Source: a virus. From it: a DNA stretch of 64,000 bases. Where the stretch lies: positions 1 through 64,000 of the IMG/VR virus record IMGVR_UViG_3300044641_010328; one strand, 5' to 3'. Position numbers and translations under genes: made by a program. This document shows positions 1 through 64,000 of the stretch, piece by piece; the stretch's first letter is position 1, and each line of letters opens with the position of its first letter. The notes beneath the pieces were generated by a model. The model was given only the letters and a program-made list of their open reading frames with translations, was not told the DNA's origin and did not search any database.

Positions 1-204
1 TCACTTACGCTGGACGAACTCGTAGAGGTCCTCAGCAAGCGCCTTGATGTCTGCAGCGCTTGGTCCAGGTGGAAACGCGCTGATTGGCTGCTTTGCGAGC
101 TCTGCATTGCGCTGAATGATCTCACATTCAGCGTGCCACTTCTCAAATAGAATGTTCTTTGCCTCATTGAGCAGGCTGTGGCGAATTTCATATCCTGTTG
201 CCAT
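1..204 (-). CDS. Conserved-type phage hypothetical protein (YEIR...LYEFV helical family)
   Basis: 67 aa ORF with AAAGGA RBS; pattern resembles small proteins of T4-like phages. Confidence 0.7.
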   Translation of the reverse strand: MATGYEIRHSLLNEAKNILFEKWHAECEIIQRNAELAKQPISAFPPGPSAADIKALAEDLYEFVQRK

Positions 205-231
205 TGTCTTTTCCTTTGTGTGTGTGTGAAT

Positions 232-259
232 GCCGGTGTTTATGTCGACCGACTGCGAC
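232..259 (-). promoter_or_regulatory. Candidate H-type RNA pseudoknot in the leader of ORF 1..204
   Basis: Minus strand GTCG-CA-GTCGGT-CGAC-ATAAAC-ACCGGC; S1 GTCG/CGAC, S2 GTCGGT/ACCGGC; followed by (CA)6 and the RBS. Confidence 0.5.
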
Positions 260-260
260 C

Positions 261-283
261 TTTCGATCTTGCAGAGATCGAAA
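261..283 (-). terminator. Stem-loop downstream of tRNA-Ser (terminator or processing signal)
   Basis: TTTCGATCT/AGATCGAAA perfect 9-bp inverted repeat. Confidence 0.5.
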
Positions 284-293
284 ACTGTGTAAA

Positions 294-384
294 TGGCGGA
301 AGCGGCCCGATTTGAACGGGCGGTGGGCTATTAACCCACGGAAGTTTTCAAGACTTCTGGAATAAACCGCTCTCCCACGCTTCC
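294..384 (-). tRNA. tRNA-Ser(UGA)
   Basis: GGAAGCG/CGCTTCC acceptor, loop CT-TGA-AA, long variable arm, G73, encoded CCA. Confidence 0.95.
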
Positions 385-386
385 AT

Positions 387-1124
387 TTAATTTTTTTGTG
401 TCTGTCTTCTGTAGAAGTCATATCTTCTTGTGTAGCAGTTTTTAGCATGAAAATCAGGCATAAGACGTCTTATTCTCTTGCTAACGACTTGTGGTATTTC
501 TTCAAGTCTGTCTGCAAGCAATTGAACCCATCCGTATTTAGAGAAGTCAATCTCACCAGACTCGTGCAATCGAAGAACTTCTTTTGTGAAGTCTTCTTCA
601 AATTGCGCTTTCATCTCTCTGAGCTTTGACATTGACTCGTCTTCCTTCTTCTTTTTGGATTCCTGCTTAAGCTTTCTCTCTGTCAGAGACTTTAAACGAG
701 CATCTAGTTTTTCTTTACTTAGCTCCTTCCTCTTATCGTAATCCTTGTTTCCGGGTCTTAAAATATCAGTGTTCTTTTTATTGCCTTTATTGTGCCAGTT
801 TCTATATTTTGGAGTTAAAGCGTGGCAATTTGGACAGAGAACTTGAAGATTTGAAAACTCATTGTTTTGGTGGTTTCCATCAATGTGGTCGATCTCCAGA
901 ATTGTAGATCCGCAGGACCTGCTTTCATTGAACCCGCAGCGGCTACATTTGTATTCTGACTTTTTCAGAAGGTGCAGCCGCCTAAGTCCGTGACCAGATT
1001 CTGCCCAGTTGTTCACTACTTCGTTGAAAAAATGATCTAAAAAATTGAAACTTCTATGATTCGCCGCAAAGTGGCTCCTCAGCGTCCTAAAAGAATCTGT
1101 CTCAAATTCACATATGCACTTCAT
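387..1124 (-). CDS. HNH homing endonuclease
   Basis: CSRCG...LEIDHIDGNHQNNEFSNLQVLCPNCH motif; AT-rich; inserted between tRNAs. Confidence 0.9.
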   Translation of the reverse strand: MKCICEFETDSFRTLRSHFAANHRSFNFLDHFFNEVVNNWAESGHGLRRLHLLKKSEYKCSRCGFNESRSCGSTILEIDHIDGNHQNNEFSNLQVLCPNCHALTPKYRNWHNKGNKKNTDILRPGNKDYDKRKELSKEKLDARLKSLTERKLKQESKKKKEDESMSKLREMKAQFEEDFTKEVLRLHESGEIDFSKYGWVQLLADRLEEIPQVVSKRIRRLMPDFHAKNCYTRRYDFYRRQTQKN

Positions 1125-1126
1125 AA

Positions 1127-1183
1127 TTTCGAACTCCTGATTCTAAATATCACTCAACATGAATTAGAACCAGGAGTTCGAAA
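1127..1183 (-). promoter_or_regulatory. RBS-sequestering hairpin with late-promoter motif ATATTTA at the loop
   Basis: 20-bp stem (1127-1146/1164-1183, one G-U pair on the minus strand) covers AGGAG; ATATTTA at 1144-1150. Confidence 0.75.
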
Positions 1184-1191
1184 AGTTTTTA

Positions 1192-1265
1192 TGGTGCCCA
1201 CGGGCTGAATCGAACAGCCAAATCGGCGTTACAAGGGCCGGGTTTTACCACTAAACTACGCGGGC
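1192..1265 (-). tRNA. tRNA-Thr(UGU)
   Basis: Cloverleaf, loop CT-TGT-AA, CCA. Confidence 0.9.
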
Positions 1266-1302
1266 AATTCCGACCACTCACGCCTGGTCGGCCAGCGTTG
1301 CC

Positions 1303-1413
1303 TCACTCCGCGGCTTCGGCGGAATCAGCGCTGTCGGACTCATCAGAGCCAGAGCAACCGCCGAGCGTGGCGATGCTGAGCATTCCGATGAGGGTAAACA
1401 GTGCGATCTTCAT
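1303..1413 (-). CDS. 36-aa acidic lipoprotein (not in the ORF track)
   Basis: MKIALFTLIGMLSIATLGGCSGSDESDSADSAEAAE; lipobox LGGC; AGGAG RBS; promoter-like motif at 1447-1474. Confidence 0.75.
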   Translation of the reverse strand: MKIALFTLIGMLSIATLGGCSGSDESDSADSAEAAE

Positions 1414-1490
1414 ATCGACTCCTTTTGCATCCGTGATGCGTGTTAGATCATACACGATGTATGAACGGTTTATATCAACCAGAGGTCTAA

Positions 1491-1691
1491 TTATTCTGGC
1501 TTTGGAACTTCTCCGTCAAAGCTGACAAGCAGCTCCATCCGGCCAGAATGCTCATTCATCGTCCACTCCATGAAGTAGTTGCGCCGGAAGTGGGACGTGA
1601 AGGCAGTGTGATTACTCTGGCACCAGAGCTCAAGCGCCTCCATCACTTCCCCTTCAGTGAAGTAGAGGTTGACGAGATTCGTTTCCCTCAC
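1491..1691 (-). CDS. Hypothetical protein
   Basis: 66 aa ORF, GTGA-coupled to the upstream ORF. Confidence 0.6.
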   Translation of the reverse strand: MRETNLVNLYFTEGEVMEALELWCQSNHTAFTSHFRRNYFMEWTMNEHSGRMELLVSFDGEVPKPE

Positions 1692-1795
1692 GCGCCACCT
1701 GACGCCATGACGATGAATGGCATCACGAAAGCTGCGATGAATCCGATGATGACCAGTGCAAGCTCAATCTTTGAGCGGGTCTCGAAGTTGTCCAT
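1688..1795 (-). CDS. 35-aa single-TM membrane peptide (not in the ORF track)
   Basis: MDNFETRSKIELALVIIGFIAAFVMPFIVMASGGA; GGAG RBS. Confidence 0.6.
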   Translation of the reverse strand: MDNFETRSKIELALVIIGFIAAFVMPFIVMASGGA

Positions 1796-1814
1796 GATAA
1801 TCTCCAGTTCAAAA

Positions 1815-1890
1815 TGGTGGACCGGGTGGGGAACGATCCCACGACGCGCGGATTAAGAGTCCGATGCTCTACCAACTGAGCTACCGGTCC
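1815..1890 (-). tRNA. tRNA-Lys(CUU)
   Basis: Cloverleaf, loop CT-CTT-AA, CCA. Confidence 0.93.
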
Positions 1891-1894
1891 AAGA

Positions 1895-1970
1895 TGGTGG
1901 CACTAACTTGATTCGAACAAGTGACAGAGCGTGTATGAAACGCTAGCTCTACCAGCTGAGCTATAGTGCC
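1895..1970 (-). tRNA. tRNA-Met(CAU), elongator type (Ile2 not excluded)
   Basis: Cloverleaf, loop TT-CAT-AC, G1:C72, CCA. Confidence 0.9.
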
Positions 1971-1974
1971 AAAA

Positions 1975-2051
1975 TGGTAGGACTGGCCCGAATCGAACGG
2001 GCGACCCCCTGAATATCAGTCAGGTGCTCTAACCAGCTGAGCTACAGTCCT
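1975..2051 (-). tRNA. tRNA-Ile(GAU)
   Basis: Cloverleaf, loop CT-GAT-AT, CCA. Confidence 0.95.
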
Positions 2052-2061
2052 GTTTGTGACA

Positions 2062-2364
2062 TCACTCTGGCGTTGCGGTATCGCTGCCGGTGTCAGACGT
2101 GCCCGTGTCGGATCCCGTATCAACAGGATCGGTCGCGGTGTCACCAGTGTCAACCGGGTCAACTGCGGTATCGGCAGTATCTCCGGTCTCACCTGTCTCC
2201 TCGGTGTCAGCAGTATCAGCTGTGTCGCCCGTGTCGATCACGTCACCGGAGTCATCAGCGCAGCTCTCGCCGGTGTCATCAGTCTCCTTGACGTCCTCGT
2301 CAGTGCTGCAAGCACCAAGTGCCAGAAGTCCCATCGTCACAATTGAAATCATTACGTTGCGCAT
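2062..2364 (-). CDS. Asp/Thr/Gly-repeat lipoprotein
   Basis: Lipobox LGAC followed by DTG/DTA repeats; AGGAG RBS. Confidence 0.85.
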   Translation of the reverse strand: MRNVMISIVTMGLLALGACSTDEDVKETDDTGESCADDSGDVIDTGDTADTADTEETGETGDTADTAVDPVDTGDTATDPVDTGSDTGTSDTGSDTATPE

Positions 2365-2430
2365 CTTGTTGTCTCCTTTTTTTGATGATAAAATATATCA
2401 AAATCTTTAGCCTTTTACAGGTTTTTATCT

Positions 2431-3144
2431 CTATAGTTGATCATAAGTTAAAATTTCAAGATTTTTGAATTCTTTCTTAGTAATCAGCTTTATACAAAGA
2501 TCAGGATGTTGCTCTTTTACAAGCTGCATCTTCTTTCTGTCTTTGTCAGAATAATAACCCTTGACTTCAATGATAAGATTGTCTGCAGGTACAAAGAAAT
2601 CAGGAGAGTATGTTCTTCTGATATTATCGTCAATGTACTTAATATAGTGCTTTCTTGTCCACAACACGCCTTGCCTGTCTAGCCACAGAGAAACATCTCT
2701 TTCCCATGTCCCCCTAAGGGAGCATTCGTTTCCAAAAGAATCGCAAGACTTGTACCACTTAACATTTTTAAATCCACCATTTCCACTTTCATTGAGAAAT
2801 CTTGATCTCGCTTCTGAAAGTTTCTCTTTGGTGGCAGCCTTAAGCGGTACGCCGATTCTGTTCTTCATAAATTCTCCAGCATCTACTCTCTTTCTTAGAG
2901 ATTGCTGGGTTTTTGCAACTCTTTCATCTGTTTCTGCTGTGAGACCCTTGTTCCATGACGGCTTTCCTGCTCTATTTTTTCTGAGCTCACTAAGTTGATT
3001 ATGAATCTTTTTGAGATGAGCATCGCCATCGCCATGGTTTAGCCAATAGTGTGTTGATATTCCATTTCTAGAATATTCTTTTTCACAAACATTGCATTTG
3101 TACCTTCCGTTTTCTCCTATCTTTGAAATTTCTTCTATCTTCAT
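2431..3144 (-). CDS. Putative homing endonuclease (Zn finger, NUMOD3-like, PD-(D/E)XK)
   Basis: CNVC..H..H, SWNKGLT, YSPDFFV...IIEVKG motifs; AT-rich. Confidence 0.8.
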   Translation of the reverse strand: MKIEEISKIGENGRYKCNVCEKEYSRNGISTHYWLNHGDGDAHLKKIHNQLSELRKNRAGKPSWNKGLTAETDERVAKTQQSLRKRVDAGEFMKNRIGVPLKAATKEKLSEARSRFLNESGNGGFKNVKWYKSCDSFGNECSLRGTWERDVSLWLDRQGVLWTRKHYIKYIDDNIRRTYSPDFFVPADNLIIEVKGYYSDKDRKKMQLVKEQHPDLCIKLITKKEFKNLEILTYDQL

Positions 3145-3191
3145 TTATTTCTCTCCAGCTTTAAATATTACTAAGCTGGCTGCTATGACCG

Positions 3192-3264
3192 TTGGCCCGG
3201 TGGGATTTGCACCCACGACTTCCACTTTATAAGAATGGCCTTCTGACTCCTGAATTACGGGCCA
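3192..3264 (-). tRNA. tRNA-Ile(UAU), no encoded CCA
   Basis: TGGCCCG/CGGGCCA acceptor, loop CT-TAT-AA, T-loop TGCAAAT. Confidence 0.8.
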
Positions 3265-3324
3265 AGAACGGTTCCCAAGAGTCGATATTGAAGGACTTAT
3301 ATTCATCAAGCTTCAGACATCTAA

Positions 3325-3408
3325 TGGTCCGACAGGCAGGACTCGAACCTGCATACACCAATTACTCTTTTTAATTGACCGGATATAAGCCGGGGGAGAT
3401 ACTGTCGG
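3325..3408 (-). tRNA. D-armless tRNA-like gene with UAU anticodon
   Basis: CCGACAG/CTGTCGG-A-CCA acceptor; perfect T arm GCAGG-TTCGAGT-CCTGC; CCGG-CTTATAT-CCGG arm; no D arm; long extra region. Confidence 0.7.
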
Positions 3409-3413
3409 ATTTA

Positions 3414-3490
3414 TGGCCTCCTCGGCTGGACTCAAACCAGCGACATCTCGCTTAGAAGGCGAGCACTCTATTCAGCTGAGTTACGAGGAG
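3414..3490 (-). tRNA. tRNA-Arg(UCU)
   Basis: Cloverleaf, loop CT-TCT-AA, CCA. Confidence 0.92.
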
Positions 3491-3496
3491 ATTAGG

Positions 3497-3573
3497 TGGT
3501 GGGGTGTATAGGACTCGAACCTATAACCTAGGGAGTAGAAATCCCTTGCGCTATCCAGTTGCGCCAACACCCC
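3497..3573 (-). tRNA. tRNA-Arg(UCU), second non-identical copy
   Basis: AGGGA/TCCCT stem, 7-nt loop TT-TCT-AC, A20, CCA. Confidence 0.9.
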
Positions 3574-3626
3574 TTATTTCATCGTTAGTTCTCTCGGTTT
3601 TTCCACCGTTCCTTCCTAACTCTTTT

Positions 3627-3656
3627 ATTATAACCTAGTGCCTCGCGCTTTACACG
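3627..3656 (-). promoter_or_regulatory. Promoter GTGTAA-N17-TATAAT driving the tRNA subcluster
   Basis: Repeated motif, also at 5649, 7894, 12170, 25613 and 46160. Confidence 0.7.
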
Positions 3657-3662
3657 AGATTT

Positions 3663-4100
3663 TTATCGAAGGCTAGAATCAGCGAGCCGCTGCCAGAACT
3701 CACGCACAGAGCCCTCAGCAGAATCAGCCGGAAACTTCTTCACGATGTCATCAAAGTGAAAGGAGACCTCGATGAACTCTCCATCACGCTTTGCATGGGG
3801 TCCCATCGATTGTCCGAATGGATTAGAATCAGAGATACGCTTATCATTCACAGGCTGCGCAATATCAGAGAGCCCTGCTCGACGTAGATCATAGTCATCC
3901 TGCTTCACCTTGATGACTGGAGCAGACCGCTCAATCGCAGCGACACCGTTTGTCACACGGCCCGATCGGTTAACGCGCGTCTTACTATCAGCGAGACGAT
4001 TACATCCGAGTGACGGGTTGTCGCCTTTTTGGATGTGTTCCATTCCAAGCTGGACTGGAACCTGGTGCATGATGTCAATCTTTGCGCTGTTCGGAATCAT
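3663..4100 (-). CDS. Hypothetical protein
   Basis: 145 aa ORF with AGGAG RBS. Confidence 0.7.
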   Translation of the reverse strand: MIPNSAKIDIMHQVPVQLGMEHIQKGDNPSLGCNRLADSKTRVNRSGRVTNGVAAIERSAPVIKVKQDDYDLRRAGLSDIAQPVNDKRISDSNPFGQSMGPHAKRDGEFIEVSFHFDDIVKKFPADSAEGSVREFWQRLADSSLR

Positions 4101-4113
4101 ATCAATCTCCTTT

Positions 4114-4431
4114 TTACTGGCCTGTCTCGGTCAAGCGCTGAACAAGGTTGTGGATCGCGGTCTCGTTGCCTCCGTCGACGCGGTCGAACTTAGAGCCGTT
4201 CAGATACCCGATGACGGTCGGTACGGACATGATTCCTGATGCCTTCGAGAACTCTTGCGCTGTCTCAATGTCAACGTAGACAAAAGTGACATCGCTATTC
4301 TCATTCTCAAGCTTCTCGAGCTTGGTCTTGAGCAGCCTGCAGGGATAGCACCACGAAGCGCTAAACTGGATAACAACACGTGGCGTGCTGTTGATGAGCT
4401 CATGAATGTTGTCGTCGTTTCGGATGATCAT
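4114..4431 (-). CDS. trxA: Thioredoxin
   Basis: FSASWCYPC and IMSVPT motifs; start moved to MIIRN after the AGGA RBS. Confidence 0.9.
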   Translation of the reverse strand: MIIRNDDNIHELINSTPRVVIQFSASWCYPCRLLKTKLEKLENENSDVTFVYVDIETAQEFSKASGIMSVPTVIGYLNGSKFDRVDGGNETAIHNLVQRLTETGQ

Positions 4432-4444
4432 TGTTTTTCCTAGA

Positions 4445-4607
4445 TGGCGACCGAGGAGTGACTTGAACAGGGGACCCGCGGATTTGGAATTGATTCCCAC
4501 CCCTCAACCCTGCTGGATGGAACCGAGGCTCCAAACTTCTGACCTTGCTAGCGCAGGGTGTCCCCGGTTGCGAGGGATGCCGGTTATCCGGCGGTCTGGG
4601 GTGGGAA
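4445..4607 (-). ncRNA. Structured RNA with a tRNA(Trp)-like 3' end
   Basis: 10-bp TTCCCACCCC/GGGGTGGGAA stem enclosing several helices; followed by TTCCAAA, GTTCAAGT and terminal GCCA. Confidence 0.55.
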
Positions 4608-4609
4608 AG

Positions 4610-4692
4610 TGGCTGCTCGGGTCGGATTCGAACCGACGTTGCACAAGGCACAGATTAACAGTCTGCTGACTAAGCCACTAGTCTACCGAGCA
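4610..4692 (-). tRNA. tRNA-Asn(GUU) with extended variable loop
   Basis: TGCTCGG/CCGAGCA acceptor, loop CT-GTT-AA, 12-nt variable region, G73, CCA. Confidence 0.9.
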
Positions 4693-5399
4693 ATAGGTTT
4701 GTTATAGTATTGTAAGTGAAGGTTTTTCGTAAACCAGAAAGGTGTTCTTCCCGTTGATTCAGCATAATCAGACAAAACTTGTTTCTTGACTAGTGAAAGT
4801 TCATTGTATTTACGCCATTTATCATTTAATTTTTTGACAGATGCGAAGCTTTTACATTCAACTATGAAGCATTCATTTTTTGTATTGATTATAAAATCAG
4901 GAATAAATCTTCTTTTTCTACCGTTGTCATCAAACACGATAGATTCTTCACATCTTTTCATTTCAATTGCATTAAATACTGTCTCAAAATAGTTCAAGCA
5001 TGCATATTCTATTTTAGAATCACATCTTATTTCTTGATCTTGAAACTTGTACACGCATTTAATGGAATTAAAATTTGTCTTTCCTTCCATTATTGCTTTT
5101 GTTCTTGCAATTGAAAGTTTCTCTATTGTTTCTGGCCTTGAAACGGCATGTTTGTGCCCACAAGCTTTTGAACAAGTTTTTCTATATGATCTGCTTGGCT
5201 TAACACTAAAGGTCTTTGAACATTCCGGACATACTTTTTCAATAAGGATAGTTTTAGAAGATAAAGTTCTTGAAACTTTTGCATTCGTTTCTTCTCTATT
5301 GGTAAGAGAAGAAAAAGATCTGCTACATTTTGAACTACAAAATCTTCCGCTACCGTAGGTTCCCGTATTTTCAGTTCCACATTTTTCACAAGTTTTCAT
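4683..5399 (-). CDS. Putative homing endonuclease (Zn ribbons plus TnsA-like PD-(D/E)XK)
   Basis: CEKC..FCSSKC, CPEC..TCSKAC, RFIPDFII...IVECK; very AT-rich; stop codon inside tRNA-Asn. Confidence 0.8.
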   Translation of the reverse strand: MKTCEKCGTENTGTYGSGRFCSSKCSRSFSSLTNREETNAKVSRTLSSKTILIEKVCPECSKTFSVKPSRSYRKTCSKACGHKHAVSRPETIEKLSIARTKAIMEGKTNFNSIKCVYKFQDQEIRCDSKIEYACLNYFETVFNAIEMKRCEESIVFDDNGRKRRFIPDFIINTKNECFIVECKSFASVKKLNDKWRKYNELSLVKKQVLSDYAESTGRTPFWFTKNLHLQYYNKPIAR

Positions 5400-5462
5400 A
5401 ATGACCTCTAAAAGTAATTATCTCGAACTTGTGTCTTCTGCCTTATTTGTCAATAAAAGGAT

Positions 5463-5533
5463 AGCGGGCACCGGGATTCGAACCCGGTTATCCAGCTTGG
5501 AAGGCTGGTGCACAACCCATATGCCATGCCCGC
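5463..5533 (-). tRNA. tRNA-Gly(UCC), no encoded CCA
   Basis: GCGGGCA/TGCCCGC acceptor, loop CT-TCC-AA, U73. Confidence 0.92.
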
Positions 5534-5537
5534 AGAA

Positions 5538-5613
5538 TGGTCGGACCACCCCGACTCGAACGGGGAATCGGGCTTTAGGAGAGCCCTGCGATATCCTGTT
5601 TCACCATGGTCCG
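5538..5613 (-). tRNA. tRNA-Arg(CCU)
   Basis: Loop CT-CCT-AA, A20, CCA; acceptor C1:G72 with A73. Confidence 0.88.
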
Positions 5614-5648
5614 TTTTGCTTTAGCGATAACCTCGCCTCGACTCTCTT

Positions 5649-5677
5649 ATTATACCATGGGAGACAGGCTTTACACG
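5649..5677 (-). promoter_or_regulatory. Promoter GTGTAA-N16-TATAAT at the head of the tRNA array
   Basis: CGTGTAAA...TGGTATAAT. Confidence 0.75.
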
Positions 5678-5691
5678 AGAAGAAAAAAATA

Positions 5692-6825
5692 TTAAGCCTC
5701 TTCTTCCTCTTGCGGTTCTTCCGCGGCGTCACCTGGTGCGACAGGGACTGATGCAGATGCAGGCGAAGCAATCTGCAACCCCTGCTTTGAGATGAGACCC
5801 GGCAGGATCATCTCTCTCGGGACAGAGTACATCCGCATATTTGCCTTGGTTCCAACGATAGCAATAACGTCATGGCCCGATAGCACGAGACCGTCCCAAA
5901 GGTCTGCACACCTATCAATAAGCCGTCGCACCTCTGCTACGTCAAGTGCAAAATTCACATCTTCATCTGCTATTCCTGAGGGATCTTGATCTGCGCGCGG
6001 GCTCCCGGATGACACGTAGATCTGATTCTTCTCTTTCCCAGCAATGTCAGCGTCGAGCTTGCTGAGCATGCTTCTGATCTGACCTCTTGAGATCGATCTG
6101 CCGGTTCCCTCTGCAAAGCCCTTCATCGCGGCGATCTTTTTGATTTCTTCAGATACGTCGACGATCTCTCGAAACTCGCCGCCCTTTTCTACATCGGCGC
6201 CCGGGAAGACTGTGCTAGACTTGTTCTCAAAATACTTGACGCTAAATCCGTTTCCACCGATTGTTAGGTCAGGTTCAGCGCCCGCCTCAGAATCACGCCC
6301 AAACATCAGGGTGGCTAGTGCCTCACCCTTGCCAATCGACGTTCCACGCGCACCCGGCTTCTCGAAGAGAGCAAGTGAGTAGAATTGACGCGGAATCGGA
6401 TATTCTTTGATTCCCTTCTCGACCTCAGGATGTTTAATGGTGATTTCACCTGCAGGAGCATCTGGATCCTCTGATTCTGCCGGAAGGTTGTAAATACTTT
6501 CCTTGATCTCTTCTGGAGACATCTGGCTGAGAATGGCACGTGCCAGCTTGACAGCGCTTTGAGAGATTCTGCTCTCAATGATCCCAAGTCTACGACCTAT
6601 CTCTTCGTCCTCTTCTGTGTAGCCTTGTAGCGCATCCTTTGTGTTCCCGATGCTGATCAAGTCATCCAGGTCTTCCGGAGACAGAATGAAGTTAGCCATC
6701 TTGTCTTCGGGTTGCCCGCGCTTGCGCCTGCCACCTGTTAAAACAGGCGTGGCTGTGATCGAGACGTTGTAGTTCTCGGCGAGCAGGATCTCTCTGATTG
6801 CGTGTCTTAGCATATTGTTTCGCAT
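5692..6825 (-). CDS. Hypothetical late protein, possible degenerate PD-(D/E)XK domain
   Basis: Start at MRNNMLRHAIREILLAE after ATAGTTA; GKGE...PDL...SVK. Confidence 0.65.
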   Translation of the reverse strand: MRNNMLRHAIREILLAENYNVSITATPVLTGGRRKRGQPEDKMANFILSPEDLDDLISIGNTKDALQGYTEEDEEIGRRLGIIESRISQSAVKLARAILSQMSPEEIKESIYNLPAESEDPDAPAGEITIKHPEVEKGIKEYPIPRQFYSLALFEKPGARGTSIGKGEALATLMFGRDSEAGAEPDLTIGGNGFSVKYFENKSSTVFPGADVEKGGEFREIVDVSEEIKKIAAMKGFAEGTGRSISRGQIRSMLSKLDADIAGKEKNQIYVSSGSPRADQDPSGIADEDVNFALDVAEVRRLIDRCADLWDGLVLSGHDVIAIVGTKANMRMYSVPREMILPGLISKQGLQIASPASASVPVAPGDAAEEPQEEEEA

Positions 6826-6841
6826 GCTTTGATAACTATCA

Positions 6842-7060
6842 TCACGCATGTTGTAGCTTCCTCGTGCTCGTGCTGTGTCTGTTGCATCTGCTGTCCTGCA
6901 CCGTCGCACGGCCATCGTGCACATCAAGGATGAGAACAGTCTCTCCCGATAGGAATCCGGGATCGACAGGACCGTAGATATCGTAGAAGCTGATCATGTC
7001 CTGTGTCAGTCTAGCAAGATCGCCGGCTCGAAAATCAGGCGGCAGGGACCGTGACTTCAT
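6842..7060 (-). CDS. Hypothetical protein
   Basis: 72 aa ORF with GAGG RBS. Confidence 0.5.
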   Translation of the reverse strand: MKSRSLPPDFRAGDLARLTQDMISFYDIYGPVDPGFLSGETVLILDVHDGRATVQDSRCNRHSTSTRKLQHA

Positions 7061-7877
7061 AGCCTCGCTCCTTCAGCTGTGACAGCGCAAAATCGACCTC
7101 GACGATGAGTCCGTACTTCTCCCTGGTTGTCTCCTTGAACTTGCCGAGGACCAGCAACAGGTCGTCAGGCCGCGTGAGATTCCGCTCTCGAAGAATCGAC
7201 TGGATGTTGTGTGAGAGGCCCTTCGACTCAATTCGCCTGATGACGCTCTCGTCGAAGTCCTCGCAGAGCGCTCGCATGATCCATTCCGTGATTAGAGGCT
7301 CCGAGCGGGGCGTCACCCCTGCGATCCCACGATGCTTGAAGTACTTCATGATCCGGCTGCCCATGAAGGGTGAGGTGTTGTTCTTCACGTCGAGCCGACG
7401 GTCAGCCTCGATCTCCTTGAACCGGCTGTTGACAAAGACATGGTCGCGGGTGATCCCGACGCAGGCGTTCGTGAAGTCGAACCGCTGCAGCTGCTCCTCC
7501 ATGGGCAGGATTAGCTTCTCGCTGTCAACGAGCTGGATGCGCATGTTCTGGTTGTGAATCTCGAGCGCATTGCCGCCGAAAGAGCGGAAGGTGGACATGA
7601 ACTTGAACCTGTGAGATTCTGCCTTTGAGGGGTCTTCAAAGAAGATGTCAATGTCACCCGCAGGGGCCCTGCCAAGTGGTCCACGGTCACCCTTCAGGTA
7701 AGCGCCGATCGCGTCACCACGCATCAGGGAGCGTCCAAACCCGCCAGCGATGTAGCATCCATCGTCTAGAAGGGTGGAGACCAGACCTGGATCAATTAGA
7801 ATCCGCTGTAGCAGGGCGCGCTCGGGATGTGCGTCGATGACGTCATTGAGGTTGAGCCGCTCGTATTGGTCGTTCAC
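7035..7877 (-). CDS. Pol-beta-like nucleotidyltransferase (CCA/poly(A) polymerase head-like)
   Basis: IAGG, GDIDIFF and RFDFT motifs; GTG start after AGGAGG. Confidence 0.75.
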   Translation of the reverse strand: MNDQYERLNLNDVIDAHPERALLQRILIDPGLVSTLLDDGCYIAGGFGRSLMRGDAIGAYLKGDRGPLGRAPAGDIDIFFEDPSKAESHRFKFMSTFRSFGGNALEIHNQNMRIQLVDSEKLILPMEEQLQRFDFTNACVGITRDHVFVNSRFKEIEADRRLDVKNNTSPFMGSRIMKYFKHRGIAGVTPRSEPLITEWIMRALCEDFDESVIRRIESKGLSHNIQSILRERNLTRPDDLLLVLGKFKETTREKYGLIVEVDFALSQLKERGYEVTVPAA

Positions 7878-7941
7878 TATGCCTCCTACGATCATCATAC
7901 CACTGTGGCGATCGATCGCACGACAATCGTATATCGAGAGG

Positions 7942-8178
7942 CTAGTCTTTTACAACGTAGACCGGATTGCTCTCGCAGTCGCGCAGCATCAACTTCAGAC
8001 GCATGATGATCGCGTCCTCGTCTGCCAGGTGGTCGCGGCTGTCAATCGAAAGCATGGTGCTGTCGCTTGTCACATGCTCCGTGAGGCCCGTCTCTCTGTC
8101 ATATGAGATGACACCCACGCTAAAGCTGACGACCTTGTCATCCCTGACTGTCTTCACAATTCCAAAGCGGCGCCTCAC
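7942..8178 (-). CDS. Hypothetical protein
   Basis: 78 aa ORF in the operon. Confidence 0.6.
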   Translation of the reverse strand: MRRRFGIVKTVRDDKVVSFSVGVISYDRETGLTEHVTSDSTMLSIDSRDHLADEDAIIMRLKLMLRDCESNPVYVVKD

Positions 8179-8187
8179 TTCCTGGGC

Positions 8188-8436
8188 TCACTTGATATCG
8201 TTAGTCGACTGGTCGATCTCTGCATTCCAGTCGGTGCGGAGCTTGATCAGTGGGTTGAAGCTAGCATTGCGTCGATCGATGACCAGCGCGCCCTGTGGCT
8301 TCTGCAGGACACCCTCGACCTCGAGGCCCTCAAAGTCGATCTCGGTCTTCTGCTTGTAGACGACCTTGCGATCCTCCTCGTCCACGTTCTCATCACCCGC
8401 TAGTGCTATCGCCGCTAGCAACAACCAAATTGACAT
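8188..8436 (-). CDS. cglF: Adventurous gliding motility protein CglF/GltF homolog
   Basis: Signal peptide, then VVYKQKTEIDFEGLEVEGVLQKPQG...F.PLIKLR.DW..EI..S, the CglF family signature as recalled. Confidence 0.8.
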   Translation of the reverse strand: MSIWLLLAAIALAGDENVDEEDRKVVYKQKTEIDFEGLEVEGVLQKPQGALVIDRRNASFNPLIKLRTDWNAEIDQSTNDIK

Positions 8437-8725
8437 CTTTTTCCTCGCAGTCTACTTTATCTATACCTTCTTGCGCAATGCTTTCTATGATCTGGTCCAG
8501 CATATACAGAGTGTTTGATTGCTTCCAGACCTGCTGTGACCAATCTAGCAGGTCAGAATTCATGGAATAATTTGCTGCTGGACCTTCTCGCTGGACACGC
8601 TCATCAACAAGAGACGTGGCTTTCTTGAGGCCCGTGAGAGCATCAATGAAGCACATGTATGCAACATGCCGCATCTCCCTGATTCGATTCAGATCTCGGA
8701 GCAGAGGACTCTTTTGCTCAGACAT
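8393..8725 (-). CDS. Hypothetical protein
   Basis: 110 aa ORF. Confidence 0.6.
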   Translation of the reverse strand: MSEQKSPLLRDLNRIREMRHVAYMCFIDALTGLKKATSLVDERVQREGPAANYSMNSDLLDWSQQVWKQSNTLYMLDQIIESIAQEGIDKVDCEEKDVNLVVASGDSTSG

Positions 8726-8921
8726 CCACCATCAGGTCCTTGATGAATGCCTCGACTGGATAGAGCTTACCCTCGTGGAGCACCTCGATGACGGCGATCC
8801 TGTTCTTCTGTGCAGGACCTGCATCAAGGCTGTGTGTGATCTGAGAGAATCTGATCTCTCTAACCACGCCCTTTATCTTTCCGTTGTAAGCGTGAAAAAC
8901 CTTGTCACCGACCTTGATCAT
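8718..8921 (-). CDS. Hypothetical small beta-barrel protein
   Basis: MIKVGDKV...GVV pattern. Confidence 0.6.
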   Translation of the reverse strand: MIKVGDKVFHAYNGKIKGVVREIRFSQITHSLDAGPAQKNRIAVIEVLHEGKLYPVEAFIKDLMVDV

Positions 8922-8930
8922 TTTTCCCTC

Positions 8931-10319
8931 TTAGAATTCTACTGGCTTTACAGAGCCTGGATTTCTCGTGAGCCACTCGAGAGGATTTGCAAGCCTGCCC
9001 CTCTTGAACCCGCCTCCCTCCCAGGTTTCCCAGTGAAGATGCGGTCCAGTTGAACGACCTGTGTTTCCAGACAGTGCTATTGTATCACCTGTTTCGACTT
9101 CGTCACCCACATTGGCAAGAACTTTGCTTAGGTGCAGGTACCGAGTAACATCTCCGTTATCGTGCGTGACCTCGACATAGACCCCTGCTGTAGAACTTCC
9201 CGGTGGCGGGACCACCTTTGTGACTTTTCCTGCAAGCGCCGCGCGAACTGGAGTTCCCGTCCTCACACCGATGTCAAGACCCTGGTGCTTCGATCTCTTC
9301 CCAGTAAACGGATCGTTTCTCATTCCGACCTTGCTTGAGAGCCTTCCAACTATGGCAGCTGCGGCCGGTGCGGAAGCGAGCGCAGAACTCAGGCTCGAAT
9401 CTGACGCTGCCTGCTCTGGATCAATCTTTGCCAGAACACCGGTCACTGGGACTGGAAGTGTGCAGCTTTTAATCCTCTCAACAACAGCATCTGCAATCTC
9501 AGACACGACCGGCGGATCCTTGATGTGAATCCCATCTAGGCTCGGCGGGAATGTCACACCAGACTGCTGCAATGTCCCACCGGAAACAACGTCGCGAGGA
9601 TCGATGAAGGTTGCGCCCACCTTCTCAACAGCGGACCGCAGATCCTTGCAATAGTTCTCGCGCTCTCGTGCATAGTTTCCTCCGCCAAGGAGGAACCAGA
9701 AGTCAGAGGATACCGGCATGCCACGATTCAGACCTGCGTCCATGGCATGAGTCGTGTCAACTATCTCTGTAACGGGAGGCGGAATGACGACGAAGCAGCG
9801 AGCAGGTGTGAATAGCTTGATTAATTTGACAACGCTCTCAGCCTGCTCACCGGGCTTGTAGCCCGGGAATATGATCACAACATCATACTGGTCACGATCT
9901 CGTACATTGACCGCAACCTTGGAGTAGATGAAGTTCATGCTCTTCGCTGACTGTGGATTAAAATCAAATTCAAACTTTCCAGTCGCCTCGAGCGCGCGCA
10001 TCACGTCTGGCCCGATCACGCCAGCCTGTGATCCTCCAACAATGAGCGCGCGCTTGTCGCTGTCAATCCGAAGCGCATCACTGAGCGGGATTGACTCAAG
10101 GGCAGCATCTGCAATCTCTGCGCTGACCTGCTCCTTCTCAGCAGACTTGCCTGGGCGCGCGGTCTCGCCGGTTTCCTCGTCGTAAGCATCTTCTTCCTCG
10201 TCATCGCCCGAAAAGAAGTCAACGACGTTCTTTACGACCGGAATGTCAAGAAGCTTCTTTGCTGAGGCCTTCAGGTCCTCGATGGAGATCTCATTTATCT
10301 GGTTTCTTCTGTACTTCAT
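8931..10319 (-). CDS. SGNH-like domain plus M23 peptidase (cell-wall hydrolase)
   Basis: HQGLD, YLHLS and STGPHLHWE M23 motifs; IVGGSQA...DGIH SGNH-like motifs. Confidence 0.88.
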   Translation of the reverse strand: MKYRRNQINEISIEDLKASAKKLLDIPVVKNVVDFFSGDDEEEDAYDEETGETARPGKSAEKEQVSAEIADAALESIPLSDALRIDSDKRALIVGGSQAGVIGPDVMRALEATGKFEFDFNPQSAKSMNFIYSKVAVNVRDRDQYDVVIIFPGYKPGEQAESVVKLIKLFTPARCFVVIPPPVTEIVDTTHAMDAGLNRGMPVSSDFWFLLGGGNYARERENYCKDLRSAVEKVGATFIDPRDVVSGGTLQQSGVTFPPSLDGIHIKDPPVVSEIADAVVERIKSCTLPVPVTGVLAKIDPEQAASDSSLSSALASAPAAAAIVGRLSSKVGMRNDPFTGKRSKHQGLDIGVRTGTPVRAALAGKVTKVVPPPGSSTAGVYVEVTHDNGDVTRYLHLSKVLANVGDEVETGDTIALSGNTGRSTGPHLHWETWEGGGFKRGRLANPLEWLTRNPGSVKPVEF

Positions 10320-10331
10320 GAGATTTAATTA

Positions 10332-10565
10332 TTACGCACGCTCATCATGTTCGTTTGTATCTGTCGCAACGCCTGCCGGAAGACGCTTAAGATCAGTTCT
10401 CCTAAACGGCAGCACGCGGGGATTCTGAGTGTCCTTGTTCATTAGGACCTCGTAATAGCCCGCGCCATAGATTCCCACGACTATTCCGATCTTCTTGCTT
10501 GGTGTTAGAACAATATCGCCAGCATCTATTTCTTCAAGTAGAGTCTGCATGACTTCTCTTAGCAT
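10332..10565 (-). CDS. Hypothetical protein
   Basis: ORF; start uncertain. Confidence 0.5.
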   Translation of the reverse strand: MLREVMQTLLEEIDAGDIVLTPSKKIGIVVGIYGAGYYEVLMNKDTQNPRVLPFRRTDLKRLPAGVATDTNEHDERA

Positions 10566-11100
10566 CGAGCTGGCTGTAGATCTGCTTGAGCCCCTCCTGC
10601 GTAATCTTCTCGCCCTTGATTGTCTCGAATATTTCAATTGCCGACTCAACTCCGTCATCGTATCCTGCAAGATACTGTGACTGAGATTGGTAGTGGATGA
10701 CTGTGGCAGTTAGAGTTCGTATCCTCGATTCCTGCTTGTCGATCCTCTCGGCAAGATCAGAGAGAAGCGCGCCGATGTTTTCGATCGATGTCTGCTCAAG
10801 ACCGGGAATCTTTTTAACAGCCTCGATGGCTTCCATCAGCTCGCGGCGCTCCTCTATCTCCTGGCGCATGTAAACGCTTAGGTCTAGAACCTCCTGGTAT
10901 GCGTCGACAAGCGCATCTCTGCCATTTCTAATCCGCAGCGGGATGCCGTACTTGGCACGGCCTAGCCGATCTCGATCTGTCATATCCTTGATGACAAGGG
11001 GCCATACATCAGCTTGCTCGCTCTTAGGGAAAGGCTGTGCGTAAATTGCTGGATTCTTCTCGCCCTTTGACACGTGCTTATCCTTGCTCTTCTTTCCCAT
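10534..11100 (-). CDS. All-alpha (MazG-like) nucleotide pyrophosphatase-like protein with coiled-coil tail
   Basis: R..LG..KYG..L...DAL.DAYQEVLD..VY. Confidence 0.6.
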   Translation of the reverse strand: MGKKSKDKHVSKGEKNPAIYAQPFPKSEQADVWPLVIKDMTDRDRLGRAKYGIPLRIRNGRDALVDAYQEVLDLSVYMRQEIEERRELMEAIEAVKKIPGLEQTSIENIGALLSDLAERIDKQESRIRTLTATVIHYQSQSQYLAGYDDGVESAIEIFETIKGEKITQEGLKQIYSQLDAKRSHADST

Positions 11101-11147
11101 TAGATCTCCTGTATGGAATACTACCACGAGAGCTCGATTATTTTAAG

Positions 11148-11651
11148 CTAATCGCAGTTTTGCCCCAAAATGTAGGCTTGCCAGCGTCCAACAATGCCAA
11201 AGATCTTCTCAAGGTCTGACTTAAAGACGAGGAGATCGTCGAGATCAGCCGGAAGGGAATGATCAGTTAGCAGGCGCAAAGATTCAACAGTTGTGTCAAA
11301 CGGGTAGACAGCCTCCATCATGCTGCGGTATGAGAACTCACAGGTGAGTCCGAGTTTCGCAAGATCAGCGCTGTACTCGTTGGCTGTGCTTAGCGCGGGG
11401 CCCCCCATCATTCCGACGCAGCTATCTAGCCACTTGTCAGTTAGCTCTCTGATTCCCCGATAGGCGCTGTCCTTGATTGGCAGGATCATGCAATCCTTCT
11501 GGAATTGCATGCATGCGTGACCTCCTGCCTGATGCTCGATGAGGCGCCAGGCAGTAGGGTCTCGAAACGATCCATACGGGCTATTCGTCGTCAGGACAAG
11601 AATCGGGAGCTTGAGGTCCTCAGACCAAGTTGCGATGCGCTCGATTTGCAC
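11148..11651 (-). CDS. Hypothetical protein
   Basis: 167 aa ORF with HQAGGHAC motif. Confidence 0.65.
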   Translation of the reverse strand: MQIERIATWSEDLKLPILVLTTNSPYGSFRDPTAWRLIEHQAGGHACMQFQKDCMILPIKDSAYRGIRELTDKWLDSCVGMMGGPALSTANEYSADLAKLGLTCEFSYRSMMEAVYPFDTTVESLRLLTDHSLPADLDDLLVFKSDLEKIFGIVGRWQAYILGQNCD

Positions 11652-12153
11652 TCTTTACCTCCTCAAGATCTACTAGACGGTAGAATCGATCCCAGGCGAC
11701 GTTGAAGTGCCCTGGGATGGTCCGGTCTCGGCTGTGGATGTGACCATGAACAACGATGTCAGGTGACATCTGCTCAAAGACTCGAACAGACTCCGGATTC
11801 ATCGATGTGGCAGGCTTGTGGATGAAGAGCATCCCGTCCTCAAAGGTCCAATCAGCGACAGACTCGAATCCTGCGCAGATGTACCACATGTCAGCCTGAT
11901 GGTCGTGATTTCCTCGAATTAGGGTCTTTCTCCCCGGAAGATCACCAATGATCTTCTGTAGCGCCTCCTTCCGGGGCCCCAGTCCAGCAGACAGGTCGCC
12001 GACCACGATGACGCGATCGTCTGATGCAACGACCTCGTTCCAGGCGCTGATGATCTTCTGATTCATCTGGTCGACCGTCTCGTGCGGGCGTCCGCAGTAG
12101 GCGATGATGTTTTCGTGGAACAGGTGCAGGTCAGATGTAATCCACGTCCTCAC
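11620..12153 (-). CDS. Calcineurin-like metallophosphoesterase
   Basis: SDLH, VGD, GNHD, HGHIH motifs. Confidence 0.92.
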   Translation of the reverse strand: MRTWITSDLHLFHENIIAYCGRPHETVDQMNQKIISAWNEVVASDDRVIVVGDLSAGLGPRKEALQKIIGDLPGRKTLIRGNHDHQADMWYICAGFESVADWTFEDGMLFIHKPATSMNPESVRVFEQMSPDIVVHGHIHSRDRTIPGHFNVAWDRFYRLVDLEEVKSANRAHRNLV

Positions 12154-12169
12154 GTTTCTCTCCTAAGAC

Positions 12170-12198
12170 ATTATACCATAGTGCGCGAAGTTTACACG
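12170..12198 (-). promoter_or_regulatory. Promoter GTGTAA-N16-TATAAT
   Basis: CGTGTAAA...TGGTATAAT upstream of the phosphoesterase. Confidence 0.72.
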
Positions 12199-12466
12199 CG
12201 AAGCGCGTACTGGTCGATCTTCCTGATCTTGCTCAGGGTGATCGTGTCTGAAGCGCACATGTCGAGGCAGATCCTCGTGACCAGAAGAGATGCGTACAGC
12301 CTATCGGAAAATCTTGCACTCCTTGTGCTCGGTATCATTATCAAGGGGCACCATCACTTCCTCGCCCTGGGGGCGAGAATGCTGATGTTATCGGATCCAG
12401 TCGGTGTCCTATCGGCTTCTTTGTTGACCATTTTGAGTGCCTCCCTTCTATAAGTAGGAAGGTGGA

Positions 12467-13003
12467 TCACTTCTTTTTCTGGATTCTCGGATAAACCTTT
12501 CGATATTTTTCCATCGCCCACATGACGCCGGGCAGAAGATACCGATGCAGCTGGCACTCGGGCACCTTGTTGAATGGCACCCAGACCACCTCGTCATGCT
12601 CCTTGATTCCGTTCTCAGGATTTGGCTTGATCTTTGCATCAGGGCAGAGCGTCTCTGCAACGTAGAGATGCACATTCTTGCGCGTGCGGCCGGTGCTTCG
12701 ATCGATGTTTCTGCACATGTAACGGTCGGGTGCCAGCATGACAGCGACAGTCTCTGATGCGAGCAGCTCTGATCCCATCGGAAGGAGCGTGTAATCAGCC
12801 TCCTGGAAGAGCTCATCAGCAGCGCAGAGCAGGATCGGATCCACACGCTCAGCCGACTCAAAATGAACGGGCTCAATGTGCCCCTTGGGCAAGTCATACT
12901 TCTTTCCGATTCGAAGCATGAGAACGCAGGGGCCGCGCTTCGGATCGTCCCGAATTACAACAACGCCTGCTGATATCTCTGGTTCTCTGTCATTGCCTTG
13001 CAT
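12467..13003 (-). CDS. Nudix hydrolase (Ap4A hydrolase-like)
   Basis: SAGVVV, LPKGHIE...A.DELFQEA, EHDEVVWV. Confidence 0.8.
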   Translation of the reverse strand: MQGNDREPEISAGVVVIRDDPKRGPCVLMLRIGKKYDLPKGHIEPVHFESAERVDPILLCAADELFQEADYTLLPMGSELLASETVAVMLAPDRYMCRNIDRSTGRTRKNVHLYVAETLCPDAKIKPNPENGIKEHDEVVWVPFNKVPECQLHRYLLPGVMWAMEKYRKVYPRIQKKK

Positions 13004-13340
13004 AATCATCCTCGAGCCTGACGACATCGTCCAGCTCGGGGGTTGAAACCTCTACTAGGACGACTGGGACATCGCGTGCCCCAAATCTATGTATCGTCCC
13101 GGGTGACACGTGGAAAACTTCTCCCCTGTCGAGTACACGATCAGAGAAGCCTCCTGCTCCGTCCGATGTCTCAAGGATCAGCTTGCCTTCAAGCACACGG
13201 ATCGTCTCGGTCTTCACGTTGTGATACTGCCTGCTCAGGCGGCAACCTGGGTTGATATGCAGAAACTTGCCAACGTACCTGTCAGTCTCAGCCCAGATCT
13301 CCTCATAGCCCCAGGGCTTCTTGATCAGACGCACGCTCAT
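12990..13340 (-). CDS. Cupin (mannose-6-phosphate isomerase type II C-terminal-like)
   Basis: KPWG, LSRQYH..KTET, HRF, EVSTPELDDVVRLEDDY. Confidence 0.88.
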   Translation of the reverse strand: MSVRLIKKPWGYEEIWAETDRYVGKFLHINPGCRLSRQYHNVKTETIRVLEGKLILETSDGAGGFSDRVLDRGEVFHVSPGTIHRFGARDVPVVLVEVSTPELDDVVRLEDDYARQ

Positions 13341-13813
13341 GACCGCACCGCCTTGACGAGGTCAGACGAGGACTGAATCTTTCCGCCGCCGACGCCGAAC
13401 ATCACCTTGCAGCCGATCCGCTCGCACAGATCAAACTCAGGGACATTCTCGGCACTGTCGCGGTCACCGCCCTTCGTGAAGTAGACTGGACGAAGGATCT
13501 CGAGCGCGCCGGTCACGAACTGCGTGCCATCATCCCAGAGGACGACGGCGTCGACGCCGGCAACACCTGCGATAATCTCAGCACGCTCCATCTCGGGCAT
13601 GAAGGCAAAGCCCTTCTTCCGATTCAGAAATCCGTCACCGTTGACGATGACGACAAGCGGTAGCTTGTTGTTGTGTGCTAAGGAAGCTGAAGCCTGCAGG
13701 CAGCGAAGGTGTCCGACGTGCATCGGATCAAAGCCACCCGATGTTGTGACGCAGGTTCTGAACTTTGGCATTGCCAGGAGCTCATTTGGATGCGAGTAGA
13801 TTTTTGTGATCAT
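13337..13813 (-). CDS. Cytidylyl/adenylyltransferase (TagD/HldE-like)
   Basis: SGGFDPMHVGH, KGGDR, KIQSSS. Confidence 0.9.
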   Translation of the reverse strand: MITKIYSHPNELLAMPKFRTCVTTSGGFDPMHVGHLRCLQASASLAHNNKLPLVVIVNGDGFLNRKKGFAFMPEMERAEIIAGVAGVDAVVLWDDGTQFVTGALEILRPVYFTKGGDRDSAENVPEFDLCERIGCKVMFGVGGGKIQSSSDLVKAVRS

Positions 13814-13842
13814 GCCCTACTCTAACGTGTTTGTCAGGCCAA

Positions 13843-14367
13843 TTAAAGGCCGTCTTCCATCTCAACAGCCACACGCTGCTTCAGCAGGTAGACGAAGTCC
13901 TCAATCGCGTTTGCGTGAGCAGCAATTAGATCGTTGAGACCCAGAGAGAGCGCGCCGCAATCCTCGAGGCACTTGAACTGCTCCTCAAGGAAGCTGATGA
14001 TGTCCTGCACCATGCAGAGTCCTGATGCTGCGATCGCTGTGGGTGAAATCGAGGCGGGCGACGGATAGGCACAGACGATCTGCGCGCCGGCAGCGAGCTG
14101 CTCCTTCGGGCAGGAGAGCTCCATTCCCACCTGCGCGATGCCCTTCTCGATCACGCCGTCGATCTGATCCTGGAAGAACTCGTACATCTTTGGATACAGG
14201 TTGACGTGATCACCTGAGAAGGAGACGCCGCGTGTTGTATGGTGTGCTGAGTGGAACCAGACGTAAGCAGCGCGCAGGTAGGCGATGTAGGAAAAGTAGA
14301 ACTCACGGAGCTTCTGGCTGTGATCGTCCCCGGAGTCGAGCTTGATGACTAGTGTGTTCTGTTGCAT
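13843..14367 (-). CDS. Dps/ferritin-like protein
   Basis: FHSAHH..RG.SF..DH..LY..Y.....D...EK. Confidence 0.75.
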   Translation of the reverse strand: MQQNTLVIKLDSGDDHSQKLREFYFSYIAYLRAAYVWFHSAHHTTRGVSFSGDHVNLYPKMYEFFQDQIDGVIEKGIAQVGMELSCPKEQLAAGAQIVCAYPSPASISPTAIAASGLCMVQDIISFLEEQFKCLEDCGALSLGLNDLIAAHANAIEDFVYLLKQRVAVEMEDGL

Positions 14368-14371
14368 GGGA

Positions 14372-14671
14372 TTATTTATTCAGCACCTGCCAGTCGAAGA
14401 CGCGAACCGGAATATTGATCCCGCAGGCAGGAACTCCGAGCGCACGCAGCTCATCATCGGAGTTCTTAACCTGCAACCCCCAGCCTCGCCATCCGCCCTC
14501 GATGCGCTCTGCCTCTGTGATCCTGATGTCTAGCTCGAGGCCGCAGGGCGCAAGCATCCGCACGATCTTCCCGGGAGTCGGGACCCCTGATAGGTCAAGC
14601 ACACCTGATTGCTCAGCATCAGCGGAGGGCGGAAGATCCCGTGCGCCTGAGCGCCTGATCACGCTACCCAT
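14372..14671 (-). CDS. Hypothetical protein
   Basis: 99 aa ORF. Confidence 0.5.
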   Translation of the reverse strand: MGSVIRRSGARDLPPSADAEQSGVLDLSGVPTPGKIVRMLAPCGLELDIRITEAERIEGGWRGWGLQVKNSDDELRALGVPACGINIPVRVFDWQVLNK

Positions 14672-14945
14672 TCTCTCTCACCAGCCTCAGCTTTTCAGTG
14701 CGTGGGAGGCGCTTCACTCGAATCTCCTCACGCTGCGCGTCGGAGCGGCTGTGCATCGGAAAAGCGATGAGCAGTCTGACAGGCCGCCTGCTTCTCGTGT
14801 ACTTCGCACCCCGCGGTGACGTGTTGTGCTCACGAACCCGGCGCTCGACGTCGGTCGTGCAGCCCGTGTAGATCGTGCCGTCGGCGCACTCAAGCATGTA
14901 TACAAACCACCCTCTCTCGCTGCGTGTCGCATCCTGTTGCATCAT
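14664..14945 (-). CDS. GIY-YIG nuclease (UPF0213/YhbQ-like)
   Basis: WFVYMLECADGTIYTGCTTDVERR..EHN...GAKYTR. Confidence 0.9.
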   Translation of the reverse strand: MMQQDATRSERGWFVYMLECADGTIYTGCTTDVERRVREHNTSPRGAKYTRSRRPVRLLIAFPMHSRSDAQREEIRVKRLPRTEKLRLVRENG

Positions 14946-14973
14946 AACCTACCCAATGCATGTTTAATTGGCG

Positions 14974-15010
14974 ACCGCGCCAGATCACAACAGGCGCGAT
15001 CTGGCGCGGT
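14974..15010 (-). terminator. 13-bp stem-loop after the 837-aa gene
   Basis: ACCGCGCCAGATC/GATCTGGCGCGGT. Confidence 0.6.
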
Positions 15011-15016
15011 GAGACC

Positions 15017-17530
15017 CTAGTTGTAGCCACCAGCCGCGACGGTCGCGCGGCGGAAGGTGTTGTTGATCACGGTGTTGAGGTCCTTCGAGAGGTAGAGCGG
15101 CGTGCCGAGCGGATTCGTGTCGGAGACGATGTACGACGTGATCGCGTACTTGATCGGATTTCCACCAGGTCCCGCCTCACCCATGCGCATCGCCTGCTCG
15201 GGCGTGATGATGTTGATGTCTTCGGGCAGGCTCGCTCTTGGGATGGGCGTCGGATCGTAGCTTGCATCAATGACGCTGAATCCTCCCGGGCCGTATGTCA
15301 CCATGTTCTTGTCCGACCGCCAGCGGATGGACTGGACCGGAAGGAATCCGACGTTGGCGCCCGGGCCTGGAGCCGCTAGCTGCTGCCTGCTCAGAGAGTA
15401 GTCAACGACCCAGTGTGCAGCCTGCTCACTTAGCATCCGCCGCGACTCGGAGATCACCTGCGAGCCGAGCGGGCTGCGGAGGCGAACGGGGACGAGGATG
15501 TACTCGAAGCTCGGATTTGCGACGCGAAGCTCGAAGTCATCACCTCCACCGACTGGAACCCGCTTCTGCAGGATCGCAGGAGTCCTCCGGACAGCCGGCG
15601 ATCCGTCCTTCTTGATGTAGACGTTGTCGAGCTCAAAACCGGGTGAGGTGCCTGCAACTGTCCGGCCCGGGCGCGAGGTGATGTTTGTGACCTCTCGCGC
15701 AAGATCAGCAGCGCTCGGGCCTGCTGCAGGGGCTGGCTTGGGAACGATCGCCTTGAAGTCGATGATGGGAGTCGCGTAGGACAGCGTCGTGACCAGGACG
15801 TAAGCCTCATCTTCGATCTGCAGGATGAACCTGACCTGCTGACCCATCATCTTCAGGAGGCTCTTTGCGTCATCGCCAGAGACATCAGGCGTGATGCTGA
15901 AGCCCTTGATGGTGGCTGGATCGTTAGCGCCATTGCCGATGCACACGACCAAGCCCTTCGGGTAGTCGCGACTGAGCGCCTTGAGCTTGATGAGATTGGG
16001 AGTTGACGGAGCGCTTCCAGCAGGAACGGGACCGGTCTCAGAGCCGCCGAGCTCGATGAAGATCTTGGCTGTCCGGGGGATCATGTCATTGTTCGGGCCC
16101 AGGATGGTCAGGAACGGGAAGGGCGAGGCAGCGCCGGAAAAGAGCAGCTCCTGCCAGAGAGGATCGTCGGAGAAGAAGGTGCCGCCCGATCGAATCTCAA
16201 CCTGCGCAGCAGCTGCCTCAACTTCGTTGTATTTCGGTCCTGCAGAGGCTGCATAGGTGAAGCGGAGGAACCGGATGAGGCCCTGGTCGCCTGCCGGAAA
16301 CTTGTCACCGGCGCCGGACCAGCTGGGCCTTGTGGCGCCCTTCAGGCCACTGAGCTTGTTGATCTTGTTAGGATAATCTTCAAAGAAGAGATTGGCCTTA
16401 CCTGTAGCTTTTGCCTCGATCGTCTCGATGAGAGCTGTCAGAGCAGCAGCTGCACTTGGTCCGAACGTGTTGCCCTGCTTGATCGCGTCGCCGAGTGCAT
16501 TATTGGGCTTCGCTTTTGTGCCTAGATTCCTTGCATATTTTTCATAATAAAGATCGACGTTATTCGCGAGGAAGAGGAGAAGGGGATCGTCGGCTGGCGC
16601 CGGAGCGGAGGCGGCTGGCGTGGGCGCATTGCTGTCGGGTGTAGTTGTGTCGATGACTGCTCTAGCTGTATCACTGACAGCACCTGTGACAGCAGACGCC
16701 GCTGCAACGACGGCGCTAGGCTGTGCAGGCTCTACACCGACGACGTTGAACATCGTGAGGAGGTAGTCTGCAAAGCCATCGACGCCCGCGGGGGCGGTCT
16801 GATTAGTAGCGCTAGCGAAGTCTGTGCCAGCAACGTTAAGATATCCTTTTAAGACTGCTGAGATTGTGACATCAGGCTTCTCAAGTTCTGCTATGAGTGT
16901 ATCCCAATCAGACTCTTTGAAGGCTTTATTGATCAGATCTTGCTCATCTACATCATTCAAGCCCAGCTTGGACTTGAACCAATTCTTGAGACGTTCAGAT
17001 CCGCTTGTCTTGCTCGCAGCGATCTTTTCCTTCAATTTTTTGCACAGCATGACAAGAATAGCCAGCGTGATGGGGCTTGGGTCTTTCTCGCCAGAAATGT
17101 TGCTAATGTCCTCCAGAGCGGTCGTCTCTTCGACCTGAGATCCAGAATACGTGTGCTGCCTATTCTCTGTTCCTGCTATACCTGCAGGTGTCGCTAGCGC
17201 AACCATCGTGTCGTTCAGCTTTTTGAACAAATTATCGTCGCCGCGCTTGTGCGCGAAAACGGTTGTGGTGGCTCCGCCCGGAGCAGAAGATTTCTTTGCA
17301 GAAGAACCATTCGCGGCGCCCAACTCAGCTTTTGTTTTAAGGATCACATTTGAAGCATCACCATATGCATATCTTTTTGGTTGACCTGCCGGTGTCTCAT
17401 CTCCTGCCTCATAGCGGCTGAGTGTGGTGACGCCCACATTTATGCTGGTTGGCGGTGACCAGTCCGCCTCATTTAGCAGCACTCGGCGCACGGCTTCTCG
17501 GATCCGCTCCTCTTCAGGCAATCTTTTCAT
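15017..17530 (-). CDS. Large hypothetical protein, probable virion or internal head protein
   Basis: 837 aa; N-terminal IREAVRRVLLNE; Ala/Pro linkers. Confidence 0.7.
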   Translation of the reverse strand: MKRLPEEERIREAVRRVLLNEADWSPPTSINVGVTTLSRYEAGDETPAGQPKRYAYGDASNVILKTKAELGAANGSSAKKSSAPGGATTTVFAHKRGDDNLFKKLNDTMVALATPAGIAGTENRQHTYSGSQVEETTALEDISNISGEKDPSPITLAILVMLCKKLKEKIAASKTSGSERLKNWFKSKLGLNDVDEQDLINKAFKESDWDTLIAELEKPDVTISAVLKGYLNVAGTDFASATNQTAPAGVDGFADYLLTMFNVVGVEPAQPSAVVAAASAVTGAVSDTARAVIDTTTPDSNAPTPAASAPAPADDPLLLFLANNVDLYYEKYARNLGTKAKPNNALGDAIKQGNTFGPSAAAALTALIETIEAKATGKANLFFEDYPNKINKLSGLKGATRPSWSGAGDKFPAGDQGLIRFLRFTYAASAGPKYNEVEAAAAQVEIRSGGTFFSDDPLWQELLFSGAASPFPFLTILGPNNDMIPRTAKIFIELGGSETGPVPAGSAPSTPNLIKLKALSRDYPKGLVVCIGNGANDPATIKGFSITPDVSGDDAKSLLKMMGQQVRFILQIEDEAYVLVTTLSYATPIIDFKAIVPKPAPAAGPSAADLAREVTNITSRPGRTVAGTSPGFELDNVYIKKDGSPAVRRTPAILQKRVPVGGGDDFELRVANPSFEYILVPVRLRSPLGSQVISESRRMLSEQAAHWVVDYSLSRQQLAAPGPGANVGFLPVQSIRWRSDKNMVTYGPGGFSVIDASYDPTPIPRASLPEDINIITPEQAMRMGEAGPGGNPIKYAITSYIVSDTNPLGTPLYLSKDLNTVINNTFRRATVAAGGYN

Positions 17531-17532
17531 GG

Positions 17533-19800
17533 CTATTCCTTCTTCTTTGATGCGACGAGAGCATCATACTCAGTCTTCGTAATTCCACCGTTTATTGCCT
17601 TTTCTGCGAAGTTTGCGATCGCAGCTGCGAGCCTTTCGCCTCTCACTTGGTCTTTTCGTACATCTTCTGTGTATTGAGCTGGGCTAATTGATGTGGGCAT
17701 CCGAATGAATGTGCCTAGCTTTCCTGTCTCAAAGCCACCCTCCGACCAGTCTTCGGCCAAGTATTTAAGCTCGTTAGCTGTGCCAGAAGAAAGAGAATTT
17801 TTGGCTTTCATGTTCGAGAATGCCTCTTGAAACGATGCCAATACTCCGGGCGCGTCCTTCGACATCTGGGTCACTGAGATCTCAGCGAGTGCTAGGCCCT
17901 TGTTGAGTATGTTCATCGCTGTAACGTAGGTGGCGATTGTTCCAGCGTTGGTGATCATCCCGCGGTAGAGAAGCGTGGTATAAACATCCCCGAAGTATTG
18001 GATGACGTTATCGTATGGGATTCCAAATCGAGTCGAGAGAGCACCCAGGTTGTCTTTGACGCGCTTGAGCGACTTCTCTTTTGCTTGAATTATTTGAGAC
18101 TTTTGTCTTAATCTTTCAAGCAGATCGTTAGTCACGCTGGCGGGAACAGAAGTCGGTATTAGGCTCTTTTCCGCTGCGGCGACATCAAAGCTTCCCGCTG
18201 CTTTTCTTGCCCGTGGAACAAATTCCTCAAGCTCGCTGAGGCGTGCCGCGTCATCTTCTGAGAAAACGGGTCGAGATGTTGAACTCAAAAGCGCTTGATC
18301 TTCTGCACTCATTTGGCTGGTCAGTTGCGTGCGTGACAAAGGATTTGAGCTTCCTCTTTGTGCAAGCACAGAAGCGTTTATTTTGTCTTCTAGCTCGCGA
18401 TATCTTTCTACATCAGCCTTCTTCCTCCTGAGCGTCACCAGCTCGGCCTCGAGACCCTGTATTGCAGTTGTCCGACCAACTGAGGTAGCAACAGTGGTTC
18501 CCGCTGGTGATAGTCTCTGTAGAGTCGGAGTAAGATTCAGGACCTCTGTCTCGAATTTGATGATTTCTTCGTCAAGAGCTCTTTCTCTTTTGACAAGTGT
18601 AAGTGCTTGTTCGTATCCCGTTTCATTCTGAAGCACCCTGAAGGCCTGAGGGAGCGAATCAATCTCTGCCTGAACAGATGCCTGCCACGCCTCGACATTT
18701 CCTCTTGCAGCAGAGATCTCACCGAACGGGTCAGCTAACCGTGCAATAGGCGCCTTGGTCGCAGTTTTGAGTGCCTGTGCGCCTCCTGCCAGAAGAATGG
18801 AACCAATTATTTCAAGAATTATCCACCCAGCGCCTGAAGCCTGTTCATCGCTGTAGATCTTATTTGCACCGTCGACAAGGGCAAAGACAGTAAGCTGCTT
18901 AGATCTGATAAATGGCTCTTGCACTACAGTGGGTCTGTTGTAGCCTGCAATTAAAATATCAGATATCTTTTCAAGATCATCAAGGCTAAGGTAATCGTAA
19001 GCGGGCCCGCCTATTCCTTCCATGATATTGTAAATCTGTCTAGCAAGATTTGCTATTGGATAAAATTGGTCATCTTCAATTTGGCTGATTGTAGAATTCA
19101 AATCTTTGATGACTCCCTGTATGTCAAAACCCTGATTGAATGCTTCAATTAGGCTGGAAACCTGTACGCTGCCGAGAGTGCCTCCCTCCAGCACATCAAT
19201 GTCTTCTTCAGTTGTTCGAGTTGTTGGCGGCGTCGTGTAATAGCCAAGCTCTTTATCTTTGACACTGTCTGGTGGGACGTTCGGAGTCAATGATCCAGTC
19301 TTGAATGCCTTTTCCACCAAGAAACTGTATAATCCTGAGAGTGTCTTGGGCTTGTTGCTATACACGAGCAGTTGATCAATTTCTGGCATAATATCAAGAA
19401 TGGGCACTTGCACCAGTTCTTGATTTTTATCCATTGCGTTGACATAAGAAAATCCGCCAGCAAGTTTCTCTATGAGAAAAGCTGTGATCATCTGATTGAT
19501 TTTCAGTCCGCTGAGCTGTGCGTTGTCAATCATTCTAAAGGCAGCCTGTGCTGTCAGTCCGTCTATTTTCTTGTCAGCGGGACTGGATTCAGCTGTGGTG
19601 AACTCTGGAATGCTCGTTTCTTTTGCAGACGGAGAAAACAGAAAATATACAAGGCGCTTTGCATTTTCTTTGTTGTTAGCAGCTGAGATTTCATCCGCGG
19701 CCATATCGATCAAAAAATTTGATCCCGTAGCTGTTCGAACTTCCGAAATCAGACGCATCACAGCACGCCTTAGATCTCTCTCCTTGACTACGATTCTCAT
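17533..19800 (-). CDS. Large hypothetical protein, probable virion protein with hydrophobic segment and coiled coil
   Basis: Start MRIVVKERDLRRAVMRLISE after ATATTTA; GWIILEIIGSILLAGG segment. Confidence 0.7.
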   Translation of the reverse strand: MRIVVKERDLRRAVMRLISEVRTATGSNFLIDMAADEISAANNKENAKRLVYFLFSPSAKETSIPEFTTAESSPADKKIDGLTAQAAFRMIDNAQLSGLKINQMITAFLIEKLAGGFSYVNAMDKNQELVQVPILDIMPEIDQLLVYSNKPKTLSGLYSFLVEKAFKTGSLTPNVPPDSVKDKELGYYTTPPTTRTTEEDIDVLEGGTLGSVQVSSLIEAFNQGFDIQGVIKDLNSTISQIEDDQFYPIANLARQIYNIMEGIGGPAYDYLSLDDLEKISDILIAGYNRPTVVQEPFIRSKQLTVFALVDGANKIYSDEQASGAGWIILEIIGSILLAGGAQALKTATKAPIARLADPFGEISAARGNVEAWQASVQAEIDSLPQAFRVLQNETGYEQALTLVKRERALDEEIIKFETEVLNLTPTLQRLSPAGTTVATSVGRTTAIQGLEAELVTLRRKKADVERYRELEDKINASVLAQRGSSNPLSRTQLTSQMSAEDQALLSSTSRPVFSEDDAARLSELEEFVPRARKAAGSFDVAAAEKSLIPTSVPASVTNDLLERLRQKSQIIQAKEKSLKRVKDNLGALSTRFGIPYDNVIQYFGDVYTTLLYRGMITNAGTIATYVTAMNILNKGLALAEISVTQMSKDAPGVLASFQEAFSNMKAKNSLSSGTANELKYLAEDWSEGGFETGKLGTFIRMPTSISPAQYTEDVRKDQVRGERLAAAIANFAEKAINGGITKTEYDALVASKKKE

Positions 19801-19873
19801 TGATTCATTCCTTCCTTGAATTAAATATCTCACAGAATATCGATATGTAATTAATCGGCAGGGCGAGAAAACC

Positions 19874-20830
19874 ATGAACAAGACGATTGTAAGAAGATTT
19901 ATCAGAGAAAGCTTGGAGCACAGTTCTCAATTGAAAGACAATCATCAGATTAATGAAATCGCTCCTGCAATTATAGGAGGGCTAGCGCTTCTTTACTCTT
20001 TGTTGCCAAATGTTGCAAATGCGCCAGACGTCTGTGATACAACATATCGGTTCTCCTCATCACAAATTGCTGTAGGTGCTCTTTTGTCTTGTTGTCTTGT
20101 TTGGGAGCTTGGACTGGCACCTGCAGGATCAAGCGTTGCAATACGATTCCCACGAGTGGCAGCTGCTATTAAATCTCAAACTTTCTTGTCTTCTATATTT
20201 TCGTCAGGAGTTATTGCATATCGGTGTGTTAGAATAGTTGAAATAGCTTGCTCAGAAACTGCGGATACAAATCAGCTTATTGCAAAGGAAGTATCAGATC
20301 TTGCTCTAGAGCTTATTACAATTTGGACGATACACTTCGCATCACAGTATTCTGGATCGATCATTGCAGGAAAAGTAACAATACCACCCGGATCGGGACC
20401 GGTAACACAAGGGATCAAGTCTGCAAGCGATATTGTTTCTGGTCTTGCTCTGGCACTTAGCTCAATTCCTGACCCGATAAAAGCCATGGTTCCGCAACTT
20501 GCAGCCGGTCTTTCCATTGTTGCATTAAATTCTAAGAAAGACGTAATTTCACAAAATGTCGCAGAATCAGTTTCCGGATATCCTATTTCCACTTACCTGG
20601 AAGATTTAGAAGAAGCTGAGTCTAGGTCAATGATGGAGAAATCAATCATTGATGATATAAACAGACTATCTGATGAAAAAACAATTTATGGCATGATCAA
20701 AGCATCAGAAAAACCAGAAAATATTACAATATTTGGAATTGATATCATAAACAACTGGAAAAGTGTCTACGTCTGCTCTTCTGAAGCTATCAAATCGCAT
20801 GCGCTTAAAATGCAAAAGTCTCTTGATTAG
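19874..20830 (+). CDS. Hypothetical membrane-type protein, the only credible plus-strand gene
   Basis: 318 aa filling a gap with no long minus-strand ORF; several hydrophobic stretches; GTAATTA upstream. Confidence 0.75.
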   Translation: MNKTIVRRFIRESLEHSSQLKDNHQINEIAPAIIGGLALLYSLLPNVANAPDVCDTTYRFSSSQIAVGALLSCCLVWELGLAPAGSSVAIRFPRVAAAIKSQTFLSSIFSSGVIAYRCVRIVEIACSETADTNQLIAKEVSDLALELITIWTIHFASQYSGSIIAGKVTIPPGSGPVTQGIKSASDIVSGLALALSSIPDPIKAMVPQLAAGLSIVALNSKKDVISQNVAESVSGYPISTYLEDLEEAESRSMMEKSIIDDINRLSDEKTIYGMIKASEKPENITIFGIDIINNWKSVYVCSSEAIKSHALKMQKSLD

Positions 20831-20841
20831 ATTGCAGGTGC

Positions 20842-21321
20842 TTACCTCGTATGCTCATCAGCCACACAAGACGAAGCCCAGCTCTCTGGCTTCAGCTTGC
20901 ACTCAAATCCAGCTGCCTTCGCGTAACCAGCCACTTGATCTGCAACGCCATTCGATAGATTCTCCTTGTGCTGACTGACGTCTAGGTGGATCTCGATCCT
21001 CGCTTCGGGAAACTCCTCCTGCAGCTCAAGGCCCAGCATGATTGACATTTCAGCCTCAGCCATCAGCCGTGCACGCATCGAGCTTCGTAGAGGAATCTGC
21101 GTCCGAGTCCGACTGAAGAAGTATCGGCCGCCACGTCGCTCACTCTCGTTGTAGAGCACAATCGCGGTCGCGTAGGTGCAGCACGTCCCGATGACATTGC
21201 TATCACAACCGATAAAGATCCTGCCTCCGGAAACGACGTGATCTCGAATGATCTGTGTGATCTGGTCGCTTGGTACGTGTGCACCTGCTGCGCTGTGCCA
21301 TAACTGCTCTCTCCACGTCAT
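20842..21321 (-). CDS. RNase H-like YkuK family protein
   Basis: IFIGCDS, YATAIV, GGRYF, RL..E...S, EIHLDV. Confidence 0.8.
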   Translation of the reverse strand: MTWREQLWHSAAGAHVPSDQITQIIRDHVVSGGRIFIGCDSNVIGTCCTYATAIVLYNESERRGGRYFFSRTRTQIPLRSSMRARLMAEAEMSIMLGLELQEEFPEARIEIHLDVSQHKENLSNGVADQVAGYAKAAGFECKLKPESWASSCVADEHTR

Positions 21322-22985
21322 GATCCCTCCTTGATCGCAACCCTGAATGCATCGGGGAAGAGCTCCTTGTGCTGCCCATAGAACCTGCGCCAGTCAGCAT
21401 CGAGGATGTAGGTTGCAGCGTGATCAGTCTCGCTGCGAATCGCGCGACCTACCGACTGGACGATCGTCTTCACAGTCTGCATCGGGTACCACCAGGTCCA
21501 GCGGTGCATCCGCTTGCGGACAAGCTTATCGCCGAGCGAAGGATACGGCACCTTCATCAGGATCTGGAATCGTGCAAGGTCATCTCGAAGGTCGACGCCC
21601 TCAGCCATGCTGGGTGAGACGAGGACGGTAGGCTCCTTTGATGTGAGGTGCTTCTTCAGCGCTTCCTCACGATCGTGGCTGTCATGAAAGATCAGCCGCT
21701 TATCTCGGATATTCTTCTTTAGATAGTTGGCCACCTTAAACGAGTGAGCATGGATGATGCCCTTCTCACCCTTGTGCTCCTTCAGGATCTCCTTCACCGC
21801 CTGCACCATCTTGGGCAGTGTGTTGTCGATGTTGTCAGCAGACATGCTGCCGATAGGGAAGGGCATGATGGGTCGATTCTCAGACGGGAACGGTGTCGGG
21901 ATCGTCAGGCAGGCGCGCTGCGCCTCGGGAATGCCCAGGCTCTCTGAGAAGATATCGGGTCGAATGACAGTTGCTGACATCAGCAGCACGCGCTTCCCGA
22001 GCCGGAACAGCGTGTCCTCCGCGAACGGCGAGACGTCAATTGGCTTGAAGGTGATCTTTGCACCGGACCCGCCGACAGGTGGCAGGCTCTCGAAAACCCA
22101 GTTGTCCGCGTTCTGCACCTGCAGGAACTTGATCACCTTGTCGACATGAGACTTCAGCGCGGTGCACTTCTTGAGCAGGTCGGCGTACTCCTTCTCATGC
22201 CCCTCGAGGCCCTTGAAGTCCTGGACGTCACGTTCCATCTCGAGGACGACACGCTGCGCGTTCAGGAGGTAGACCTCCTTGATCCACTTCACTGCCTGCG
22301 CGTGTGTTGCAACCTCGGGCCACTCGAGACCAATTCCGTGCGCAGTGCGATCAGTGATCGCAAGCTCGATGAAGCGGCTCAGCTCGGGATCTGCATTGTG
22401 GCACTCATCGACCACCAGCAGGTTGCGCTTGCTGATCTTGCCGCTGCCTCCAGCTGATTCGGTCAGCGCGTAGGAGAAGTTCGTGACCGACTCAGGCGCC
22501 TCAAGGAATGACTTCTTCTCGTTCTTGTAGTTGCAGTTCGAGATGCAGGACTTGAAGAACCGAGATGACTTATCAGCAGCGCGCAGCATCTGCTGCCCCT
22601 CGCTGCAGCTGATCTTCTTGTGAAATCCGCAGGTGTAATTCGCTGAAGAGCGGATTGACTTCATGCAGCCCTTATTGCCGCCGAAGTCATCGAGGTACTG
22701 CTCCTGCAGGATCTTCTGTGTCGTCAGGAACCAGGCACCCGGTGCCACCTCAGGCTTCTGATTGGGGTCTGTAGAGGCTGCAGGAGGATCATGCGCGTTC
22801 AGGTACCGTGCCACAGTGACAGCAATAGCAGACTTGCCAACACCAGTGCCAAGATCAGCAATGACAAATCGCTTCCCATCTTCGACAAATGACTTCAGGA
22901 TGAAGTTGATCGCCTCGATCTGCTCAGAACGGGGCTCTTTGAAGGGGAAGTATTGGACCCAGCTATCGCGGTCAATGTTGCTCAC
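21318..22985 (-). CDS. DinG/Rad3-like SF2 helicase
   Basis: GTGVGKS, DECH, LMSAT, EGVD, QSVGRAIRS; Fe-S-type Cys residues; GTG start after GGAG. Confidence 0.9.
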   Translation of the reverse strand: MSNIDRDSWVQYFPFKEPRSEQIEAINFILKSFVEDGKRFVIADLGTGVGKSAIAVTVARYLNAHDPPAASTDPNQKPEVAPGAWFLTTQKILQEQYLDDFGGNKGCMKSIRSSANYTCGFHKKISCSEGQQMLRAADKSSRFFKSCISNCNYKNEKKSFLEAPESVTNFSYALTESAGGSGKISKRNLLVVDECHNADPELSRFIELAITDRTAHGIGLEWPEVATHAQAVKWIKEVYLLNAQRVVLEMERDVQDFKGLEGHEKEYADLLKKCTALKSHVDKVIKFLQVQNADNWVFESLPPVGGSGAKITFKPIDVSPFAEDTLFRLGKRVLLMSATVIRPDIFSESLGIPEAQRACLTIPTPFPSENRPIMPFPIGSMSADNIDNTLPKMVQAVKEILKEHKGEKGIIHAHSFKVANYLKKNIRDKRLIFHDSHDREEALKKHLTSKEPTVLVSPSMAEGVDLRDDLARFQILMKVPYPSLGDKLVRKRMHRWTWWYPMQTVKTIVQSVGRAIRSETDHAATYILDADWRRFYGQHKELFPDAFRVAIKEGS

Positions 22986-23554
22986 TGATTCTCCGTTGGA
23001 TTCCACCAGGTGGGCTGCGCGCTGTATTTCCACTTTGCGATCCGCACCTTGTGCTTGTTGTAGTAATTCCTGTAAGATTGTACAGCGTCATCTGGCACTT
23101 TGCAATCCTCGGGCATCGCAAGCGCAAAAGGAGTGATGCCGACAGGATCATCGACACGACCCTCAAAGGTGGGCGGGATCATGCGGTTGAGCCAGCGGTG
23201 GACCTCGTGGCTCTTGTGCACCTTTCCGTAGCGCTTCGTGTACTCCGCGCAAAGTGCAAGACCTAGTCGGCTATGCCACATGTAGTTGCCCCAGACGCGC
23301 TGCGTCCACTGCGTGCACGGATGGTGCACGTGGCTCATCTTCCAGGGAGGCTGCAGATCCTTGGGAACATTGTCAAAAAGCCACTGCTGGAGCTGACGTG
23401 GCTTCAGGGGCGGTGCATTCAGCATTCGAGCCCACCCGAGCCAGTGTGCGGTACAGAGCATAGTTCCCGACTCTAAAATCATTTTAATTAGGTGTTTGTC
23501 GCAGTGATCAGCAGCGGCGCGCCCTGGATCATTATCTAGCACAAAGATGTTCAT
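22982..23554 (-). CDS. Pyrimidine-dimer DNA glycosylase family (DenV-like)
   Basis: MNIFVLD..P..AA..HCDKH..KM.LE, HHPCT.W, EY..RYGK.HKS. Confidence 0.85.
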   Translation of the reverse strand: MNIFVLDNDPGRAAADHCDKHLIKMILESGTMLCTAHWLGWARMLNAPPLKPRQLQQWLFDNVPKDLQPPWKMSHVHHPCTQWTQRVWGNYMWHSRLGLALCAEYTKRYGKVHKSHEVHRWLNRMIPPTFEGRVDDPVGITPFALAMPEDCKVPDDAVQSYRNYYNKHKVRIAKWKYSAQPTWWNPTENQ

Positions 23555-23572
23555 GCGTGCTCCTACAAGAAA

Positions 23573-23596
23573 GGCCCCTCATCTGTCTGAGGGGCC
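23573..23596 (-). terminator. Rho-independent terminator after greA
   Basis: GGCCCCTCA/TGAGGGGCC followed by TTTCTT. Confidence 0.7.
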
Positions 23597-23602
23597 CATT
23601 TT

Positions 23603-24067
23603 TCAAGTGGTGATCTGAATGATCTCGTACTGCGTGGTGCCCCTGGGGATGACCAGATCGACCACGTCGCCTGGTACTGCACCAAGCAGCGATTCGCCCA
23701 GTGGCGATGTAATGCTGACGCATCCGATACTAATGTCAGCCTCCGGCTCACCAACCAGCGTCACCCAGCGCTGCTTCTCAGAGCTGCAATCCTCGATTAG
23801 AACCTTGCTGCCAAATCCCACGCGATCTGTGGGCGGAGGCTCATCATTGATCTCATAGTTCTCAAGGACTTCAGCCAGCTCAGAGATTCGCCGCTCCACC
23901 ATCCTGCACTGCTCCTGTGCATGCAGGTATGATTCATTCTCCTCGAGTCGGCCTTCCTCGCGAGCGCTAACGACCTCAGCTTGCGCTGCCATCAGGTCTC
24001 GCGTCTGCATCTTTAGCAGGCGCTCCTGCAGGCGAGTCGCTCCAGCCGGTGTGAGCAGGTTGTGCAT
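23603..24067 (-). CDS. greA: Transcription elongation factor GreA
   Basis: AREEGRLEENESY, VGFGS.V, ISI..TSPLG..LLG; first catalytic Asp appears replaced (GRL.EN). Confidence 0.88.
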   Translation of the reverse strand: MHNLLTPAGATRLQERLLKMQTRDLMAAQAEVVSAREEGRLEENESYLHAQEQCRMVERRISELAEVLENYEINDEPPPTDRVGFGSKVLIEDCSSEKQRWVTLVGEPEADISIGCVSITSPLGESLLGAVPGDVVDLVIPRGTTQYEIIQITT

Positions 24068-24285
24068 TACTTCTCCAGAACCTCAAGGATGTTATCGAGC
24101 TCTGTGTTGTCGACATTCTCGCGCAGCTTACAGATTCGAAGCGCTGCCTTGAATGCCTTCAGGTCTAGCTTGTCCTTGTAATCCTCGAGGATCTCCTTTC
24201 GATCCTCCTGCAGAAGCTTGATCTCATTATCGATCTGGGTAATCTTCTCAACTAGCTCGCGAACGGTCTCAGAAGTCATTAACAT
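24067..24285 (-). CDS. GapR/DUF2312- or T4 DsbA-like dsDNA-binding protein
   Basis: VEKI..I..E...L.ED.KE......K...D.K.....L. Confidence 0.65.
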   Translation of the reverse strand: MLMTSETVRELVEKITQIDNEIKLLQEDRKEILEDYKDKLDLKAFKAALRICKLRENVDNTELDNILEVLEK

Positions 24286-24301
24286 ATCTCCTTAGGGTTG
24301 A

Positions 24302-24532
24302 TCAACTATATTCTTCGTTCTCGTCCTTTACAATGAACTCTTGCCAGATGTTTCCTTCCTCGTCCTCGTACTCACCAAGGGTAACATCAGGATCTTCCTG
24401 GATGATAGCCTTTGTCTGCTCCAGAGTGTACATCATGTCCATAAAGTCCTCAATATCGACGACAATCATGGTTCGATCAAACTTGAGATAGACCTGCTTT
24501 GTCTCTGGGTTGTATGCGCACTCATCCATCAT
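24302..24532 (-). CDS. Acidic hypothetical protein
   Basis: ORF with GGGAG RBS. Confidence 0.6.
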   Translation of the reverse strand: MMDECAYNPETKQVYLKFDRTMIVVDIEDFMDMMYTLEQTKAIIQEDPDVTLGEYEDEEGNIWQEFIVKDENEEYS

Positions 24533-24553
24533 GTCTCCCGTGTGTGGATACAA

Positions 24554-24850
24554 CTAACTATTGCGAGACTTCGATCGCTCCAGCAGGAGGTCGTAGACAC
24601 CGGACTGGAATCGAGGATCAGACGCGATACGACGCAGATCATCATTGGTTGCGCTCACACCGTAAGCCTCGCAGACGCCAGTTGCGACCTTGTCAAGCGC
24701 CGAGACGAGCACATTGCGTGCGGTGGATAGATTCATCTTGTGACCGTCTTCAGTCATCTTCTCAGCGATATCCTTGTATCCAAGGCCTCCGCTGAACTCC
24801 GTGAAAACCGAGTAACCGTGCTGCGACTTGTGTCCCTTGGGCTTTGCCAT
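24554..24850 (-). CDS. Stand-alone sigma region-4.2-like HTH protein
   Basis: LGYKDIAEKM...MNLSTARNVLVSALDK; coupled to the sigma stop with its own GGAGGT RBS. Confidence 0.65.
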   Translation of the reverse strand: MAKPKGHKSQHGYSVFTEFSGGLGYKDIAEKMTEDGHKMNLSTARNVLVSALDKVATGVCEAYGVSATNDDLRRIASDPRFQSGVYDLLLERSKSRNS

Positions 24851-25593
24851 CACTCACCTCCAACGAAAAGACGATTCTCAAACTTGCTATCATCCTGCAC
24901 ATCAGCGACGCCGAACCGCAGGCGTAGCACCTGCTCCTCTCGAGAGGTCAGTCGGTCGAGGCACTTGCTGATCGCCTGCATCACCTTCTGCCGATCAATC
25001 GCATCATCAGGAGGGGCAGCCTCCTCATCCGCGATCGTCTCGATCACCTTCTTGCCGTCGGCGTCGCCAATCATCTGGTCGAGCGAGACTGTGGAGCGGA
25101 CGCTGCTGCTGCTAAGCACATCCTTGACGGTGTCCACCGAGATGCACATCATCGCTGCGATCTCCTCGTGAGAGGGTCGAGTTCCGAACTTCGCATCGTA
25201 CTCCTCGACGAAGACCGAGATGTGCCAGGCGAGAGCCGTCATGTGCGCAGGAACCCGGATGTCGGAGGCGGTGTCGGTCACGTGGCGGCGGACAGCCTGC
25301 TTGATCCACCAGGATGCATAGGTCGAGAACTTGAATCCGCGGCGCCAGTCGAATCGGTCCACTGCCTTGATGAGTCCGATGTTGGACTCCTGGATCAGGT
25401 CCTCGAGGCTGCAGCCAGAGCGCTGGTGGCGCTTTGCGATCGAGACAGCGAGCCGAAGATTTGCCTCAATCATCTGGTCTCGAGCGCGCTTGTCACCGGC
25501 CTCGATCCGCTGTGAGAGAGTCACCTCCTCCTCGCGGGTTAGAAGACGGCCCTTGGAAAGATGGTTGAAGTAGGAATTCATTGAGTCAGCCAC
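24850..25593 (-). CDS. Sigma-70 family factor (RpoD/RpoS-like) ending after region 4.1
   Basis: [67 protein letters not shown] then stop. Confidence 0.92.
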
Positions 25594-25612
25594 GTTGTCT
25601 CCTTGTATAAAG

Positions 25613-25641
25613 ATTATAACACAGGTCTCGATACACGCACG
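25613..25641 (-). promoter_or_regulatory. Promoter GTGCGT-N16-TATAAT upstream of the sigma gene
   Basis: Same spacing as the other class members. Confidence 0.6.
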
Positions 25642-25667
25642 CGTGGTCGCCACGATGGGCGACCACG
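25642..25667 (-). terminator. Stem-loop after hsp20
   Basis: CGTGGTCGCC/GGCGACCACG. Confidence 0.6.
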
Positions 25668-25673
25668 ACATGT

Positions 25674-26048
25674 TTAGCGAAGCTCGATCTTTCGAACTGT
25701 ATCGCGTGTGCTCTGGTTGTAGGGGATCTTGACGCTCAAGATACCTGCATCATAGGATGCATCAACTGCTTCAGTGTTCGCATTCTTTGGTAGCGACCAA
25801 GTTCGACTATAACTGGCAAGCGAGATTTGCTGAGTTGAGTACTCATATTCCTCACGCTTCTCTTCAGCCCGCTTTGCCTTGACGGTCAGCCTGCCGCCGT
25901 TGACCTCGACATCAATGTCAGATCGAGAGAATCCAGGCAGTGAAACCTGCAGCAGGATCTCCTTGCCATTGTGGCCGACGTTAATTGGTGCGTCGGTCTC
26001 GTTTCGATTTGTGAAGAAGATATCAAAAGGATCGTTCCAAAAAGTCAT
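25674..26048 (-). CDS. Small heat-shock protein Hsp20
   Basis: [33 protein letters not shown]. Confidence 0.92.
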
Positions 26049-26072
26049 GTTGCCTCCAAGTGTTCCCAAGAT

Positions 26073-26309
26073 TTAGACACGATCTTCGTAGTGGTAACCA
26101 TCTCGATGCATTTTTTCGATATATTTTTCACGAAGCTCTCGAATGTGAAGCTCGCGCTGGACGTAGCTTAGCTCCACCTCGATGAGTCCGGTGTCACCAC
26201 CATTGCGACGAACATATCGAATCTGGTCCTTGAACCTATTCTGCATGGTCTCAAGCTCGTGAACCTCAAGCAATGCAAGCTCATCAAACGTATTGATCTT
26301 CAAGCTCAT
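26073..26309 (-). CDS. Hypothetical protein
   Basis: 78 aa ORF with GGAG RBS. Confidence 0.65.
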   Translation of the reverse strand: MSLKINTFDELALLEVHELETMQNRFKDQIRYVRRNGGDTGLIEVELSYVQRELHIRELREKYIEKMHRDGYHYEDRV

Positions 26310-26369
26310 TTCTCCATTTATTCCTGTTGGATGTGATCATCTTACATAAAGTCGCATCTACTTTACATC

Positions 26370-26579
26370 TTAGGTGCGACGAAGTTGCACAAAGCGACCA
26401 AATCGTGATTTTAGATCCTGAGCGACATCAGTGAATGGGCGCGCAAGCAGGACAGTCGAGACGTAGACGCCTCTTGCCTGCCTGATCTCACCGTGACGCT
26501 TGATTGAATTGCTGATGTTTAGATACCCAAGACCAACCTCGAGGTCAGTCTTGTTTCCTGCAATTAGGTGGGCTGTCAT
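26370..26579 (-). CDS. Hypothetical protein
   Basis: 69 aa ORF, ATGA-coupled. Confidence 0.55.
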   Translation of the reverse strand: MTAHLIAGNKTDLEVGLGYLNISNSIKRHGEIRQARGVYVSTVLLARPFTDVAQDLKSRFGRFVQLRRT

Positions 26580-26917
26580 ATAACGATTGGCTCGCCCTTA
26601 TAGGTTACAGTGCGACCACCAACCTTTTCAACCTTAATGTGCTTAACATCTGGCAGCTTCTTGACAAACTTGCAGAGATCGACAAGATTCTTATACAGTG
26701 TGCCGCCCTTTGGGAGGAACTTGATGTAGACATCAAGAACTGTGCCGCCGGCATGCGAACGCTCGACTCGGTCAGACTGGCCAACCGTGGCAACCGTTGG
26801 CAAGCACCTAATCAGAAGCATGGTGTCAGGGACGTGAGCATTCTCAAGCATCTTTATTGACACGTCAACTTTGACGAGCTTGCTGGTTATAGTCTTGTCT
26901 TCATGAAGTGCTTGCAT
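26576..26917 (-). CDS. Hypothetical protein
   Basis: 113 aa ORF preceded by ATACATA. Confidence 0.65.
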   Translation of the reverse strand: MQALHEDKTITSKLVKVDVSIKMLENAHVPDTMLLIRCLPTVATVGQSDRVERSHAGGTVLDVYIKFLPKGGTLYKNLVDLCKFVKKLPDVKHIKVEKVGGRTVTYKGEPIVI

Positions 26918-26922
26918 CTATG

Positions 26923-28527
26923 CTATGTATTCGGCTGTCCAGCATCGTCCTCGACGATTGAGCATCCCGCGGTAAGCATCATTCCTGCAGCTGAGGCTGC
27001 ATTTCGAAGCGCGCAGCGCACAACTCGAGCCGGATCGATGATTCCCATCTCAAGCATGTCTCCGTACTGCTCAGCATAGGCGTTATATCCGAGACGATCG
27101 CTGCCTTCTAGCACACGTGCCAGGACAATATCAGGGACGCCTCCGCTATTCGCAACGATCTGACGAAGAGGCATGCAGCAAGCGGTCCTGACAACATGCC
27201 GCCCAGCTGCCTCGGATCCCGTCAGGCTTCCGGATGAGAGCTTGACAGAGGCTCGAGATAGAGCGACGCCGCCGCCGGGGACGATGCCCTCTTTCAGGGC
27301 TGCCTGAGTTGCATGTAGCGCGTCGTCAACTCGATCTCGGCGCTCCCTTAGCTCTGCCTCAGTCGCACCGCCGACTCGGAGGACAGCAACACCGCCAGAA
27401 AGGAGAGCAAGCCTGCGCCGGCAGTGCTCGCGCTCATCAAGATCCGATGTCTCCTCAGCACGAGACCTGATCTCTGCCACCCTGTCTGCAAAAGTCTCAG
27501 TGTTGCCCTTTGCACCGACAAGTATCGTTTCGCCCTTGCTGATTGTGGCGCGTGTGCAAGATCCCAGGGAATCAAGCGAAACGCTGCCGAGCGACTGGAT
27601 ATCAGCGCTGTGGAAGACTGATGTGCCAAGCAGGCTTGCAAGGTCCTGCGCAAAATCATATCTGCTCTCACCCAGGCCGGGCAGCCTGATCGCGCAGACA
27701 TTGAGGATGCCCTTCAGCTTGTTGACAACGAGGCCCTGGAGTGCCTCTCCGTCGACATCCTCACAAATGAGAAGCAGCGCTCGCTTGGCAGCGAGGATCC
27801 GCTCGAGGAAAGGTGCAAGATCTCGCAAGGTATCAAGGCGCGCATTTAGGACGAGAACAACAGGCTTGTCAAGCTCGCACACCATCTTGTCCTGATTGGT
27901 GACAAAGTAGGGCGACAGGTAGCCTCTGTCAAGGCGTGCACCGGAGACCACACTGAGAGAGCTGTTGAATCCCTTTGCCTCCTCGACTGTGACAACACCG
28001 TCCTGCCCAACAGTCTCAATCGCGGATGCAATCAGTTGCCCAAGATCCGACTCGCCGTTCGCGGAAACTGTGGCAACCCTGAGCAGATCGTCCTTGCCGT
28101 TGACAGGAGAGGAGAGCCTGCTGACCTCCTCGAGCGCAATCTCAACAGCAGCATCGATCCCCTTCTTCAGGTCAGATGCAGAGTATCCTGCTGCAAGCAT
28201 CTTGAGACCCTCAGCATAGATCGCCTGCGTGAGGACTGTTGCTGTCGTTGTGCCGTCACCCGCCTCCTCAGCAGTGCGAGAGGCGGCCTCCTTGATCATC
28301 TGCGCACCAAGGTTCGCAACCTTGTCAGACAGGTTGATCGCGCGCGCGACAGTGACTCCGTCCTTTGTTAGAATCGGATGCTGTCCTTTCTGCTCAATGA
28401 TGACATTTCTGCCACGCGGGCCCATCGTCACCTTGACTGCATCAGCAAGGACGTTGACGCCCTTCAGCAACCTGTCTCGAGTATCAGCATCGAAAATTAC
28501 GAGCTTGTCTGTCTCTTCGCCGATCAT
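26923..28527 (-). CDS. groEL: Chaperonin GroEL
   Basis: VTMGPRGRNV, TKDGVTVA, AGDGTTTATVL, GIVPGGG, GIIDP; no GGM tail. Confidence 0.97.
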   Translation of the reverse strand: MIGEETDKLVIFDADTRDRLLKGVNVLADAVKVTMGPRGRNVIIEQKGQHPILTKDGVTVARAINLSDKVANLGAQMIKEAASRTAEEAGDGTTTATVLTQAIYAEGLKMLAAGYSASDLKKGIDAAVEIALEEVSRLSSPVNGKDDLLRVATVSANGESDLGQLIASAIETVGQDGVVTVEEAKGFNSSLSVVSGARLDRGYLSPYFVTNQDKMVCELDKPVVLVLNARLDTLRDLAPFLERILAAKRALLLICEDVDGEALQGLVVNKLKGILNVCAIRLPGLGESRYDFAQDLASLLGTSVFHSADIQSLGSVSLDSLGSCTRATISKGETILVGAKGNTETFADRVAEIRSRAEETSDLDEREHCRRRLALLSGGVAVLRVGGATEAELRERRDRVDDALHATQAALKEGIVPGGGVALSRASVKLSSGSLTGSEAAGRHVVRTACCMPLRQIVANSGGVPDIVLARVLEGSDRLGYNAYAEQYGDMLEMGIIDPARVVRCALRNAASAAGMMLTAGCSIVEDDAGQPNT

Positions 28528-28712
28528 CCCTTTAGCACCTGTCGACCTGTGACCTCAGAGAGAATGCTCGGCTTCTCAATGACGCGACGATTTCCGTTCG
28601 TGACATCCTCAGCCACAAAGAGATCGCCGACGCGCTTGGCGACCTCATTCTGTGTGATCACGCCGCTCTGGCGTAGTAGGGTCTGCTGTGAATCTGTTAG
28701 ATATGTTTCCAT
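28524..28712 (-). CDS. Small protein coupled to groEL
   Basis: 62 aa, ATGA overlap with the groEL start. Confidence 0.6.
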   Translation of the reverse strand: METYLTDSQQTLLRQSGVITQNEVAKRVGDLFVAEDVTNGNRRVIEKPSILSEVTGRQVLKG

Positions 28713-28738
28713 GAGAAAATCATAGTCACCTTTTCGAT

Positions 28739-29539
28739 CTAGTAAATAACCTCAAATGTTTGAGCAAACTTCGGCCATGCAGTGTCATTGATGACCGAGA
28801 AGAATCGCATGTCAAGAAAGCGAGACCTCAGAGCGCTCAGATCCTTGACCGGCTCCTTGAACTCGATCTCAGGCATGCTCACGATCTTGAAGCGAATGAG
28901 CTCAAGGTTGCGCGCATAGTCAGCACGATTTGTTCCCTCGTTCAGAAAGCTCTCGAGCTTGTCGGGATTTGCGAGCATCTTCTCTGCTGCCTTATCTGTC
29001 ATCTTTCCAACTGGAGGAACATTATCTGTCTTATCGCCTCGCAGCGCCTTCCAGGCGACGTAGTCGTAGGTGACACCTTCCGTGTATGTCTTCTTGATGG
29101 GATTGAAGAGCTTAACATTGGGCAGCGCTAGAAGCTGGATGAAGTCAGTATCTGTGGAGACAACGAAGCACTCATCGTCAGCGTGCGCATGGACAAGCGA
29201 TGCGATGGTGTCATCACATTCCATGTCTGGGTGCTTGGCAAGGGTGATCGGCACGTGCTGGAGCATATCAATGATGATGCGCTTCTGCCGACGAAACTCT
29301 GCCATCTCGTCCCACTTTGGAGTTCCGGGCTCAATCTGCCGGTTTGCCTTGTATTCACCGTCAAGCTGCTGACGATGGATTGGCACGCCTTCCAGCACAA
29401 GATAGATCTTGTCGGGTGAGAGCTCCTCAATCAAGGGTCGAAGGCTCCGAAAGAAGGTGTAGATGATTCCATTCTCACCCTTTGCACCGAATCGAGAGCG
29501 ATGCATCAGGTTGTAGCCGTCAAGGAGCGCGATTCGCAT
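28739..29539 (-). CDS. 5'-3' exonuclease / flap endonuclease (T4 RNase H-like)
   Basis: LLDGYNL, YKANR, ECDD.IA, STDTDF.Q, LRGDKTDNV. Confidence 0.92.
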   Translation of the reverse strand: MRIALLDGYNLMHRSRFGAKGENGIIYTFFRSLRPLIEELSPDKIYLVLEGVPIHRQQLDGEYKANRQIEPGTPKWDEMAEFRRQKRIIIDMLQHVPITLAKHPDMECDDTIASLVHAHADDECFVVSTDTDFIQLLALPNVKLFNPIKKTYTEGVTYDYVAWKALRGDKTDNVPPVGKMTDKAAEKMLANPDKLESFLNEGTNRADYARNLELIRFKIVSMPEIEFKEPVKDLSALRSRFLDMRFFSVINDTAWPKFAQTFEVIY

Positions 29540-29557
29540 TTAGGTTTACCTCTTCCT

Positions 29558-29896
29558 CTATTCTACACCATCTTGGTCGTCTCGCACGGGATCGCGCGAG
29601 GCCGCTTCCTCATTGAGGGCGCGTGACATGCGAGACGCCTTCTCGATCATCGTGTCGATCGTCTTGATCGCGTTTTCAATCATGTGCGTCCGAATATCCT
29701 GAACTGTCGTGAACACAGAAGCGTCGATGTCTGATAGGCTCACAGTGTTCCGGTCCTTTGTGGGAAGCGCAACCTTGTAGCTCACTTCCTCAGATCCTAC
29801 TCTCTTCCTAACGATCTCCTCCTCAACGCGAGCAGGAAAAATCTTCATCTCATTGTTGCTCAAGAGGTAGATAATCTGTCCAACTTCATATTTCAT
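29558..29896 (-). CDS. Hypothetical protein
   Basis: 112 aa ORF. Confidence 0.7.
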   Translation of the reverse strand: MKYEVGQIIYLLSNNEMKIFPARVEEEIVRKRVGSEEVSYKVALPTKDRNTVSLSDIDASVFTTVQDIRTHMIENAIKTIDTMIEKASRMSRALNEEAASRDPVRDDQDGVE

Positions 29897-29902
29897 AAAA
29901 AA

Positions 29903-29934
29903 ACTCCAGCCTGCTAAGTCTAACAGGCTGGAGT
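29903..29934 (-). terminator. Terminator hairpin whose 3' arm contains the next gene's RBS
   Basis: ACTCCAGCCTG/CAGGCTGGAGT followed by a T run and ATG. Confidence 0.65.
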
Positions 29935-29958
29935 AGATTTTTTAATATTATCTTCTAT

Positions 29959-30504
29959 TTAGCGCTTAAAACCAACTCCAAATCCGCCACGAGCAACCTG
30001 GCCGACGCGAGAAGCGCCTGGCTTGTTGGCGCCGTAGACCCAAGAGCCGCTCTTGTCCGACAATGCTCTTCTGATCTCGTCCTGGACAGTCTCGCGAACT
30101 GTGGCTTCCTCAAGGCGACGCTGACGCATGTCAACGAGCGCCTCCATGAGTGACATCTCATCAATCTCGTACATCTCGTCGTCGTCGATCATGCCACCCA
30201 TCTCTTCCATGTGGTAGCCCTCGTCCTCGCCTTCCATGTAGTGGCCTTCGTACTCACCTTCCTCCATGTAGTAGCCCTCGTCCTCTTCCTCCATCTTTGG
30301 AGCAATGGGAGCAGCGCCTGGCTTTGCTGCGGGTGCGGGAGCCATCGGCTTCTTGGCAGCCATTGGGGGCATCGGAGGTGCCTTAGCGCCAGCAGCAGGA
30401 GCAGCAGGCTTTCCCATGGCGGGTGCGGCTGCCTCAGAAAGAAGGCCACCGGACGCAGCACCTAAGCCGGCAAGCTCACAGATACGATCGACGTTAAAGC
30501 GCAT
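29959..30504 (-). CDS. Low-complexity Pro/Ala then Glu/Met-rich protein (scaffold or core-like)
   Basis: LAGL..LLSE; three EG[YH][YH]ME repeats; ATAGATA upstream. Confidence 0.7.
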   Translation of the reverse strand: MRFNVDRICELAGLGAASGGLLSEAAAPAMGKPAAPAAGAKAPPMPPMAAKKPMAPAPAAKPGAAPIAPKMEEEDEGYYMEEGEYEGHYMEGEDEGYHMEEMGGMIDDDEMYEIDEMSLMEALVDMRQRRLEEATVRETVQDEIRRALSDKSGSWVYGANKPGASRVGQVARGGFGVGFKR

Positions 30505-30528
30505 AAAAACTCCTATGACATCGACTAT

Positions 30529-30870
30529 CTATCCATCAGCAGCAGTTTTTTCCGACTGCTTCATAATTTTTTCGCCTTTCTGCATCGCCTGCTCGAGAGG
30601 TTCGAGACCAAGGGCAGATCGAACAGCATCAAAAGAGGCAGGAGATAGAGATGACTTCAGCACTGCCATGTCTGCATACTGGTGCATATCAAGCTGGAAG
30701 ATAGGCAGCTGATCACCGTCAGGGCTTGTCTCAGACTCGTCTGTCTCTCTCGACTCAAGGATGTACAGAAGCTTTGGCATCTCCTCTCCATCCGGAACGT
30801 GAATAAACGGGAATCGAGCAGAGACGCCGTTGTCGTCAAGCTCGTAAGAAATCTCAGGATACCAAGTCAT
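30529..30870 (-). CDS. Hypothetical protein
   Basis: 113 aa ORF. Confidence 0.7.
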   Translation of the reverse strand: MTWYPEISYELDDNGVSARFPFIHVPDGEEMPKLLYILESRETDESETSPDGDQLPIFQLDMHQYADMAVLKSSLSPASFDAVRSALGLEPLEQAMQKGEKIMKQSEKTAADG

Positions 30871-30919
30871 TTTATTCCTAATGTATGATTCTTAGCATCA
30901 GAGGCACAAAGTAAAACGT

Positions 30920-31789
30920 CTACCTTGTTCCAGTTATTTCATTGATGTGAATCCGGGCGCGCTTTATCTCATCATCTTTTGATATTCTACTGAAGGTATC
31001 TTCGTAGACTTTTTGAAGTTTAGACTTCAATTGCTCATCATTTCTAATGCCCTTAGATTCAAGGATTTTTACATCATCGCCAAGGGCAGTCTGGATCATA
31101 TCTGCGCAGTGAACTATTAGATAGGTGTAAGTAAACTTCTTCAGAGTTTCAGTTTTTCCTGCTTCTTGGCTAGTGTTTGTTATGAGGGTATCAAGGTCAC
31201 CCTTGACGCTATCTGTGTACCCAGGAAAATTTGAAAAGAATTCATCATAGCTGTTTGCAACTAGAAGCTTATCTGTTTTTTCTTTGTAGTTTTGTTCAAG
31301 CTTTGAAAAAGAAGTTGCTAAATCGTCAGTGCTCGTAGCAAGATCCTTAGTTTGCAGAGCTCCTGATAGACTCCTCATTTTCTTGTTGACTATTGCTACA
31401 ACCTTTGTGTAAAAATCAGCAGCAGCATCTGTGGCATCTGATTTTTGTTTTTCATTCGCGCCCGAGTTTCCGCCGGAAAGCGCATATGCTGCTGCACCAA
31501 CGCCCGCAACCGCACCAACTGCGCCCCTGGGTGCAGATGCCCATGCAGTTGAAACAGCCTTAACGAGGCCAGGTCCCCTTTTTACAGGAATTGCTGCGGA
31601 GCCTACTGTCCAAAGTGAAGTGATTCCTGCTTTTAAATTCTTGACAAAAGCTGTCTCTTCTTCGCCTGCTGGCTGTGGGGTTTCTATCTCTTTCCCGCCA
31701 ATTATTTTTCTCTGAGTTCGAATCCAGGTTGCCTGTCCGACTTCCTCAAAAAGAAGCGACTGCCTAATATAGAATCTTAGGGCATTCAT
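30920..31789 (-). CDS. Hypothetical late protein with Gly/Ala hydrophobic segment
   Basis: MNALRFYIRQSLLFEE; GAVGAVAGVGAAAYAL. Confidence 0.7.
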   Translation of the reverse strand: MNALRFYIRQSLLFEEVGQATWIRTQRKIIGGKEIETPQPAGEEETAFVKNLKAGITSLWTVGSAAIPVKRGPGLVKAVSTAWASAPRGAVGAVAGVGAAAYALSGGNSGANEKQKSDATDAAADFYTKVVAIVNKKMRSLSGALQTKDLATSTDDLATSFSKLEQNYKEKTDKLLVANSYDEFFSNFPGYTDSVKGDLDTLITNTSQEAGKTETLKKFTYTYLIVHCADMIQTALGDDVKILESKGIRNDEQLKSKLQKVYEDTFSRISKDDEIKRARIHINEITGTR

Positions 31790-32001
31790 ATGTCATCCTC
31801 TGTGAGCACACCCACTCTCAATCCGTGTCTTGCTGCCCTTCTTTTGAGATCCCGAAGGCTCTCCATGGCACGAGATATCGTGAACCTCTCCTTTCTCTCG
31901 AGCCTGCCAAGGTGCCCACGCACACCATCGAGGTCACCGAGGATCCGATCAAGCTCGTGAAGGTACTCAAGAGTCCCGTAATTTTCAGGTATCTTTGCCA
32001 T
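31786..32001 (-). CDS. Hypothetical protein
   Basis: 71 aa ORF. Confidence 0.6.
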   Translation of the reverse strand: MAKIPENYGTLEYLHELDRILGDLDGVRGHLGRLERKERFTISRAMESLRDLKRRAARHGLRVGVLTEDDI

Positions 32002-32191
32002 CAGAATCTAAGTATTCTGCAGCGGCACGTTTGAAGGCCGTGTCTGACGCATCACGAAAGAATCTTACGATCATTGAGTCGGTGACAGCACTCGCTGGAA
32101 CAGAATGCTTCTTGGCAATGTGCTCCTCAAGCGCCTGAGTGACCTCAAGCTCCATATTTCCGCTAGGCGTTGATAGATTTATTCTTCTCAT
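31985..32191 (-). CDS. Hypothetical protein
   Basis: 68 aa ORF. Confidence 0.6.
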   Translation of the reverse strand: MRRINLSTPSGNMELEVTQALEEHIAKKHSVPASAVTDSMIVRFFRDASDTAFKRAAAEYLDSDGKDT

Positions 32192-32200
32192 GGAAGAAAT

Positions 32201-32908
32201 CTACGCCAGATTATTTCTCAGTAAATTACGGATCTTGGCACGATATGCCTCAGATACTGGGCTTCCTCCGCCTACCCTGATTGGGGGTGCTGTATCTTCT
32301 TCTGCGGATCCTGACGCCCCCTTTGGTGCGCTCGGAGCTGCAGCTGCCGGCGCCGGAGCAGCCTTCTTCTCTTGTCCAGGTGTCACAGTGGTCATGATGC
32401 CATACTGCTCAGGCTCTGCCGCCTGATCGCCTGTTGACTGCTGACGCATGATGGATCCAATGCTCCTCATCATGACAACAAGCGCAGCCTTCTCAGCATG
32501 CTCAAGCCTGTCAAAGTATGTGCGAAGCTGCTCCTCGACAGCGCTGTCGCTTGAGCCCTTTCCACCGCGAATCTCCTTAATTGCATCAACTAGATCTCCA
32601 ATCTCTGGATTGATCTGGTCAATTGACATCTCCTTGGGCGTGGGCGAGGTCTCAGCAGGTGTGGGTGCTGGCTTCTCCTCTGCAGGAGGAGGAGCGGCCG
32701 GAGCGGGAGAAGGGGGTGTCTTCTCGGGATCTTCCTCTGAGAGAGATGCCTTGCTCGCAGCGATCCGCTTGATCATTGAGGCTTGACGTCCAGCCTCTCC
32801 GGATCCAGCCTGGCTAACAGTCGCACGAGCGCTGTGGACACTTTCCTCAGCGAGCACCTTGAGAAATAGCTCAAGGTCGTTCTTCGTGTTCAGCTTGAAT
32901 GTGCTCAC
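32201..32908 (-). CDS. Hypothetical Pro/Ala-rich late protein
   Basis: LELFLKVLAEES; IRGGKGS motif. Confidence 0.7.
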   Translation of the reverse strand: MSTFKLNTKNDLELFLKVLAEESVHSARATVSQAGSGEAGRQASMIKRIAASKASLSEEDPEKTPPSPAPAAPPPAEEKPAPTPAETSPTPKEMSIDQINPEIGDLVDAIKEIRGGKGSSDSAVEEQLRTYFDRLEHAEKAALVVMMRSIGSIMRQQSTGDQAAEPEQYGIMTTVTPGQEKKAAPAPAAAAPSAPKGASGSAEEDTAPPIRVGGGSPVSEAYRAKIRNLLRNNLA

Positions 32909-33078
32909 TTTCCGCTCCTGTAGACGATCCTGTTCTGCGGGAGCTCTCTGTAGAGCTTATTATATCTGCGCTGCGGATGCTCTTCCTGCCCGTGGCCGTA
33001 CTCCTCGAGAAGGCGTCGACTCTCTTCCTCGCGCTTGCAGATGTCATCTATGAACTTGTCAAACTTGAAATCCTGCAT
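32905..33078 (-). CDS. 57-aa hypothetical protein (not in the ORF track)
   Basis: MQDFKFDKFIDDICKREEE...; GGAG RBS; ATAAATA upstream; GTGA-coupled to the next gene. Confidence 0.65.
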   Translation of the reverse strand: MQDFKFDKFIDDICKREEESRRLLEEYGHGQEEHPQRRYNKLYRELPQNRIVYRSGK

Positions 33079-33104
33079 GGGATTCTCCGATTAATCTTTA
33101 TTTA

Positions 33105-33422
33105 TTACGAACAAACGCTGATGATCAATCTTCCGCCTTCCGGTGATTGCTCCCATCCTGCCTGCTTTATTACGCCCCTGACAGATAGCTCTCCGCTCCC
33201 AATTGAGAGAACAGCATCGATGCCGAGGTAATTCTTGCAGATCCTGATGGCATCAGCTGGCTTTCCACGCGCCTGCACGCGTAAATTTTTTCCATCAGAG
33301 ATGAAAGAATCAAGATCGTACCGCGCTCCTGCAATCTCTATTGTACCAATATTCTCGTTTTCACCATCAATTTCTGTCTCGTCAATGATTCCAACGAGAG
33401 AATCGCTCAGGAAGAAGCTCAT
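33105..33422 (-). CDS. Hypothetical protein
   Basis: 105 aa ORF. Confidence 0.65.
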   Translation of the reverse strand: MSFFLSDSLVGIIDETEIDGENENIGTIEIAGARYDLDSFISDGKNLRVQARGKPADAIRICKNYLGIDAVLSIGSGELSVRGVIKQAGWEQSPEGGRLIISVCS

Positions 33423-33772
33423 TGTGCCATCACCACGAAGAGTGCGTCATCAAAGATGTTGTCACAGATCCTCGCAATGTCAAGATCAAGCTGCGTAATG
33501 TCTTCAAGAAAGCTTGTGCGTGTCTCAACGATGACCACGTTTGATTCAATCCCGATCTTGATTGCGTGATTTCTAGTGTCAACGTCCTTTAAGACCTCAG
33601 ATACAAAGTACCTCTGTTGACCAGGATCGTTAAATCTGTAGGCTCTTGCAAGTCGCCTCGGATTCTGAAGCTGTGCCCATTCTGATTTATCAATTTTTAC
33701 TGGCAAATCAGGCGCGTCAATAGAGTCTTGAACTGATCCTCTTAGCGACTCATTTAGAAAGTAGAAGCTCAT
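33419..33772 (-). CDS. Pterin-4a-carbinolamine dehydratase (PCD/DCoH)-fold protein
   Basis: W...L.R.Y.F.D....FV..V....NH..I.I...V.V...T...IT.LD..IA..CD. Confidence 0.65.
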   Translation of the reverse strand: MSFYFLNESLRGSVQDSIDAPDLPVKIDKSEWAQLQNPRRLARAYRFNDPGQQRYFVSEVLKDVDTRNHAIKIGIESNVVIVETRTSFLEDITQLDLDIARICDNIFDDALFVVMAQ

Positions 33773-36144
33773 TATGCCTCTGGTTGAGATTCTATCATGT
33801 CATATGCAAACTTGATAATTTCGTTGACATTTTTCTTAGTGGATGTTGCTGCCTTTACCTTCTTTCCCTTAGCATCCAGAGACTTCTTGAATGCCTCTGA
33901 CATCGTCTCAAACTGAGCTTCCATTTCTAGTAAGAAGGCTTCTATGTTTTCATTAATTGCTGTCTCAACCTCGGGAGTTTCCATCTCGTCCTTTCTCGCG
34001 CGAGCTGCCAGGATCTTCTCTCCGACAATGTCGAATATTTCTTCTGGGTTTATAGAGCTAAATTTATCAAACGTGAGCTTCTCGCCTTTTTCAAGCTTAC
34101 CCTGGGAAACAAGCGCCTTCTGAATGACTCCTCCGTACTTGCTTATCACATCAATGGATTCCTCATCGATGTAATTCAGTATCAGACGCTTTATCTGAGA
34201 AGGCGAGAGATCTCTCCTCCTAGCCATGATGTTATACTTTGTAGTGAGCTCAACAGTCCTAATTAGAGCGCGAAGCTGCTCATCAGACTCTTTTGTGAAA
34301 AGATACCTGACAGTTGATATCTCATCAAGCCCTAGCGTCTCGTATCTCTTCTCGTCAGCGCTGGTAAGATCTGGCTTTGTTACAAGGTTGAAGAGCTGTG
34401 CGATGTTAGGGACGACCTCGTTGATATCATCACCTGTGTCAGGGCTAGTGATAAGATTCTGGCAGGCTCTGACAATTAAGGATATCCATTCTTTCATTTC
34501 GACCAAGGACAAAAATTTCTTGTAATCTTCCAGTCCCATTGTCTGGTATGTCTCTTCAAAATCTGCCTCGGGATCATCTTCAACAACTCTCTGGAAAACA
34601 AGTTTCGCAATAGGAGTGAAAGCATTGTTGAAGAAGCTTTCAGCAAGAATCTCAGCAGCAGCGCCTGCGAAAGTCTTCGTCACGATCTCGCCTTCTTCAG
34701 TGCCCTCTATGTCCTCGAGATCTGGATCAAGGATGGAAGGCCTACCTCTTGCCATCAACCCAATCTTCTGATATCTGTCTCGCTCTATGTTCTTGGAGAT
34801 CTGATTGATGGTTTCTTCTTGCTCATCTTTTGACATGCTGTTGAAGTCTGATGTGCTCTTTCCAAGCTTCTTTAGCTGCTTCTCGAATGCCGAAGGATCT
34901 TCGCTTTGCATTGCTTCTGCTTCTGCACGAGAAAACTGACTACCTAGATTAGCCTGAAGGGTCGCTGCTCTCTTCTTCTTGTCTTGAGCCTTCTCAGCAG
35001 CAGCATCGAGCTTTCTCTGCTCCTTTTCACCCCTCGCTGTCAAAGCTGCCAAGGCCTTGTCGTGCATGGCGCGGCGTGCTTTGTCAAATTCTGACCGAAA
35101 CGCTGCTTCGTATTCCTGGTCATTAAATGGGAAATTTCTGAGAATATAGTAAACAGTATCCTCTGTGCGACCACCTGGATATTCAGCTGTGACAGCAATT
35201 GGGCCACCCGTGTGAACAATTGGTATCCTGAGCTCCTTCGCTAGATCCGGTCTTGGCGGGCTTGCGAGATCTGTGAATCTGACTCTCCTAACATGTGTTG
35301 GCTCATCCATGCCATCAAGCTTTGCCATCAATGACTCTATATCAATTCCGATCTTTGCATCTTCAAAATTCTTAGGAAGTCCTAGCCCGGACTTCTCAAA
35401 AACATCAAGAACTCTATTTGCATCTCCTGACACGATGTCTGCCATCTCGATCTTTGACTGATCTCTGATTTGACGCATTGCAATCAGATCAGGTGCCATT
35501 GTCCACTTTTGACGCATCGCTTCAAGCTCATCGATCTCGTGAGACTTCAGCCTCTTCCCGCCGATTGAGACAATTGGTGACGAAGCAGCAGTCGCGCGCG
35601 CTGCTGTTTGTGCAAGCTTCTCTGCTTTTCTTTCGTCGCCCTTCTTCTTCGATCTTGGCTTTTTTGGACCCTCGTATCTATCTTTTGTTGGGCCAGAACG
35701 AAACCCAGTATCGGGCTTCTCATCAGAGTCAGAGTCTTCCTCGTCTCCAGCCGGTATAAGGCTTCTTAGGCTTGCCTCTTTGAGCACAATCGGTCTAAGA
35801 ACTTCCATGAGATCTGTCTCACTCATGCCCTTGTATTGTTCGGGGGCCTTTGATTTGCGCACAAGGTCCTTAATTCGAGAATAGAAGTACTGGACCTTTC
35901 CAGGATCAACCTCCTGTGACATCTGTGCTGCTGCCTGAGAGAGCTGCCGCTTGTTTACCGGTAGAAAGTCAGGATCACCTACGGGAACCTTGTCAGCTGA
36001 TAGCTGAGAAGCCATCTGCGCATCTGGTAGCACAGGCCTATCAGTCCCGGCAATCTGTGTCTGGTCTCTGGTGTGAAAGCTTCTTTCTTCTGCCAGGACT
36101 TTTAGGAGCTGCTCAAGTGCTCGCTTCTTGACTACAACCTGCAT
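33772..36144 (-). CDS. Large hypothetical late protein (probable head protein)
   Basis: 790 aa; MQVVVKKRALEQLLKVLAEE; ATATTTA upstream. Confidence 0.75.
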   Translation of the reverse strand: MQVVVKKRALEQLLKVLAEERSFHTRDQTQIAGTDRPVLPDAQMASQLSADKVPVGDPDFLPVNKRQLSQAAAQMSQEVDPGKVQYFYSRIKDLVRKSKAPEQYKGMSETDLMEVLRPIVLKEASLRSLIPAGDEEDSDSDEKPDTGFRSGPTKDRYEGPKKPRSKKKGDERKAEKLAQTAARATAASSPIVSIGGKRLKSHEIDELEAMRQKWTMAPDLIAMRQIRDQSKIEMADIVSGDANRVLDVFEKSGLGLPKNFEDAKIGIDIESLMAKLDGMDEPTHVRRVRFTDLASPPRPDLAKELRIPIVHTGGPIAVTAEYPGGRTEDTVYYILRNFPFNDQEYEAAFRSEFDKARRAMHDKALAALTARGEKEQRKLDAAAEKAQDKKKRAATLQANLGSQFSRAEAEAMQSEDPSAFEKQLKKLGKSTSDFNSMSKDEQEETINQISKNIERDRYQKIGLMARGRPSILDPDLEDIEGTEEGEIVTKTFAGAAAEILAESFFNNAFTPIAKLVFQRVVEDDPEADFEETYQTMGLEDYKKFLSLVEMKEWISLIVRACQNLITSPDTGDDINEVVPNIAQLFNLVTKPDLTSADEKRYETLGLDEISTVRYLFTKESDEQLRALIRTVELTTKYNIMARRRDLSPSQIKRLILNYIDEESIDVISKYGGVIQKALVSQGKLEKGEKLTFDKFSSINPEEIFDIVGEKILAARARKDEMETPEVETAINENIEAFLLEMEAQFETMSEAFKKSLDAKGKKVKAATSTKKNVNEIIKFAYDMIESQPEA

Positions 36145-36180
36145 ATTTTACACCCTTTGTGAGTAAATATATGCACAGAT

Positions 36181-36462
36181 TCAATTGGTGAAATCAGATC
36201 CTGCCTTTCTTGCAGAGAACTTTTGCGTTTTAGATCTCGCCTCTTCCTTGTCTGCTAGATCTCCAAGCGCCCTAATGAGATTTGCTTGGATGAGAGCAAG
36301 TGTTGCGAGTGCACGTGCAAAATCAGCAATCTTTGTCTCAGCTGATTCAATCTTACTGTGGATCTCTCTCTGATTTTCCTCAATCTTCTGAAGCCTATCG
36401 AGGATCAGATTGACACCTGTCAGGTCCATCAGGAGATGTTGCGCACGCTTTGTCAGATTCAT
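36181..36462 (-). CDS. Coiled-coil hypothetical protein
   Basis: 93 aa ORF. Confidence 0.6.
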   Translation of the reverse strand: MNLTKRAQHLLMDLTGVNLILDRLQKIEENQREIHSKIESAETKIADFARALATLALIQANLIRALGDLADKEEARSKTQKFSARKAGSDFTN

Positions 36463-36764
36463 GAATTGTCTCTTAGAGGATTTTCTAACTCTAAGATATC
36501 ATAGATCGCATCTGAATCTGTGTTATCAAGCTTCTTGATCTCTTTTTGCAATTTCTTCCTATTGACAGACTTCAAGATCGCAATCATGTCCGGATGCCCA
36601 GTGCTGACAAGATGTGCAAATTCCTCAAATACTTCCTGCATACTCACTTTGTGCGTAAAGCAAGCAATTCTAAATCCTGCATGCGAGGAAGTTGAAAGGC
36701 TTACGTGAACTGACTTCTTTGTGGCAAAGTCTATTAGAGTCTTCTCTTTTTTTGTTCTTGCCAT
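36459..36764 (-). CDS. Hypothetical protein, ribbon-helix-helix-like
   Basis: KKSVHVSLS...H..FR........SMQEVFE. Confidence 0.55.
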   Translation of the reverse strand: MARTKKEKTLIDFATKKSVHVSLSTSSHAGFRIACFTHKVSMQEVFEEFAHLVSTGHPDMIAILKSVNRKKLQKEIKKLDNTDSDAIYDILELENPLRDNS

Positions 36765-36766
36765 TT

Positions 36767-37315
36767 TTATCCGCCGGCAGTCTTGACTCCTGCGCCTACA
36801 GAGATTGGAACATCGACCATGCGATCCTCTCCCTCAAGTCCAAAATCGTACTGCTGATCAAGGATATCGACCATCTGTTCAACGTAACTCTGCCCATAAT
36901 TTTTCTTCAAAAACTCTGAGGCTCTTGATACAACGACCTCTTCGACCTGCAGAAGCGTTCTTGAATTCATCACAAGTCTTGCAATCTTTTTGGTGAACAT
37001 GTCGATGTCTAGAGGAGGCTTCTCAACCACAGGCTCCTTTGGTGCTTCCTTTGGAGTCTCGCTTCCTGTTGCCGGAGGTGCGCTCTCTTCACCTGCACCC
37101 TCTTCATCCTGCTCAAGGAGGAATCGAAGAGACAGATTGTTGAGAGACTCAAACATCTCTTCTTTTTCTTCTCCCGCATCAATTGATTCCTTCTCGTACC
37201 TGATTATGAGGGCATCTATCTGATCATCAACAGAGTCGGGTGCAGGATCAACCTCCTGCATCATTCCTTCGACTGGTGAGTCAAGATCATCCTGCTCATG
37301 TATGCGACTTCTCAT
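36767..37315 (-). CDS. Acidic hypothetical late protein
   Basis: 182 aa; LRFLLEQ. Confidence 0.7.
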   Translation of the reverse strand: MRSRIHEQDDLDSPVEGMMQEVDPAPDSVDDQIDALIIRYEKESIDAGEEKEEMFESLNNLSLRFLLEQDEEGAGEESAPPATGSETPKEAPKEPVVEKPPLDIDMFTKKIARLVMNSRTLLQVEEVVVSRASEFLKKNYGQSYVEQMVDILDQQYDFGLEGEDRMVDVPISVGAGVKTAGG

Positions 37316-38010
37316 GGTGCTGTCCCCTTGAGAGCAAGTGCGATCTTCTCAGCTCTCTTTATTCTGTCCTCGATGACGCCCCAGTTGAGCTCCTTCATCA
37401 TGGCATAAGTGTATGTCTTAACATCTGAGACATAATCCCTGTAATAGGCGTGTTGCCAGACATCCATGACAATGATGGGAATACAACCAACCGGAACACT
37501 TTGGCTGTGCAGATCGATGAAAGTGTTCATGTAGGTCTGCGTAAAGATGTTGAAATATGTGACTGCCCAACCGCAGCGTGCCGCAAGGCAGCATGCAATA
37601 AAATCAGTCTGCCACTTATCAAAGTCTCCAAAATCACGAGATAGCCTCATGTAGGAGAGCGTGTCCATGGAGATGTTGCTGGTAAGATCGCTGATGTTTG
37701 AGAAGTAAAGCTCGTGTAGGTAGACGCCATTCATGTTGTACGTCTCATCCTGCTTGAGAGATCTGAAAGCAGATCCGTTTGATTTGACATCTCCTCTATC
37801 GACTGTATCAAGCTCTGCGCTTATTCGATTGAAGGCCTCAAGATATCCCAGATATAGACCATTATGTGCCTTTTTTGTGGCAGCGCTCTGGAACTCTGTT
37901 GGCAGATTAAATGTCTTCTGCTGTGCAACCAGCGCCTCGTTGAGATTTTCCCTCTCTCCGAGGTGAAGAGACTCTGCAATAACCTTGCTAATATCTGCGT
38001 TTTTGATCAT
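37312..38010 (-). CDS. sod: Fe/Mn superoxide dismutase with N-terminal extension
   Basis: AH..LY.GY, NGVYLHELYF, DFG.F..W, GWA, MDVWQHAYY.DY. Confidence 0.88.
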   Translation of the reverse strand: MIKNADISKVIAESLHLGERENLNEALVAQQKTFNLPTEFQSAATKKAHNGLYLGYLEAFNRISAELDTVDRGDVKSNGSAFRSLKQDETYNMNGVYLHELYFSNISDLTSNISMDTLSYMRLSRDFGDFDKWQTDFIACCLAARCGWAVTYFNIFTQTYMNTFIDLHSQSVPVGCIPIIVMDVWQHAYYRDYVSDVKTYTYAMMKELNWGVIEDRIKRAEKIALALKGTAP

Positions 38011-38011
38011 A

Positions 38012-38275
38012 CTAGAGTCCCTCGTAGTGTTTGAAGTCCTTCTGCGTGAGGACTATCTCGTTTCCGTCGCCGCTGTGCGCAATTATGCTAATCTTTCCCT
38101 TCAGTATGCGAACATCATCGACTGTGTACGTGAGGCCTGACTTCTTGTGGATGATCTTAAAACCGGGTGTGATTAGAATCTTTTGGTTCTTTCCCTTTCC
38201 GACAGATACTTTCAGTGCTTCCTGAATGTATCTCTTCATCATATCCTGGATGTCATTTCCTGTGATTGTTCTCAT
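38012..38275 (-). CDS. Hypothetical late protein
   Basis: 87 aa; ATAAATA upstream. Confidence 0.65.
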   Translation of the reverse strand: MRTITGNDIQDMMKRYIQEALKVSVGKGKNQKILITPGFKIIHKKSGLTYTVDDVRILKGKISIIAHSGDGNEIVLTQKDFKHYEGL

Positions 38276-38741
38276 CAGCTGAATCCGCCATTATGTTATT
38301 TATCTTCCTTACACGAATTCCTGCCACATTAAGCAGCCCTATGCCACTAGAATCTCTATATTCATCTCTGTAGACGACTTCTGAGATTCCTGCGTTGATT
38401 ATTGCCTTTGCACACATCTTGCAGGGACTCATGCTAATATACATTATCTTCTTCTTCGGGTTGTTATAGTCAAGCTTAATAAGAGCATTAACCTCAGCAT
38501 GAATGAACCCAGACTCTCCTGGATCTGATGATTCACGAGTGTTTGGTCCGCCTGCGTGATCACCGTTATATCCTAGAGCAAGAAGCTGCGTGTTATCGCT
38601 TGTGACTATTATTGAAGCAACCTTGTGAACTGGATCATTTGACCTCTTCTCTATTGTTCCAATGACCTCAATCCAGATTTGGTCCCAGGATGGTCGATGC
38701 TGGTAGGTGTGTCTGAGATCATCTAGAAAATCACTTGCCAT
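38253..38741 (-). CDS. dCMP deaminase
   Basis: RPSWD, GYNG, HAEVNA, SPCKMCAKAIINAGI. Confidence 0.92.
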   Translation of the reverse strand: MASDFLDDLRHTYQHRPSWDQIWIEVIGTIEKRSNDPVHKVASIIVTSDNTQLLALGYNGDHAGGPNTRESSDPGESGFIHAEVNALIKLDYNNPKKKIMYISMSPCKMCAKAIINAGISEVVYRDEYRDSSGIGLLNVAGIRVRKINNIMADSADENNHRK

Positions 38742-39582
38742 TGGCTTCTACCTTGCTATCAAAGATTGTCTCAATATTTGTGTGTGCAGGCAAAGCAAAG
38801 CCTGCAGCCTTGCGGTGACCGCCTCCTCCAAACCTCTTTGCAATTTCGCTTACATCGGAGTCTTCGTGATGTGCTCTCAGACTTACCTTTACCTGCTGCG
38901 TATCGTGATCATAGTACCAGATTACCGCGAAGTCGCACTTAGGAGAAAGTGCAGCACCAATCTCGGACATCCAGTGCGGAGAATTGACAACAAGAACATC
39001 CTTACCTCCCATCTTTCTAGGAGCAGCCTGCTTCGCGATCTTGGAGATCACGGTCTTCGAGTATGCGAGAATGTAGGCGCCGCGCTCCTGCGCACTGTCA
39101 ACCGCCGAATCGTCGAGGTACTTGTCAAACTCCTCGAAGTCATACGGTACCATGTCAAATGCAGCGGAAAACTCCTTGCTGTACGGAATTTCCCAACGCC
39201 AAAGGTCTCGGTCCTCAATGAACTTAATGAGGCGCGGTGCTTCCTTGCCGGGATGGAAGAACTTCCAAGCAAGCATTGCTCCGCTGTGGTTCATGTCGAA
39301 CCGAGTGCAAGTGACATCATGGAGCTCAACAACAGCAGACTTGTGGTGATCGATAATAAGAAGGTTCTTGGCTTCCTTCATCAGTCGTTTTGTTGTCCCG
39401 TTGTCATAGGAGAAGTCGAGAACAACGACATTCTTTCCAGAGACATCTGGAGGTTGCTCTCCGTGCTTTGCTGCGTGATATTCAGCTCTATCTCCTAGCA
39501 GCTTCCAGGCTGAATATGCTGCACCAAATCCATCAGTGCAATTTGCATGGTAGATCACCAGATCGACGCTACCCGGATCCAT
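38731..39582 (-). CDS. DHH/DHHA1 phosphoesterase
   Basis: YHANCTDG, LDFS, IDHH, DRDLW, GGGGHRKAAGF. Confidence 0.92.
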   Translation of the reverse strand: MDPGSVDLVIYHANCTDGFGAAYSAWKLLGDRAEYHAAKHGEQPPDVSGKNVVVLDFSYDNGTTKRLMKEAKNLLIIDHHKSAVVELHDVTCTRFDMNHSGAMLAWKFFHPGKEAPRLIKFIEDRDLWRWEIPYSKEFSAAFDMVPYDFEEFDKYLDDSAVDSAQERGAYILAYSKTVISKIAKQAAPRKMGGKDVLVVNSPHWMSEIGAALSPKCDFAVIWYYDHDTQQVKVSLRAHHEDSDVSEIAKRFGGGGHRKAAGFALPAHTNIETIFDSKVEANGK

Positions 39583-40139
39583 CAGAAATCCTGTACTCGA
39601 TTGTGGTGATTCCAGCACCTTGGTGCGTATAGCTCAGATCCTCCCACAGCTATCTCCTCTAGGTTTTCAACCTTTCGATCTGTGAAATATGCATCTGCTC
39701 CGCATGTCGTACAAACTGCAGAGCACTTCTCAACGTGTGTTGCCCAGGGTAGTATCTCCTTGATCTCAGGAAATACATTGCACGAGGCAGACATCTCAAT
39801 AGAGGCAACCACGACTGTGAACCCTGTCCTGTACAGAGAGATGAGCGCATCAGCAACGCCATCAATCATGAATGCTTCATCAACTGCAATTACATCGGGT
39901 CGTGTCTCTTGTGCAGTCACAAATCTAAGAATATCCTCGCCATTTGATACATTTATTGCAGGAATCTTTCCGCCGTTGTGCGTGCAGATCTCGCTCTCTG
40001 TGTACCTGTCGTCAAGACGGGGCTTGAATGCGAGAATCTTTAAACCCTTGTACCTAAATCTATCGACAAGCGCGATGAGTCGCGTTGTCTTTGAACCCAT
40101 CATTGGGCCTGTAAAGACATGAAAACTTGGGTTGATCAT
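39582..40139 (-). CDS. tdk: Thymidine kinase
   Basis: GPMMGSKTT, VDEAF, CTTCG, VGGSELY.PRC. Confidence 0.92.
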   Translation of the reverse strand: MINPSFHVFTGPMMGSKTTRLIALVDRFRYKGLKILAFKPRLDDRYTESEICTHNGGKIPAINVSNGEDILRFVTAQETRPDVIAVDEAFMIDGVADALISLYRTGFTVVVASIEMSASCNVFPEIKEILPWATHVEKCSAVCTTCGADAYFTDRKVENLEEIAVGGSELYAPRCWNHHNRVQDF

Positions 40140-41131
40140 TTGAGCTTCCACCATTGAAGAGTCCTCTCTAGTCCATCCCAAAATGTGACCTTAGGTACAT
40201 ATCCAAAGTCACGTTGAGCAGCTCCATAATCACCTAGCGTGTGCATAACGTCTCCTTGTCGCCAGGGAGCATTAACAACCTCAATATTCTTGAACTCACT
40301 CATAAGATGCTCAAGAATCTCCTTGTTTGATGTGCGCTGGCCACAGCAAACATTATACCTCTCACCCGTAAACTTTTTAAGTGAAAACGCTGCAAGCACG
40401 TTTGCATCGACGACGTTGTCAACGTAACAAAGATCTCTAGACTGTGTCCCGTCTCCGTCAGACCTCAAGGGCGTTCCAGCCGATATTGCATTGCACCATG
40501 CTGAAACCGCTGTCGAATAGGGTGAATCACCCATCTGTCCCGGTCCAAATACGTTAAAATACCGCAGAAGGACAACATCGAGATCGTATAGCCTGCTGAA
40601 TAGTGCTGAAAAGTCCTCTAGGCATGACTTCTGTAGTGCATAAGGAGACTTTGGACTCTTTGGTTCAGATTCAGACGTTGGCATGACGTCAGCGCCTCCG
40701 TACACTGAGGAGGAGGATGCAGCAACGACTCTTCGTACGTTTCCGACGCACGCCTTGATTAAGATGACATACTTCATAAGATTTTCATCAGTTGTCTCAA
40801 CTGGGTGCTCAACAGAGTAAGACACGCGTGGGACGGCTGCCTGGTGAAAAACGACGTCATATTTCTTCTGATGGATCCTATCAAGCACAACAGGCGACGC
40901 AAAGTCATCCTCTATCACCCAGACCTGACTCGGATTTCTGCTATCAATCTGTGACTCGTAGATTGACACAAGATTTCCAATGAATGTCTTGACATCAAGT
41001 CCAGAAAAATTATCCAGACTTCCATTCACCATATTGTCAACCACGTCTACTGTGTGCCCATCAGCAACTAGACGCTTTACGAGGTTTGAGCCAATGAATC
41101 CGGCTCCTCCCGTCACTAGAACATTTGCCAT
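40136..41131 (-). CDS. NAD-dependent nucleotide-sugar epimerase/dehydratase (extended SDR)
   Basis: TGGAGFIGS, SSSSVYG, YALQK, LRYFNVFGP. Confidence 0.93.
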   Translation of the reverse strand: MANVLVTGGAGFIGSNLVKRLVADGHTVDVVDNMVNGSLDNFSGLDVKTFIGNLVSIYESQIDSRNPSQVWVIEDDFASPVVLDRIHQKKYDVVFHQAAVPRVSYSVEHPVETTDENLMKYVILIKACVGNVRRVVAASSSSVYGGADVMPTSESEPKSPKSPYALQKSCLEDFSALFSRLYDLDVVLLRYFNVFGPGQMGDSPYSTAVSAWCNAISAGTPLRSDGDGTQSRDLCYVDNVVDANVLAAFSLKKFTGERYNVCCGQRTSNKEILEHLMSEFKNIEVVNAPWRQGDVMHTLGDYGAAQRDFGYVPKVTFWDGLERTLQWWKLK

Positions 41132-41164
41132 GATTTAGATTCTCCTGTGCTCCATTCTATCATG

Positions 41165-42037
41165 CTAAGGAACAATGTGTGCACAATTTAGGCACACTTT
41201 GACTCGAATATCTCTAGATTCAAGACCAATCAAATTCTGAGCCTTGAAACCAATGTGAATCAGCGCATCAAGATCTATCTTCAGATTTTTTGGCACGTTG
41301 GTTGATCTGCACACAATGTCAAGGACATCATGCTCTGGTCTATGCATAAATCGAACGTATGATATGCAGCTTGAATTTGCTGTTACAAACCTACGGGATC
41401 CTGCTCCCTGACCCGACTCCATCTCTTTTATGATTCTGTCCATAAGATCATCATTTATCTGCCCGTAATATTCCTCTTCACCTGGCACTGAGAGTGCACC
41501 TGGTCCGAGGTTGTCAGACTGAGATGCAATCACCTCAAACTTCAAATCAAGAGATTCATTTCTCCCTGTGGCAGACAGCGCACTCTCAACATAGTTTGTC
41601 ATCTTTTCTGTGCTTACAAACTCTCTGCTATGAACAATGTCGCGAACCGCCTCGGGATCTGGAATTCCCTTGCATGTAATCACAGAAGGATGGTCTCTCA
41701 GCGCCAGTGATTGTGTGTTGAATGCCTCCCACGTGGTCCGTAGTGAACCAAGGTCGTGCATCTCATCGCCTCTGGCAGCAAACCGCGCTGTAACTGTGCT
41801 CCATTCGGGTGCAAGAAAGACGACAACATTATTCAAATCATCGAGAAACCTGTGAAGCTCGCCGGACTCGTGGCTGTTATCACGGCCAAAGATCTTTGGA
41901 TACACAGCACGACTGATGTGACCCCGATCTCGAATATCATACCTGAAGTTTGTAGACCTGTGAAGTTGTCCGTAGAAAGTTGACTTGCCCGAGAGATCAC
42001 AGCCCTCAAGAACAATCTGCCTTGTTGGTAGCCTCAT
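41165..42037 (-). CDS. dNMP kinase fused to a thymidylate-synthase-like domain
   Basis: N-terminal LEGCDLSGKST...DRGHIS..VY; C-terminal SRR...SCIS..F...CRSTNVPKNLKIDL...CAH. Confidence 0.75.
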   Translation of the reverse strand: MRLPTRQIVLEGCDLSGKSTFYGQLHRSTNFRYDIRDRGHISRAVYPKIFGRDNSHESGELHRFLDDLNNVVVFLAPEWSTVTARFAARGDEMHDLGSLRTTWEAFNTQSLALRDHPSVITCKGIPDPEAVRDIVHSREFVSTEKMTNYVESALSATGRNESLDLKFEVIASQSDNLGPGALSVPGEEEYYGQINDDLMDRIIKEMESGQGAGSRRFVTANSSCISYVRFMHRPEHDVLDIVCRSTNVPKNLKIDLDALIHIGFKAQNLIGLESRDIRVKVCLNCAHIVP

Positions 42038-45000
42038 ACCTGAATCTTCCTCATCTTGTTATTGTTCGTGGAGAATCCCCAGTTCGGATCCTTGCTGACC
42101 TCTGCGATGTAGATCTCGTAGTGGTTAAGTGGCATCTCGCCCCAGATCCGGAGATTGACCGTCTGCATCTCATTATCGCACACCTGTGCCCGAATGAAAC
42201 CTTTACCATTCTTGGTCTTCTTTACATTGAAGTCCTTCACCAGGAACCAGCAGATCCCCTTCTCATTGTCGCCAACCTCAGTGATCGGACCAACCTGTGC
42301 CTTCTTGATCTTGGCGATGATGTCCTCGGGGAACATCAGGTCCTCACGAGAGGTCGAGGTGAGATCGAAGTACATCTTCAGCTTCTCAGATCGAGTCCAA
42401 TCCGGAAGATTCTCGTAGTTCTCAAACAGCTTCCAGAAGGTGACCTCAGGCTGCCGACCTTCCTTGATCAGCTTCTTCATCTCGGTCTTGGTGTATCCGA
42501 ACCGACCGCGCCTGAGGATGTCGTAGTTCTTTTCCTCAGTCAGGGTCGCCAAGAGCTGGCGGTGATTTGTCACCTTGCCGGACTTGAAGTCCTCCAGCGA
42601 TCGAAGCGCCTCGACGCTGCAGAGCGAGGTGAGTGTGGTCTTGTTCACCTTTGAGTGCCTCCAGGCGCCGTCCTCAGTGTACAGCATGGACTCGATCGAG
42701 ATGTAGGGGCGGTTGTCCATGATCTCGGCAACAGCCGTTTCGCCTACTCCCTTGATGGAGGACAGCGGCGGAACGAAGCCCTGCAGTTCGTGGCTGTACA
42801 TCCAGACAAGACCCGAGCTATTGATGTCTGGTGGGTGGATCTTGAATCCCTGCTCCTTGATCTCAGTTGCAACCTTCGCAAGGCCTTCGGGATTAGAGTT
42901 CTCGGACTGGAGGCAGGTGGCAAGCCATTCCTCCTCGTAGTGCTTGTGAAGCCAGGCAGCGTAGTAGGAATCGACAGCATACGATACGGAGTGAGACTTG
43001 TTGAAGCCATATGCAGAGAATGCCTCGATCGTCTCGTAGAGCTCTGTCGCATCCTTGACTGACATGCCGTTCAGGTTCACCGCACCATCAACAAACCGCT
43101 TGCGAAGGTCCTCGCGCTCCTTGGCCTTCTTCTCATTCATGTCCAGAGACTTCTTGACCAGAGTCTTACGCATCTGATCAGATTCACCGGGATTGAAGCC
43201 AGCAAGCTTCTGTGCCAGGAGCATGAACTGCTCCTGGTAGACGACGAATCCGTGTGTCGGCCCGAGGACGTCCTTCAGGATTGGATGCTTATAGGTTGCA
43301 AGCCCCTTGTTCTTGACCTCGACATACTTCTTGTGGACACCGGCAGCGAGTGGACCAGGACGATAGATCGCGGTGATGGCGGACAGGTCCTCGATCGAGG
43401 TGGGCTTCGCCTCGAGGCAGAACTTTCGAGCACCGCTGTTTGTGAACTGGAAGACCTGTGTGAATCGCCCCTCGTGATAGACGTGCTTCCAGACGTCCTG
43501 GTCATCCATCTCGTTGTATCGAATGTTTAGATTCTTGTCGAAGAAGTCCTTGACCTGTGCGAAAGTCGGATCCTTGATGCCATGCCGTGTCTGGAGGACC
43601 ATTCGAATGCAGTCCTCAACCATCTTCAGAAGAGAGAGACCGAGGAAGTCGAACTTGAGGAAGCCGTTCTCCTCGAGATGCCGGAAGTTCATACCTTCAG
43701 ACCAGGGTGTCTGGATCTCACCGCGGACTGAGATGACCGGCATGTGATCCTCAAGCTTTGGGCAGATGAGGACGCCGCCTGCATGCCGGCCAATCGATCG
43801 TGTTTCCATGAAGAGAGACTGGACCTGCTCACAGAGCTCCGGATACTTCTCCATGAAGATCTTGTACTTTTCAGAGTACTTCATGCAGTCAGCGTGAGAC
43901 AGGACGTAGGTGCTCTTTTCCTCGTGGTCACCTAGTGCCCTGTGCATGACATCGTCCTGCAGCGGACCAGTGACCTCGTTCACCTCCTCGAACGGAATAC
44001 CATGGAACTTTGCGATGTCCTTAATCAGGGACTTCAGCTTCAAGGTATTGAAGTTCGAGACCGGAACAACAGAGGCCTCTCCGAATAGCTTGCGTGCCTC
44101 ATCGATTAGAACATCACGATCACCGACGTCAGTGTCGATGTCAGGCCACGCGACCTTGTGGCGACCGAGGAACCGCTCCCACAGGAGGTCGTACTTGATC
44201 GGATCAACCGATGTGATGCCGAGGACGTAGTTGACCAGAGATCCTGCACCCGATCCGCGACCAGGACCGATCAGCGTTCGATGCTGTGCACGGTCGAAGA
44301 CGAAATAGAGAGTGAGGAAGTAGTTCTCGAACTTGAGATACTTGATGTCATCAAGCTCCATCTTCAGTCGTTCGACGTATTCAGGTTTCGTGTGAAGACC
44401 GAGCTCAACAAGACCCTTCTTGCACATGTCAAGGAGCTGGTTGAAGGCAGTCTGCTCGGGCTTGTTAAAGCTCGGAAGCTTTGCAGAGGAATCGAAGGAG
44501 ATCTCCTCACACTTTTCCCAGGCGATGTCATGAGTCCGCTCGATCGACTCCTTGACCAGAAGCTCAGTCCCCTTGTAGAAGTCGTGCTGGTCCTTGTGAG
44601 CAAGGTACTCATCCCACATCTGCTGTGCGTTCTTAGGATACAGCTCGCACTTGAGCTCCTCGAAGGCAGGCAGCGTCTGCTTCTGCATGTCATCAGAGCG
44701 GCCGCCCATACGGCCAAGCTTCTTGTAGAGCTCACGCGCCTGCCAGACGTTCGGGCTGTAGTAGTGAGAATCTGCGGTCGCGATCGTCTTGATGCCGGTG
44801 CGCTTCGACAGGTCAATCAGGTGCTTGTTGGTCGTGTGCTGGATGTCAAGCTTGTTGAACTGGAGCTCGAGGAAGAAGTTGTCGATTCCAACCGCATCGA
44901 CAAATCGATCCGTGTGATTTTGGAGCTCACGCTGGATCTGCTCATGAGGCTTCTTCAGCGCCTCACCGCGAATCGAGGTCGAAGCAAGAAGGCCTCCGAC

Positions 45001-45591
45001 ACATGCAGTCGAGACCACAAGCCCTTCACCATGCTGCTTGAGCATGTTGTAATCGATGCGAGGAAACTTGTAGTAGCCCTCGACGTAGGACCGCTTGACA
45101 AGGTTGAACAGGTTCTTGAGCCCAGTTCGATTCTTGGCAAAGACGACCAGATGATACCGGCGCTTCCATTCATCTGCATCATCAGAGTCAACAGACTTGG
45201 TCTCCTCCTCGTCCTCGACAACAAGGCCTCCGGTCACCTCCTCCTCAGCGAGGATGTCAATCTTCTCAGGCTTGCCTTCCTCGTTCTTTGCGCGTTTTGC
45301 CTCGAAGTGAGCAGCGCGCTTCTTTTCCCAATCAAGAAGAGATGGGACAAAGTAGAACTCGACGCCATAAAGCTGCCGGTACTTACGTCCCTTACCCTTC
45401 ATTTTCCTAGAATAGGTGTGAGCGTGAGCGAGGCCGTTGCCGCTACCGTGGTCAGTCAGCGCCCATGCGTCCATGCCATTATGGAGGACCCAGTCGATGT
45501 GCTTATCAGGATAGCCAAGTCCGTCATTGACGCTGAAACCTGAGTGCGCATGCAAACCGACAAAACGATTCGGTGGTTCGATGATGCTCAT
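42034..45591 (-). CDS. dnaE: DNA polymerase III alpha subunit (DnaE)
   Basis: PHP motifs HAHS, TDHG, DSHY; GPGRGSGAGS, PDIDTD, HAGGV, KFDFLGL, YGFNKSH. Confidence 0.97.
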   Translation of the reverse strand: MSIIEPPNRFVGLHAHSGFSVNDGLGYPDKHIDWVLHNGMDAWALTDHGSGNGLAHAHTYSRKMKGKGRKYRQLYGVEFYFVPSLLDWEKKRAAHFEAKRAKNEEGKPEKIDILAEEEVTGGLVVEDEEETKSVDSDDADEWKRRYHLVVFAKNRTGLKNLFNLVKRSYVEGYYKFPRIDYNMLKQHGEGLVVSTACVGGLLASTSIRGEALKKPHEQIQRELQNHTDRFVDAVGIDNFFLELQFNKLDIQHTTNKHLIDLSKRTGIKTIATADSHYYSPNVWQARELYKKLGRMGGRSDDMQKQTLPAFEELKCELYPKNAQQMWDEYLAHKDQHDFYKGTELLVKESIERTHDIAWEKCEEISFDSSAKLPSFNKPEQTAFNQLLDMCKKGLVELGLHTKPEYVERLKMELDDIKYLKFENYFLTLYFVFDRAQHRTLIGPGRGSGAGSLVNYVLGITSVDPIKYDLLWERFLGRHKVAWPDIDTDVGDRDVLIDEARKLFGEASVVPVSNFNTLKLKSLIKDIAKFHGIPFEEVNEVTGPLQDDVMHRALGDHEEKSTYVLSHADCMKYSEKYKIFMEKYPELCEQVQSLFMETRSIGRHAGGVLICPKLEDHMPVISVRGEIQTPWSEGMNFRHLEENGFLKFDFLGLSLLKMVEDCIRMVLQTRHGIKDPTFAQVKDFFDKNLNIRYNEMDDQDVWKHVYHEGRFTQVFQFTNSGARKFCLEAKPTSIEDLSAITAIYRPGPLAAGVHKKYVEVKNKGLATYKHPILKDVLGPTHGFVVYQEQFMLLAQKLAGFNPGESDQMRKTLVKKSLDMNEKKAKEREDLRKRFVDGAVNLNGMSVKDATELYETIEAFSAYGFNKSHSVSYAVDSYYAAWLHKHYEEEWLATCLQSENSNPEGLAKVATEIKEQGFKIHPPDINSSGLVWMYSHELQGFVPPLSSIKGVGETAVAEIMDNRPYISIESMLYTEDGAWRHSKVNKTTLTSLCSVEALRSLEDFKSGKVTNHRQLLATLTEEKNYDILRRGRFGYTKTEMKKLIKEGRQPEVTFWKLFENYENLPDWTRSEKLKMYFDLTSTSREDLMFPEDIIAKIKKAQVGPITEVGDNEKGICWFLVKDFNVKKTKNGKGFIRAQVCDNEMQTVNLRIWGEMPLNHYEIYIAEVSKDPNWGFSTNNNKMRKIQV

Positions 45592-45638
45592 TTGTTTTCT
45601 CTCGATTTATTGTATGTGTGCAGTAGCGAGAATACAAG

Positions 45639-46139
45639 CTAGTTGTCGAAAGCTATGACCATTCGGATCTTGTCAGATAGATCCTGGTCTCCGACAATTT
45701 CTGCAAGGGTGCCTGTCCAGGCCATCTCCTTGCAATTATTGTCGGGACCCGGCAGAAGGATCCGAGACACTTCCATCTGTGGAACAGGAATCGTCTCGTG
45801 GTAGTTATCAGCAGCCCAGAGATCATCTGGATTTGTCTCCTCGCCATCTTCTTTTCTGTAGGAAAGAAAGAGATCACGATTTGCCTGCCTAACTTCTGAA
45901 GGTGTTAGCCAGGTGTGGCTGTGAAGATCGCGGCCCCAGACATCAACGAGCTGCCTCCAGGCATTTGAGCAATCAGCCGGCACACCTCGTTCTGCAGTTT
46001 CTAGATTTCCAGCTGGATGCCTGACACCTGCAATGATTCCGAACCAGCTATAGCTTCTTGAGTCATTGATGTGCTCAAAGGCAATCCAGGGTCCGTCTGA
46101 TGTCTTGAATTCCCAGAATCCGTGAATATCGCAACCCAC
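45639..46139 (-). CDS. Conserved-type phage hypothetical protein (MGCDIH...FDN)
   Basis: Pattern MGCDIH, R.Y..F...AGVR, HSH.WLT, R.V..FDN; promoter at 46160-46188. Confidence 0.75.
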   Translation of the reverse strand: MGCDIHGFWEFKTSDGPWIAFEHINDSRSYSWFGIIAGVRHPAGNLETAERGVPADCSNAWRQLVDVWGRDLHSHTWLTPSEVRQANRDLFLSYRKEDGEETNPDDLWAADNYHETIPVPQMEVSRILLPGPDNNCKEMAWTGTLAEIVGDQDLSDKIRMVIAFDN

Positions 46140-46240
46140 AGTGCATCTCCTATGACTCTATTATAACACAAGCTCGGCCCGTCGCACGAGACCATGCGCG
46201 GGCCGATTGTTTTGTCGCCGACCGGCGATTAGTGACTGCC

Positions 46241-46822
46241 TCAGCCCTCGTTCTTTCTAGTGGGCTTTCCCTTCACTGCCATGAGTGCGGCATTGACAAC
46301 TGCATCAGGGTTGTCTGACCACTTTGCCATCTTCTTGAGCTCCTCGTAGGATGCTCCCTTTTCAATTGCCCTTGCCATTGCTGTAGCTGCCTTGTATGTC
46401 TCACCGTGATACTTTCCCTTCACAACTCGGCCGTTCTTCTTCTTTCCCTCAAGCATTGGCATGTCCATATATCCTGTCATTGATGACATTGCTGGCGGCA
46501 TTTGTGGCGAGTTAAACTTGTGATACTCATACTTGAGATAATCATGCACAGTTCCCATCATTGAGTCAATGACAGCAATCTTCTCCTGCACCCACTCAGG
46601 AAGATCATCGTAATCGTTGATCATGTCATGAAGCTCGTGCGCTTTCTGTCCAGTTGTGAACAGATTTGACTTGATCATGCCGGTCTCTTCTCCCGGAGCA
46701 TTATCATGAAAAACTCTGCCCTGTGTGGTTCCCATGTGATCTTGGGGCATCTGATCCATGCCCATCTCATGCATCTCTCTGAGAACCATCTTTCTGATCT
46801 TTAGTCTATCAATCGGTGACAT
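46241..46822 (-). CDS. Hypothetical late protein (LPEWVQ.KI family)
   Basis: DDLPEWVQEKIA...V.DYL.YE. Confidence 0.7.
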   Translation of the reverse strand: MSPIDRLKIRKMVLREMHEMGMDQMPQDHMGTTQGRVFHDNAPGEETGMIKSNLFTTGQKAHELHDMINDYDDLPEWVQEKIAVIDSMMGTVHDYLKYEYHKFNSPQMPPAMSSMTGYMDMPMLEGKKKNGRVVKGKYHGETYKAATAMARAIEKGASYEELKKMAKWSDNPDAVVNAALMAVKGKPTRKNEG

Positions 46823-46864
46823 TGCTCGCCTCTGTGATCTAAATATACATCAGAGGCGAGCAAT
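46821..46864 (-). promoter_or_regulatory. Start/RBS-sequestering hairpin with ATATTTA in the loop
   Basis: Perfect 14-bp ATTGCTCGCCTCTG/CAGAGGCGAGCAAT; motif at 46840-46846. Confidence 0.72.
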
Positions 46865-46871
46865 TTCTTAC

Positions 46872-47306
46872 TTATTCGATGTGTCCGTAGTAGGGCTCGA
46901 AGAGGGGCTTCCCTTCTGCAATGGATCGCTGGAGATAGTCGCGCAGATCCTCATAGGAGGTTGTAACCTTAACGCCAGATTGAGCTAGCATCAAATTGAA
47001 GTTGCCTGTGAGACCCTGCGCAAAGTAGACAATTGGAACGCCAGCGTTGTATGCCACACCTGCCTCAAAAATTGTGCCCATGTCCTTATCGCGCGTGTTG
47101 CAGAGAACAAAGTCAGCTGTTCGAATGTGATCAACATTTCCTTTGAATGTGTCCTTCTGAACCTGGAGAGAAGCTGTTGGGGGACAGATAAAGATCTTGC
47201 GCGGCGATGCAACATCAAGACCAAGATCTCCTAGCAAATTTTCCAGAGCCTCGACTTCCTCGAGCGCCTTAGGTGTGAACCAGCCAGATGCGAGATATAC
47301 CTTCAT
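46872..47306 (-). CDS. Nucleoside 2-deoxyribosyltransferase / nucleotide N-glycosidase family
   Basis: VYLASGWF, D.GT.FEAG.A, FNLML. Confidence 0.85.
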   Translation of the reverse strand: MKVYLASGWFTPKALEEVEALENLLGDLGLDVASPRKIFICPPTASLQVQKDTFKGNVDHIRTADFVLCNTRDKDMGTIFEAGVAYNAGVPIVYFAQGLTGNFNLMLAQSGVKVTTSYEDLRDYLQRSIAEGKPLFEPYYGHIE

Positions 47307-47347
47307 TTTGAACCTCACATAAACAATAGTGGCGCACATCGTTGTTT

Positions 47348-48043
47348 TTAAGAAATTTGTCTCCTTTTTTGCGTCATCTCCCTTGCTTTTCTCATAACCT
47401 CTTCTCGAGATCCTGGGTGAATTCCAAGCACACGTCTGATGCTTTCAACGATCTGATCATCTGTAACATAGATCCACCCGTTTCTGCGGCAGATCTCTTT
47501 TATGATTTCAATCTTTTTATCCTCGGAAGCCTGCACCCAGAACCACTCAACAGAATTTTTTATGTTATGAATCTCATCCTCAAGGATCTTTGCTCGACGA
47601 CGTAAAGATTCGGCAATCTTCAGATCATCAATTCCAATCTCAATATCAAGATCAACAGCAATCTCAATCAGAGTATCACCATCAGCCTTGACAGATGCTG
47701 CTGTTGCACGCCTGTACGCTTTTTCTCTCTTGTCAATTTCTTTCTGAGAGAGGCCCATCTTGTCTGTCTTGTCAGGATGTGTTTCAACAACAATCTTTCG
47801 AAACAGCTTTTTTAGGTCCGCATCTAGAGATTCTGATTTTTGATCACCAGGATCAGAAGGTGCACCTGGCGCTTCTTGCTGAGGTGGAGCCGGGGCTTGT
47901 GGCTGTGCGGTCGGGTCGACTCTGACATTTTTAAGAGATTCGAGCATCTCCCTCTTTCCGCGCTCAAACACGGATCGGTGATGCTCATTTTCCTCTCTAA
48001 TATACCTGAAGAAGAGAGAGGCTCTGTTGAGCTCTCTATCCAT
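47348..48043 (-). CDS. J-domain-like protein
   Basis: LKKLFRKIVVETHPDK. Confidence 0.7.
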   Translation of the reverse strand: MDRELNRASLFFRYIREENEHHRSVFERGKREMLESLKNVRVDPTAQPQAPAPPQQEAPGAPSDPGDQKSESLDADLKKLFRKIVVETHPDKTDKMGLSQKEIDKREKAYRRATAASVKADGDTLIEIAVDLDIEIGIDDLKIAESLRRRAKILEDEIHNIKNSVEWFWVQASEDKKIEIIKEICRRNGWIYVTDDQIVESIRRVLGIHPGSREEVMRKAREMTQKRRQIS

Positions 48044-48045
48044 GG

Positions 48046-48291
48046 CTACTTTTCTCTAAGCCAGATCAAAGATGACTTAAGGCTCTTGTAGAGAGTTACA
48101 GGCCACACGATATCAAGCTTAAATCCAGATGCAAGAATCTGTGCATGACTTTTGATATGGCTCTTTTGCTCTCTTGCCCTAACAATCTGAAATTCCTGGT
48201 GAAGATCTAGAATCTTTAGGCACCTTGAAATTAAAAAAAATAAGGCTACACAAGTGTAAGATGCTGCTACAATCCCTAGAGAATCAACCAT
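48046..48291 (-). CDS. Small membrane protein
   Basis: N-terminal hydrophobic helix. Confidence 0.5.
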   Translation of the reverse strand: MVDSLGIVAASYTCVALFFLISRCLKILDLHQEFQIVRAREQKSHIKSHAQILASGFKLDIVWPVTLYKSLKSSLIWLREK

Positions 48292-48805
48292 TAAAACCTC
48301 CTGTTCTTAGGATCCTTCTTAGATCTTCAGCTGTAATCTTCTTGCCATTCATCTCGCCGATGAAATCAGAAGATTCTTGACGAGGCGCTCTAGCCTGTGG
48401 TCGCGGTTGCGTCTCTTTTGACTCCAGGATCTTCTTTGCAGGCTGCGCAGCTGTGGCTATAGACGCAGTTACACCCACCTTCTTCTGGACAGGACGTGAG
48501 ACAGACTCAGCTGTCACTTTCACAGATTCTTCAAAGAGTGCATCAAAAGAAAGCGGGCTAAAATATCTGTCATCGATCATGACTTCTAGATTGGCACGAT
48601 ACGTTCCTTCTTTCAGCATGTTCTTCATGGATGGGATCTGGAATGAAACCTCGCCCTGTCCAGCCTGTTGGCCGCTAAAGGCATAAGAGAGGTTCTTTCC
48701 CTCAAAGACAAGCCTGTACTTGGGTGTTCCGGGCTTTGATCCTTCGATTGCAACGTTGAATCGAAGCTCATTATCCTGATCGAGACTTAAAGAAATATCA
48801 CTCAT
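48284..48805 (-). CDS. Hypothetical protein (Ig-like N-terminus, probable virion)
   Basis: 173 aa ORF. Confidence 0.65.
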   Translation of the reverse strand: MSDISLSLDQDNELRFNVAIEGSKPGTPKYRLVFEGKNLSYAFSGQQAGQGEVSFQIPSMKNMLKEGTYRANLEVMIDDRYFSPLSFDALFEESVKVTAESVSRPVQKKVGVTASIATAAQPAKKILESKETQPRPQARAPRQESSDFIGEMNGKKITAEDLRRILRTGGFNG

Positions 48806-49169
48806 CTGTTTCTCTTATTACTCTGTGCTCACCAATAACTATCTTAAAGGGATTGCTTTTCTTTGAAATCTTCTCGTTAAGGTCCGCTTTAATTCTGATC
48901 TTCTTTTCAAAGACGAGTCGTGTGATCTTATTGTAGAGCGGGTTAGAAAGGGGTGAATTGTTTACCTCTTGAAGCATGGCAGCAATCTTGTAGACGTCAA
49001 TTCCATCATCAAATACGGGATCTGCTCCATCACCCCGAAGTGCCTCTCTGATGGACTCGACGATCTTGAAATACTGGATTGCTCCTGCTGCAACCATGCC
49101 TGGCTCAGTTGCCTCTTCTTGACCCATTCCCATTGTAACAATGAGTGGGTTTCCTAGCGGACTAAGCAC
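48798..49169 (-). CDS. Hypothetical protein
   Basis: 123 aa ORF. Confidence 0.6.
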   Translation of the reverse strand: MLSPLGNPLIVTMGMGQEEATEPGMVAAGAIQYFKIVESIREALRGDGADPVFDDGIDVYKIAAMLQEVNNSPLSNPLYNKITRLVFEKKIRIKADLNEKISKKSNPFKIVIGEHRVIRETDE

Positions 49170-49654
49170 TATGAGGCTCTGTTTCGATCAAAGACAGAGA
49201 GATAGCTTGGATCGCTATTCTTGTCACGCAGGTTGAACCTGGCAACCTCAGTCAAATTGTCCGCTTTGTAAAAGACCATCTGATAATTCTCGTGATCTAT
49301 GTGCCATCTTCCTCCGAGCATGTCTCGGACAAAGACAAGATCTGTGCCTAGAGTGTTCTTTATATCCTGAATCTCTGGTGTCAAAGACACAGTAGAATTT
49401 GTGAAGTTCTGCTCTTCTGATGCATAGACAGTATCATCTCCCTGTCCTGTATCCCACAGTACAGTTCCATTGAACTGGTCTGGGAATGTGATGTTTGCAC
49501 CATAGATTCCGGTCATCAGCCCGATTTCATAGATGCCCATAGAAGACCTCGAGCTGATCTCCACACCATTCACATCAAAAAGCGTGTATCCGACTGTCCC
49601 AAGCCCGGACCTTGTGATCCCAAAGTTTGCTGTCTTGACAAGTGTATTTGACAT
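49169..49654 (-). CDS. Hypothetical protein (probable virion)
   Basis: GRW.I....MVFY..D...E.ARFNL.D motif. Confidence 0.65.
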   Translation of the reverse strand: MSNTLVKTANFGITRSGLGTVGYTLFDVNGVEISSRSSMGIYEIGLMTGIYGANITFPDQFNGTVLWDTGQGDDTVYASEEQNFTNSTVSLTPEIQDIKNTLGTDLVFVRDMLGGRWHIDHENYQMVFYKADNLTEVARFNLRDKNSDPSYLSVFDRNRAS

Positions 49655-49662
49655 CTACTTTA

Positions 49663-50163
49663 TCACTCTTTTTCAGAATTAGAATCTTCTGGCGCGTAAT
49701 TCCTAACGTCCTTAACTCGAAGCGGCCTCTCACCGGGCTTTCTTTTTTCTTTCAGCGCTCCAGACTGCTGCATCTCCTGTACCTCTTTGGCTCGAGAAAG
49801 CTCAACATCAAAGGCACCCGGAACTCCTTTAAGAACGGTGCTGTGATACTCAAGTGCTTCAATAGACCCAGTGAGCTTATTAATCTCAGCTACTATCTGC
49901 TGCGGGAGAGTCTGAAGCCTTTGGTCAACTGTCTTTATCTCTGATTCCAGGAAAGCAGCACGAGATCCCTCTGGAACCCTAGCAGCGCGTTCAAGAATTG
50001 ATCCCATTGCAGCAGAGATCTGCTTGACAATATCAGAAACATGCTTTAGCTGTTCTCTTGAATTGTCTCTTTTGCTCATCAGAGAAGCGTGCATGACATC
50101 GGCATCTTGCATCGACTTTGATAGACTTGCAATTAGAACATTTTTTATAATTTCTTCTTTCAT
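49663..50163 (-). CDS. Coiled-coil hypothetical protein
   Basis: 166 aa; ATAGATA upstream. Confidence 0.65.
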   Translation of the reverse strand: MKEEIIKNVLIASLSKSMQDADVMHASLMSKRDNSREQLKHVSDIVKQISAAMGSILERAARVPEGSRAAFLESEIKTVDQRLQTLPQQIVAEINKLTGSIEALEYHSTVLKGVPGAFDVELSRAKEVQEMQQSGALKEKRKPGERPLRVKDVRNYAPEDSNSEKE

Positions 50164-50186
50164 GTCTAGATTCTATCTATCTACAG

Positions 50187-50221
50187 AAAAAATAAAAGGG
50201 CCGCCCCTTGCGGGGCGGCCC
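50187..50221 (-). terminator. Strong rho-independent terminator
   Basis: GGGCCGCCCC-GCAA-GGGGCGGCCC followed by TTTTATTTTTT. Confidence 0.9.
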
Positions 50222-50246
50222 AGTGCAGGCTAAGCCGTGAGGCTAA

Positions 50247-51896
50247 TTAGCGGATGACTGCAGCAATGACGTCGCCAGCCTTGACTGGGAAGGCAAAGTC
50301 GAGGCGATCGCTTGCAACGACAACCGAGTAGTCGGAATCCTGCACCATGAGCATGCCGTTGACGTAGACGTCGAGACGGCCGGCAGCGGCAGCAGAATCG
50401 GCAAGACCATCGAAGCGACCAGCGGCGAGGCTGACCTGGAATGGGTATGCGCCACCGGAGGAGGCGACATCGCTTGCAACGTTCTTGACTTCCTTGCCCT
50501 TGCCGCCGCCTGAGCCGGCTGCGAGGGTGTTGAGGGCTCCGACGATCGTCTCGGTGCTGCTGAAGGCGGCGATGAACGCAGCGCGATCACCGGCCTCAGC
50601 AACAGCGTACTGGCCGTCTGCACCGGAGAGCACGAGCTCGCCAGTGGTCATCAGCTTCAGATTGGCGCCGTCTGCGAGCAGGTCGTGGGCGATTCCAATG
50701 TTGAGGGCTGAGAACTCAGGTGCAGATGCAGTGTAGATCGCCTGTGGCAGTGCCCACACCGCGCCGCCGGCTGCATCAGCAGTGACGGAGAGGTGAGTGC
50801 CGCTGACGAAGTCGATCAGACCAGCAGAGACCATGGCCTTGCCACCGTCCGACCGCATGAGGCGGTTGGCGGTGAGGTTGCTGCCCGTTACGAGTGCAAA
50901 GGTGACGCTGTCAGTTGTTGCAACAGGCTGTCCGATTGCCACAGTGATGACTGCACCAGCTTCAGAGATCGTGACACCGGTTCCGGCTGCAAGGCGGCCT
51001 TCGATGGCATCGGCGAGATCCTGGTTAGCAACCTCAATGAGGTTACCGGAAGCATCAGCCCACACGAGTGCGGAGGTGAGATCGCCGGCCTGCAGGGTGT
51101 CAGCCATGAACTTGTCAGAGGCAACCCACTTGGTGTCTGCGTGGTTCCAAGAAAGGCTCTCGCCTGCCTCGGATCCAAGGAAGATACCAGCGCCGTCGAG
51201 TGATGCACCAGTTCCGCCCTCGGCGATAACAATGTTCTTGTCATCGACGGTGAGCGTGGTGGAGTTGACGGTTGTTGTGGTTCCGTTGACTGTGAGGTCA
51301 CCAGCAATGACCACGTCCTTGCTGAACAGCGAACCAGAGACTGTGAGCGTGCCGGCGGCGAAGGTCATTCTGCCGTCGTCGATCAGGTTCTTGTTCGCGT
51401 CAACAAACGTTACGCGGGTTGCGGTGAGGTTGGTGCCCTTGAACTTGGGAGCAACGAGTGCAGAGTCGATGCCGTCGTACTTGAGTCCCACATTGTCGAC
51501 GAGCTTCTTGTCTGGTCCGTGGAAGACGAGGGCGCCATCTGTGGTGCTGAGGTTGAGGGCCTTGACAGTTCCGGCACGGGCTTCGCCAGTTACGACAACG
51601 TCGTATCCGAACGTTCCTGAGCCGACGACTGCGAGGTCCTTCTTGACACCAAGAGAAGCGGCACCAGAGGCGTCAAGGTGATCGGCGAGGTCGACGATCT
51701 GAACCTTGGCGTATTCTCCGGCAATTTCTTCCTTGTAGTCAGCGGCACCGATGATGTCCTTGACCTGGCCACGAAGGGCCTCGAGGTCAATGGCGAGTGA
51801 ACCAAGTCCATCCTCGGACTTGATCTGCTCGGCACGCATCTTGGTGATTGAGCCCGAGGGCTGCAAGCTAAGGGCTGCGTAATCTTTATTTGCCAT
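50247..51896 (-). CDS. Virion structural/fiber protein
   Basis: GDLTVNGTTTTVNSTTLTVDDKNI motif; Ala/Gly/Thr-rich; LDVYVNG..DY C-terminal domain; strong codon bias. Confidence 0.8.
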   Translation of the reverse strand: MANKDYAALSLQPSGSITKMRAEQIKSEDGLGSLAIDLEALRGQVKDIIGAADYKEEIAGEYAKVQIVDLADHLDASGAASLGVKKDLAVVGSGTFGYDVVVTGEARAGTVKALNLSTTDGALVFHGPDKKLVDNVGLKYDGIDSALVAPKFKGTNLTATRVTFVDANKNLIDDGRMTFAAGTLTVSGSLFSKDVVIAGDLTVNGTTTTVNSTTLTVDDKNIVIAEGGTGASLDGAGIFLGSEAGESLSWNHADTKWVASDKFMADTLQAGDLTSALVWADASGNLIEVANQDLADAIEGRLAAGTGVTISEAGAVITVAIGQPVATTDSVTFALVTGSNLTANRLMRSDGGKAMVSAGLIDFVSGTHLSVTADAAGGAVWALPQAIYTASAPEFSALNIGIAHDLLADGANLKLMTTGELVLSGADGQYAVAEAGDRAAFIAAFSSTETIVGALNTLAAGSGGGKGKEVKNVASDVASSGGAYPFQVSLAAGRFDGLADSAAAAGRLDVYVNGMLMVQDSDYSVVVASDRLDFAFPVKAGDVIAAVIR

Positions 51897-51978
51897 TTTA
51901 GTTTCTCCAGTTGAGATTTTTGCTCAATGAGGAGACATTCCTCATCTGAGTCCAAACTCTAACATAACTGGAACTAAA
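51897..51978 (-). promoter_or_regulatory. Structured 5' leader occluding the RBS
   Basis: TTTAGTT-CCAGTT pairs with AACTGG-AGA-AACTAAA; inner hairpin ATGAGGA/TCCTCAT. Confidence 0.55.
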
Positions 51979-52058
51979 CTTGGCTTTTTGAGAGGGCCCA
52001 AATCTCTTATATTCTATGTATGCTTATCAAGAAAATTTATTCATAAATTCTAAAAAAA

Positions 52059-52277
52059 TTATCGTGAGTAAATCATCTTCTTTAGAGACTTCAAGTGAGC
52101 ATCAAATGTGCAAAAATCTCCGTTAAAAAAATCCAGGACGTGAGAAGCACACTCACTCTTTGAATCATCAAACTTAAAGATGAATTTTCCGCTAGACTCA
52201 GAATTTGCACTAATGAGCTTTACACCCTTCATTTTCAGGTAAGCAGCTACGGGCAGCTCTGATGTTGTGTAAATCAT
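52059..52277 (-). CDS. DUF5659-like small protein
   Basis: YTTSEL..AAYL...G..L......F.F. Confidence 0.65.
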   Translation of the reverse strand: MIYTTSELPVAAYLKMKGVKLISANSESSGKFIFKFDDSKSECASHVLDFFNGDFCTFDAHLKSLKKMIYSR

Positions 52278-52322
52278 TTTTGATTATCTCTTTTTCTTAA
52301 ATAGGCACGAGGAACATCAGAT

Positions 52323-53414
52323 CTACTCTGTATAGGAGTAAGTCGCTAAAAAAATATCATCATTTTCTATAGCACCACTAGGTAGCTGTATTTGCCTATT
52401 TAAAATTGCATAATCAGTATTTTGTGTTAAAAGCTGACCATTTCTAAAAATCATCAAAGATTGAACAGGGTCTGGATCTTTTTCAATTTGGAGCGCAAGA
52501 GATCCTGAGACTGTTATAAAAGATGCAATCTCATTGAATGAGAACTTTTTGACTGAAACTGATCGTGTGTACATCGTGATGATGACATCACTTGGATCGA
52601 GATCAATTTGTCCGAATAGAATATTTCTTCCTGAGACTATGTAGTCCTTTAGTGCACCTTGTGTTAGCAGCTGTCCGTTTAACCAGAGCATTACACTTGC
52701 AGAATTTGCAGGATCGAATGCCAGAGTGAATGTCTTATTCAATCCATCCATGGCGCCAGATGGAATCTCATTTAAGACTAGCTCTGTAAGTAGTCCGGAA
52801 GAGCCATTTTTTCCAAAAGAAGAAGGATCTGCGGTTGACGATATTGTTATTTGACCGCTGGATCCGGTTGATAGCGATATTCCCGATCCTGCAATAAGGT
52901 AGGGAGATCCATCAGATAGAGCTGTAAGCGATCCGCTTAATCCTTCCAGCGCAATAACAGAGCCTGTAACTACTAGGCTGTTTCCAACCTCAACAGGAGA
53001 CCCTCCAAAAATTCTTCCTTCAACATAAACATCGCCCCCAAAAAATACGGATGATGTAGATGAAAGACTTTCAACTGTGAGAATGGTACCAGAAGTGGAA
53101 ACAGTAATACTGCCATCGGCTCCTGATGTGATCTCGATTCCATTCCCAGATCGTATAAACGGTGAGCCATCAGACAGTGCCTGGATTGAGCCCATCGCTC
53201 CAGACAAGAATGTCACGGGACCAGTAAATACCGATCCCGTGACAGAAGCAACTACGCTAAAATCATTCTTTACTACAAGCAGTTCACCAATCTGTTGGCG
53301 AACAATTCCGCCTTGCGTGTCGAGCTGCAGTTCATTCTTGAATGCACCACCAGTTCCCGAATAGACGAGAACTGGTGCAAGAAGGTGTTCATCTACAACT
53401 CTAACAGCGGGCAT
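52323..53414 (-). CDS. Virion structural protein (fiber-like repeats)
   Basis: Two LSDGSP..G.GI repeats; two NGQLLTQ..DY domains. Confidence 0.75.
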   Translation of the reverse strand: MPAVRVVDEHLLAPVLVYSGTGGAFKNELQLDTQGGIVRQQIGELLVVKNDFSVVASVTGSVFTGPVTFLSGAMGSIQALSDGSPFIRSGNGIEITSGADGSITVSTSGTILTVESLSSTSSVFFGGDVYVEGRIFGGSPVEVGNSLVVTGSVIALEGLSGSLTALSDGSPYLIAGSGISLSTGSSGQITISSTADPSSFGKNGSSGLLTELVLNEIPSGAMDGLNKTFTLAFDPANSASVMLWLNGQLLTQGALKDYIVSGRNILFGQIDLDPSDVIITMYTRSVSVKKFSFNEIASFITVSGSLALQIEKDPDPVQSLMIFRNGQLLTQNTDYAILNRQIQLPSGAIENDDIFLATYSYTE

Positions 53415-53454
53415 CTTTCATTCCAGATAGAATAATAAAGCGCCCGCAGAATTC

Positions 53455-54405
53455 TTAAAAATCTCTACGAGCCTTGTAATTACTCACAATCTCGTCAATC
53501 TCTCCTAGAATCTCATTCCAGAGCGTCCGGAAGTGTGGGACACCGCCATCTGTTCCGTTCATGTCATCTCGTGTGGCCTGGTAGATCGTGTCATTCGGGT
53601 GGTAGGTGAGGTGCTTCTCGCTGTCCTCGTCAGGCCAGTAGAGGTTGGTACCTGTTCCATTGCGGAATGTCTTGATGTAGTGCCATGCAGGCTCGCGAAG
53701 ATTGATCGCAACATGAGCCTCGGGGAAGACGCGGAGGATCTCACGTGCCATGAGTGCCGCAAGCATGTTATCCTCCTCAGGCTGGATCTGCTTGTCCTGA
53801 CGCTGCTTAATGAACATGAAAGCATCGCGGATGTTCATGCGCATGTAGTAGAACGTCTCGAGGCACTTCGGGAGGATATGACGAGCGTCCATGAGAGAGA
53901 TCTTCTTGGAGTCGACCATGTCAACATAGAGCGCCTTTGCATCCTCTACGTGATTCTTCCAGCGCTCATAGAACTCAGGGCTATTCTGGATCGAGCCTGG
54001 AACTAGGCTGCGCTCGTGAGAGAGCCAGCGATCACCTGTGCACTGCGCCGCAAAAGATCCGGCACGATGACGAATGAGATGAGTTACTGTCTGAGTATCG
54101 ATTCCACCCACAAGGAAGGTGAGACCGATTAGCTCCATTGCTGCAGGAAGGGCACGACCCGCAAAGACGTCCTCCATGGTCTTTGAGAGATCTGCTTCAG
54201 AAGCCTCAGCATAGGGAACATGCTTATCAGCCCACGTGGACTTAACGAAACAATAAACTGCCTGTCGGATCGTCTTTGGATCAGGGCTGTCGACAAGCTC
54301 GAGCTTAAGCGCATCGAGGCTATTTACGAACTTGGTTGTAGGCCGCTCGTCGAAACGAATTGCCATGGGAAGGTTAATGGGCTGTAGATCTAGATTTTGT
54401 GGCAT
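53455..54405 (-). CDS. Divergent ThyX (flavin-dependent thymidylate synthase) paralog
   Basis: THLIRHRAGSFAAQCTGDR (SxRY altered), DARHILP, MN.R....F...R. Confidence 0.8.
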   Translation of the reverse strand: MPQNLDLQPINLPMAIRFDERPTTKFVNSLDALKLELVDSPDPKTIRQAVYCFVKSTWADKHVPYAEASEADLSKTMEDVFAGRALPAAMELIGLTFLVGGIDTQTVTHLIRHRAGSFAAQCTGDRWLSHERSLVPGSIQNSPEFYERWKNHVEDAKALYVDMVDSKKISLMDARHILPKCLETFYYMRMNIRDAFMFIKQRQDKQIQPEEDNMLAALMAREILRVFPEAHVAINLREPAWHYIKTFRNGTGTNLYWPDEDSEKHLTYHPNDTIYQATRDDMNGTDGGVPHFRTLWNEILGEIDEIVSNYKARRDF

Positions 54406-54414
54406 TAATTTCTC

Positions 54415-55332
54415 CTATCGAAGATTATCGATGATTTTGGTCAAGTTTTCAACTAGAATCACGCCTTCTTGCCGCTGGAGTGATTTATTGTAAGGCTGAA
54501 TTGGGCTAAATGTCCGAAGTCCATGAGAGGCAAACTCTGCTGCATGCTTTGGCGAGTCATCTACACAGAAGGCAACGTGTCCTGCAAACTTTGACTGGAT
54601 GATCCAGAGGAACTTCTCTCCGCTGAAGGCTACATCATCAAAGTAGAGACCCGAGCTGTGAAGCCATCGTGCTGTGTCAAAGAGGCAGAGAGGATTGTCT
54701 GCAGGGCGTGCTGTCAGGATCTGGACCCAATACCCAAGTCGCTGTAGCTCATGCGTGAATTCGGCTGCATCACTGACAGCCGGAATGTCGCGAAGCTTGC
54801 GCTCTGCTATGAACTCCTTGAAGAGGCGCTCTGTGTTATGCCCTAGATCTTGAGCAGCTGATGCAGCATAGTACTCTGGACAGTCATACGAAATCACTGC
54901 TCCCTTCGTCTCAGCAAGCCACTCAAAGAACGAGCGTCTGAACTCTGCAAGCACATCATCCATGTCAAGGATTGCTACTGGACGACCATCCCAAGACTTC
55001 TTAGACAGGTTATGCCTGAAGTGAAGGTAAGCATCCTTGTCCTCGAAGGCATCAACAAGCTCTTTCTCATTGATGTCCCAGACATTCATGATTGCCATCA
55101 GATATCTGATCACATCAATGCTCTCATACAAGATCTTTGTCCGGTCTGGCATCTTGCGATCCATTCGGTGATCTTTGAAATTGATTGATGATACAAGATC
55201 TGAGATCTCAGAATGCAATTCAAGAGCAAATGATTTTGTCATCTGCTCTTTCTCTACGTCTGTGAATGTCTTGCTATCGAAGAAAAGATTAGAGAATGCA
55301 CGCTGACGATGCAGCATCTCTTTTAGGGTCAC
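54415..55332 (-). CDS. All-alpha dNTPase domain fused to HAD 5'-nucleotidase
   Basis: LHSEISDL...FKDH...YESIDVIRY; DMDDVL, LTARP, VDDSP. Confidence 0.8.
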   Translation of the reverse strand: MTLKEMLHRQRAFSNLFFDSKTFTDVEKEQMTKSFALELHSEISDLVSSINFKDHRMDRKMPDRTKILYESIDVIRYLMAIMNVWDINEKELVDAFEDKDAYLHFRHNLSKKSWDGRPVAILDMDDVLAEFRRSFFEWLAETKGAVISYDCPEYYAASAAQDLGHNTERLFKEFIAERKLRDIPAVSDAAEFTHELQRLGYWVQILTARPADNPLCLFDTARWLHSSGLYFDDVAFSGEKFLWIIQSKFAGHVAFCVDDSPKHAAEFASHGLRTFSPIQPYNKSLQRQEGVILVENLTKIIDNLR

Positions 55333-55341
55333 GTTAGTCCT

Positions 55342-55713
55342 CTAGTATTTACTCTTAATCCTATCGTGAATGATCCTATCTTTATTAACGTACGCCTCAA
55401 AAAGCTCATCAGGCGTAACTCCCATAATAATCAGAAGAGAGAGGAAGTAGTTAAAAGAGTCAACCATCTCCTCCTTGAATGCGGCTCGATCAAAATCGCG
55501 AATCTCTGTCTGTCGATGAGACTTTGCGTTCTTTAGCTCTTGCACTGCCTCAAAGACCTCTTCGACACCACGAAGTGCAAGATCTCTGAGATGTTGCTGT
55601 GTAGCCTTGTTTGTCAGATCGACAGGCATCTCTGGATAGACATCTGGGACCTGCTTCTGCAAGGCTGTCATGAAGTCCTTGCGAAGTTCAAACATTTGAT
55701 CGAGCTTGTCCAA
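55342..55713 (-). CDS. Dimeric dUTPase/dCTPase-like protein
   Basis: VEEVFEA....KN.K.H...KEEMVD...Y...Y..K..I...R. Confidence 0.8.
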   Translation of the reverse strand: MDKLDQMFELRKDFMTALQKQVPDVYPEMPVDLTNKATQQHLRDLALRGVEEVFEAVQELKNAKSHRQTEIRDFDRAAFKEEMVDSFNYFLSLLIIMGVTPDELFEAYVNKDRIIHDRIKSKY

Positions 55714-55714
55714 T

Positions 55715-55954
55715 TTAGTCCTCTAGAGACTCAGGTGGAGACATTGCGGCAATTGCAGCAATCATTCGGTTAAGGCTCTCATCAAATTTGCTGAGATAGG
55801 CGGGATCAGGAGAAAGCTGCTCTCGCTCATCGACAACCAGGCGAATCGTCCTGAGGTTGTCAACGATGTCAGTGCCTGATAGAATCGCGATCTGAAGAAG
55901 TCGTGCAATCTGTGAGATTGTGTCATCTGATAGTCCATAAGTCGTTGTTGCCAT
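55715..55954 (-). CDS. Hypothetical protein
   Basis: 79 aa ORF with AAGGA RBS. Confidence 0.7.
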   Translation of the reverse strand: MATTTYGLSDDTISQIARLLQIAILSGTDIVDNLRTIRLVVDEREQLSPDPAYLSKFDESLNRMIAAIAAMSPPESLED

Positions 55955-55963
55955 TTGTTTTCC

Positions 55964-56767
55964 TTATTTCTGAATTTCTGGGATCCAAAAGGTAGTCCGT
56001 CCGTCCTTCGTCGTCTCTCTCTTTACCTCTCTACCTTCTGGATCCTTGGGCTGATTGTAGACTGCAAAGCGGCGACTGTAATCTCCCTTTTGTCCATCAA
56101 AACCTGAAAATGTGTAGATGGTGGCGCCACCAGTCTCATATGACTTCCTAATAACATTCTTAATCACAGAATTGAGTGTTTTCAACTCATCTTCAGATAA
56201 GGTGTTAGTTTCTCTATGGGGACTGAGTCTGCTAAAATACAAGCATTCAGACTTTAGATAGTTTCCTACTCCGCTAATTACAGACTGATCCATAAGAACT
56301 TCTGCTAGCGTTCTATTCTTCTTCTTAATAGATCTAATAAAGACAGCGTCTGATACATCTTCAGCAAGCATATCTGGACCTAAAGTCTTCAGCTTCGCTG
56401 CCAGCGAATCTTTTTTGTCAATTAGTTTTAATGTGCCGAAGTTTCTCATATCATTGAAGTAGATCTCTCCTCCGTCGTCCAAATCAAACTGAATCCTGCT
56501 GTGCTTTCTCTCAACAGCTGACCAGCTTCCAGTCATTCCTAAAGTGTTGAAAATATGCATCCCATTGTCAAGACTGATGTAGATGAATTTTCCCTTACAG
56601 CCAACTTCAGAAACTTTGACATTCAGAAAATGATTCAGACTTTCCCATCCTTCAGGATTCTTCTTTGTGTAGCGTCCTGATAGAATTCTCATATCAGAAA
56701 TCTTCTTGTTCAAGATTCTTTCACGAATCCCGTCAGATACAACTTTTACCTCTGGGCCCTCTGGCAC
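55964..56767 (-). CDS. mutM: Fpg/Nei DNA glycosylase (zincless finger)
   Basis: PEGPEV, KGKF, LGMTG, D.RNFG, LMDQ..ISGVGNY, GRTT.W without Cys. Confidence 0.92.
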   Translation of the reverse strand: MPEGPEVKVVSDGIRERILNKKISDMRILSGRYTKKNPEGWESLNHFLNVKVSEVGCKGKFIYISLDNGMHIFNTLGMTGSWSAVERKHSRIQFDLDDGGEIYFNDMRNFGTLKLIDKKDSLAAKLKTLGPDMLAEDVSDAVFIRSIKKKNRTLAEVLMDQSVISGVGNYLKSECLYFSRLSPHRETNTLSEDELKTLNSVIKNVIRKSYETGGATIYTFSGFDGQKGDYSRRFAVYNQPKDPEGREVKRETTKDGRTTFWIPEIQK

Positions 56768-56781
56768 GTAACCTCCTAATT

Positions 56782-57204
56782 TTATTGACTATTTACCCAT
56801 CGCCAGTAATTCTTCAGCGCACCGTCCTTGGGCTCTGGAATCTTTGACCACGCATGATTACAGAAGATCTTGTATGCTGCAGCAGCGTAATCTCCGATCC
56901 CATACAGATCTTTCGGATCTCTCTTATCCCACGTCAGATAGTCCTGTGACATCTTGACAAGAGTCTTGCTTCTCCGATCTCCGAGACCAAGATCCTTGAT
57001 TAGATCTCTGACTTCTTCAGTGCTTGCATTCGCAGCGTCCTTTGCAGTTGGCCACCGATCAAAGAACTGCCACATAAGTGGTTCAGCTTCGACACGCTTT
57101 GTCAGATTGCAGAAAATACAAACAACAAAAACACGCCAAGGATCATCCTGGACGTGTTCTTGAATGAGGTTGTAGGGTGAACGCGGTGCGTGCATACCAT
57201 ACAA
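56782..57204 (-). CDS. MBD4-like HhH mismatch (T:G/U:G) DNA glycosylase
   Basis: PRSPYNLIQE....DPW......N.T, LGL...R...L.KMS.DY, LYGIGDY....Y.IFC, P.D..L..Y..W. Confidence 0.85.
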   Translation of the reverse strand: MYGMHAPRSPYNLIQEHVQDDPWRVFVVCIFCNLTKRVEAEPLMWQFFDRWPTAKDAANASTEEVRDLIKDLGLGDRRSKTLVKMSQDYLTWDKRDPKDLYGIGDYAAAAYKIFCNHAWSKIPEPKDGALKNYWRWVNSQ

Positions 57205-57255
57205 TAAAGCAAAAATAAACGTTTTACAAGTCGAGACTCGCTAGACGCTCTTAGA

Positions 57256-57513
57256 TCACTTCTTTAAAAGTGTTCCTGCCCATTTTGGTGCTTGTCCAAC
57301 GTAAACCTTGAGAGCGTACTTATGAGCTTGACGTCTACCTTGATCTTTCTCTTTCATCGCATGATGCACAACAGAGCTGTAGATTGACTTGAATCGACGA
57401 TGCTCTTTGTCAATATCATCTTCATTTCTGTCTGATTTTTCAAGCAGAACTCTAAAGAATCTTATCACTCTGCTTGTGATCTTATCAGGCTTTGGCGCGT
57501 ACTTCGATGGCAT
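57256..57513 (-). CDS. Basic hypothetical protein
   Basis: 85 aa; ATAGTTA upstream. Confidence 0.6.
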   Translation of the reverse strand: MPSKYAPKPDKITSRVIRFFRVLLEKSDRNEDDIDKEHRRFKSIYSSVVHHAMKEKDQGRRQAHKYALKVYVGQAPKWAGTLLKK

Positions 57514-57522
57514 AAATCCTAA

Positions 57523-57777
57523 CTATCGATGCCTGCCGCAGTGAATGTGTCCATCTCTGTGTCGGTGGCAATCTCTAGCTGGAGCAGGCGGAGATACGTG
57601 ACGAATTTGTGCTGGAGCCCATCGTCCTGGAACCCAGTATCCCCATCGATCATAGTGACCTGGCACCCAGCGCGAGGCTGGAGCTGTGTACACGACAACC
57701 TGAGCGTAATGTGCCGGTGGATGCTCAACAGGGTGAGCGTGTGCCATGCAAGCAAAGAGAAGTCCAACTAAAAACAT
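57523..57777 (-). CDS. Secreted His/Pro-rich WxxGxW-repeat protein
   Basis: Signal peptide ending AHA; WVPGHY...YWVPGRW; AGGAGG RBS. Confidence 0.7.
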   Translation of the reverse strand: MFLVGLLFACMAHAHPVEHPPAHYAQVVVYTAPASRWVPGHYDRWGYWVPGRWAPAQIRHVSPPAPARDCHRHRDGHIHCGRHR

Positions 57778-57818
57778 TTTGCCTCCTAATATTAATACCG
57801 GCTAAGCCAGCAAAATAT

Positions 57819-58451
57819 TCAATAGCCAAATGCTTCAATTGTGTCTCGGAATGGGTTTCCTGGAATTTCTTTGACCTGACTTAGCATGTCCTCTGCAAGC
57901 CAGCAAATCTCTCTCTGTGCATCTGGCTTCAATCGAAGCCCAAGAAAATGCGAGAATGATCGCCAGTTGAACATAACGTCCATTGTGATCTGATTTCCAT
58001 ATGGAAGGTAGAAACGTGCAGATTCCTTTGCTCGCTTCCTGCTCATTCCGCCATCAACAAGGCGCCTGAGTGTGTCATGATATCGCATGATTGCGTCTTC
58101 CATGAAGGCAATGTACCGAGACTGCTCTTCCAGGGGCCAATCTTTGGGAAGATAGTACTTGTCATCCTTCAGCTCCTTGTACCTCGCTGACTCAGCATTG
58201 ATTGAGACGCCAATTCTATGCTTTAGTAGCTGAATGTGCGTTGCACAGTCGACAGTTGCGAGAAAGTGCAAAGAGCTTTTCTCAAATGGCGTCTCGTGAC
58301 CATTTTCAGCCAGCATCCTTAGAAGCGCCGGAATTCTTTCATGCTTTTCAGGTGTAAGATCTCGGCTTGTGCTTGTCCACGCTGATAGCGCATGAACATC
58401 ATCGCCGCCGTACCACCCGACTAGCTCAACCTTGTTTTCTTGAAATGACAC
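57819..58451 (-). CDS. thyX: Flavin-dependent thymidylate synthase (canonical)
   Basis: GHETPFE, QLLKHRIGVSINAESARY, ESAR..LP, NWRSF.HFL.LR...AQ.EI. Confidence 0.92.
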   Translation of the reverse strand: MSFQENKVELVGWYGGDDVHALSAWTSTSRDLTPEKHERIPALLRMLAENGHETPFEKSSLHFLATVDCATHIQLLKHRIGVSINAESARYKELKDDKYYLPKDWPLEEQSRYIAFMEDAIMRYHDTLRRLVDGGMSRKRAKESARFYLPYGNQITMDVMFNWRSFSHFLGLRLKPDAQREICWLAEDMLSQVKEIPGNPFRDTIEAFGY

Positions 58452-58656
58452 TTCTAATCCTCTCTCTAATGTTTTTATCCCAGATTAGCTCAAAGATCCA
58501 TTGCAAAAACGTGAGTGACAAACCTGACACAAGCACCATGGTTGAAGAAACCAAAATGTCGCCGGTAAACAGATAAGTCACCCATGTTCCAAATAGCATT
58601 GAGAATGCACGCCACACAGCTGTCTTGATGAGGAGCTCAATACTATTTGAATCCAT
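58426..58656 (-). CDS. DUF2061-like membrane protein
   Basis: KT..WR........YLFTG......E..W. Confidence 0.65.
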   Translation of the reverse strand: MDSNSIELLIKTAVWRAFSMLFGTWVTYLFTGDILVSSTMVLVSGLSLTFLQWIFELIWDKNIRERIRSVISRKQG

Positions 58657-59672
58657 CAAGATGCTTCCAGGAGCAGCCTTGTCACTGTGTAAGGATCCAT
58701 GTTGGCACATGGACGTCTATCTTCGAAATATCCGCATCCTGCCTTTGAAACGTGAAGCGGGATTCTAATAGAAGCACCTCGATCGGAAACACCGCACCTA
58801 AATTCCTTGTAAGAGCATGTCTCGTGTTGTCCTGTTAGGCGCTGCTCAATTCCGTGGCCATAATACGGAATATAGTCGTCATGCAATCGCCGGAGTATGC
58901 TTAGAATTCGATCGATCTCTGCCATTCCTCCTTCCTCATCGCGCGTTGCGGCTGTTGACCAGTTTGTGTGAGCGCCTGCTCCATTGAGCTCGCGAACAGG
59001 CTTTGGATCTAGCTTGGCATTTATTCCGTAGTCCTCTCCTATCCGGTAGAGGAGCCACCTTGCAAGCCACAGATGGTCAGACACGACAACGGGATCACCT
59101 GTTCCAATCTGGAACTCCCATTGACCAGGCATAACCTCAGCATTGACACCGCAAATCATGAGCTCAGCATCCATGCAGGCTTTCATGTGCGCCTCTACGA
59201 GATCTCTTCCGCACACCTCGTCAGCGCCTACACCGCAGTAGTAGGGCCCCTGCTGTGGTGGGTAACCTCCCGTAGGCCATCCTAGTGGAGTTCCACCTCT
59301 AAAAAGTGTATACTCCTGTTCAATTCCGCATAATGGAATCTTTGATCCCTTTCGCTCCATTAGCCTGACCAGGTGATGTCGTGTGTTAGTTCGATGGGGA
59401 GTTCCGTCTGCATTGTAGACTTCACACAGAACTAGAATTGCAGGCCTTTCCTTTGATCGAATTGGATCCTTACAGAATGAGACAGGAAATAGAATGCAAT
59501 CACTCTTGTCACCGGGAGCCTGTCCTGTCGATGATCCATCAAATGTCCACTGTGGAACATCAGATATTGATAGCTTTTCTCCTGAAAATGGAAAAATCTT
59601 GGTCTTGCTTCTTAGCTTGGACGTGGGTGTAGTCCCGTCTATCCAGATGTACTCTGCGATTATGTTTACCAT
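58656..59672 (-). CDS. glnII: Glutamine synthetase type II
   Basis: AEYIWIDG, W.FDGSSTGQA, EQEY, QGPYYCGVG, NAEVMPGQWEFQ, NGAGAHTN, RLTG.HET, EDRRP. Confidence 0.95.
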   Translation of the reverse strand: MVNIIAEYIWIDGTTPTSKLRSKTKIFPFSGEKLSISDVPQWTFDGSSTGQAPGDKSDCILFPVSFCKDPIRSKERPAILVLCEVYNADGTPHRTNTRHHLVRLMERKGSKIPLCGIEQEYTLFRGGTPLGWPTGGYPPQQGPYYCGVGADEVCGRDLVEAHMKACMDAELMICGVNAEVMPGQWEFQIGTGDPVVVSDHLWLARWLLYRIGEDYGINAKLDPKPVRELNGAGAHTNWSTAATRDEEGGMAEIDRILSILRRLHDDYIPYYGHGIEQRLTGQHETCSYKEFRCGVSDRGASIRIPLHVSKAGCGYFEDRRPCANMDPYTVTRLLLEAS

Positions 59673-59679
59673 TTTTCAC

Positions 59680-60282
59680 CTATTCAAACTTGTACTTCAC
59701 ATCAACATTGATCTTCATGTCTGGAAGTCGAACATGATTTGCTAGACCGTGACTTAGCGCTTCATTTGCATCAAGATACCAGTCAGCATGGCTCTTTTCA
59801 TGAATAATGTTGAGGAAATATTCGGGCTCCTTTCCGCAGTTGGCTGCCATCATTCGATATACTTTCTGATTTAGGCGCTCTGCCTCCTTTGAGTCAGCCT
59901 TGATATCCTCAATCTTTCCAATGGCGCCAGATGAAACATCGTGAATCATGATGGTGGCATCGGGATCCATAAACCTATATCCCTGTGTCCCAAAGGAAAA
60001 CAGGATAGCGCCACAGCTCATTGCCTTGCCTTCAACAATTGTTGCAACAGCTGTCCGGGACGACTTGATATTCCCAATCATTGACATGAGAGAATAGACC
60101 TGGCCGCCATAAGAATCAATGATGATTGGAATGACAGGCTGACCTGTTGACTGTGCCAAGGACATCTGCTGTGCAAATTCCTTGGCGGAGTCTTCATCGA
60201 ACTTATTGACCCGAATTACAACAGGGCTGGATCGAAGCTCAATTTCCTTGACGAGGGGAGACACACACGTGATTATGTTCAT
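59680..60282 (-). CDS. ClpP-like protease subunit
   Basis: IDSYGG.V, G.AMSCG, IMIH, DWYL.A.EAL..GL. Confidence 0.88.
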   Translation of the reverse strand: MNIITCVSPLVKEIELRSSPVVIRVNKFDEDSAKEFAQQMSLAQSTGQPVIPIIIDSYGGQVYSLMSMIGNIKSSRTAVATIVEGKAMSCGAILFSFGTQGYRFMDPDATIMIHDVSSGAIGKIEDIKADSKEAERLNQKVYRMMAANCGKEPEYFLNIIHEKSHADWYLDANEALSHGLANHVRLPDMKINVDVKYKFE

Positions 60283-60317
60283 GGATACAAAGATACCACG
60301 TGTGTGGCTGTTTTATC

Positions 60318-62804
60318 CTACCCGCACTTGGAGTATGAGCAATTCTTGCAAGAAAGGCATCCTTCCTGGTACACGAGCTCGGTATTTCCACATTGCGGAC
60401 AGCCTTTCTCTGAGGATGCTGTTCCATCCTTGATGTAACCCTTTAGAACCCGGGCAATGACCCGAGCAAAGGAGAACATGTCGCTGCTCTTGTCCTTCTG
60501 TAGCTGCTCAACAACGTAATGAAGAGGAACCTCATGGCGTAGAGCAAGAGATACAGTCCGAGAAAAAGCGCCTTGTGTTGGATTATTGAAGAGGTTGATG
60601 ATGTCCTTGAAAACAAGATTTTCATCATCTCCAACAGGAACATGAAGATTGTACGTTGTTATTCCGTCACGCTTCCCGTTCTTTATGAGCATGCCTGACT
60701 TGTACTTCTTTGGGATTTCAATATTCTCAGGAATCCCGCAGAATACCTCGTAAGGCTTTCCGTCGTTGAGCCCTACAAGAACAAGCCAGGATTCAGAGAT
60801 ATCTCCGTTCCTAACATTGGCACGGTGAATATCGCACGGCAATGACTTTGAACGCTTTGGAATAAGCCTGCCGTCTTCCGGCTTCTTCTCCTTCTTTGGC
60901 TCATCAGCAGCTACAAGAACTCCTGTTCGACATCCGTCCCTGTATACCGTGAACCCCTTGCAACCGGACTTCCACGCCTGAAGGTAGACATCGTTGACTG
61001 TCTCACGAGTCGCAGAGTTCGGGAGGTTGCAGGTCTTGGAGATCGAGTGATCGATCCACTCCTGCGCAACTGCCTGGATCTCTACGGACTTCATCCAGTC
61101 GATGTCATTGGCAGTTCCGCCCCAGTATGGGCTCTCCTTCGGGTCAGTCTTGCCTGTGACGTCCATCCACTTCTTGAACCAGTGGTGATAGACCGTGTAC
61201 TCCTGCCACTTGTCTCCCAAGGGATCCACGAAGTCAACTCTGGATGTGAGGTCGCCCTGCGTGATCTTGCGGCGGCGCTTGTAGGAGAGGAGGAAGGCGG
61301 GCTCGATGCCGGATGTCGTACGGGTAAGACAAGAGACAGAACCGACCGGAGCGGTGGTGGTGAGGGCGATGTTACGACGACCTGTTTCCTTCCACATCTT
61401 GGTGTAATCACCATTGCAAGAGGTGATCACCTTCTTCAGGTAGACGTGGTCCTTCTCCTTCTCGTAGTCCCACACAGGGAATGCTCCGCGCTCTTTCGCC
61501 ATGATGAGAGAGGATCGGTGAGCACCAACTGCGAGCGCCTTATAGATCTCTCTGGTGATGTCGATGGAACAGTTATCACCATAGCGTGCATTGAGAGCCG
61601 CGATTGCATCTCCAAGCCCTGTCACTCCGAGGCCTGTGCGACGACCGTTAGTCCCTGCAGCTCGAATCTTTTCCCACAAGTCCCGCTCGATCTGCTTCAC
61701 ATGCTTTGGCTGTGGATCTTTCTCAATCTTCTCAAGAATGCGATCAACGCACTCAACTTCAAGATCGACAAGGTCATCCATCAGCCGCTGCGCCTTCATC
61801 ACGACTGTGTTGAAACGATCGAAGTCAAAACGAGCATTATCAGTGAAGGGATCCTTCACGAAAGAAGTGAGATTGACGACCATGAGACGACATGAATCGT
61901 ATGGACTGAGGGGAATCTCACCGCAAGGGTTCGTGGAGATTGTCTTGTAACCGACATCGCGGTAGCAATCGACGATACCATGATTGACCACTGTATCCCA
62001 AAAGAGGGCACCGGGTTCTGCAGAGGCCCAAGCAGCATCGACGAACTTGTCCCATACCTGCTTCGCGTCGATCATCTTCACAATTTCAGCGTCTTCTGGG
62101 TGAGCCTCGACTGGCCACCGAAGGCAGAAGCCAACGTTGCTCTCGACCGCCTGCATGAATTCGTCGGTGAACCGGATCGAGATGTTGGCACCTGTGACCT
62201 TCTTCAGGTCGCGCTTGATGTCGATGAATGTCTCGATCTCCGGGTGGCGACAGTCAATGGTGAGCATGAGTGCGCCACGACGTCCACCCTGCGCCACCTC
62301 GCGCGTGGAATTGGAGAACCTCTCCATGAAAACACCAATACCGTCCGTGGTCCGAGCAGCATTGGACGTAGGCTGCCCCTTCGGGCGTATGGTTGAGATG
62401 TCAAACCCGACCCCTCCGCGCCGCTTCATGATCTGGACCTGCTCCTGATCTGTGAAGAGAATACCTGCGTAGCTATCATGGGGCTGGTCAACCACAAAGC
62501 AGTTTGAGAGAGACTGCAGCTGATGTGGATTTCCGATTCCTGACATCGGTGACCCCTGCGGAACTACATCAGCAAAGTTCTTGAGCAGGCTGTAAATTTC
62601 TTCCTCGCTCATCGGATTTGGATACTTTGCCTCAATTCTTGCAAACTCGCTTGCAAGACGACGGTGCATCATGTCAGGGTTTGTTTCTAAAAGATGATCA
62701 CCATCCCTTAGAGCGTATTTCATAAAAACATCGGGTGCTAGCTCATCACCTTCGAAGTACTCGTTTGTCTCTCGAAGGGCCCGATCTTTGACTGACTCAG
62801 ACAT
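60318..62804 (-). CDS. nrdJ: Class II (B12-dependent) ribonucleotide reductase
   Basis: LSNCFV, RRGALM, TNPCGEI, APVGS, ISKTCN, KGFTVYRDG.R; C-terminal Zn ribbon; no NrdB nearby. Confidence 0.92.
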   Translation of the reverse strand: MSESVKDRALRETNEYFEGDELAPDVFMKYALRDGDHLLETNPDMMHRRLASEFARIEAKYPNPMSEEEIYSLLKNFADVVPQGSPMSGIGNPHQLQSLSNCFVVDQPHDSYAGILFTDQEQVQIMKRRGGVGFDISTIRPKGQPTSNAARTTDGIGVFMERFSNSTREVAQGGRRGALMLTIDCRHPEIETFIDIKRDLKKVTGANISIRFTDEFMQAVESNVGFCLRWPVEAHPEDAEIVKMIDAKQVWDKFVDAAWASAEPGALFWDTVVNHGIVDCYRDVGYKTISTNPCGEIPLSPYDSCRLMVVNLTSFVKDPFTDNARFDFDRFNTVVMKAQRLMDDLVDLEVECVDRILEKIEKDPQPKHVKQIERDLWEKIRAAGTNGRRTGLGVTGLGDAIAALNARYGDNCSIDITREIYKALAVGAHRSSLIMAKERGAFPVWDYEKEKDHVYLKKVITSCNGDYTKMWKETGRRNIALTTTAPVGSVSCLTRTTSGIEPAFLLSYKRRRKITQGDLTSRVDFVDPLGDKWQEYTVYHHWFKKWMDVTGKTDPKESPYWGGTANDIDWMKSVEIQAVAQEWIDHSISKTCNLPNSATRETVNDVYLQAWKSGCKGFTVYRDGCRTGVLVAADEPKKEKKPEDGRLIPKRSKSLPCDIHRANVRNGDISESWLVLVGLNDGKPYEVFCGIPENIEIPKKYKSGMLIKNGKRDGITTYNLHVPVGDDENLVFKDIINLFNNPTQGAFSRTVSLALRHEVPLHYVVEQLQKDKSSDMFSFARVIARVLKGYIKDGTASSEKGCPQCGNTELVYQEGCLSCKNCSYSKCG

Positions 62805-62835
62805 TTACAGCTCCTTGGGAATCATTATACCCGAA

Positions 62836-63999
62836 CTACTTACCGTTAATCTCTTTCCACTTCTCTTTAAGAAGAGTTTTCATTGATGTTCCATCTGCCT
62901 TAACCACGTCGTTGAGTGACATCTCATCCGCGTTGAGCAGCGTGAACTTTGACATGGAAGTATCTATCTGCATGGGAAACAACATTCCGTCACGGCCTGC
63001 TCGATTCTTGGCAACAAAGATGCGACCAGTACCGGTTGATTTTTCATTTGGCTTTCGAGAGATGGAAAGAACAACGTCAGCAACCATCGCTTTGCCATAT
63101 GCTTCAGACATGTTTTCGAGACCGACGATGTCTGCGTTAGAGGCGTCTCGATTTGCCTGTGATGCAGTCCAGATTGGAATGCTCATCTCCATGGACATGT
63201 TTCGAAGCTCTTCATAGACAAGCTTTAGCTCATGTCGTAGAGAATCAAAGCTCCTAGATGACTTCATGATATCTGCATAGTCAATGATCACAACACTCGG
63301 TACAAATCCCTTGAGAAGAAGCTTTTCTATATGATTACGCAGAGTCTGAACTGACGGAGTACCAGTAGGATACTCCTTAATAATAAGCCTTCCGAGTTGC
63401 GTATCCTTGTAGAAGTCAAGCACCTCTTGCTTGCGATCGATCACTTCATTGCTTGGAATGCTGCAGAGGTTAGAATCATATCGAAGTCCGACTGCGGACT
63501 CTGTGAGCTCAAAGGTGTAATGCACCACATTCTTGCCGACTCGCAAAGCTTCTGCACCCATCTGGACCAGGAAGTGAGACTTTCCAACCCCGGTCGGTGC
63601 AACGACAACTCCGAGCTCTCCTCTTCCAAGACCACCATTCAGAATGTCAGGCGCATCGATCTGAAGCAATCCAGTCGGGCATACCTGTCTACGTGTTCTA
63701 ACAAATCTTGCCTCGATGTCCTCGAAGAAGTCATGTCCGACGGATGCAGGAGTTCCGGCGGCCAGAGCATCTTTCATCAGCCCGACAACAGAGTCAAGAT
63801 TATCAGTTGCGATCATCTCAACAGCCTTCTCAAGGGCCTCTTTCATCGCCTGCTTCTTGCAGAAATCAAGAGACTTATCCTTGACATACTGCAGATCGCC
63901 AATGTTTGGATTGGTTCTGACTCGCTGTAAGAAGTCAATGATCTGATCCCGGAGGATCGTGTCCTTTCCTTCCCGCAGATCATCCTTGATGATCGTGAC
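62836..63999 (-). CDS. Replicative DnaB/gp41-like helicase (5' end outside the window)
   Basis: APTGVGKS, IIDYADIM, WTASQANR, KNRAG; frame open to the window edge. Confidence 0.93.
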   Translation of the reverse strand, partial: VTIIKDDLREGKDTILRDQIIDFLQRVRTNPNIGDLQYVKDKSLDFCKKQAMKEALEKAVEMIATDNLDSVVGLMKDALAAGTPASVGHDFFEDIEARFVRTRRQVCPTGLLQIDAPDILNGGLGRGELGVVVAPTGVGKSHFLVQMGAEALRVGKNVVHYTFELTESAVGLRYDSNLCSIPSNEVIDRKQEVLDFYKDTQLGRLIIKEYPTGTPSVQTLRNHIEKLLLKGFVPSVVIIDYADIMKSSRSFDSLRHELKLVYEELRNMSMEMSIPIWTASQANRDASNADIVGLENMSEAYGKAMVADVVLSISRKPNEKSTGTGRIFVAKNRAGRDGMLFPMQIDTSMSKFTLLNADEMSLNDVVKADGTSMKTLLKEKWKEINGK

Positions 64000-64000
64000 A

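Follow-up and report, generated by a model that had tools for sequence, protein, structure and literature searches.

A putative cytosine-replacement locus with a kinase-fused, minimal thymidylate synthase-like domain in a large DnaE-type phage

Introduction

5-Hydroxy-dCMP synthases are thymidylate synthase (TS)-fold enzymes that include RB69 gp48, DLP3 gp80, HY126 AfhB, and RL38JI gp216 (PMC13326640; PDB 9iqc/9iqu). The fold, a catalytic Cys, an Asn at the D169 position, and an Asp at the N177 position are shared by these enzymes and by the phage protein described here. The N177D change confers dCMP preference, and D169N is found in every homolog that made 5hodC; Asn at D169 served to recognize flavin/O2-dependent 5-hydroxy-dCMP synthases, RB69 gp48 and HY126 AfhB among them (PMC13326640, NAR 2026).

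The glycosylated-5hoC systems resemble the present locus in that genes for a TMK-like partner kinase, a dCTPase of gp56 type, and NDP-sugar enzymes lie close by. The 5hoC-type synthases compared here are stand-alone proteins of about 234–247 residues with the full TS core, whereas the domain here is approximately 150 residues long, is fused to a kinase, and carries Asn rather than Glu at position 143. The sugar gene encodes a UDP-hexose(NAc) 4-epimerase instead of an arabinose set, and no DNA glycosyltransferase was found in the fragment. The described 5hoC phages belong to the Straboviridae and Pootjesviridae, whereas this uncultured phage is of DnaE type and spans roughly 300 kb or more.

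The T4 hmC system (dCTPase gp56, dCMP hydroxymethylase gp42, dNMP kinase gp1, cd, td, and the alpha/beta-glucosyltransferases) follows the same logic, and its dCTPase, its dCMP enzyme of TS fold, and its dCMP deaminase all have homologs here. The locus differs from T4 in having Asn rather than Asp at position 169, ThyX rather than ThyA, and a fused YorR/TMK-type kinase, and it lacks T4-type glucosyltransferases. A first-pass annotation of this DNA had proposed a T4-type scheme, and its components are indeed encoded. These are a homolog of the dCTPase, a dCMP-directed TS-fold domain whose specificity site holds Asp, a dNMP kinase, and a dTMP supply of its own. We propose, at about an even chance, that the region encodes T4-style cytosine replacement in which the modified base is most likely 5-hydroxycytosine, which would then be glycosylated.

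The locus and its relatives

The window, a 64-kb stretch, comes from an IMG/VR virus record of 91 kb (G000). CheckV completeness of this record is 27%, which implies the phage size given above. Every gene that had been listed for the region is present; all lie on the minus strand, and their coordinates agree exactly or closely with those first given. Absence of these genes from relatives would have counted against the scheme as first proposed, but they do co-occur: the 140-kb relative G001 keeps the whole set in conserved order (full synteny), and all five large relatives carry the fusion gene, in a single copy each. The replicative polymerase lies immediately beside the fusion gene.

42034–45591, minus strand: DnaE-type replicative polymerase (tblastn matches to DnaE-like phage polymerases; 91% identical in G001)

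DnaE is a context gene, and a modified dNTP would have to be accepted by it.

The kinase/TS-like fusion protein

41165–42037, minus strand: kinase/TS-like fusion, a candidate 5-hydroxy-dCMP synthase and kinase (AF2 model, fold matches, hhalign, motifs)

The fusion protein had no match in a Pfam search. Its AF2 model (pLDDT 90) contains both a kinase fold and a TS fold. In VIA comparisons of this model, residues 4–146 match YorR and dTMP kinases (Z 12.8), and residues 140–290 match the CMP hydroxymethylase MilA (Z 11.7, 145 aligned, rmsd 3.1), AfhB (9iqu/9iqc, Z 11.1–11.2), and TS (Z 10.5–10.9). MilA is thus the top structural match of the TS-like domain, with AfhB tied within 1 Z unit. As modeled, the N-terminus (residues 1 to ~140) is a YorR/thymidylate-kinase-like dNMP kinase and the C-terminus (~140–290) is a minimal TS-fold domain of ~150 residues. 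RB69 and RL38JI also carry a TMK-like kinase gene in the synthase cluster; it is unfused there and fused in this phage.

The TS-like domain contains an SRR motif, Cys224, R244-S-T-N247, Asp255, and a C-terminal AHIVP. Asp255 follows Arg244 by 11 residues, the R166-to-N177 spacing in E. coli TS, and both this interval and the Cys-to-Arg spacing of 20 are the same in RB69 gp48 (C163/R183/D194). Alignment by hhalign of 40 family C-domains with five phage TS homologs (Prob 92.7, E 4e-7) places SRR, Cys, R-S-x-N, Asp, and A-H all in register. Cys224 aligns with RB69 gp48 C163, the catalytic Cys (E. coli C146), and Asp255 occupies the N177 position that sets dCMP specificity; neither varies in 41 homologs. 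Relative to RB69 gp48, 16 residues between SRR and Cys are missing. The Cys, the SRR and R-S motifs, and the Asp of dCMP type stay invariant in fusion homologs down to 27% identity, which argues for catalysis on a cytosine nucleotide.

The window protein has Asn247 at the D169 position, and each of the 21 further sequences in its alignment has Asn there too (20 homologs at 53–84% identity and P0039 at 31%). Among the sampled phages, those of 5hoC type (RB69, Maestro, and Atu_ph04) read MRSQN...D and the window protein reads CRSTN...D, while the hmC-type phages Moon and Lb ATCCB read MRSND...D and have the synthase adjoining hmC glucosyltransferase genes. Nineteen distant orthologous fusions with a matching gene neighborhood divide at the D169 position into 5 with Asn, 12 with Asp, and 2 with Glu, so either relatives make different products or the D169N rule does not carry over. 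That rule was derived on full-length proteins, and the domain here has ~150 residues. The L143 position is Asn in the fusion and Glu in RB69 and DLP3.

The TS-like domain could instead make another C5-substituted dCMP (hydroxymethyl or methyl) by folate chemistry, as T4 gp42 or XP12 do, so that derivatives of hmC or 5mC, and not 5hoC, would be present in the phage DNA. dCMP hydroxymethylases have the same Cys and the same Asp at N177, MilA is the best fold match by a small interval, the distant orthologs with Asp at 169 resemble hmC-type enzymes, and an MBD4-type glycosylase is encoded nearby. Such glycosylases suit the repair of deaminated 5mC or 5hmC. Against this, the domain is shortened: some 100 residues are missing from the N-terminal half of TS, and so is the C-terminal tail. 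In ThyA, parts of the N-terminal half and the C-terminal tail close over folate. The window protein and its 21 aligned homologs also have Asn at 169, a residue that went with hydroxylation in the published set (PMC13326640), and we regard the folate route as quite unlikely.

The pathway had been listed as a candidate undescribed one, and it probably is not undescribed. Its Cys/Asn(169)/Asp(177) signature and AfhB fold match point to known 5-hydroxy-dCMP synthases, making the base described in 2025–26 the likeliest product (PMC13326640). Cytosine replacement is plausible, and it would probably follow the known 5hoC chemistry, here in a new form that is fused and minimized.

NTP pyrophosphatases and dTMP supply

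55342–55713, minus strand: T4/RB69 gp56-type dCTPase/dUTPase homolog, 123 aa (PHROG 12184, 4e-19; hhalign to RB69 gp56)
54415–55332, minus strand: MazG-like all-alpha NTP pyrophosphatase with an NT5C/HAD 5'(3')-deoxyribonucleotidase-like domain, 305 aa (PF06941 1.6e-5; PF08761 2.6e-3; PHROG 415/420/173)
38253–38741, minus strand: dCMP deaminase (PF00383 4.4e-19; 77% identical ortholog in G001)
39582–40181, minus strand: thymidine kinase, TK (PF00265 1.5e-35)
57819–58451, minus strand: canonical flavin-dependent thymidylate synthase ThyX (Pfam Thy1 3e-34; NCBIfam thyX)

The 123-aa MazG protein is a gp56-type homolog with predicted dCTPase/dUTPase activity. Its 63-sequence family aligns with RB69 gp56 by hhalign (Prob 93.8, E 1.6e-7) over 121 columns, which cover the whole all-alpha NTP-PPase domain to a shared C-terminal GY. 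The N-domain of the adjacent MazG-HAD protein is paralogous to it (hhalign E 4e-13), and the HAD domain contains a DMDDV motif. Both all-alpha dNTPase domains reported earlier, one of them HAD-fused, are real, but the interval 54415–55713 holds two genes with one in-frame stop between them.

Pfam matches of ThyX, TK, and dCMP deaminase, and an NCBIfam match of ThyX, support a separate dTMP supply. The canonical ThyX scores 99.1 bits against NCBIfam thyX (TIGR02170), above the cut-off of 87.9, and retains GHETPFE and ESARY. By analogy with T4 cd, the dCMP deaminase would give dUMP for dTMP synthesis. The gene for this deaminase falls just outside the start of the region as originally delimited.

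These genes could also be the ordinary pool and repair genes of a very large phage, serving dUTP/dCTP sanitizing, salvage, dTMP supply, and base-excision repair with no base substitution at all; the TS-like domain would then be a dCMP-binding or regulatory appendage of the kinase. Nucleotide-metabolism genes are often numerous in large phages, RNR is encoded here along with TK, dCMP deaminase, and ThyX, the 91-kb record holds no detected DNA glycosyltransferase, and all functional claims are by homology. The invariant catalytic residues of the TS-like domain speak against this explanation, as do the divergent, duplicated ThyX genes kept across the clade and the presence of a gp56-type dCTPase. 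A dCTPase of this type is a hallmark of C-excluding phages. A phage without base substitution is, on balance, distinctly improbable.

Proposed pathway

In the favored reading, glycosylated 5-hydroxycytosine would replace cytosine. The folds, motifs, homologies, gene order, and co-occurrence are observed, and from them we infer the enzymatic activities, the product, and its glycosylation. The gp56-like MazG would convert dCTP and dUTP to monophosphates. Cys224 of the minimal TS-fold domain would then attack C6 of dCMP, allowing a C5 substituent to be installed. This substituent would most likely be a hydroxyl, drawn from O2 via reduced flavin to give 5-hydroxy-dCMP, because position D169 holds Asn and the fold matches that of AfhB. 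The fused N-terminal kinase would convert the modified dCMP to its diphosphate, and host NDP kinase and phage DnaE would carry the modified nucleotide into DNA. The 5-hydroxyl would be glycosylated on DNA by transferases encoded outside the fragment, with the sugar donor coming from the adjacent UDP-hexose(NAc) 4-epimerase. dTTP would be provided by dCMP deaminase, canonical ThyX, and TK.

The ThyX paralog and its packed unit

53455–54405, minus strand: 316-aa ThyX paralog whose substrate loop is rewired (Thy1 1e-19; AF2 fold; motif comparison)
55715–55954, minus strand: u79, a 79-aa helical protein that opens the packed unit (at least 71 of 80 loci have it)
46872–47339, minus strand: nucleoside 2-deoxyribosyltransferase-like protein (PF05014 4e-13; PDB 6evs 2e-11)

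The ThyX paralog scores 46.8 bits against TIGR02170, below the thyX equivalog cut-off of 87.9, and its AF2 model (pLDDT 95) has a ThyX fold (Z 16–17 to Mtb and T. maritima ThyX). It shares this fold, the RHR motif (R112-H-R114), the Q..E motif for flavin, and the two substrate Arg residues further along the chain (R175, R202) with canonical ThyX of T. maritima and M. tuberculosis and with the ThyX-like UMP/dUMP methylase PolB. Unlike these enzymes, it has lost the His of GHxxxFE (now Leu86) and the Arg and Tyr of S-x-R-Y, which reads C122-T-G124-D125 (Ser to Cys122, Arg to Gly124, Tyr to Asp125), and it has N- and C-terminal extensions. A basic residue lies two positions past the lost Arg. The active-site changes are family-wide, although some members of the wider family lack Cys122. 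A literature search for the paralog subfamily found no paper.

ThyX-like genes were found in 326 viral loci, 80 of which were inspected. The genes for u79, MazG, MazG-HAD, and the ThyX-like protein form a packed unit with gaps of 10 nt or less, kept in more than 70 of the 80 loci. A Pfam search of u79 gave no match. In at least 74 of the 80, no more than 10 kb separates the deoxyribosyltransferase gene from the ThyX-like gene, and in many it comes directly after it; its product aligns its catalytic Glu with PDB 6evs and, from sequence, has base exchange or dNMP N-glycosidase activity as candidate roles. The ThyX paralog, MazG-HAD, the 79-aa protein, and the deoxyribosyltransferase are a second conserved unit. 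Four of the five large relatives, like this phage, also encode canonical ThyX, and the paralog is therefore not simply the phage's dTMP synthase.

The conservation of this unit bears on a further explanation, that the modified base is the work of the ThyX paralog, either in place of the TS-like domain or alongside it. As a flavin enzyme without the folate/NADPH-site His and with a remodeled nucleotide loop, it might convert a MazG-supplied pyrimidine dNMP to a new C5 derivative, or reduce flavin for the mini TS-like hydroxylase, with by-products or salvage left to the HAD and deoxyribosyltransferase proteins. Its tight gene packing, its coexistence with canonical ThyX, its family-wide active-site changes, and its 91% identity between G000 and G001 (as strong as that of DnaE) favor this role, and so does the cultured Geobacillus phage GR1 (OK896991.1, 23.9–34.8 kb). 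There, a 46%-identical paralog shares one block with a YorR-like kinase, deoxyribosyltransferase, DHH, DnaE, and all-alpha dUTPase; unlike the window, GR1 has no TS-like domain, its kinase included, and no second ThyX, and its block also encodes an NAD(P)H nitroreductase, HD protein, and glycosyltransferase. A literature search for GR1 DNA composition found none.

The same phage also supplies a counterpoint, as the paralog is the sole ThyX/ThyA gene of GR1, which fits a plain thymidylate synthase. Retention of RHR, R175, R202, and the nearby basic residue is compatible with ordinary dUMP methylation by the paralog, and the inconstancy of Cys122 likewise weighs against new chemistry. We consider a base-modifying ThyX paralog somewhat unlikely. 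The flavin chemistry of ThyX type that had been proposed for the phage would sit in the TS-like domain and not necessarily in this paralog.

Sugar epimerase and glycosyltransferases

40136–41131, minus strand: SDR resembling NAD-dependent UDP-hexose(NAc) 4-epimerases, next gene downstream of the fusion (PF01370 5e-47)

The epimerase has WbgU/WbpP-type proteins as its top PDB matches (1e-40 to 1e-45), and NCBIfam TviC/GalE models match it below their cut-offs. It had been placed beside dnaE; the epimerase is real, but it adjoins the fusion gene, which in turn adjoins dnaE. An SDR gene also directly follows the fusion-gene homolog in six distant relatives (L023, L028, L044, L052, L059, and L076), and this adjacency persists at 27–33% protein identity.

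The reported absence of a glycosyltransferase from the window was upheld, with no GT1/GT2 match in the whole 91-kb record. Extending the search beyond the window, as had been suggested, therefore yielded none in the record itself but a glycosyltransferase island in G001. This region, at 113–125 kb in a part of the genome that G000 does not reach, contains two GT4 and three GT2 genes, a GDP-mannose dehydratase, and an aminotransferase. Two of the five large relatives (87% and 70% complete) gave no GT1/GT2 match while carrying the fusion. Multi-GT islands could instead serve capsid or host-surface glycans.

DNA glycosylases

56782–57204, minus strand: stand-alone MBD4 glycosylase-domain homolog, 140 aa (PDB MBD4 chains, 8e-33 over 133 residues)
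55964–56767, minus strand: Fpg/Nei-family DNA glycosylase (PF01149 1e-21; PF06831 2e-21; PF21025 6.5e-7)

The MBD4-like protein is ~45% identical over 133 residues to the eukaryotic MBD4 glycosylase domain and keeps the HhH motif and catalytic Asp. Unlike eukaryotic MBD4, it consists of the HhH-GPD glycosylase domain alone and has no N-terminal methyl-CpG-binding domain. All 22 homologs compared have the catalytic Asp127, whose PKD motif aligns to the PED of MBD4. An MBD4-type repair activity matched to the modified base had been claimed; the glycosylase is real and its gene is a neighbor in 38 of the 80 loci, while its link to a modified base is one that we infer.

The Fpg/Nei-family glycosylase has an N-terminal P-E-G-P-E and lacks a Cys4 zinc finger. 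Enzymes of this type could in principle attack unprotected 5-hydroxycytosine, which is among Nei/NEIL substrates. Together, the two glycosylases may repair deaminated or oxidized bases. The Fpg/Nei-type gene is a neighbor in 45 of the 80 loci.

Gene content and relatives

The nucleotide-metabolism genes of this region are best read as a cytosine-replacement pathway, a reading with about an even chance of being right. The chemistry is most likely the 5-hydroxycytosine (5hoC) route described in 2025-26, here fused and minimised in a way that is new. The cytosine-modification pathway proposed in the first-pass annotation is partly supported; its description as "undescribed" probably does not apply. 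Every gene listed there is present in the region, and the minus strand carries all of the region's genes.

Genes of the proposed pathway and its surroundings

40136-41131, minus strand: epimerase resembling WbgU/WbpP/TviC-type UDP-hexose(NAc) 4-epimerases
41165-42037, minus strand: fusion protein, YorR/dTMP-kinase-like N-domain and minimal thymidylate synthase (TS)-fold C-domain
53455-54405, minus strand: ThyX paralog
54415-55713, minus strand: 123-aa MazG-like protein and 305-aa MazG-like plus NT5C/HAD protein
56782-57204, minus strand: MBD4-like 140-aa protein, MBD4 glycosylase domain (E 8e-33)
57819-58451, minus strand: canonical ThyX, passing the NCBIfam equivalog cut-off
minus strand: Fpg/Nei-family glycosylase, adjoining the MBD4-like gene
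minus strand: thymidine kinase (TK) and dCMP deaminase, clear Pfam matches
minus strand: deoxyribosyltransferase, PF05014 and PDB 6evs matches with the catalytic Glu aligned

The interval 54415-55713 comprises two genes with one in-frame stop between them. The two genes share one frame and are split by a stop codon plus 9 nt (55332-55342), and the same layout is found in G001, a 140-kb IMG/VR contig related to this phage (IMGVR_UViG_3300046820_003928). They may be separate genes or may be joined by occasional read-through. Neither MazG-like protein matched the PDB by sequence.

The window covers bases 1-64,000 of a single IMG/VR virus record of 90,978 bases, classed there as "provirus". Judging by its CheckV completeness of 27%, the full genome would measure some 300 kb or more. 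No close cultured phage was found, as megablast of the region against INPHARED gave no match, and among GenBank phage polymerases none exceeds 31% identity to the DnaE encoded here (tblastn). G001, 39% complete, is syntenic with all of the record beyond 26.9 kb of the window. Each of five large relatives (200-236 kb) encodes one homolog of the fusion protein and no ThyA, and four of the five carry canonical ThyX together with the ThyX paralog. A host search of GTDB genomes for relatives of the fusion protein found none.

A kinase fused to a minimal TS fold

The fusion protein has no match in Pfam or NCBIfam scans, and its 35 metagenomic homologs are all unnamed. In an AF2 model built from 22 homologs (pLDDT 90), residues 4-146 resemble the SPbeta kinase-like protein YorR (Z 12.8) as well as dTMP and deoxynucleoside kinases. 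Residues 140-290 are modelled as a TS fold, closest to the CMP hydroxymethylase MilA (Z 11.7 over 145 residues), the phage HY126 dCMP hydroxylase AfhB (9iqc/9iqu; Z 11.1-11.2), and thymidylate synthases (Z 10.5-10.9).

A phmmer search of the fusion protein against the PDB gave nothing meaningful, a PDB profile search matched YorR and kinases only, and tblastn matched the kinase half alone. The ThyA-type Pfam model found nothing in the record, G001, or Geobacillus phage GR1; the miniature TS domain is therefore invisible to the standard model. A first hhalign comparison of the 22-sequence alignment with RB69 gp48 alone gave E 0.21. After the alignment was enlarged with 19 distant full-length homologs from related viral contigs (27-33% identity), the C-domain set aligned with five phage TS homologs at Prob 92.7 and E 4e-7. 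The SRR motif, Cys224, R244-S-x-N247, Asp255, and the terminal A-H are in register with TS motifs, and the distances from Cys to Arg (20) and from Arg to Asp (11) are the same in RB69 gp48. The domain spans about 150 residues, compared with 234-247 in 5hoC-type homologs.

A probable 5hoC signature

The TS homologs RB69 gp48 and DLP3 gp80 synthesise 5-hydroxy-dCMP with O2 and flavin and act together with a dNMP kinase (PMC13326640, NAR 2026). In that study, Asp at position N177 of E. coli TS confers dCMP preference, and Asn occupies D169 in every 5hodC-producing homolog, nine metaviromic and other picks among them; neither fusions nor ThyX are mentioned (PMC13326640). A small sample of phage TS homologs aligned here follows the D169N rule. 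RB69, Maestro, and Pootjesviridae phage Atu_ph04 carry MRSQN...D, while Citrobacter phage Moon and Lactobacillus phage ATCCB, whose TS homologs adjoin hydroxymethylcytosine glucosyltransferase genes, carry MRSND...D. The fusion protein of the window reads CRSTN...D and has Asn at the L143 position. In RB69 and RL38JI, a TMK-like kinase gene is clustered with the synthase gene, whereas in this phage both activities are predicted within one polypeptide.

The Cys and the Asp at position 177 are invariant in all 19 distant orthologs, and position 169 is Asn in five, Asp in 12, and Glu in two. This variation occurs among kinase-TS-like fusions that share one gene context (viral loci L023-L093). Together with the short domain and the Asn at the L143 position, it calls for caution in reading the signature as that of a 5hoC enzyme. 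Related phages may differ in the C5 substituent that they make, and orthologs with Asn or Asp/Glu at position 169 in the same context offer a natural experiment on the residue that sets hydroxyl versus hydroxymethyl chemistry.

If the fusion protein makes 5-hydroxy-dCDP, glycosylated 5hoC DNA would occur not only in T4-like and Rhizobium phages but also in large phages of the DnaE type that form a broad, uncultured clade. No smaller TS-fold hydroxylase would then be known, and because this one comes joined to its kinase, it would offer enzymologists and producers of modified DNA a compact module for two successive steps.

Nucleotide pools, sugars, and repair

Other parts of a T4-like scheme have candidates nearby. 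The 123-aa MazG family (63 sequences) aligns over its full length with the RB69 gp56 dCTPase/dUTPase (hhalign, Prob 93.8, E 1.6e-7). The dTTP supply would be covered by dCMP deaminase, ThyX, and TK. Uracil-containing DNA was rejected as the modification on account of canonical ThyX and TK, and no PurZ or TGT-like families, which would indicate 2-aminoadenine or 7-deazaguanine, matched among the subset of ORFs scanned.

In this phage, in G001, and in distant relatives, the gene immediately after the fusion gene encodes an SDR epimerase, and this conserved adjacency speaks for a functional connection with an NDP-sugar. The absence of a glycosyltransferase from the window, as first annotated, extends to the entire 90,978-base record in a GT1/GT2 scan. 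G001 contains a sugar island at 113-125 kb, in a part that the present record does not reach, with two GT4 and three GT2 glycosyltransferases, a PD-(D/E)XK nuclease, a DegT-family aminotransferase, and a GDP-mannose 4,6-dehydratase (384 bits). Similar islands occur in three of the five large relatives, with none detected in the other two. Given this distribution, glycosylation of the phage DNA is inferred rather than observed.

A separate small sugar-nucleotide cluster lies at 12467-13813 and may provide the modification enzymes with an NDP-sugar or with FAD:

12467-13027, minus strand: NUDIX protein
12990-13340, minus strand: cupin, like the mannose-6-phosphate isomerase C-terminus
13337-13813, minus strand: cytidylyl/adenylyltransferase, RfaE domain II/FAD synthetase-like

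The MBD4-like protein is one of many stand-alone proteins of about 140 aa that form a large family in aquatic metagenomes, and its catalytic Asp (PKD, aligned with PED of MBD4) is invariant in 22 homologs. The Fpg/Nei protein begins with Pro-Glu and lacks the Cys4 finger. The two are plausible candidates for repair of the deaminated modified base.

The ThyX paralog

The ThyX paralog and its gene unit are the unexplained part of the region and its most novel lead. The protein is modelled with a ThyX fold (pLDDT 95, Z 16-17). Its RHR motif is intact, as are the "DAR..LP" Arg and a later invariant Arg. It departs from Corynebacterium ThyX, M. tuberculosis ThyX, and the canonical copy of this phage in the SxRY loop, where Ser is replaced by Cys122, Arg by Gly124, and Tyr by Asp125, and in GHxxxFE, whose His is replaced by Leu86.

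A phmmer search of 1.84 billion representatives returned 465 relatives, and IMG/VR holds 326 loci. Genes within 10 kb were counted at 80 of these 326: the 123-aa MazG is found at no fewer than 77 of the 80, the deoxyribosyltransferase at at least 74, MazG-HAD at at least 73, a 79-aa protein at at least 71, DnaE at 58, Fpg/Nei at 45, and the MBD4-like protein at 38. In the window, the genes for the 79-aa protein, MazG, MazG-HAD, and the ThyX paralog are separated by gaps of 10 nt or less. The paralog is 91% identical between this phage and G001, the same as DnaE.

This conservation, the neighbours, and co-residence with canonical ThyX fit a non-redundant function. Tentatively, and with the balance of probability against it, the family may carry out flavin-dependent pyrimidine-nucleotide chemistry other than dTMP synthesis, either making a second non-canonical base or serving as the dedicated reduced-flavin partner of the miniature TS-like dCMP hydroxylase. 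If so, this clade of widespread large aquatic phages would use an undescribed two-enzyme or two-base modification scheme. Within a family well studied for its drug targets, the conserved paralog is a clean candidate for a new function and can be tested as such.

Among cultured phages, Geobacillus phage GR1 (OK896991.1, 79 kb) alone has a homolog (46% identity). This homolog is its sole ThyX/ThyA gene, and GR1 offers a tractable system for the function of the paralog. Its paralog block (23.9-34.8 kb) encodes a nitroreductase, a YorR-like kinase without a TS domain, a glycosyltransferase, an HD protein, a deoxyribosyltransferase, DHH, and DnaE.

Two large ORFs, 52323-53414 and 50247-51896, have no family matches and sit between the ThyX-paralog and deoxyribosyltransferase genes, which adjoin in many relatives. 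Both have weak tail-fibre/structural look-alikes; the first (363 aa) was considered as a hidden glycosyltransferase and rejected, with such look-alikes its only matches in a protein atlas.

The window also carries host-like genes that are unusual in a phage (58656-59672, 59680-60282, 26923-28527, and 23603-25671). The set comprises glutamine synthetase type II (454 bits, slightly below the equivalog cut-off), ClpP, a GroEL-type chaperonin, a sigma-70 factor, and a GreA/GreB-like factor.

What the first reader, a model, noticed from the sequence alone, without database searches (positions are those of the whole stretch)
41165..42037. NMP kinase fused to a minimal TS fold carrying the dCMP-type Asp
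The C-terminal SCIS...RSTNVPKNLKIDL aligns without gaps to TS RSCDVFLGLPFNI. The catalytic-type Cys is kept, and the dUMP-selecting Asn (E. coli N177) is Asp, as in T4 dCMP hydroxymethylase (D179). The domain is short and seems to lack much of the folate-binding region. It may be a dCMP-modifying enzyme with different chemistry, or a cytosine-nucleotide sensor that regulates the kinase. It is translationally coupled to dnaE.
Basis: partly seen in the sequence, partly recalled or inferred. Interest (0 to 1): 0.8.

Follow-up and report, generated by a model that had tools for sequence, protein, structure and literature searches.

The report
Nucleotide kinase fused to mini thymidylate-synthase fold
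An uncultured large T4-like phage encodes, right after its DNA polymerase gene, one protein that joins a small nucleotide kinase to a stripped-down thymidylate-synthase-type domain built for cytosine nucleotides; it probably makes or handles an altered cytosine building block for phage DNA, by chemistry that is still unknown.

Summary
Window 41165..42037 (-) is a real 290-aa gene. Its start overlaps the dnaE stop by 4 bases (ATGA).

- **Kinase domain (residues 1-140).** This is a YorR/thymidylate-kinase-like P-loop kinase.
- **TS-like domain (residues 141-290).** This is a 150-residue core of the thymidylate-synthase (TS) fold. VIA Z is 11-12.6, with 140-148 residues aligned to MilA, AfhB and ThyA.
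- **Residue mapping.** Profile alignments place C224 on Cys146, R215/R216 on R126/R127, R244-S245 on R166-S167, D255 on N177 (T4 D179) and H287 on H207.
- **Conservation.** These residues and the kinase motifs are invariant in 81 orthologues of about 35% identity.
- **Missing parts.** The folate-binding segments (TS about 37-105 and the C-terminal tail) are absent.
- **Position 247 (TS D169).** It is Asn here, as in flavin-dependent 5-hydroxy-dCMP synthases. In the family it flips among N, D and E at least 8 times, so that signature cannot be transferred.
- **Context.** The gene follows dnaE in 80 of 80 related contigs, inside a fixed nucleotide-metabolism module.

Best reading (about 0.5): a bifunctional enzyme that makes a modified dCMP and phosphorylates it. 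Main rival: a cytosine-nucleotide sensor that regulates the kinase.

No described family has this architecture. This scan noted the same family earlier in another genome. The chemistry is untested.

The parts
41165..42037 (-). Whole gene for the 290-aa kinase / mini-TS fusion protein (stop codon at 41165-41167).
   Evidence: ORF. Full-length orthologues: 36 close ones, 191 clusters at 50% identity and 80 IMG/VR loci.
41618..42037 (-). Residues 1-140: YorR/thymidylate-kinase-like P-loop nucleotide kinase domain.
   Evidence: Profile against PDB hits YorR 2axp/3kb2 at E 4e-8. VIA Z 12.5-12.8 over 136 aligned residues; TMPK and dNK give Z about 11. PHROG 761 'thymidylate kinase' E 2.7e-6.
41981..42007 (-). 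P-loop, residues 11-19 (EGCDLSGKS), of the TMPK type EGxDxxGK[ST].
   Evidence: E11, D14, G17 and K18 are invariant in 81/81 sequences. Coordinates checked.
41765..41785 (-). LID-like segment R85..D91 (RFAARGD). Together with D37-R38 it forms the kinase catalytic and phosphate-binding set.
   Evidence: R85, R89, D91, D37 and R38 are invariant in 81/81. The segment aligns to the YorR stretch RLRVRGDE.
41168..41617 (-). Residues 141-290: minimal thymidylate-synthase-fold domain (150 aa).
   Evidence: VIA: MilA 5b6e Z 12.6 (146 aligned), AfhB 9iqu Z 12.1 (148), ThyA 3ix6 Z 11.7 (141). Foldseek top hit 9iqu, E 2e-5. hhalign against a TS-superfamily set: Prob 96.5, E 7.5e-10.
41390..41395 (-). R215-R216, equivalent to TS R126/R127 (T4 gp42 R123/R124). 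In TS these arginines bind the nucleotide phosphate across the dimer.
   Evidence: hhalign alignments. R215 is 81/81 and R216 is 80/81. Residue roles from PMC6400193.
41366..41368 (-). C224, equivalent to the catalytic nucleophile Cys146 (E. coli) / Cys148 (T4 gp42).
   Evidence: hhalign. Conserved in 81/81 and 52/53.
41273..41308 (-). R244-S245-T246-N247 ... D255, equivalent to TS R166-S167-C168-D169 ... N177. D255 is the cytosine-type Asp. N247 sits at the position that marks 5-hydroxy-dCMP synthases.
   Evidence: Gap-free register. R244, S245 and D255 are 81/81. Position 247 is N 37 / D 30 / E 14, with at least 8 changes on the tree.
41177..41179 (-). H287, equivalent to TS H207. The protein ends 3 residues later, so the TS C-terminal about 55 residues are absent.
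   Evidence: hhalign. H287 is 81/81. VIA alignments end at ThyA residue about 210 / L. casei 262.
42034..42037 (-). ATGA overlap of the dnaE stop codon and the fusion gene's start codon.
   Evidence: Sequence read.
42034..45591 (-). DnaE-type DNA polymerase III alpha gene, directly upstream.
   Evidence: ORF. Annotated phage DnaE hits at 27-31% identity. Found upstream of the fusion gene in 80/80 related loci.
40136..41131 (-). NDP-sugar 4-epimerase/dehydratase-like gene, 33 nt downstream.
   Evidence: Pfam Epimerase E 5e-47. NCBIfam TviC/GalE-like. Present downstream in 57/80 loci.

Best explanation
The gene encodes a bifunctional enzyme of phage deoxypyrimidine metabolism.

The C-terminal mini-TS domain binds a cytosine mononucleotide, most likely dCMP. 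R215/R216, R244 and S245 would hold the phosphate. D255 would read and protonate N3 of the cytosine. C224 would attack C6, which activates C5 as in TS, T4 dCMP hydroxymethylase and the 5-hydroxy-dCMP synthases. A group is then added at C5, or removed.

The usual folate pocket is deleted, so the donor or cofactor is not the classical one and remains unknown. A flavin with O2, as in AfhB / RB69 gp48, is the leading single candidate.

The fused YorR/TMPK-like kinase would then phosphorylate the product to the diphosphate. This would feed a non-canonical dCTP analogue to the DnaE replicase encoded immediately upstream.

Shown here: the fold, the residue equivalences, the conservation and the synteny. 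Inferred: substrate, catalysis, product, channelling between the two domains, and incorporation into DNA.
For: - **Fold.** The AF2 model is very confident across both domains (pLDDT 96.9, pTM 0.92). The C-domain aligns almost completely with TS-superfamily structures. Cytosine-specific members rank first: MilA Z 12.6, AfhB Z 12.1 and 11.9, and Foldseek top hits 9iqu/9iqc.
- **Residue mapping.** hhalign maps the Cys nucleophile, the RR pair, R-S, Asp-for-Asn177 and His207 consistently onto ThyA, T4 gp42 and RB69 gp48. Probabilities are higher for the dCMP-type phage enzymes (T4 93.7%, hydroxylases 91.8%) than for ThyA (61%).
- **Conservation.** In 81 orthologues with median 35% identity, C224, D255, R215, R244, S245 and H287 are invariant, as are the kinase residues E11, D14, G17, K18, D37, R38, R85, R89 and D91. 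The two domains carry equal numbers of positions conserved at 95% or more, 17 and 16.
- **Residue roles.** Cys148 as nucleophile, Asp179 for cytosine recognition and N3 protonation, and R123/R124 for phosphate binding are experimentally established in T4 dCH (PMC6400193).
- **Precedent for gene pairing.** 5-hydroxy-dCMP synthase gene clusters carry a YorR/TMPK-like 'nucleotide kinase' close to the TS homologue in DLP3, RB69 and RL38J1 (PMC13326640; RB69 and PhT2 annotation).
- **Context.** The gene lies in a fixed nucleotide-metabolism and replication module in 80/80 loci. Five large relatives, one of them 100% complete, have no canonical PF00303 enzyme above the cut-off.
Against: - The domain lacks TS residues about 37-105 (E58, W80, W83, Y94 and their T4 equivalents Y56, E60, I81, W82, S94, Y96) and the whole C-terminal tail. 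No known cofactor site is retained. It is also about 70-85 residues shorter than the validated hydroxylases, which are 217-238 aa.
- Position 247 varies among N, D and E in orthologues. The acidic residue at the L143 position is absent in this protein (N221, S222). The published hydroxylase signature is therefore only partly present.
- No DNA glycosyltransferase was found in the 91-kb record. GT1/GT2 genes occur in only 3 of 5 large relatives and lie more than 100 kb from the gene.
- In the complete relative the fusion is the only TMPK-like kinase, so the kinase might simply serve dTMP.
- No biochemical data exist.
Confidence: 0.5

Rival explanations
1. Sensor or specificity-module reading. 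The mini-TS domain no longer catalyses anything. It binds a cytosine nucleotide (dCMP or dCTP) and regulates or directs the fused kinase allosterically. The kinase would be the phage's general dTMP/dNMP kinase, and the arrangement would balance pyrimidine pools for the DnaE replicase.
For: - The cofactor-binding parts of TS are deleted.
- The fusion is the only TMPK-like kinase in a 100%-complete 284-kb relative.
- The surrounding genes (thymidine kinase, dCMP deaminase, two ThyX) form an ordinary dTTP-supply set.
- Phosphate-binding arginines and the base-reading Asp are what a binding domain would also keep.
Against: - The nucleophile Cys is invariant (81/81 and 52/53). Pseudo-enzymes usually lose it.
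- H287 and S245 are equally invariant.
- The C-domain is as constrained as the kinase domain.
- No precedent is known to me for a TS fold used as an allosteric sensor.
Confidence: 0.25
2. Specific version of the best reading. The C-domain is a flavin/O2-dependent dCMP 5-hydroxylase (a 5-hydroxy-dCMP synthase like HY126 AfhB, RB69 gp48 and DLP3 gp80). The kinase makes 5-hydroxy-dCDP. The 5-hydroxycytosine in DNA is later glycosylated using NDP-sugars from the adjacent epimerase.
For: - N247 and D255 reproduce the D169N plus N177D signature that predicted nine of nine tested 5-hydroxy-dCMP synthases (PMC13326640).
- AfhB is the top Foldseek hit.
- The protein ends right after the S/C-A-H motif, much as RB69 gp48 does.
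- An NDP-sugar epimerase lies directly downstream in 57/80 loci, and an RfaE-like sugar-1-phosphate nucleotidyltransferase lies at 13337..13813.
- A superoxide-dismutase-like gene sits in the same module in 60/80 loci. This is at most weakly suggestive of oxygen chemistry and is inference only.
Against: - Position 247 is N in 37, D in 30 and E in 14 of 81 orthologues and changes at least 8 times on the tree.
- The domain is about 70-85 residues shorter than the validated enzymes.
- The L143E/D feature is absent in this protein.
- VIA Z-scores for AfhB, MilA and ThyA are tied within about 1.5.
- Glycosyltransferases do not co-occur consistently.
Confidence: 0.15
3. Cofactor-free Cys chemistry. 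The open mini-TS site uses only the Cys-C6 adduct. Possible reactions are coupling of dCMP with a small aldehyde, removal of a C5 hydroxymethyl group, C5-H exchange or dehalogenation, or adduct-promoted deamination. The kinase then traps the product.
For: - The nucleophile, the base-protonating Asp and the phosphate site are kept, while every cofactor wall is lost.
- Analogous cofactor-free reactions of Cys-activated cytosine are known for DNA C5-methyltransferases. TS itself catalyses H-exchange and dehalogenation. Both points are from my own knowledge and were not checked in the paper library.
Against: - No direct evidence.
- A zinc dCMP deaminase is already encoded in the module in 66/80 loci, which makes a second deaminase unnecessary.
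- No source of a small electrophile is evident.
Confidence: 0.07
4. Decaying remnant. An ordinary thymidylate kinase carries a degenerate, functionless relic of a TS gene that once followed it.
For: The domain is truncated and undetected by Pfam and NCBIfam.
Against: - The 150-residue domain is modelled at pLDDT above 95.
- It is retained full-length in all 80 loci with no split forms.
- It has 16 positions conserved at 95% or more, including all nucleotide-site residues.
Confidence: 0.03

Closest known systems
Flavin/O2-dependent 5-hydroxy-dCMP synthases of the TS superfamily (phage HY126 AfhB, PDB 9iqu/9iqc; RB69 gp48; DLP3 gp80)
   Same: - TS fold: top Foldseek hit, VIA Z 11.9-12.1 with 147-148 residues aligned.
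- Catalytic Cys, the R-S pair and Asp at the N177 position.
- Asn at the D169 position in this protein.
- A chain that ends shortly after the A-H motif.
- Association with a YorR/TMPK-like kinase, which is a neighbouring gene there and fused here.
   Different: - This domain is only 150 aa, against 217-238 aa.
- It lacks the helical layer before the RR motif.
- The D169-position residue is not fixed in the family (N/D/E).
- There is no acidic L143 equivalent in this protein.
- There is no arabinose or glycosyl-transfer cluster beside it.
- Flavin binding is untested.
T4 dCMP hydroxymethylase gp42 (and MilA CMP hydroxymethylase, PDB 5b6e/5jnh)
   Same: - Best single-sequence profile match: Prob 93.7%, E 2e-7.
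- The GQ..SRR motif, Cys148, R168-S169, D179 and the I-R-D turn (R233).
- MilA is the best VIA match, Z 12.6.
   Different: - All folate/THF contacts described for T4 dCH (Y56, E60, I81, W82, V85, S94, Y96, Y218, R220; PMC6400193) fall in segments that are missing here.
- D171 is Asn here.
- It is fused to a kinase.
Thymidylate synthase ThyA (PF00303)
   Same: - Core beta-sheet and helix architecture: Z 11-11.7 with 140-142 residues aligned.
- Cys146, R126/R127, R166, S167 and H207 equivalents.
   Different: - N177 is Asp (cytosine type) and D169 is Asn.
- About 110 residues of ThyA are absent: roughly 37-105, an 11-residue loop before the Cys, and 211-264.
- There is no PF00303 hit, even at E up to 1.
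SPbeta prophage YorR (PDB 2axp/3kb2) and thymidylate kinases (TMPK)
   Same: - P-loop of the form EGxDxxGK[ST], a DR motif and an R..RGD LID segment.
- Profile E 4e-8 to YorR, VIA Z 12.5-12.8; TMPK Z about 11.
   Different: - Compact at about 140 aa, and below the Pfam PF02223 threshold.
- Its substrate is unknown. YorR itself has no established function.
- Here it is covalently joined to a TS-fold domain.
T4 gp1 deoxynucleotide monophosphate kinase (functional analogue only)
   Same: The proposed role is the same: phosphorylating a phage-made modified dCMP, and possibly dTMP, so that host kinases can complete the triphosphate (paradigm summarised in PMC13326640).
   Different: No homology to gp1 was tested or claimed. 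Gp1 is a stand-alone protein.

Membership tests
Thymidylate synthase / dCMP hydroxymethylase superfamily (fold level) | TS alpha/beta core fold. | tested here: met
   VIA Z 11-12.6 with 140-148 of 150 residues aligned to MilA, AfhB and ThyA. Foldseek prob 1.00. hhalign Prob 96.5 against a TS-superfamily set.
Thymidylate synthase / dCMP hydroxymethylase superfamily (fold level) | Catalytic Cys nucleophile (E. coli C146). | tested here: met
   C224 aligns to C146, C148 and the RB69 Cys. Invariant in 81/81.
Thymidylate synthase / dCMP hydroxymethylase superfamily (fold level) | Phosphate-binding set: R126/R127, R166, S167. | tested here: met
   S214-R215-R216 and R244-S245 align and are invariant.
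Thymidylate synthase / dCMP hydroxymethylase superfamily (fold level) | Obligate homodimer, with R126'/R127' donated across the interface. | not testable with these tools
Pfam PF00303 Thymidylat_synt (sequence family) | Score above the gathering cut-off of 24.3 bits. | tested here: not met
   No hit for this protein at E up to 1. A homologue fragment, P0157, reaches only 16.6 bits.
Folate-dependent TS / dCMP hydroxymethylase (ThyA, T4 gp42) | Folate-binding elements: E58, W80/W83, Y94, D169 and the C-terminal tail (T4: Y56, E60, I81, W82, S94, Y96, D171, Y218, R220). | tested here: not met
   Alignments place the helix before the RR motif directly after the N-terminal strand. The chain ends 3 residues after H287. 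D169 is N247. Residue roles come from PMC6400193.
Cytosine-specific branch (T4 gp42, MilA, 5-hydroxy-dCMP synthases) | Asp at the N177 position. | tested here: met
   D255 aligns to N177 / D179. Invariant in 81/81 and 53/53.
5-hydroxy-dCMP synthase (AfhB / RB69 gp48 type) | Asn at the D169 position, the diagnostic residue of Lee et al. 2026. | tested here: inconclusive
   N247 is present in this protein. Among orthologues the position is N 37 / D 30 / E 14, with at least 8 changes on the tree.
5-hydroxy-dCMP synthase (AfhB / RB69 gp48 type) | Acidic residue at the L143 position. | tested here: not met
   This protein has N221 and S222 before S223-C224. Many orthologues have D/E at -2 or -3 from the Cys.
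5-hydroxy-dCMP synthase (AfhB / RB69 gp48 type) | Bound flavin and O2-dependent hydroxylation. | not testable with these tools
   This needs purified protein. No residue-level flavin-site description was available in the paper library.
5-hydroxy-dCMP synthase (AfhB / RB69 gp48 type) | Neighbouring NDP-sugar synthesis genes and DNA glycosyltransferase genes. | tested here: inconclusive
   An epimerase lies directly downstream and an RfaE-like nucleotidyltransferase elsewhere in the window. No GT1 was found in the 91-kb record. GTs occur in 3 of 5 large relatives, far from the gene.
P-loop NMP/dNMP kinase (TMPK / YorR-like) | Walker A P-loop, DR motif, LID arginines and the kinase fold. | tested here: met
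   The motifs are invariant in 81/81. YorR profile E 4e-8. Z 12.8 to YorR and about 11 to TMPK.
Pfam PF02223 Thymidylate_kin (sequence family) | Score above the gathering cut-off of 27 bits. | tested here: not met
   No hit in the record at E up to 10. Orthologues in relatives give only 7-10 bits.

The most novel reading that the evidence does not exclude
This lineage of uncultured 200-284 kb T4-like phages replaces or decorates cytosine with a modification made by a new, minimal class of TS-fold enzyme. That enzyme has lost the folate pocket. It obtains its C5 substituent from a different source: a flavin, a small aldehyde, or a partner protein such as the divergent second ThyX that co-occurs in 5 of 5 large genomes. 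The product is handed directly to a fused kinase. This would be a previously undescribed route to a modified dCTP.
Probability: 0.25. Interest if true: 0.85.

Novelty: new variant of a known kind. Interest (0 to 1): 0.62.

Why it matters
Nearly all known pyrimidine hypermodifications of phage DNA start with a TS-superfamily enzyme acting on a mononucleotide, followed by a dedicated kinase. Here the two steps are joined in one polypeptide, and the TS part is cut down to about 150 residues. It keeps the nucleotide site, the nucleophile and the cytosine-reading Asp, and it loses every known cofactor wall.

If the domain is active, it would define the smallest catalytic TS core and a new way to deliver the C5 substituent. 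It would also flag a widespread group of uncultured large phages as likely carriers of modified cytosine: 191 sequence clusters at 50% identity and at least 141 IMG/VR stretches. That bears on restriction and CRISPR evasion, on how such genomes behave in sequencing, and on enzymes for making modified DNA.

If it is instead a sensor, it would be the first TS fold recruited as a regulatory nucleotide-binding module.

Either way, the protein is small, is modelled with high confidence, and can be tested directly with existing assays.

Tried and rejected
**Sequence-family searches**
- Pfam, NCBIfam and PF00303/PF02223 scans gave nothing significant for the protein.
- I set aside the QueF hit (E 0.21) and the phmmer hits to the splicing factor AAR2 (E 0.3-0.5) as chance.

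**Ideas tested and dropped**
- I first mapped E187/Y190/Y191 to TS E58/W61/F62 and dropped it. hhalign and topology place helix 188-207 on the TS helix that directly precedes the RR motif. E187 is therefore a family-specific invariant of unknown role.
- I considered using D169N to file the protein as a 5-hydroxy-dCMP synthase and rejected it at family level. The position flips among N, D and E at least 8 times in syntenic orthologues.
- Stand-alone mini-TS proteins are not established. Candidates of 141-260 aa sit on very short contigs or begin inside the kinase domain, so they look like fragments or miscalled starts. ESM Atlas clusters of 144-183 aa are leads only.

**Searches for relatives elsewhere**
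- No full-length relative exists in 50,697 deposited phage records, in BFVD as a two-domain model, or in GTDB species genomes.
- The more divergent TMPK-type subgroup (P0143, P0145, P0163) could not be placed in any new genomic context. Scans returned only the same lineage.

**Co-occurrence and kinase comparison**
- Glycosyltransferase co-occurrence was checked and is inconsistent.
- hhalign of the family against the RB69 ORF045c kinase aligned only the P-loop. Specific orthology of the kinase domains is therefore not shown.

Full report
**1. The observation**

The minus-strand ORF 41165..42037 encodes 290 aa. Its ATG overlaps the TGA of the upstream 1185-aa DnaE gene in the sequence gtATGAgg, and a GAGGAAG run lies about 10 nt upstream. 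An NDP-sugar epimerase-like gene starts 33 nt after its stop codon.

The gene is real and conserved:
- 36 close homologues of 50-84% identity, all about 290 aa.
- 191 representative clusters at 50% identity, E up to 1e-3, mostly about 300 aa and covering both halves.
- 141 relative-encoding stretches in IMG/VR, of which 80 loci were fetched.

**2. Anatomy**

No Pfam or NCBIfam family reaches significance. PHROG 761 'thymidylate kinase' matches residues 37-106 at E 2.7e-6.

AlphaFold2 on a 53-sequence alignment gives pLDDT 96.9 and pTM 0.92, with 289 of 290 residues at pLDDT 90 or above.

*N-terminal domain, residues 1-140.*
- A family profile hits SPbeta YorR (2axp/3kb2) at E 4e-8.
- VIA gives Z 12.5-12.8 with 136 residues aligned. 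Thymidylate kinases and deoxynucleoside kinases give Z about 11.
- The P-loop has the TMPK form EGxDxxGK[ST].
- D37-R38 and the R85..R89-G90-D91 LID segment align with YorR.

*C-terminal domain, residues 141-290.*
- Foldseek's best PDB hits are the phage HY126 dCMP hydroxylase AfhB (9iqu/9iqc, E 2e-5 and 5e-5). Dozens of thymidylate synthases follow.
- VIA gives MilA 5b6e Z 12.6 (146 aligned, rmsd 3.2), AfhB 9iqu Z 12.1 (148 aligned), ThyA 3ix6 Z 11.7 (141 aligned) and T4 dCH Z 9.4.
- Essentially the whole 150-residue domain is TS core.

**3. Residue equivalences**

hhalign of the family against real sequences fetched from annotated records gives one consistent register. The sequences were E. 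coli ThyA, T4 gp42 and RB69 gp48.

| This protein | E. coli ThyA | T4 gp42 / RB69 gp48 |
|---|---|---|
| S214-R215-R216 | S125-R126-R127 | T4 R123/R124 |
| C224 | C146 | T4 C148 |
| R244-S245-T246-N247 | R166-S167-C168-D169 | T4 R-S-N-D; RB69 R-S-Q-N |
| D255 | N177 | T4 D179 |
| A286-H287 | T206-H207 | - |

With the 81-sequence C-domain profile the probabilities are T4 gp42 93.7% (E 2e-7), the three hydroxylases 91.8% (E 7e-7), ThyA 61%, and a five-member TS-superfamily alignment 96.5% (E 7.5e-10).

What is missing:
- An 11-16 residue loop between the RR pair and the Cys.
- The whole region between the first beta-strand and the helix that precedes RR. This is TS about 37-105, which holds E58, W80, W83 and Y94. 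The T4 equivalents are Y56, E60, I81, W82, V85, S94 and Y96, all shown to bind THF or catalytic waters in PMC6400193.
- Everything after H207+3, because the protein ends at P290.

The classical folate pocket therefore cannot exist in this domain.

**4. Conservation**

I extracted 80 orthologues from the IMG/VR loci and aligned them with the window protein. Median pairwise identity is 35% and the minimum is 26%.
- Invariant in 81/81, kinase domain: E11, D14, G17, K18, D37, R38, R85, R89, D91.
- Invariant in 81/81, TS-like domain: E187, Y190, R215, C224, R244, S245, D255, H287.
- After dereplication to 60 sequences, the N- and C-domains have 17 and 16 positions conserved at 95% or more. Their median identities are 38% and 32%.

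Both halves are under comparable purifying selection, and no split or truncated orthologue was seen.

Position 247 is the exception. It is N in 37 sequences, D in 30 and E in 14, and it changes at least 8 times on a maximum-likelihood tree.

**5. Link to recent literature**

Lee et al. (NAR 2026, PMC13326640) report several relevant points:
- RB69 gp48, DLP3 gp80 and other phage TS homologues convert dCMP to 5-hydroxy-dCMP using a loosely bound flavin and O2.
- N177D together with D169N is their signature. D169N predicted nine of nine tested enzymes.
- A crystal structure of the HY126 enzyme shows the flavin.
- The same clusters hold a YorR/TMPK-like 'nucleotide kinase' one or two genes away from the TS homologue. 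I confirmed this layout in RB69 and in Acinetobacter phage PhT2.

The window protein has N247 and D255 and ends just after the A-H motif, as RB69 gp48 nearly does. The hydroxylase reading is therefore attractive, and the fusion resembles a 'Rosetta stone' of that gene pair.

Three facts hold me back:
- Position 247 is unstable among syntenic orthologues.
- The domain is 70-85 residues shorter than any validated hydroxylase.
- This protein lacks the acidic L143-position residue.

hhalign of the family against the RB69 ORF045c kinase aligned only the P-loop. The kinases share a class, but specific orthology is not demonstrated.

**6. Genomic setting**

The record is a 90,978-bp IMG/VR virus fragment with an estimated completeness of 27%. 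It carries T4-type baseplate, gp15-like and gp32-like genes. It also carries GroEL, Hsp20, a sigma-70 factor, GreA, ClpP, ribonucleotide reductase and DnaB. The nearest cultured DnaE is 31% identical at most. Related contigs reach 284 kb. The lineage is therefore one of uncultured large T4-like phages.

In all 80 related loci the gene lies downstream of dnaE in a fixed order:

[Fpg - MazG/HAD nucleotidase - divergent ThyX - nucleoside deoxyribosyltransferase] - DnaE - fusion - epimerase - thymidine kinase - DHH phosphoesterase - dCMP deaminase - SOD-like - two unknowns

| Neighbour | Loci out of 80 |
|---|---|
| Thymidine kinase | 71 |
| dCMP deaminase | 66 |
| SOD-like | 60 |
| Epimerase | 57 |
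| DHH phosphoesterase | 52 |

The gap between dnaE and the fusion gene is 60 nt or less in 27 of 75 loci. Elsewhere other DNA is inserted.

This synteny shows that the gene is a core gene of the lineage. Because the loci are related by descent, the synteny is weak evidence for functional coupling.

Whole-record searches of five large relatives, one of them 100% complete, gave these results:
- No PF00303 enzyme above the cut-off.
- The fusion is the only TMPK-like hit in four of the five.
- Two ThyX paralogues, one canonical and one long and divergent, in all five.
- GT1/GT2 glycosyltransferase clusters in only three of the five, more than 100 kb from the gene.

**7. Interpretation**

The combination points to covalent catalysis on a cytosine mononucleotide, followed by phosphorylation. 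The combination is an intact nucleotide site, an invariant nucleophile, an invariant cytosine-type Asp and an intact kinase. This follows the T4 logic of gp42 followed by gp1 and the RB69 logic of gp48 followed by a dNMP kinase.

The donor of the C5 substituent is unknown because the usual pocket is gone. The confident fixed packing of the two domains (pTM 0.92) leaves open that the kinase domain closes the cofactor side.

The main rival is a non-catalytic cytosine-nucleotide sensor on what may be the phage's only dTMP/dNMP kinase. The ordinary dTTP-supply neighbours fit that reading. The invariant Cys argues against it.

Narrower versions (flavin hydroxylase, cofactor-free Cys chemistry) and a decayed-remnant reading are scored separately in the rivals.

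**8. Novelty and verdict**

- No curated family, solved structure, BFVD model or deposited phage genome shows this two-domain architecture.
- The paper searches found no description of a kinase/TS-fold fusion.
- The scan's own notes show the same family in another genome, with a follow-up that reached the same closest-known family (e1-5789957). My results agree with that note. They add the N/D/E instability at position 247, the 80/80 synteny, the whole-genome inventory and the explicit map of missing segments.

I class it as a new variant of a known kind: a TS-superfamily member with a new minimal core and a new fusion. The function is inferred and the chemistry is open.

Noticed in passing
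window 53455-54405 (-), compared with 57819-58451 (-): There are two ThyX paralogues. The 210-aa copy has the canonical motif (KHR..S..ESARY). The 316-aa copy has N- and C-terminal extensions and an altered motif (RHRAGSFAAQCTGDR, with the Ser-x-Arg-Tyr part changed). Both types occur in 5 of 5 large related genomes, and the divergent one lies near the fusion gene.
   Followed up: partly
window 54415-55332 (-): A 305-aa fusion of a MazG-like NTP pyrophosphohydrolase (residues 1-109, PHROG 173) with a HAD 5'-deoxyribonucleotidase (NT5C). It could strip a canonical dNTP down to the nucleoside.
   Followed up: partly
window 40136-41131 (-) and 13337-13813 (-): There are two NDP-sugar genes in a phage. 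One is a GalE/TviC-like 4-epimerase directly after the fusion gene, present in 57/80 loci. The other is an RfaE-domain-II-like sugar-1-phosphate nucleotidyltransferase, which also matches Pfam FAD_syn weakly. No glycosyltransferase was found in the 91-kb record.
   Followed up: partly
window 37312-38010 (-): An Fe/Mn superoxide-dismutase-like protein (C-terminal domain E 1.7e-15, weak N-terminal domain) is conserved inside the nucleotide module in 60/80 related loci.
   Followed up: no
window 55964-57204 (-): An Fpg/Nei-type glycosylase and a short HhH-GPD glycosylase sit side by side, next to the pyrimidine genes. This amounts to phage-encoded base-excision repair.
   Followed up: no
window 46872-47339 (-): A nucleoside 2-deoxyribosyltransferase / DNPH1-family protein lies upstream of dnaE in 40/80 loci. 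This is the family of MilB, the nucleotide hydrolase of the mildiomycin pathway that also contains the TS homologue MilA (the MilB link is from my own knowledge).
   Followed up: no
window 58656-59672 (-): A truncated glutamine-synthetase-like protein (338 aa, with both GS domains matched only in part) lies between ClpP and ThyX.
   Followed up: no
window 23603-28527 (-): The phage carries GroEL (534 aa), Hsp20, a full sigma-70-type factor and GreA. This is an unusually cell-like set for a phage.
   Followed up: no
window 33772-36144, 15017-17530, 17533-19881 (-): Three large ORFs (790, 837 and 782 aa) have no Pfam or PHROG match. The 790-aa ORF is conserved downstream of the module in at least 35/80 loci.
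   Followed up: no
related loci L006, L016, L030 and others: In about a third of related loci, 1-8 kb of extra DNA lies between dnaE and the fusion gene. I did not examine what it encodes.
   Followed up: no

Follow-up and report, generated by a model that had tools for sequence, protein, structure and literature searches.

To our knowledge, all phage enzymes known to make non-canonical pyrimidine nucleotides (hmC, hmU, m5C and 5hoC) are paralogs with the ThyA fold, and we know the ThyX fold only as a dUMP methylase or, in the case of PolB, as a UMP/dUMP methylase. His53 of ThyX is presumably a folate-stacking, folate-binding residue. In ThyX, Ser88, Arg90 and Tyr91 help to pass the methylene on from the flavin carbinolamine, and Arg174 activates dUMP/uracil (PMC8316439, PMC11940539), and in the Thermotoga maritima enzyme the substitutions S88A, R90A and Y91A slow the reaction strongly (PMC8316439). 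PolB (PDB 4p5a/4p5b), the UMP/dUMP C5-methylase of polyoxin biosynthesis, is a precedent for a ThyX paralog that has taken on a new function while the housekeeping thyX is retained as well (PMC5954106). The pathway of T4 type includes gp56 (dCTPase), gp42 (dCMP hydroxymethylase), gp1 (dNMP kinase) and a separate thymidylate synthase encoded by td (PMC13326640). The ThyA fold has also been switched from folate to flavin/O2, with production of 5-hydroxy-dCMP (PMC13326640): ThyA homologues carrying both N177D and D169N act as 5-hydroxy-dCMP synthases that depend on flavin and O2 (PMC13326640, 2026). ThyX-family proteins are mentioned nowhere in the paper on these synthases (PMC13326640).

The locus described here can be compared with each of these systems. 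Its ThyX-like protein, P0001, shares the fold of canonical ThyX/FDTS (EC 2.1.1.148; TM0449 and the Mycobacterium tuberculosis ThyX), with Foldseek E values of about 1e-8 to 1e-7 and TM-scores to target of 0.6-0.75, and PolB appears at rank 12 among the matches of its model (E 2.4e-8). However, PolB is a folate-dependent methylase that accepts dUMP, its profile similarity to the ThyX-like protein is marginal (E 0.02), and it is a bacterial enzyme of an antibiotic gene cluster, whereas the ThyX-like gene belongs to a viral cassette with MazG and kinase genes. The gene logic of T4 gp56, gp42 and gp1 plus td is paralleled by this cassette, but here the paralog pair has the ThyX fold and not the ThyA fold, and an extra half-size ThyA-like protein (mini-TS) is present. 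The mini-TS shares Cys146 and N177D, and in the window also D169N, with RB69 gp48, DLP3 gp80 and HY126 AfhB (PDB 9iqu/9iqc); such 5-hydroxy-dCMP synthases are full-length proteins of the ThyA fold, in contrast to the ThyX fold of P0001. P0001 belongs to an almost exclusively viral sister family of ThyX and, on balance, probably no longer makes dTMP but modifies a pyrimidine dNMP within a conserved viral cassette.

Genomic setting

The window, meaning the whole stretch of 64,000 nucleotides that was analysed, covers positions 1-64,000 of an IMG/VR virus record of 90,978 bp, for which the CheckV completeness estimate is 27%. Its source is a large, uncultured tailed phage, whose relatives were found by homologue search in marine metagenomes. 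Nearly all the genes of the window are carried by the minus strand, and they include a DnaE-type polymerase, DnaB, a class I/II RNR, ClpP, GroEL, SOD, RecA and a gp32-like protein, together with structural genes for the tail sheath and baseplate proteins. The two ThyX-type genes and the more distant nucleotide-related genes are the following:

53455..54405, minus strand, ThyX-like putative flavoprotein P0001, 316 aa, with a Q-C-T-G-D-R signature variant and N- and C-terminal extensions
57819..58451, minus strand, canonical ThyX, 210 aa, with KHR...S..ESARY (PF02511 E 3e-34; TIGR02170 99.1 bits, above the cut-off of 87.9)
42034..45591, minus strand, DnaE-type (Pol III alpha) replicative polymerase with Pfam DNA_pol3_alpha, PHP and finger domains, syntenic with the cassette
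40136..41131, minus strand, NAD-dependent NDP-sugar epimerase/dehydratase (PF01370 E 5e-47), adjoining the kinase-mini-TS gene
39582..40181, minus strand, thymidine kinase, tdk (PF00265 E 1.5e-35)
38253..38741, minus strand, dCMP deaminase (phrog_174 E 2.5e-37)

When another 40 ORFs of the 91-kb record were compared with Pfam, the matched families listed (25 of 30) included no glycosyltransferase, a negative result that counts against the function proposed below.

Fold and active-site residues of the ThyX-like protein

P0001 matched the Pfam family Thy1 (PF02511) over residues 63-229 with an E value of 1.2e-19 and 71.3 bits, above the gathering cut-off of 24.8, which assigns it to the Thy1 fold; against the NCBIfam equivalog TIGR02170 it reached 46.8 bits, below the cut-off of 87.9, and is thus outside the family at the equivalog level. 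An AlphaFold2 model built with 20 homologues (mean pLDDT 79) gave the M. tuberculosis ThyX, PolB and the T. maritima ThyX as its best Foldseek matches in the PDB, all of the best matches being either ThyX or PolB. A PDB search with the single sequence returned noise and marginal ThyX matches, and with the family profile the best PDB sequence match was the solved S88C mutant of T. maritima ThyX.

Residues were mapped by aligning the family-profile HMM to T. maritima ThyX, with native numbers for both proteins (ThyX given first). The equivalents of R78-H79-R80 (R112-H113-R114), S83 (S117), E58 (E91), R147 (R175), N163 (N191) and R174 (R202) are retained in P0001. The complete RHRxxSxxxxSxRY signature is absent, the corresponding stretch reading RHRAGSFAAQCTGDR: P0001 still has RHR and the first Ser, as the earlier note had stated for its RHRxxS part, and S88, R90 and Y91 are replaced by C122, G124 and D125 (S88C, R90G, Y91D), followed by R126, which is the change from SxRY to CTGDR that the same note had described. 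These three replacements are invariant across the P0001 family. The N-terminal H-x-H-E-[ST]-P-x-E-H motif is also lost, P0001 having R84-A-L86-P-A88-A-M-E91-L92 at this position (H51R, H53L, T55A and H59L), with the equivalent of E58 alone retained; the reading of H..S..EH as RALPAAME was therefore accurate. Other replacements affect R74 (T108, R74T), Q75 (H109, Q75H) and N85/E86 (A119/A120, N85A and E86A). Regarding the arginines of the nucleotide site, R175 and R202 are invariant in the close-family alignment (A1), and the distant alignments A3 and A4 show no variation at the R147 and R174 equivalents either.

The retention of the E58, R78, R80, R147 and R174 equivalents suggests that P0001 would still bind flavin and nucleotide, and the replacement of H53, S88, R90 and Y91 suggests that it would be incapable of folate/carbinolamine methylene transfer.

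The extra C-terminus announced by the earlier note does exist, but its length of about 70 aa had been underestimated, since nearer to 87 aa extend past the Pfam domain, and about 30 extra residues are present at the N-terminus besides. The N-terminal Met-Pro (MPQN), with a possible catalytic proline, is conserved in the close clade and was found in only 27 of 56 diverse representatives bearing the motif.

A chance ORF could be ruled out by the more than 1179 homologues of P0001, of about 315-335 aa in a 90%-identity database, and by the invariant block Q105..VTH109.IRHR114...AQCTGDR126; a pseudogene or decaying copy was ruled out by the strong conservation across the family.

Relation to canonical ThyX

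The canonical ThyX gene is located 3.4 kb from the P0001 gene on the same strand, as had been pointed out before. No significant similarity was found by BLASTP between P0001 and the canonical ThyX of the window, and the kinship of both proteins is detectable only at the level of profile and fold. In a 50%-identity library the P0001 family comprises 465 cluster representatives at E <= 0.001, and the sister clade that includes P0001 counts over 1000 proteins, roughly 300-350 aa long, with Q-C-[TS]-G-D as hallmark motif. In the close family (A1) the invariant positions are Q..VTH.IRHR...AQCTGDR, R175, Q201-R202, IQP and, at the C-terminus, GTNLYWP and D.IY. In the wider family RHR frequently appears without its central His, as RQR, RTR or RNR, but both outer arginines of this triplet, Q-C-[TS]-G-D and the equivalents of R147 and R174 are constant.

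A maximum-likelihood tree was built with 94 rows of ThyX-like and ThyX proteins, a check that had been named beforehand. The ThyX-like proteins formed a separate deep clade of 54 rows (SH-aLRT 99), opposed to a clade with canonical ThyX and an 'S-x-R-non-Y' phage variant (SH-aLRT 98), and a third variant of about 345 aa (GGRDNDW) was placed between the ThyX-like and canonical clades. As the canonical ThyX of the window fell inside the canonical clade and the ThyX-like protein in its own, the paralog is ancient and not a local copy; the tree rules out that the phage duplicated its own thyX recently.

The ThyX-like clade is almost entirely viral. Its atlas clusters were 86-97% viral, and the close-family pattern (A1) had no match among 185,579 species genomes, where the distant-member pattern (A3) detected seven MAG loci (Patescibacteria, Gammaproteobacteria and Sphingobacterium). 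Among 50,697 phage records the sole full-length carrier was Geobacillus phage GR1, with 46% identity and the same QCTGDR motif, which is also the only cultured carrier found. Proteins of the P0001 family are annotated as thymidylate synthase in public records. Our literature search on ThyX-like proteins, phage ThyX with dCMP and Geobacillus phage GR1 retrieved no characterisation of the family.

In whole-record searches, canonical ThyX and the ThyX-like protein were both present in 13 of 26 long relatives; among the four records that are at least 70% complete, three have both paralogs, up to tens of kb apart. ThyA was not found in the window phage or in GR1, and in the latter the ThyX-like protein is the only ThyX/ThyA of thymidylate synthase type, no other having been found there. 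A thymidylate synthase function is disfavoured by the lost residues, by the presence of a canonical ThyX in the same records and by the TIGR02170 score below the cut-off. Together with the deep separate clade, these findings support the earlier claim of non-redundancy, in the sense that the ThyX-like protein would not be a redundant thymidylate synthase.

That the protein is still a thymidylate synthase, as a very divergent ThyX making dTMP by a variant mechanism, seems improbable to us. The fold is that of ThyX, the R78, R80, R147, R174 and E58 equivalents are kept, the best PDB sequence match is a solved S88C structure of the T. maritima enzyme and the public annotation agrees, but H53, S88, R90 and Y91 are all replaced, and alanine at any of the last three is enough to slow the T. 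maritima ThyX strongly (PMC8316439). Also against it are the low equivalog score, the deep clade, the consistent cassette with a dedicated pyrophosphatase and kinase, and the fact that 13 of 26 relatives maintain both this gene and a canonical thyX, in some cases tens of kb apart. A further point in its favour comes from GR1, where no other ThyX or ThyA accompanies the ThyX-like protein: in that phage it might still act as the thymidylate synthase, which would run counter to the main reading.

Operon organization and conserved cassette

The genes upstream of the ThyX-like gene, and the deoxyribosyltransferase gene that accompanies it in most relatives, are the following in the window:

54415..55332, minus strand, fusion of a MazG/dUTPase_2-like all-alpha NTP pyrophosphatase with a HAD/NT5C-type 5'-deoxynucleotidase (MazG-HAD), directly upstream of the ThyX-like gene
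55342..55713, minus strand, stand-alone MazG-like nucleotide pyrophosphohydrolase, 123 aa (phrog_12184 E 3.9e-19; weak Pfam dUTPase_2 and PRA-PH matches)
55715..55954, minus strand, o79, a conserved 79-aa ORF at the head of the cassette, with no family match
46872..47339, minus strand, nucleoside 2'-deoxyribosyltransferase-family (NDT) protein, 155 aa (PF05014 E 4.2e-13)

The assignment of the MazG-HAD fusion was supported by Pfam NT5C (1.6e-5) and dUTPase_2 (2.6e-3) and by PHROG 173/415. The NDT protein matched the N-deoxyribosyltransferase of PDB 6evs (E 2.3e-11) with its catalytic Glu aligned.

The MazG-HAD gene ends at 54415, only 9 nt before the ATG of the ThyX-like gene, whose AGGAGA ribosome-binding site overlaps the MazG-HAD stop codon, and no terminator-like site was found between both genes. 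Thus, the two genes are probably translationally coupled, and the operon with dNTPase genes that the earlier note had proposed is borne out, with a linkage that recurs in distant phages.

In 80 related marine IMG/VR loci the gene order is o79-MazG-MazG/HAD-ThyXL-NDT-(genes)-DnaE-kinase/mini-TS-epimerase-tdk-DHH. When two stretches of GR1 were added to these loci (82 in total), MazG was present in 77, NDT in 75, MazG-HAD in 73, o79 in 71 and DnaE in 59; in the distant ThyX-like loci, DnaE was found in 33 of 80. The NDT gene, also present in GR1, lies directly downstream of the ThyX-like gene in most relatives, and in the window an inserted block of structural genes separates the two.

The kinase-mini-TS partner

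41165..42037, minus strand, dTMP-kinase/YorR-like dNMP kinase (residues ~1-135) fused to a half-size ThyA-like mini-TS (~140-290), assigned by AlphaFold2, Foldseek and profile searches

This 290-aa protein had no Pfam match. Its AlphaFold2 model (pLDDT 91) showed an N-terminal half matching YorR and thymidylate kinases, and for the mini-TS half, of about 150 aa, the Foldseek matches came in the order AfhB (9iqu, E 2.6e-5, and 9iqc), ThyA and T4 dCMP hydroxymethylase, with a TM-score to target of 0.41 over 169 columns; 2axp and 1b49 were matched in profile searches. The mini-TS keeps SRR, the catalytic Cys (C224), R244-S-T-N247 and the C-terminal His. In the window it has D255 at the N177 position, the Asp of dCMP type, and N247 at the D169 position, the latter being N, D or H among its relatives. 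Therefore, the mini-TS (41165-41620) combines the ThyA fold, Cys146, N177D and D169N of 5-hydroxy-dCMP synthases, but not their full length, as it has about 150 aa (150-180 when stand-alone) compared to 217-246 aa. Complex predictions with the ThyX-like protein and the mini-TS domain scored 0.00 in two runs and were given no weight either way.

Distant loci were searched with separate profiles of the kinase and mini-TS halves. L089 and the six MAG loci L167-L172 have the strict order MazG-fusion, ThyX-like, kinase (~155 aa), mini-TS (~180 aa), and in L091-L095 and L097 the mini-TS directly follows the ThyX-like gene. In GR1 the start of the mini-TS gene and the stop of the ThyX-like gene overlap, a nitroreductase-type flavin reductase gene is directly upstream of the ThyX-like gene, a glycosyltransferase gene is nearby, and the kinase and NDT genes are a few kb upstream. 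No mini-TS was found within 8 kb in the sub-clades L086-L088/L090 and L096/L098, which have MazG upstream and the kinase downstream, sometimes fused to a UDG-like domain. Thus, the half-size ThyA-like mini-TS accompanies the ThyX-like protein in most lineages, but the pairing is not universal. The phages that bear the cassette are otherwise unrelated, with a polymerase of family A or DnaE. Other immediate neighbours of the ThyX-like gene encode a TylF-like O-methyltransferase, an FkbM-like methyltransferase, a radical SAM protein and NDP-sugar epimerases, the epimerase gene being directly upstream in the distant loci L092 and L094. Of all the partners, the MazG-type pyrophosphatase and the dNMP kinase are conserved most widely, HAD and NDT less so.

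In a two-component alternative, which we regard as unlikely, the ThyX-like protein would be an NAD(P)H-dependent flavin reductase or carrier and the mini-TS the true AfhB-type dCMP C5-hydroxylase, devoid of the cofactor-holding N-terminal half of ThyA. The mini-TS is indeed structurally closest to the flavin-dependent dCMP hydroxylase AfhB, it is only ~150-180 aa long compared to the 217-246 aa of AfhB and T4 gp42, and in the window it has both substitutions of 5-hydroxy-dCMP synthases, D169N (N247) and N177D (D255) (PMC13326640); besides, its gene is adjacent to or overlaps the ThyX-like gene in GR1, L089, L091-L095, L097 and L167-L172, and the ThyX-like protein keeps its flavin-side residues and loses those for folate and methylene transfer. 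However, an invariant Q-C-T-G-D loop and the R147/R174 equivalents of the nucleotide site would be superfluous in a simple reductase, and GR1 has a separate flavin reductase of nitroreductase type just upstream. Moreover, ThyX-like proteins also occur together with mini-TS proteins whose D169 position is occupied by Asp or His, some ThyX-like lineages have no mini-TS nearby, and the RB69, DLP3 and HY126 hydroxylases were described without a dedicated phage reductase (PMC13326640).

Proposed function

The ThyX-like protein, as the enzyme that itself modifies the nucleotide, is best read from its residues and neighbours as a putative flavin-dependent enzyme that takes part in making a non-canonical pyrimidine dNMP. 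Since its conserved partners are a pyrophosphatase yielding dNMP and a dNMP kinase, a division of labour also seen in the T4 and 5hoC pathways (PMC13326640), it can be placed at the dNMP-modifying step. A canonical dNTP would be converted to dNMP by the MazG-type pyrophosphatase, the C5 of the pyrimidine dNMP would be changed by the ThyX-like flavoenzyme, in most lineages with the mini-TS, and the product would be phosphorylated by the dTMP-kinase-like kinase into a form usable by the phage polymerase. A different C5 chemistry is suggested by the flavin and nucleotide residues being kept and those for folate and methylene being lost, with an invariant Cys at the Ser88 position and an Asp three residues later. 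Regarding the base, the invariant R174 equivalent points to a substrate of uracil type and the dCMP-type Asp of the mini-TS to cytosine, so the cytosine-specific step could belong to the mini-TS rather than to the ThyX-like protein.

Only tentatively can the group added at C5 be suggested to bear oxygen, as 5-hydroxy or 5-hydroxymethyl. This choice is favoured by the flavin/O2 precedent in the ThyA fold, by the O-methyltransferase, epimerase and glycosyltransferase genes nearby in several lineages, and by the flavin reductase gene adjoining the ThyX-like gene in GR1. In such an oxygenation scheme, with the active-site geometry taken from sequence alignment with solved ThyX structures, Cys122, at the Ser88 position and next to the pyrimidine, would be the nucleophile on C6, and Asp125 would provide the acid. 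It is conceivable, and hardly firmer than that, that the ThyX-like protein and the mini-TS form a two-protein, flavin-dependent system for C5 modification of pyrimidines, widespread in marine and other uncultured phages, which replaces a canonical pyrimidine of the DNA by a new base; one candidate would be a 5-hydroxy-pyrimidine, subsequently O-methylated or glycosylated. If so, the ThyX fold would for the first time be linked to a chemistry other than methylation. A sister family of ThyX restricted to viruses, with over 1000 members, a rebuilt active site and a conserved cassette with pyrophosphatase and kinase, would suggest that ocean phages have a new and abundant way to modify their DNA, with consequences for evasion of restriction and CRISPR, for biases in sequencing and metagenomes and for flavoenzyme chemistry. 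Since one carrier, Geobacillus phage GR1, is in culture, the function of the ThyX-like protein can be tested directly.

The loss of the phosphate-binding R74 and R90 equivalents implies that the substrate might not be a 5'-monophosphate, and we consider it very improbable that the enzyme acts on a deoxynucleoside or free base, supplied through the HAD nucleotidase, the deoxyribosyltransferase and the thymidine kinase, or on a pyrimidine in DNA or RNA with the help of the C-terminal extension. An NT5C-type nucleotidase domain is encoded in the upstream gene, the commonest downstream neighbour is a true NDT-type deoxyribosyltransferase, a thymidine kinase is encoded in the same gene block, and no role is assigned to the conserved C-terminal extension, which is rich in aromatic residues (GTNLYWP, DTIYQ). 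However, domain profile searches detected no nucleic-acid-binding domain in P0001, the partners conserved most widely are those that yield and phosphorylate dNMP, and the equivalent of R147, a phosphate ligand, is invariant.

A kinase-mini-TS fusion and the organization of the cassette

In the window, the dTMP-kinase-like domain is fused to the half-size ThyA-fold domain in a single gene:

41165-42037, minus strand, dTMP-kinase-like domain fused to half-size ThyA-fold domain

The ThyA-like part retains the catalytic Cys and carries Asp at the position of N177 and Asn at that of D169, which is the same residue signature as that published for phage 5-hydroxy-dCMP synthases, and its top structural match was AfhB of HY126. 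In other phage lineages, the dTMP-kinase-like and ThyA-like halves are encoded by two separate neighbouring genes.

The ThyX-like gene is separated in the window from the nucleoside 2'-deoxyribosyltransferase (NDT) gene by the following block:

47348-53414, minus strand, fibre-like structural genes and small ORFs

The fibre-like proteins of this block (549 aa and 363 aa) are rich in Gly, Ser and Thr. As the ThyX-like and NDT genes adjoin in most relatives, the block is an insertion in, or a rearrangement of, the ancestral cassette.

ThyX-like neighbours and signature variants in other phages

In more distant viral loci, the gene directly beside the ThyX-like gene differs:

L087, 8870-9442, TylF-like O-methyltransferase
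L091, 7208-7990, FkbM-like methyltransferase
L098, 9299-10351, radical SAM enzyme
L086, 4564-5547, kinase fused to a UDG-superfamily domain

These differences hint that the product is elaborated in a lineage-specific way.

Two more variants of the ThyX signature were detected in phages (viral loci L099-L164), and no treatment of either as distinct from ThyX was found. Proteins with QQ[SA]xR[TVA]xD are about 220-300 aa long and their genes adjoin DnaE; this variant may also account for the partial matches seen in Pseudomonas PB1-like, Xanthomonas and Streptomyces phages. Those with QHGGRDNDWRH are about 345 aa long, with a MazG-HAD fusion before them.

Candidate FAD supply and genes near the canonical thyX

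A nucleotidyltransferase gene is also encoded in the window:

13337-13813, minus strand, nucleotidyltransferase, 158 aa

Its product matched FAD_syn at 30 bits, against a cut-off of 27, and CTP_transf_like at 33.7 bits. It could be an FMN adenylyltransferase providing FAD to both ThyX-type flavoenzymes, but a function as an NMN or other adenylyl- or cytidylyltransferase is equally possible.

In the stretch that separates the cassette from the canonical thyX lie two adjoining glycosylase genes, and a further gene adjoins this thyX:

55964-57204, minus strand, Fpg/Nei-family glycosylase (267 aa) and small HhH-GPD glycosylase (140 aa)
58656-59672, minus strand, short glutamine-synthetase-like protein (338 aa; Gln-synt_N and partial Gln-synt_C)

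Three Pfam domains were found in the Fpg/Nei-family protein, which is syntenic in 45 of the 82 related loci, the HhH-GPD glycosylase being so in 38. The glutamine-synthetase-like gene was found in only 10 of these 82 loci.
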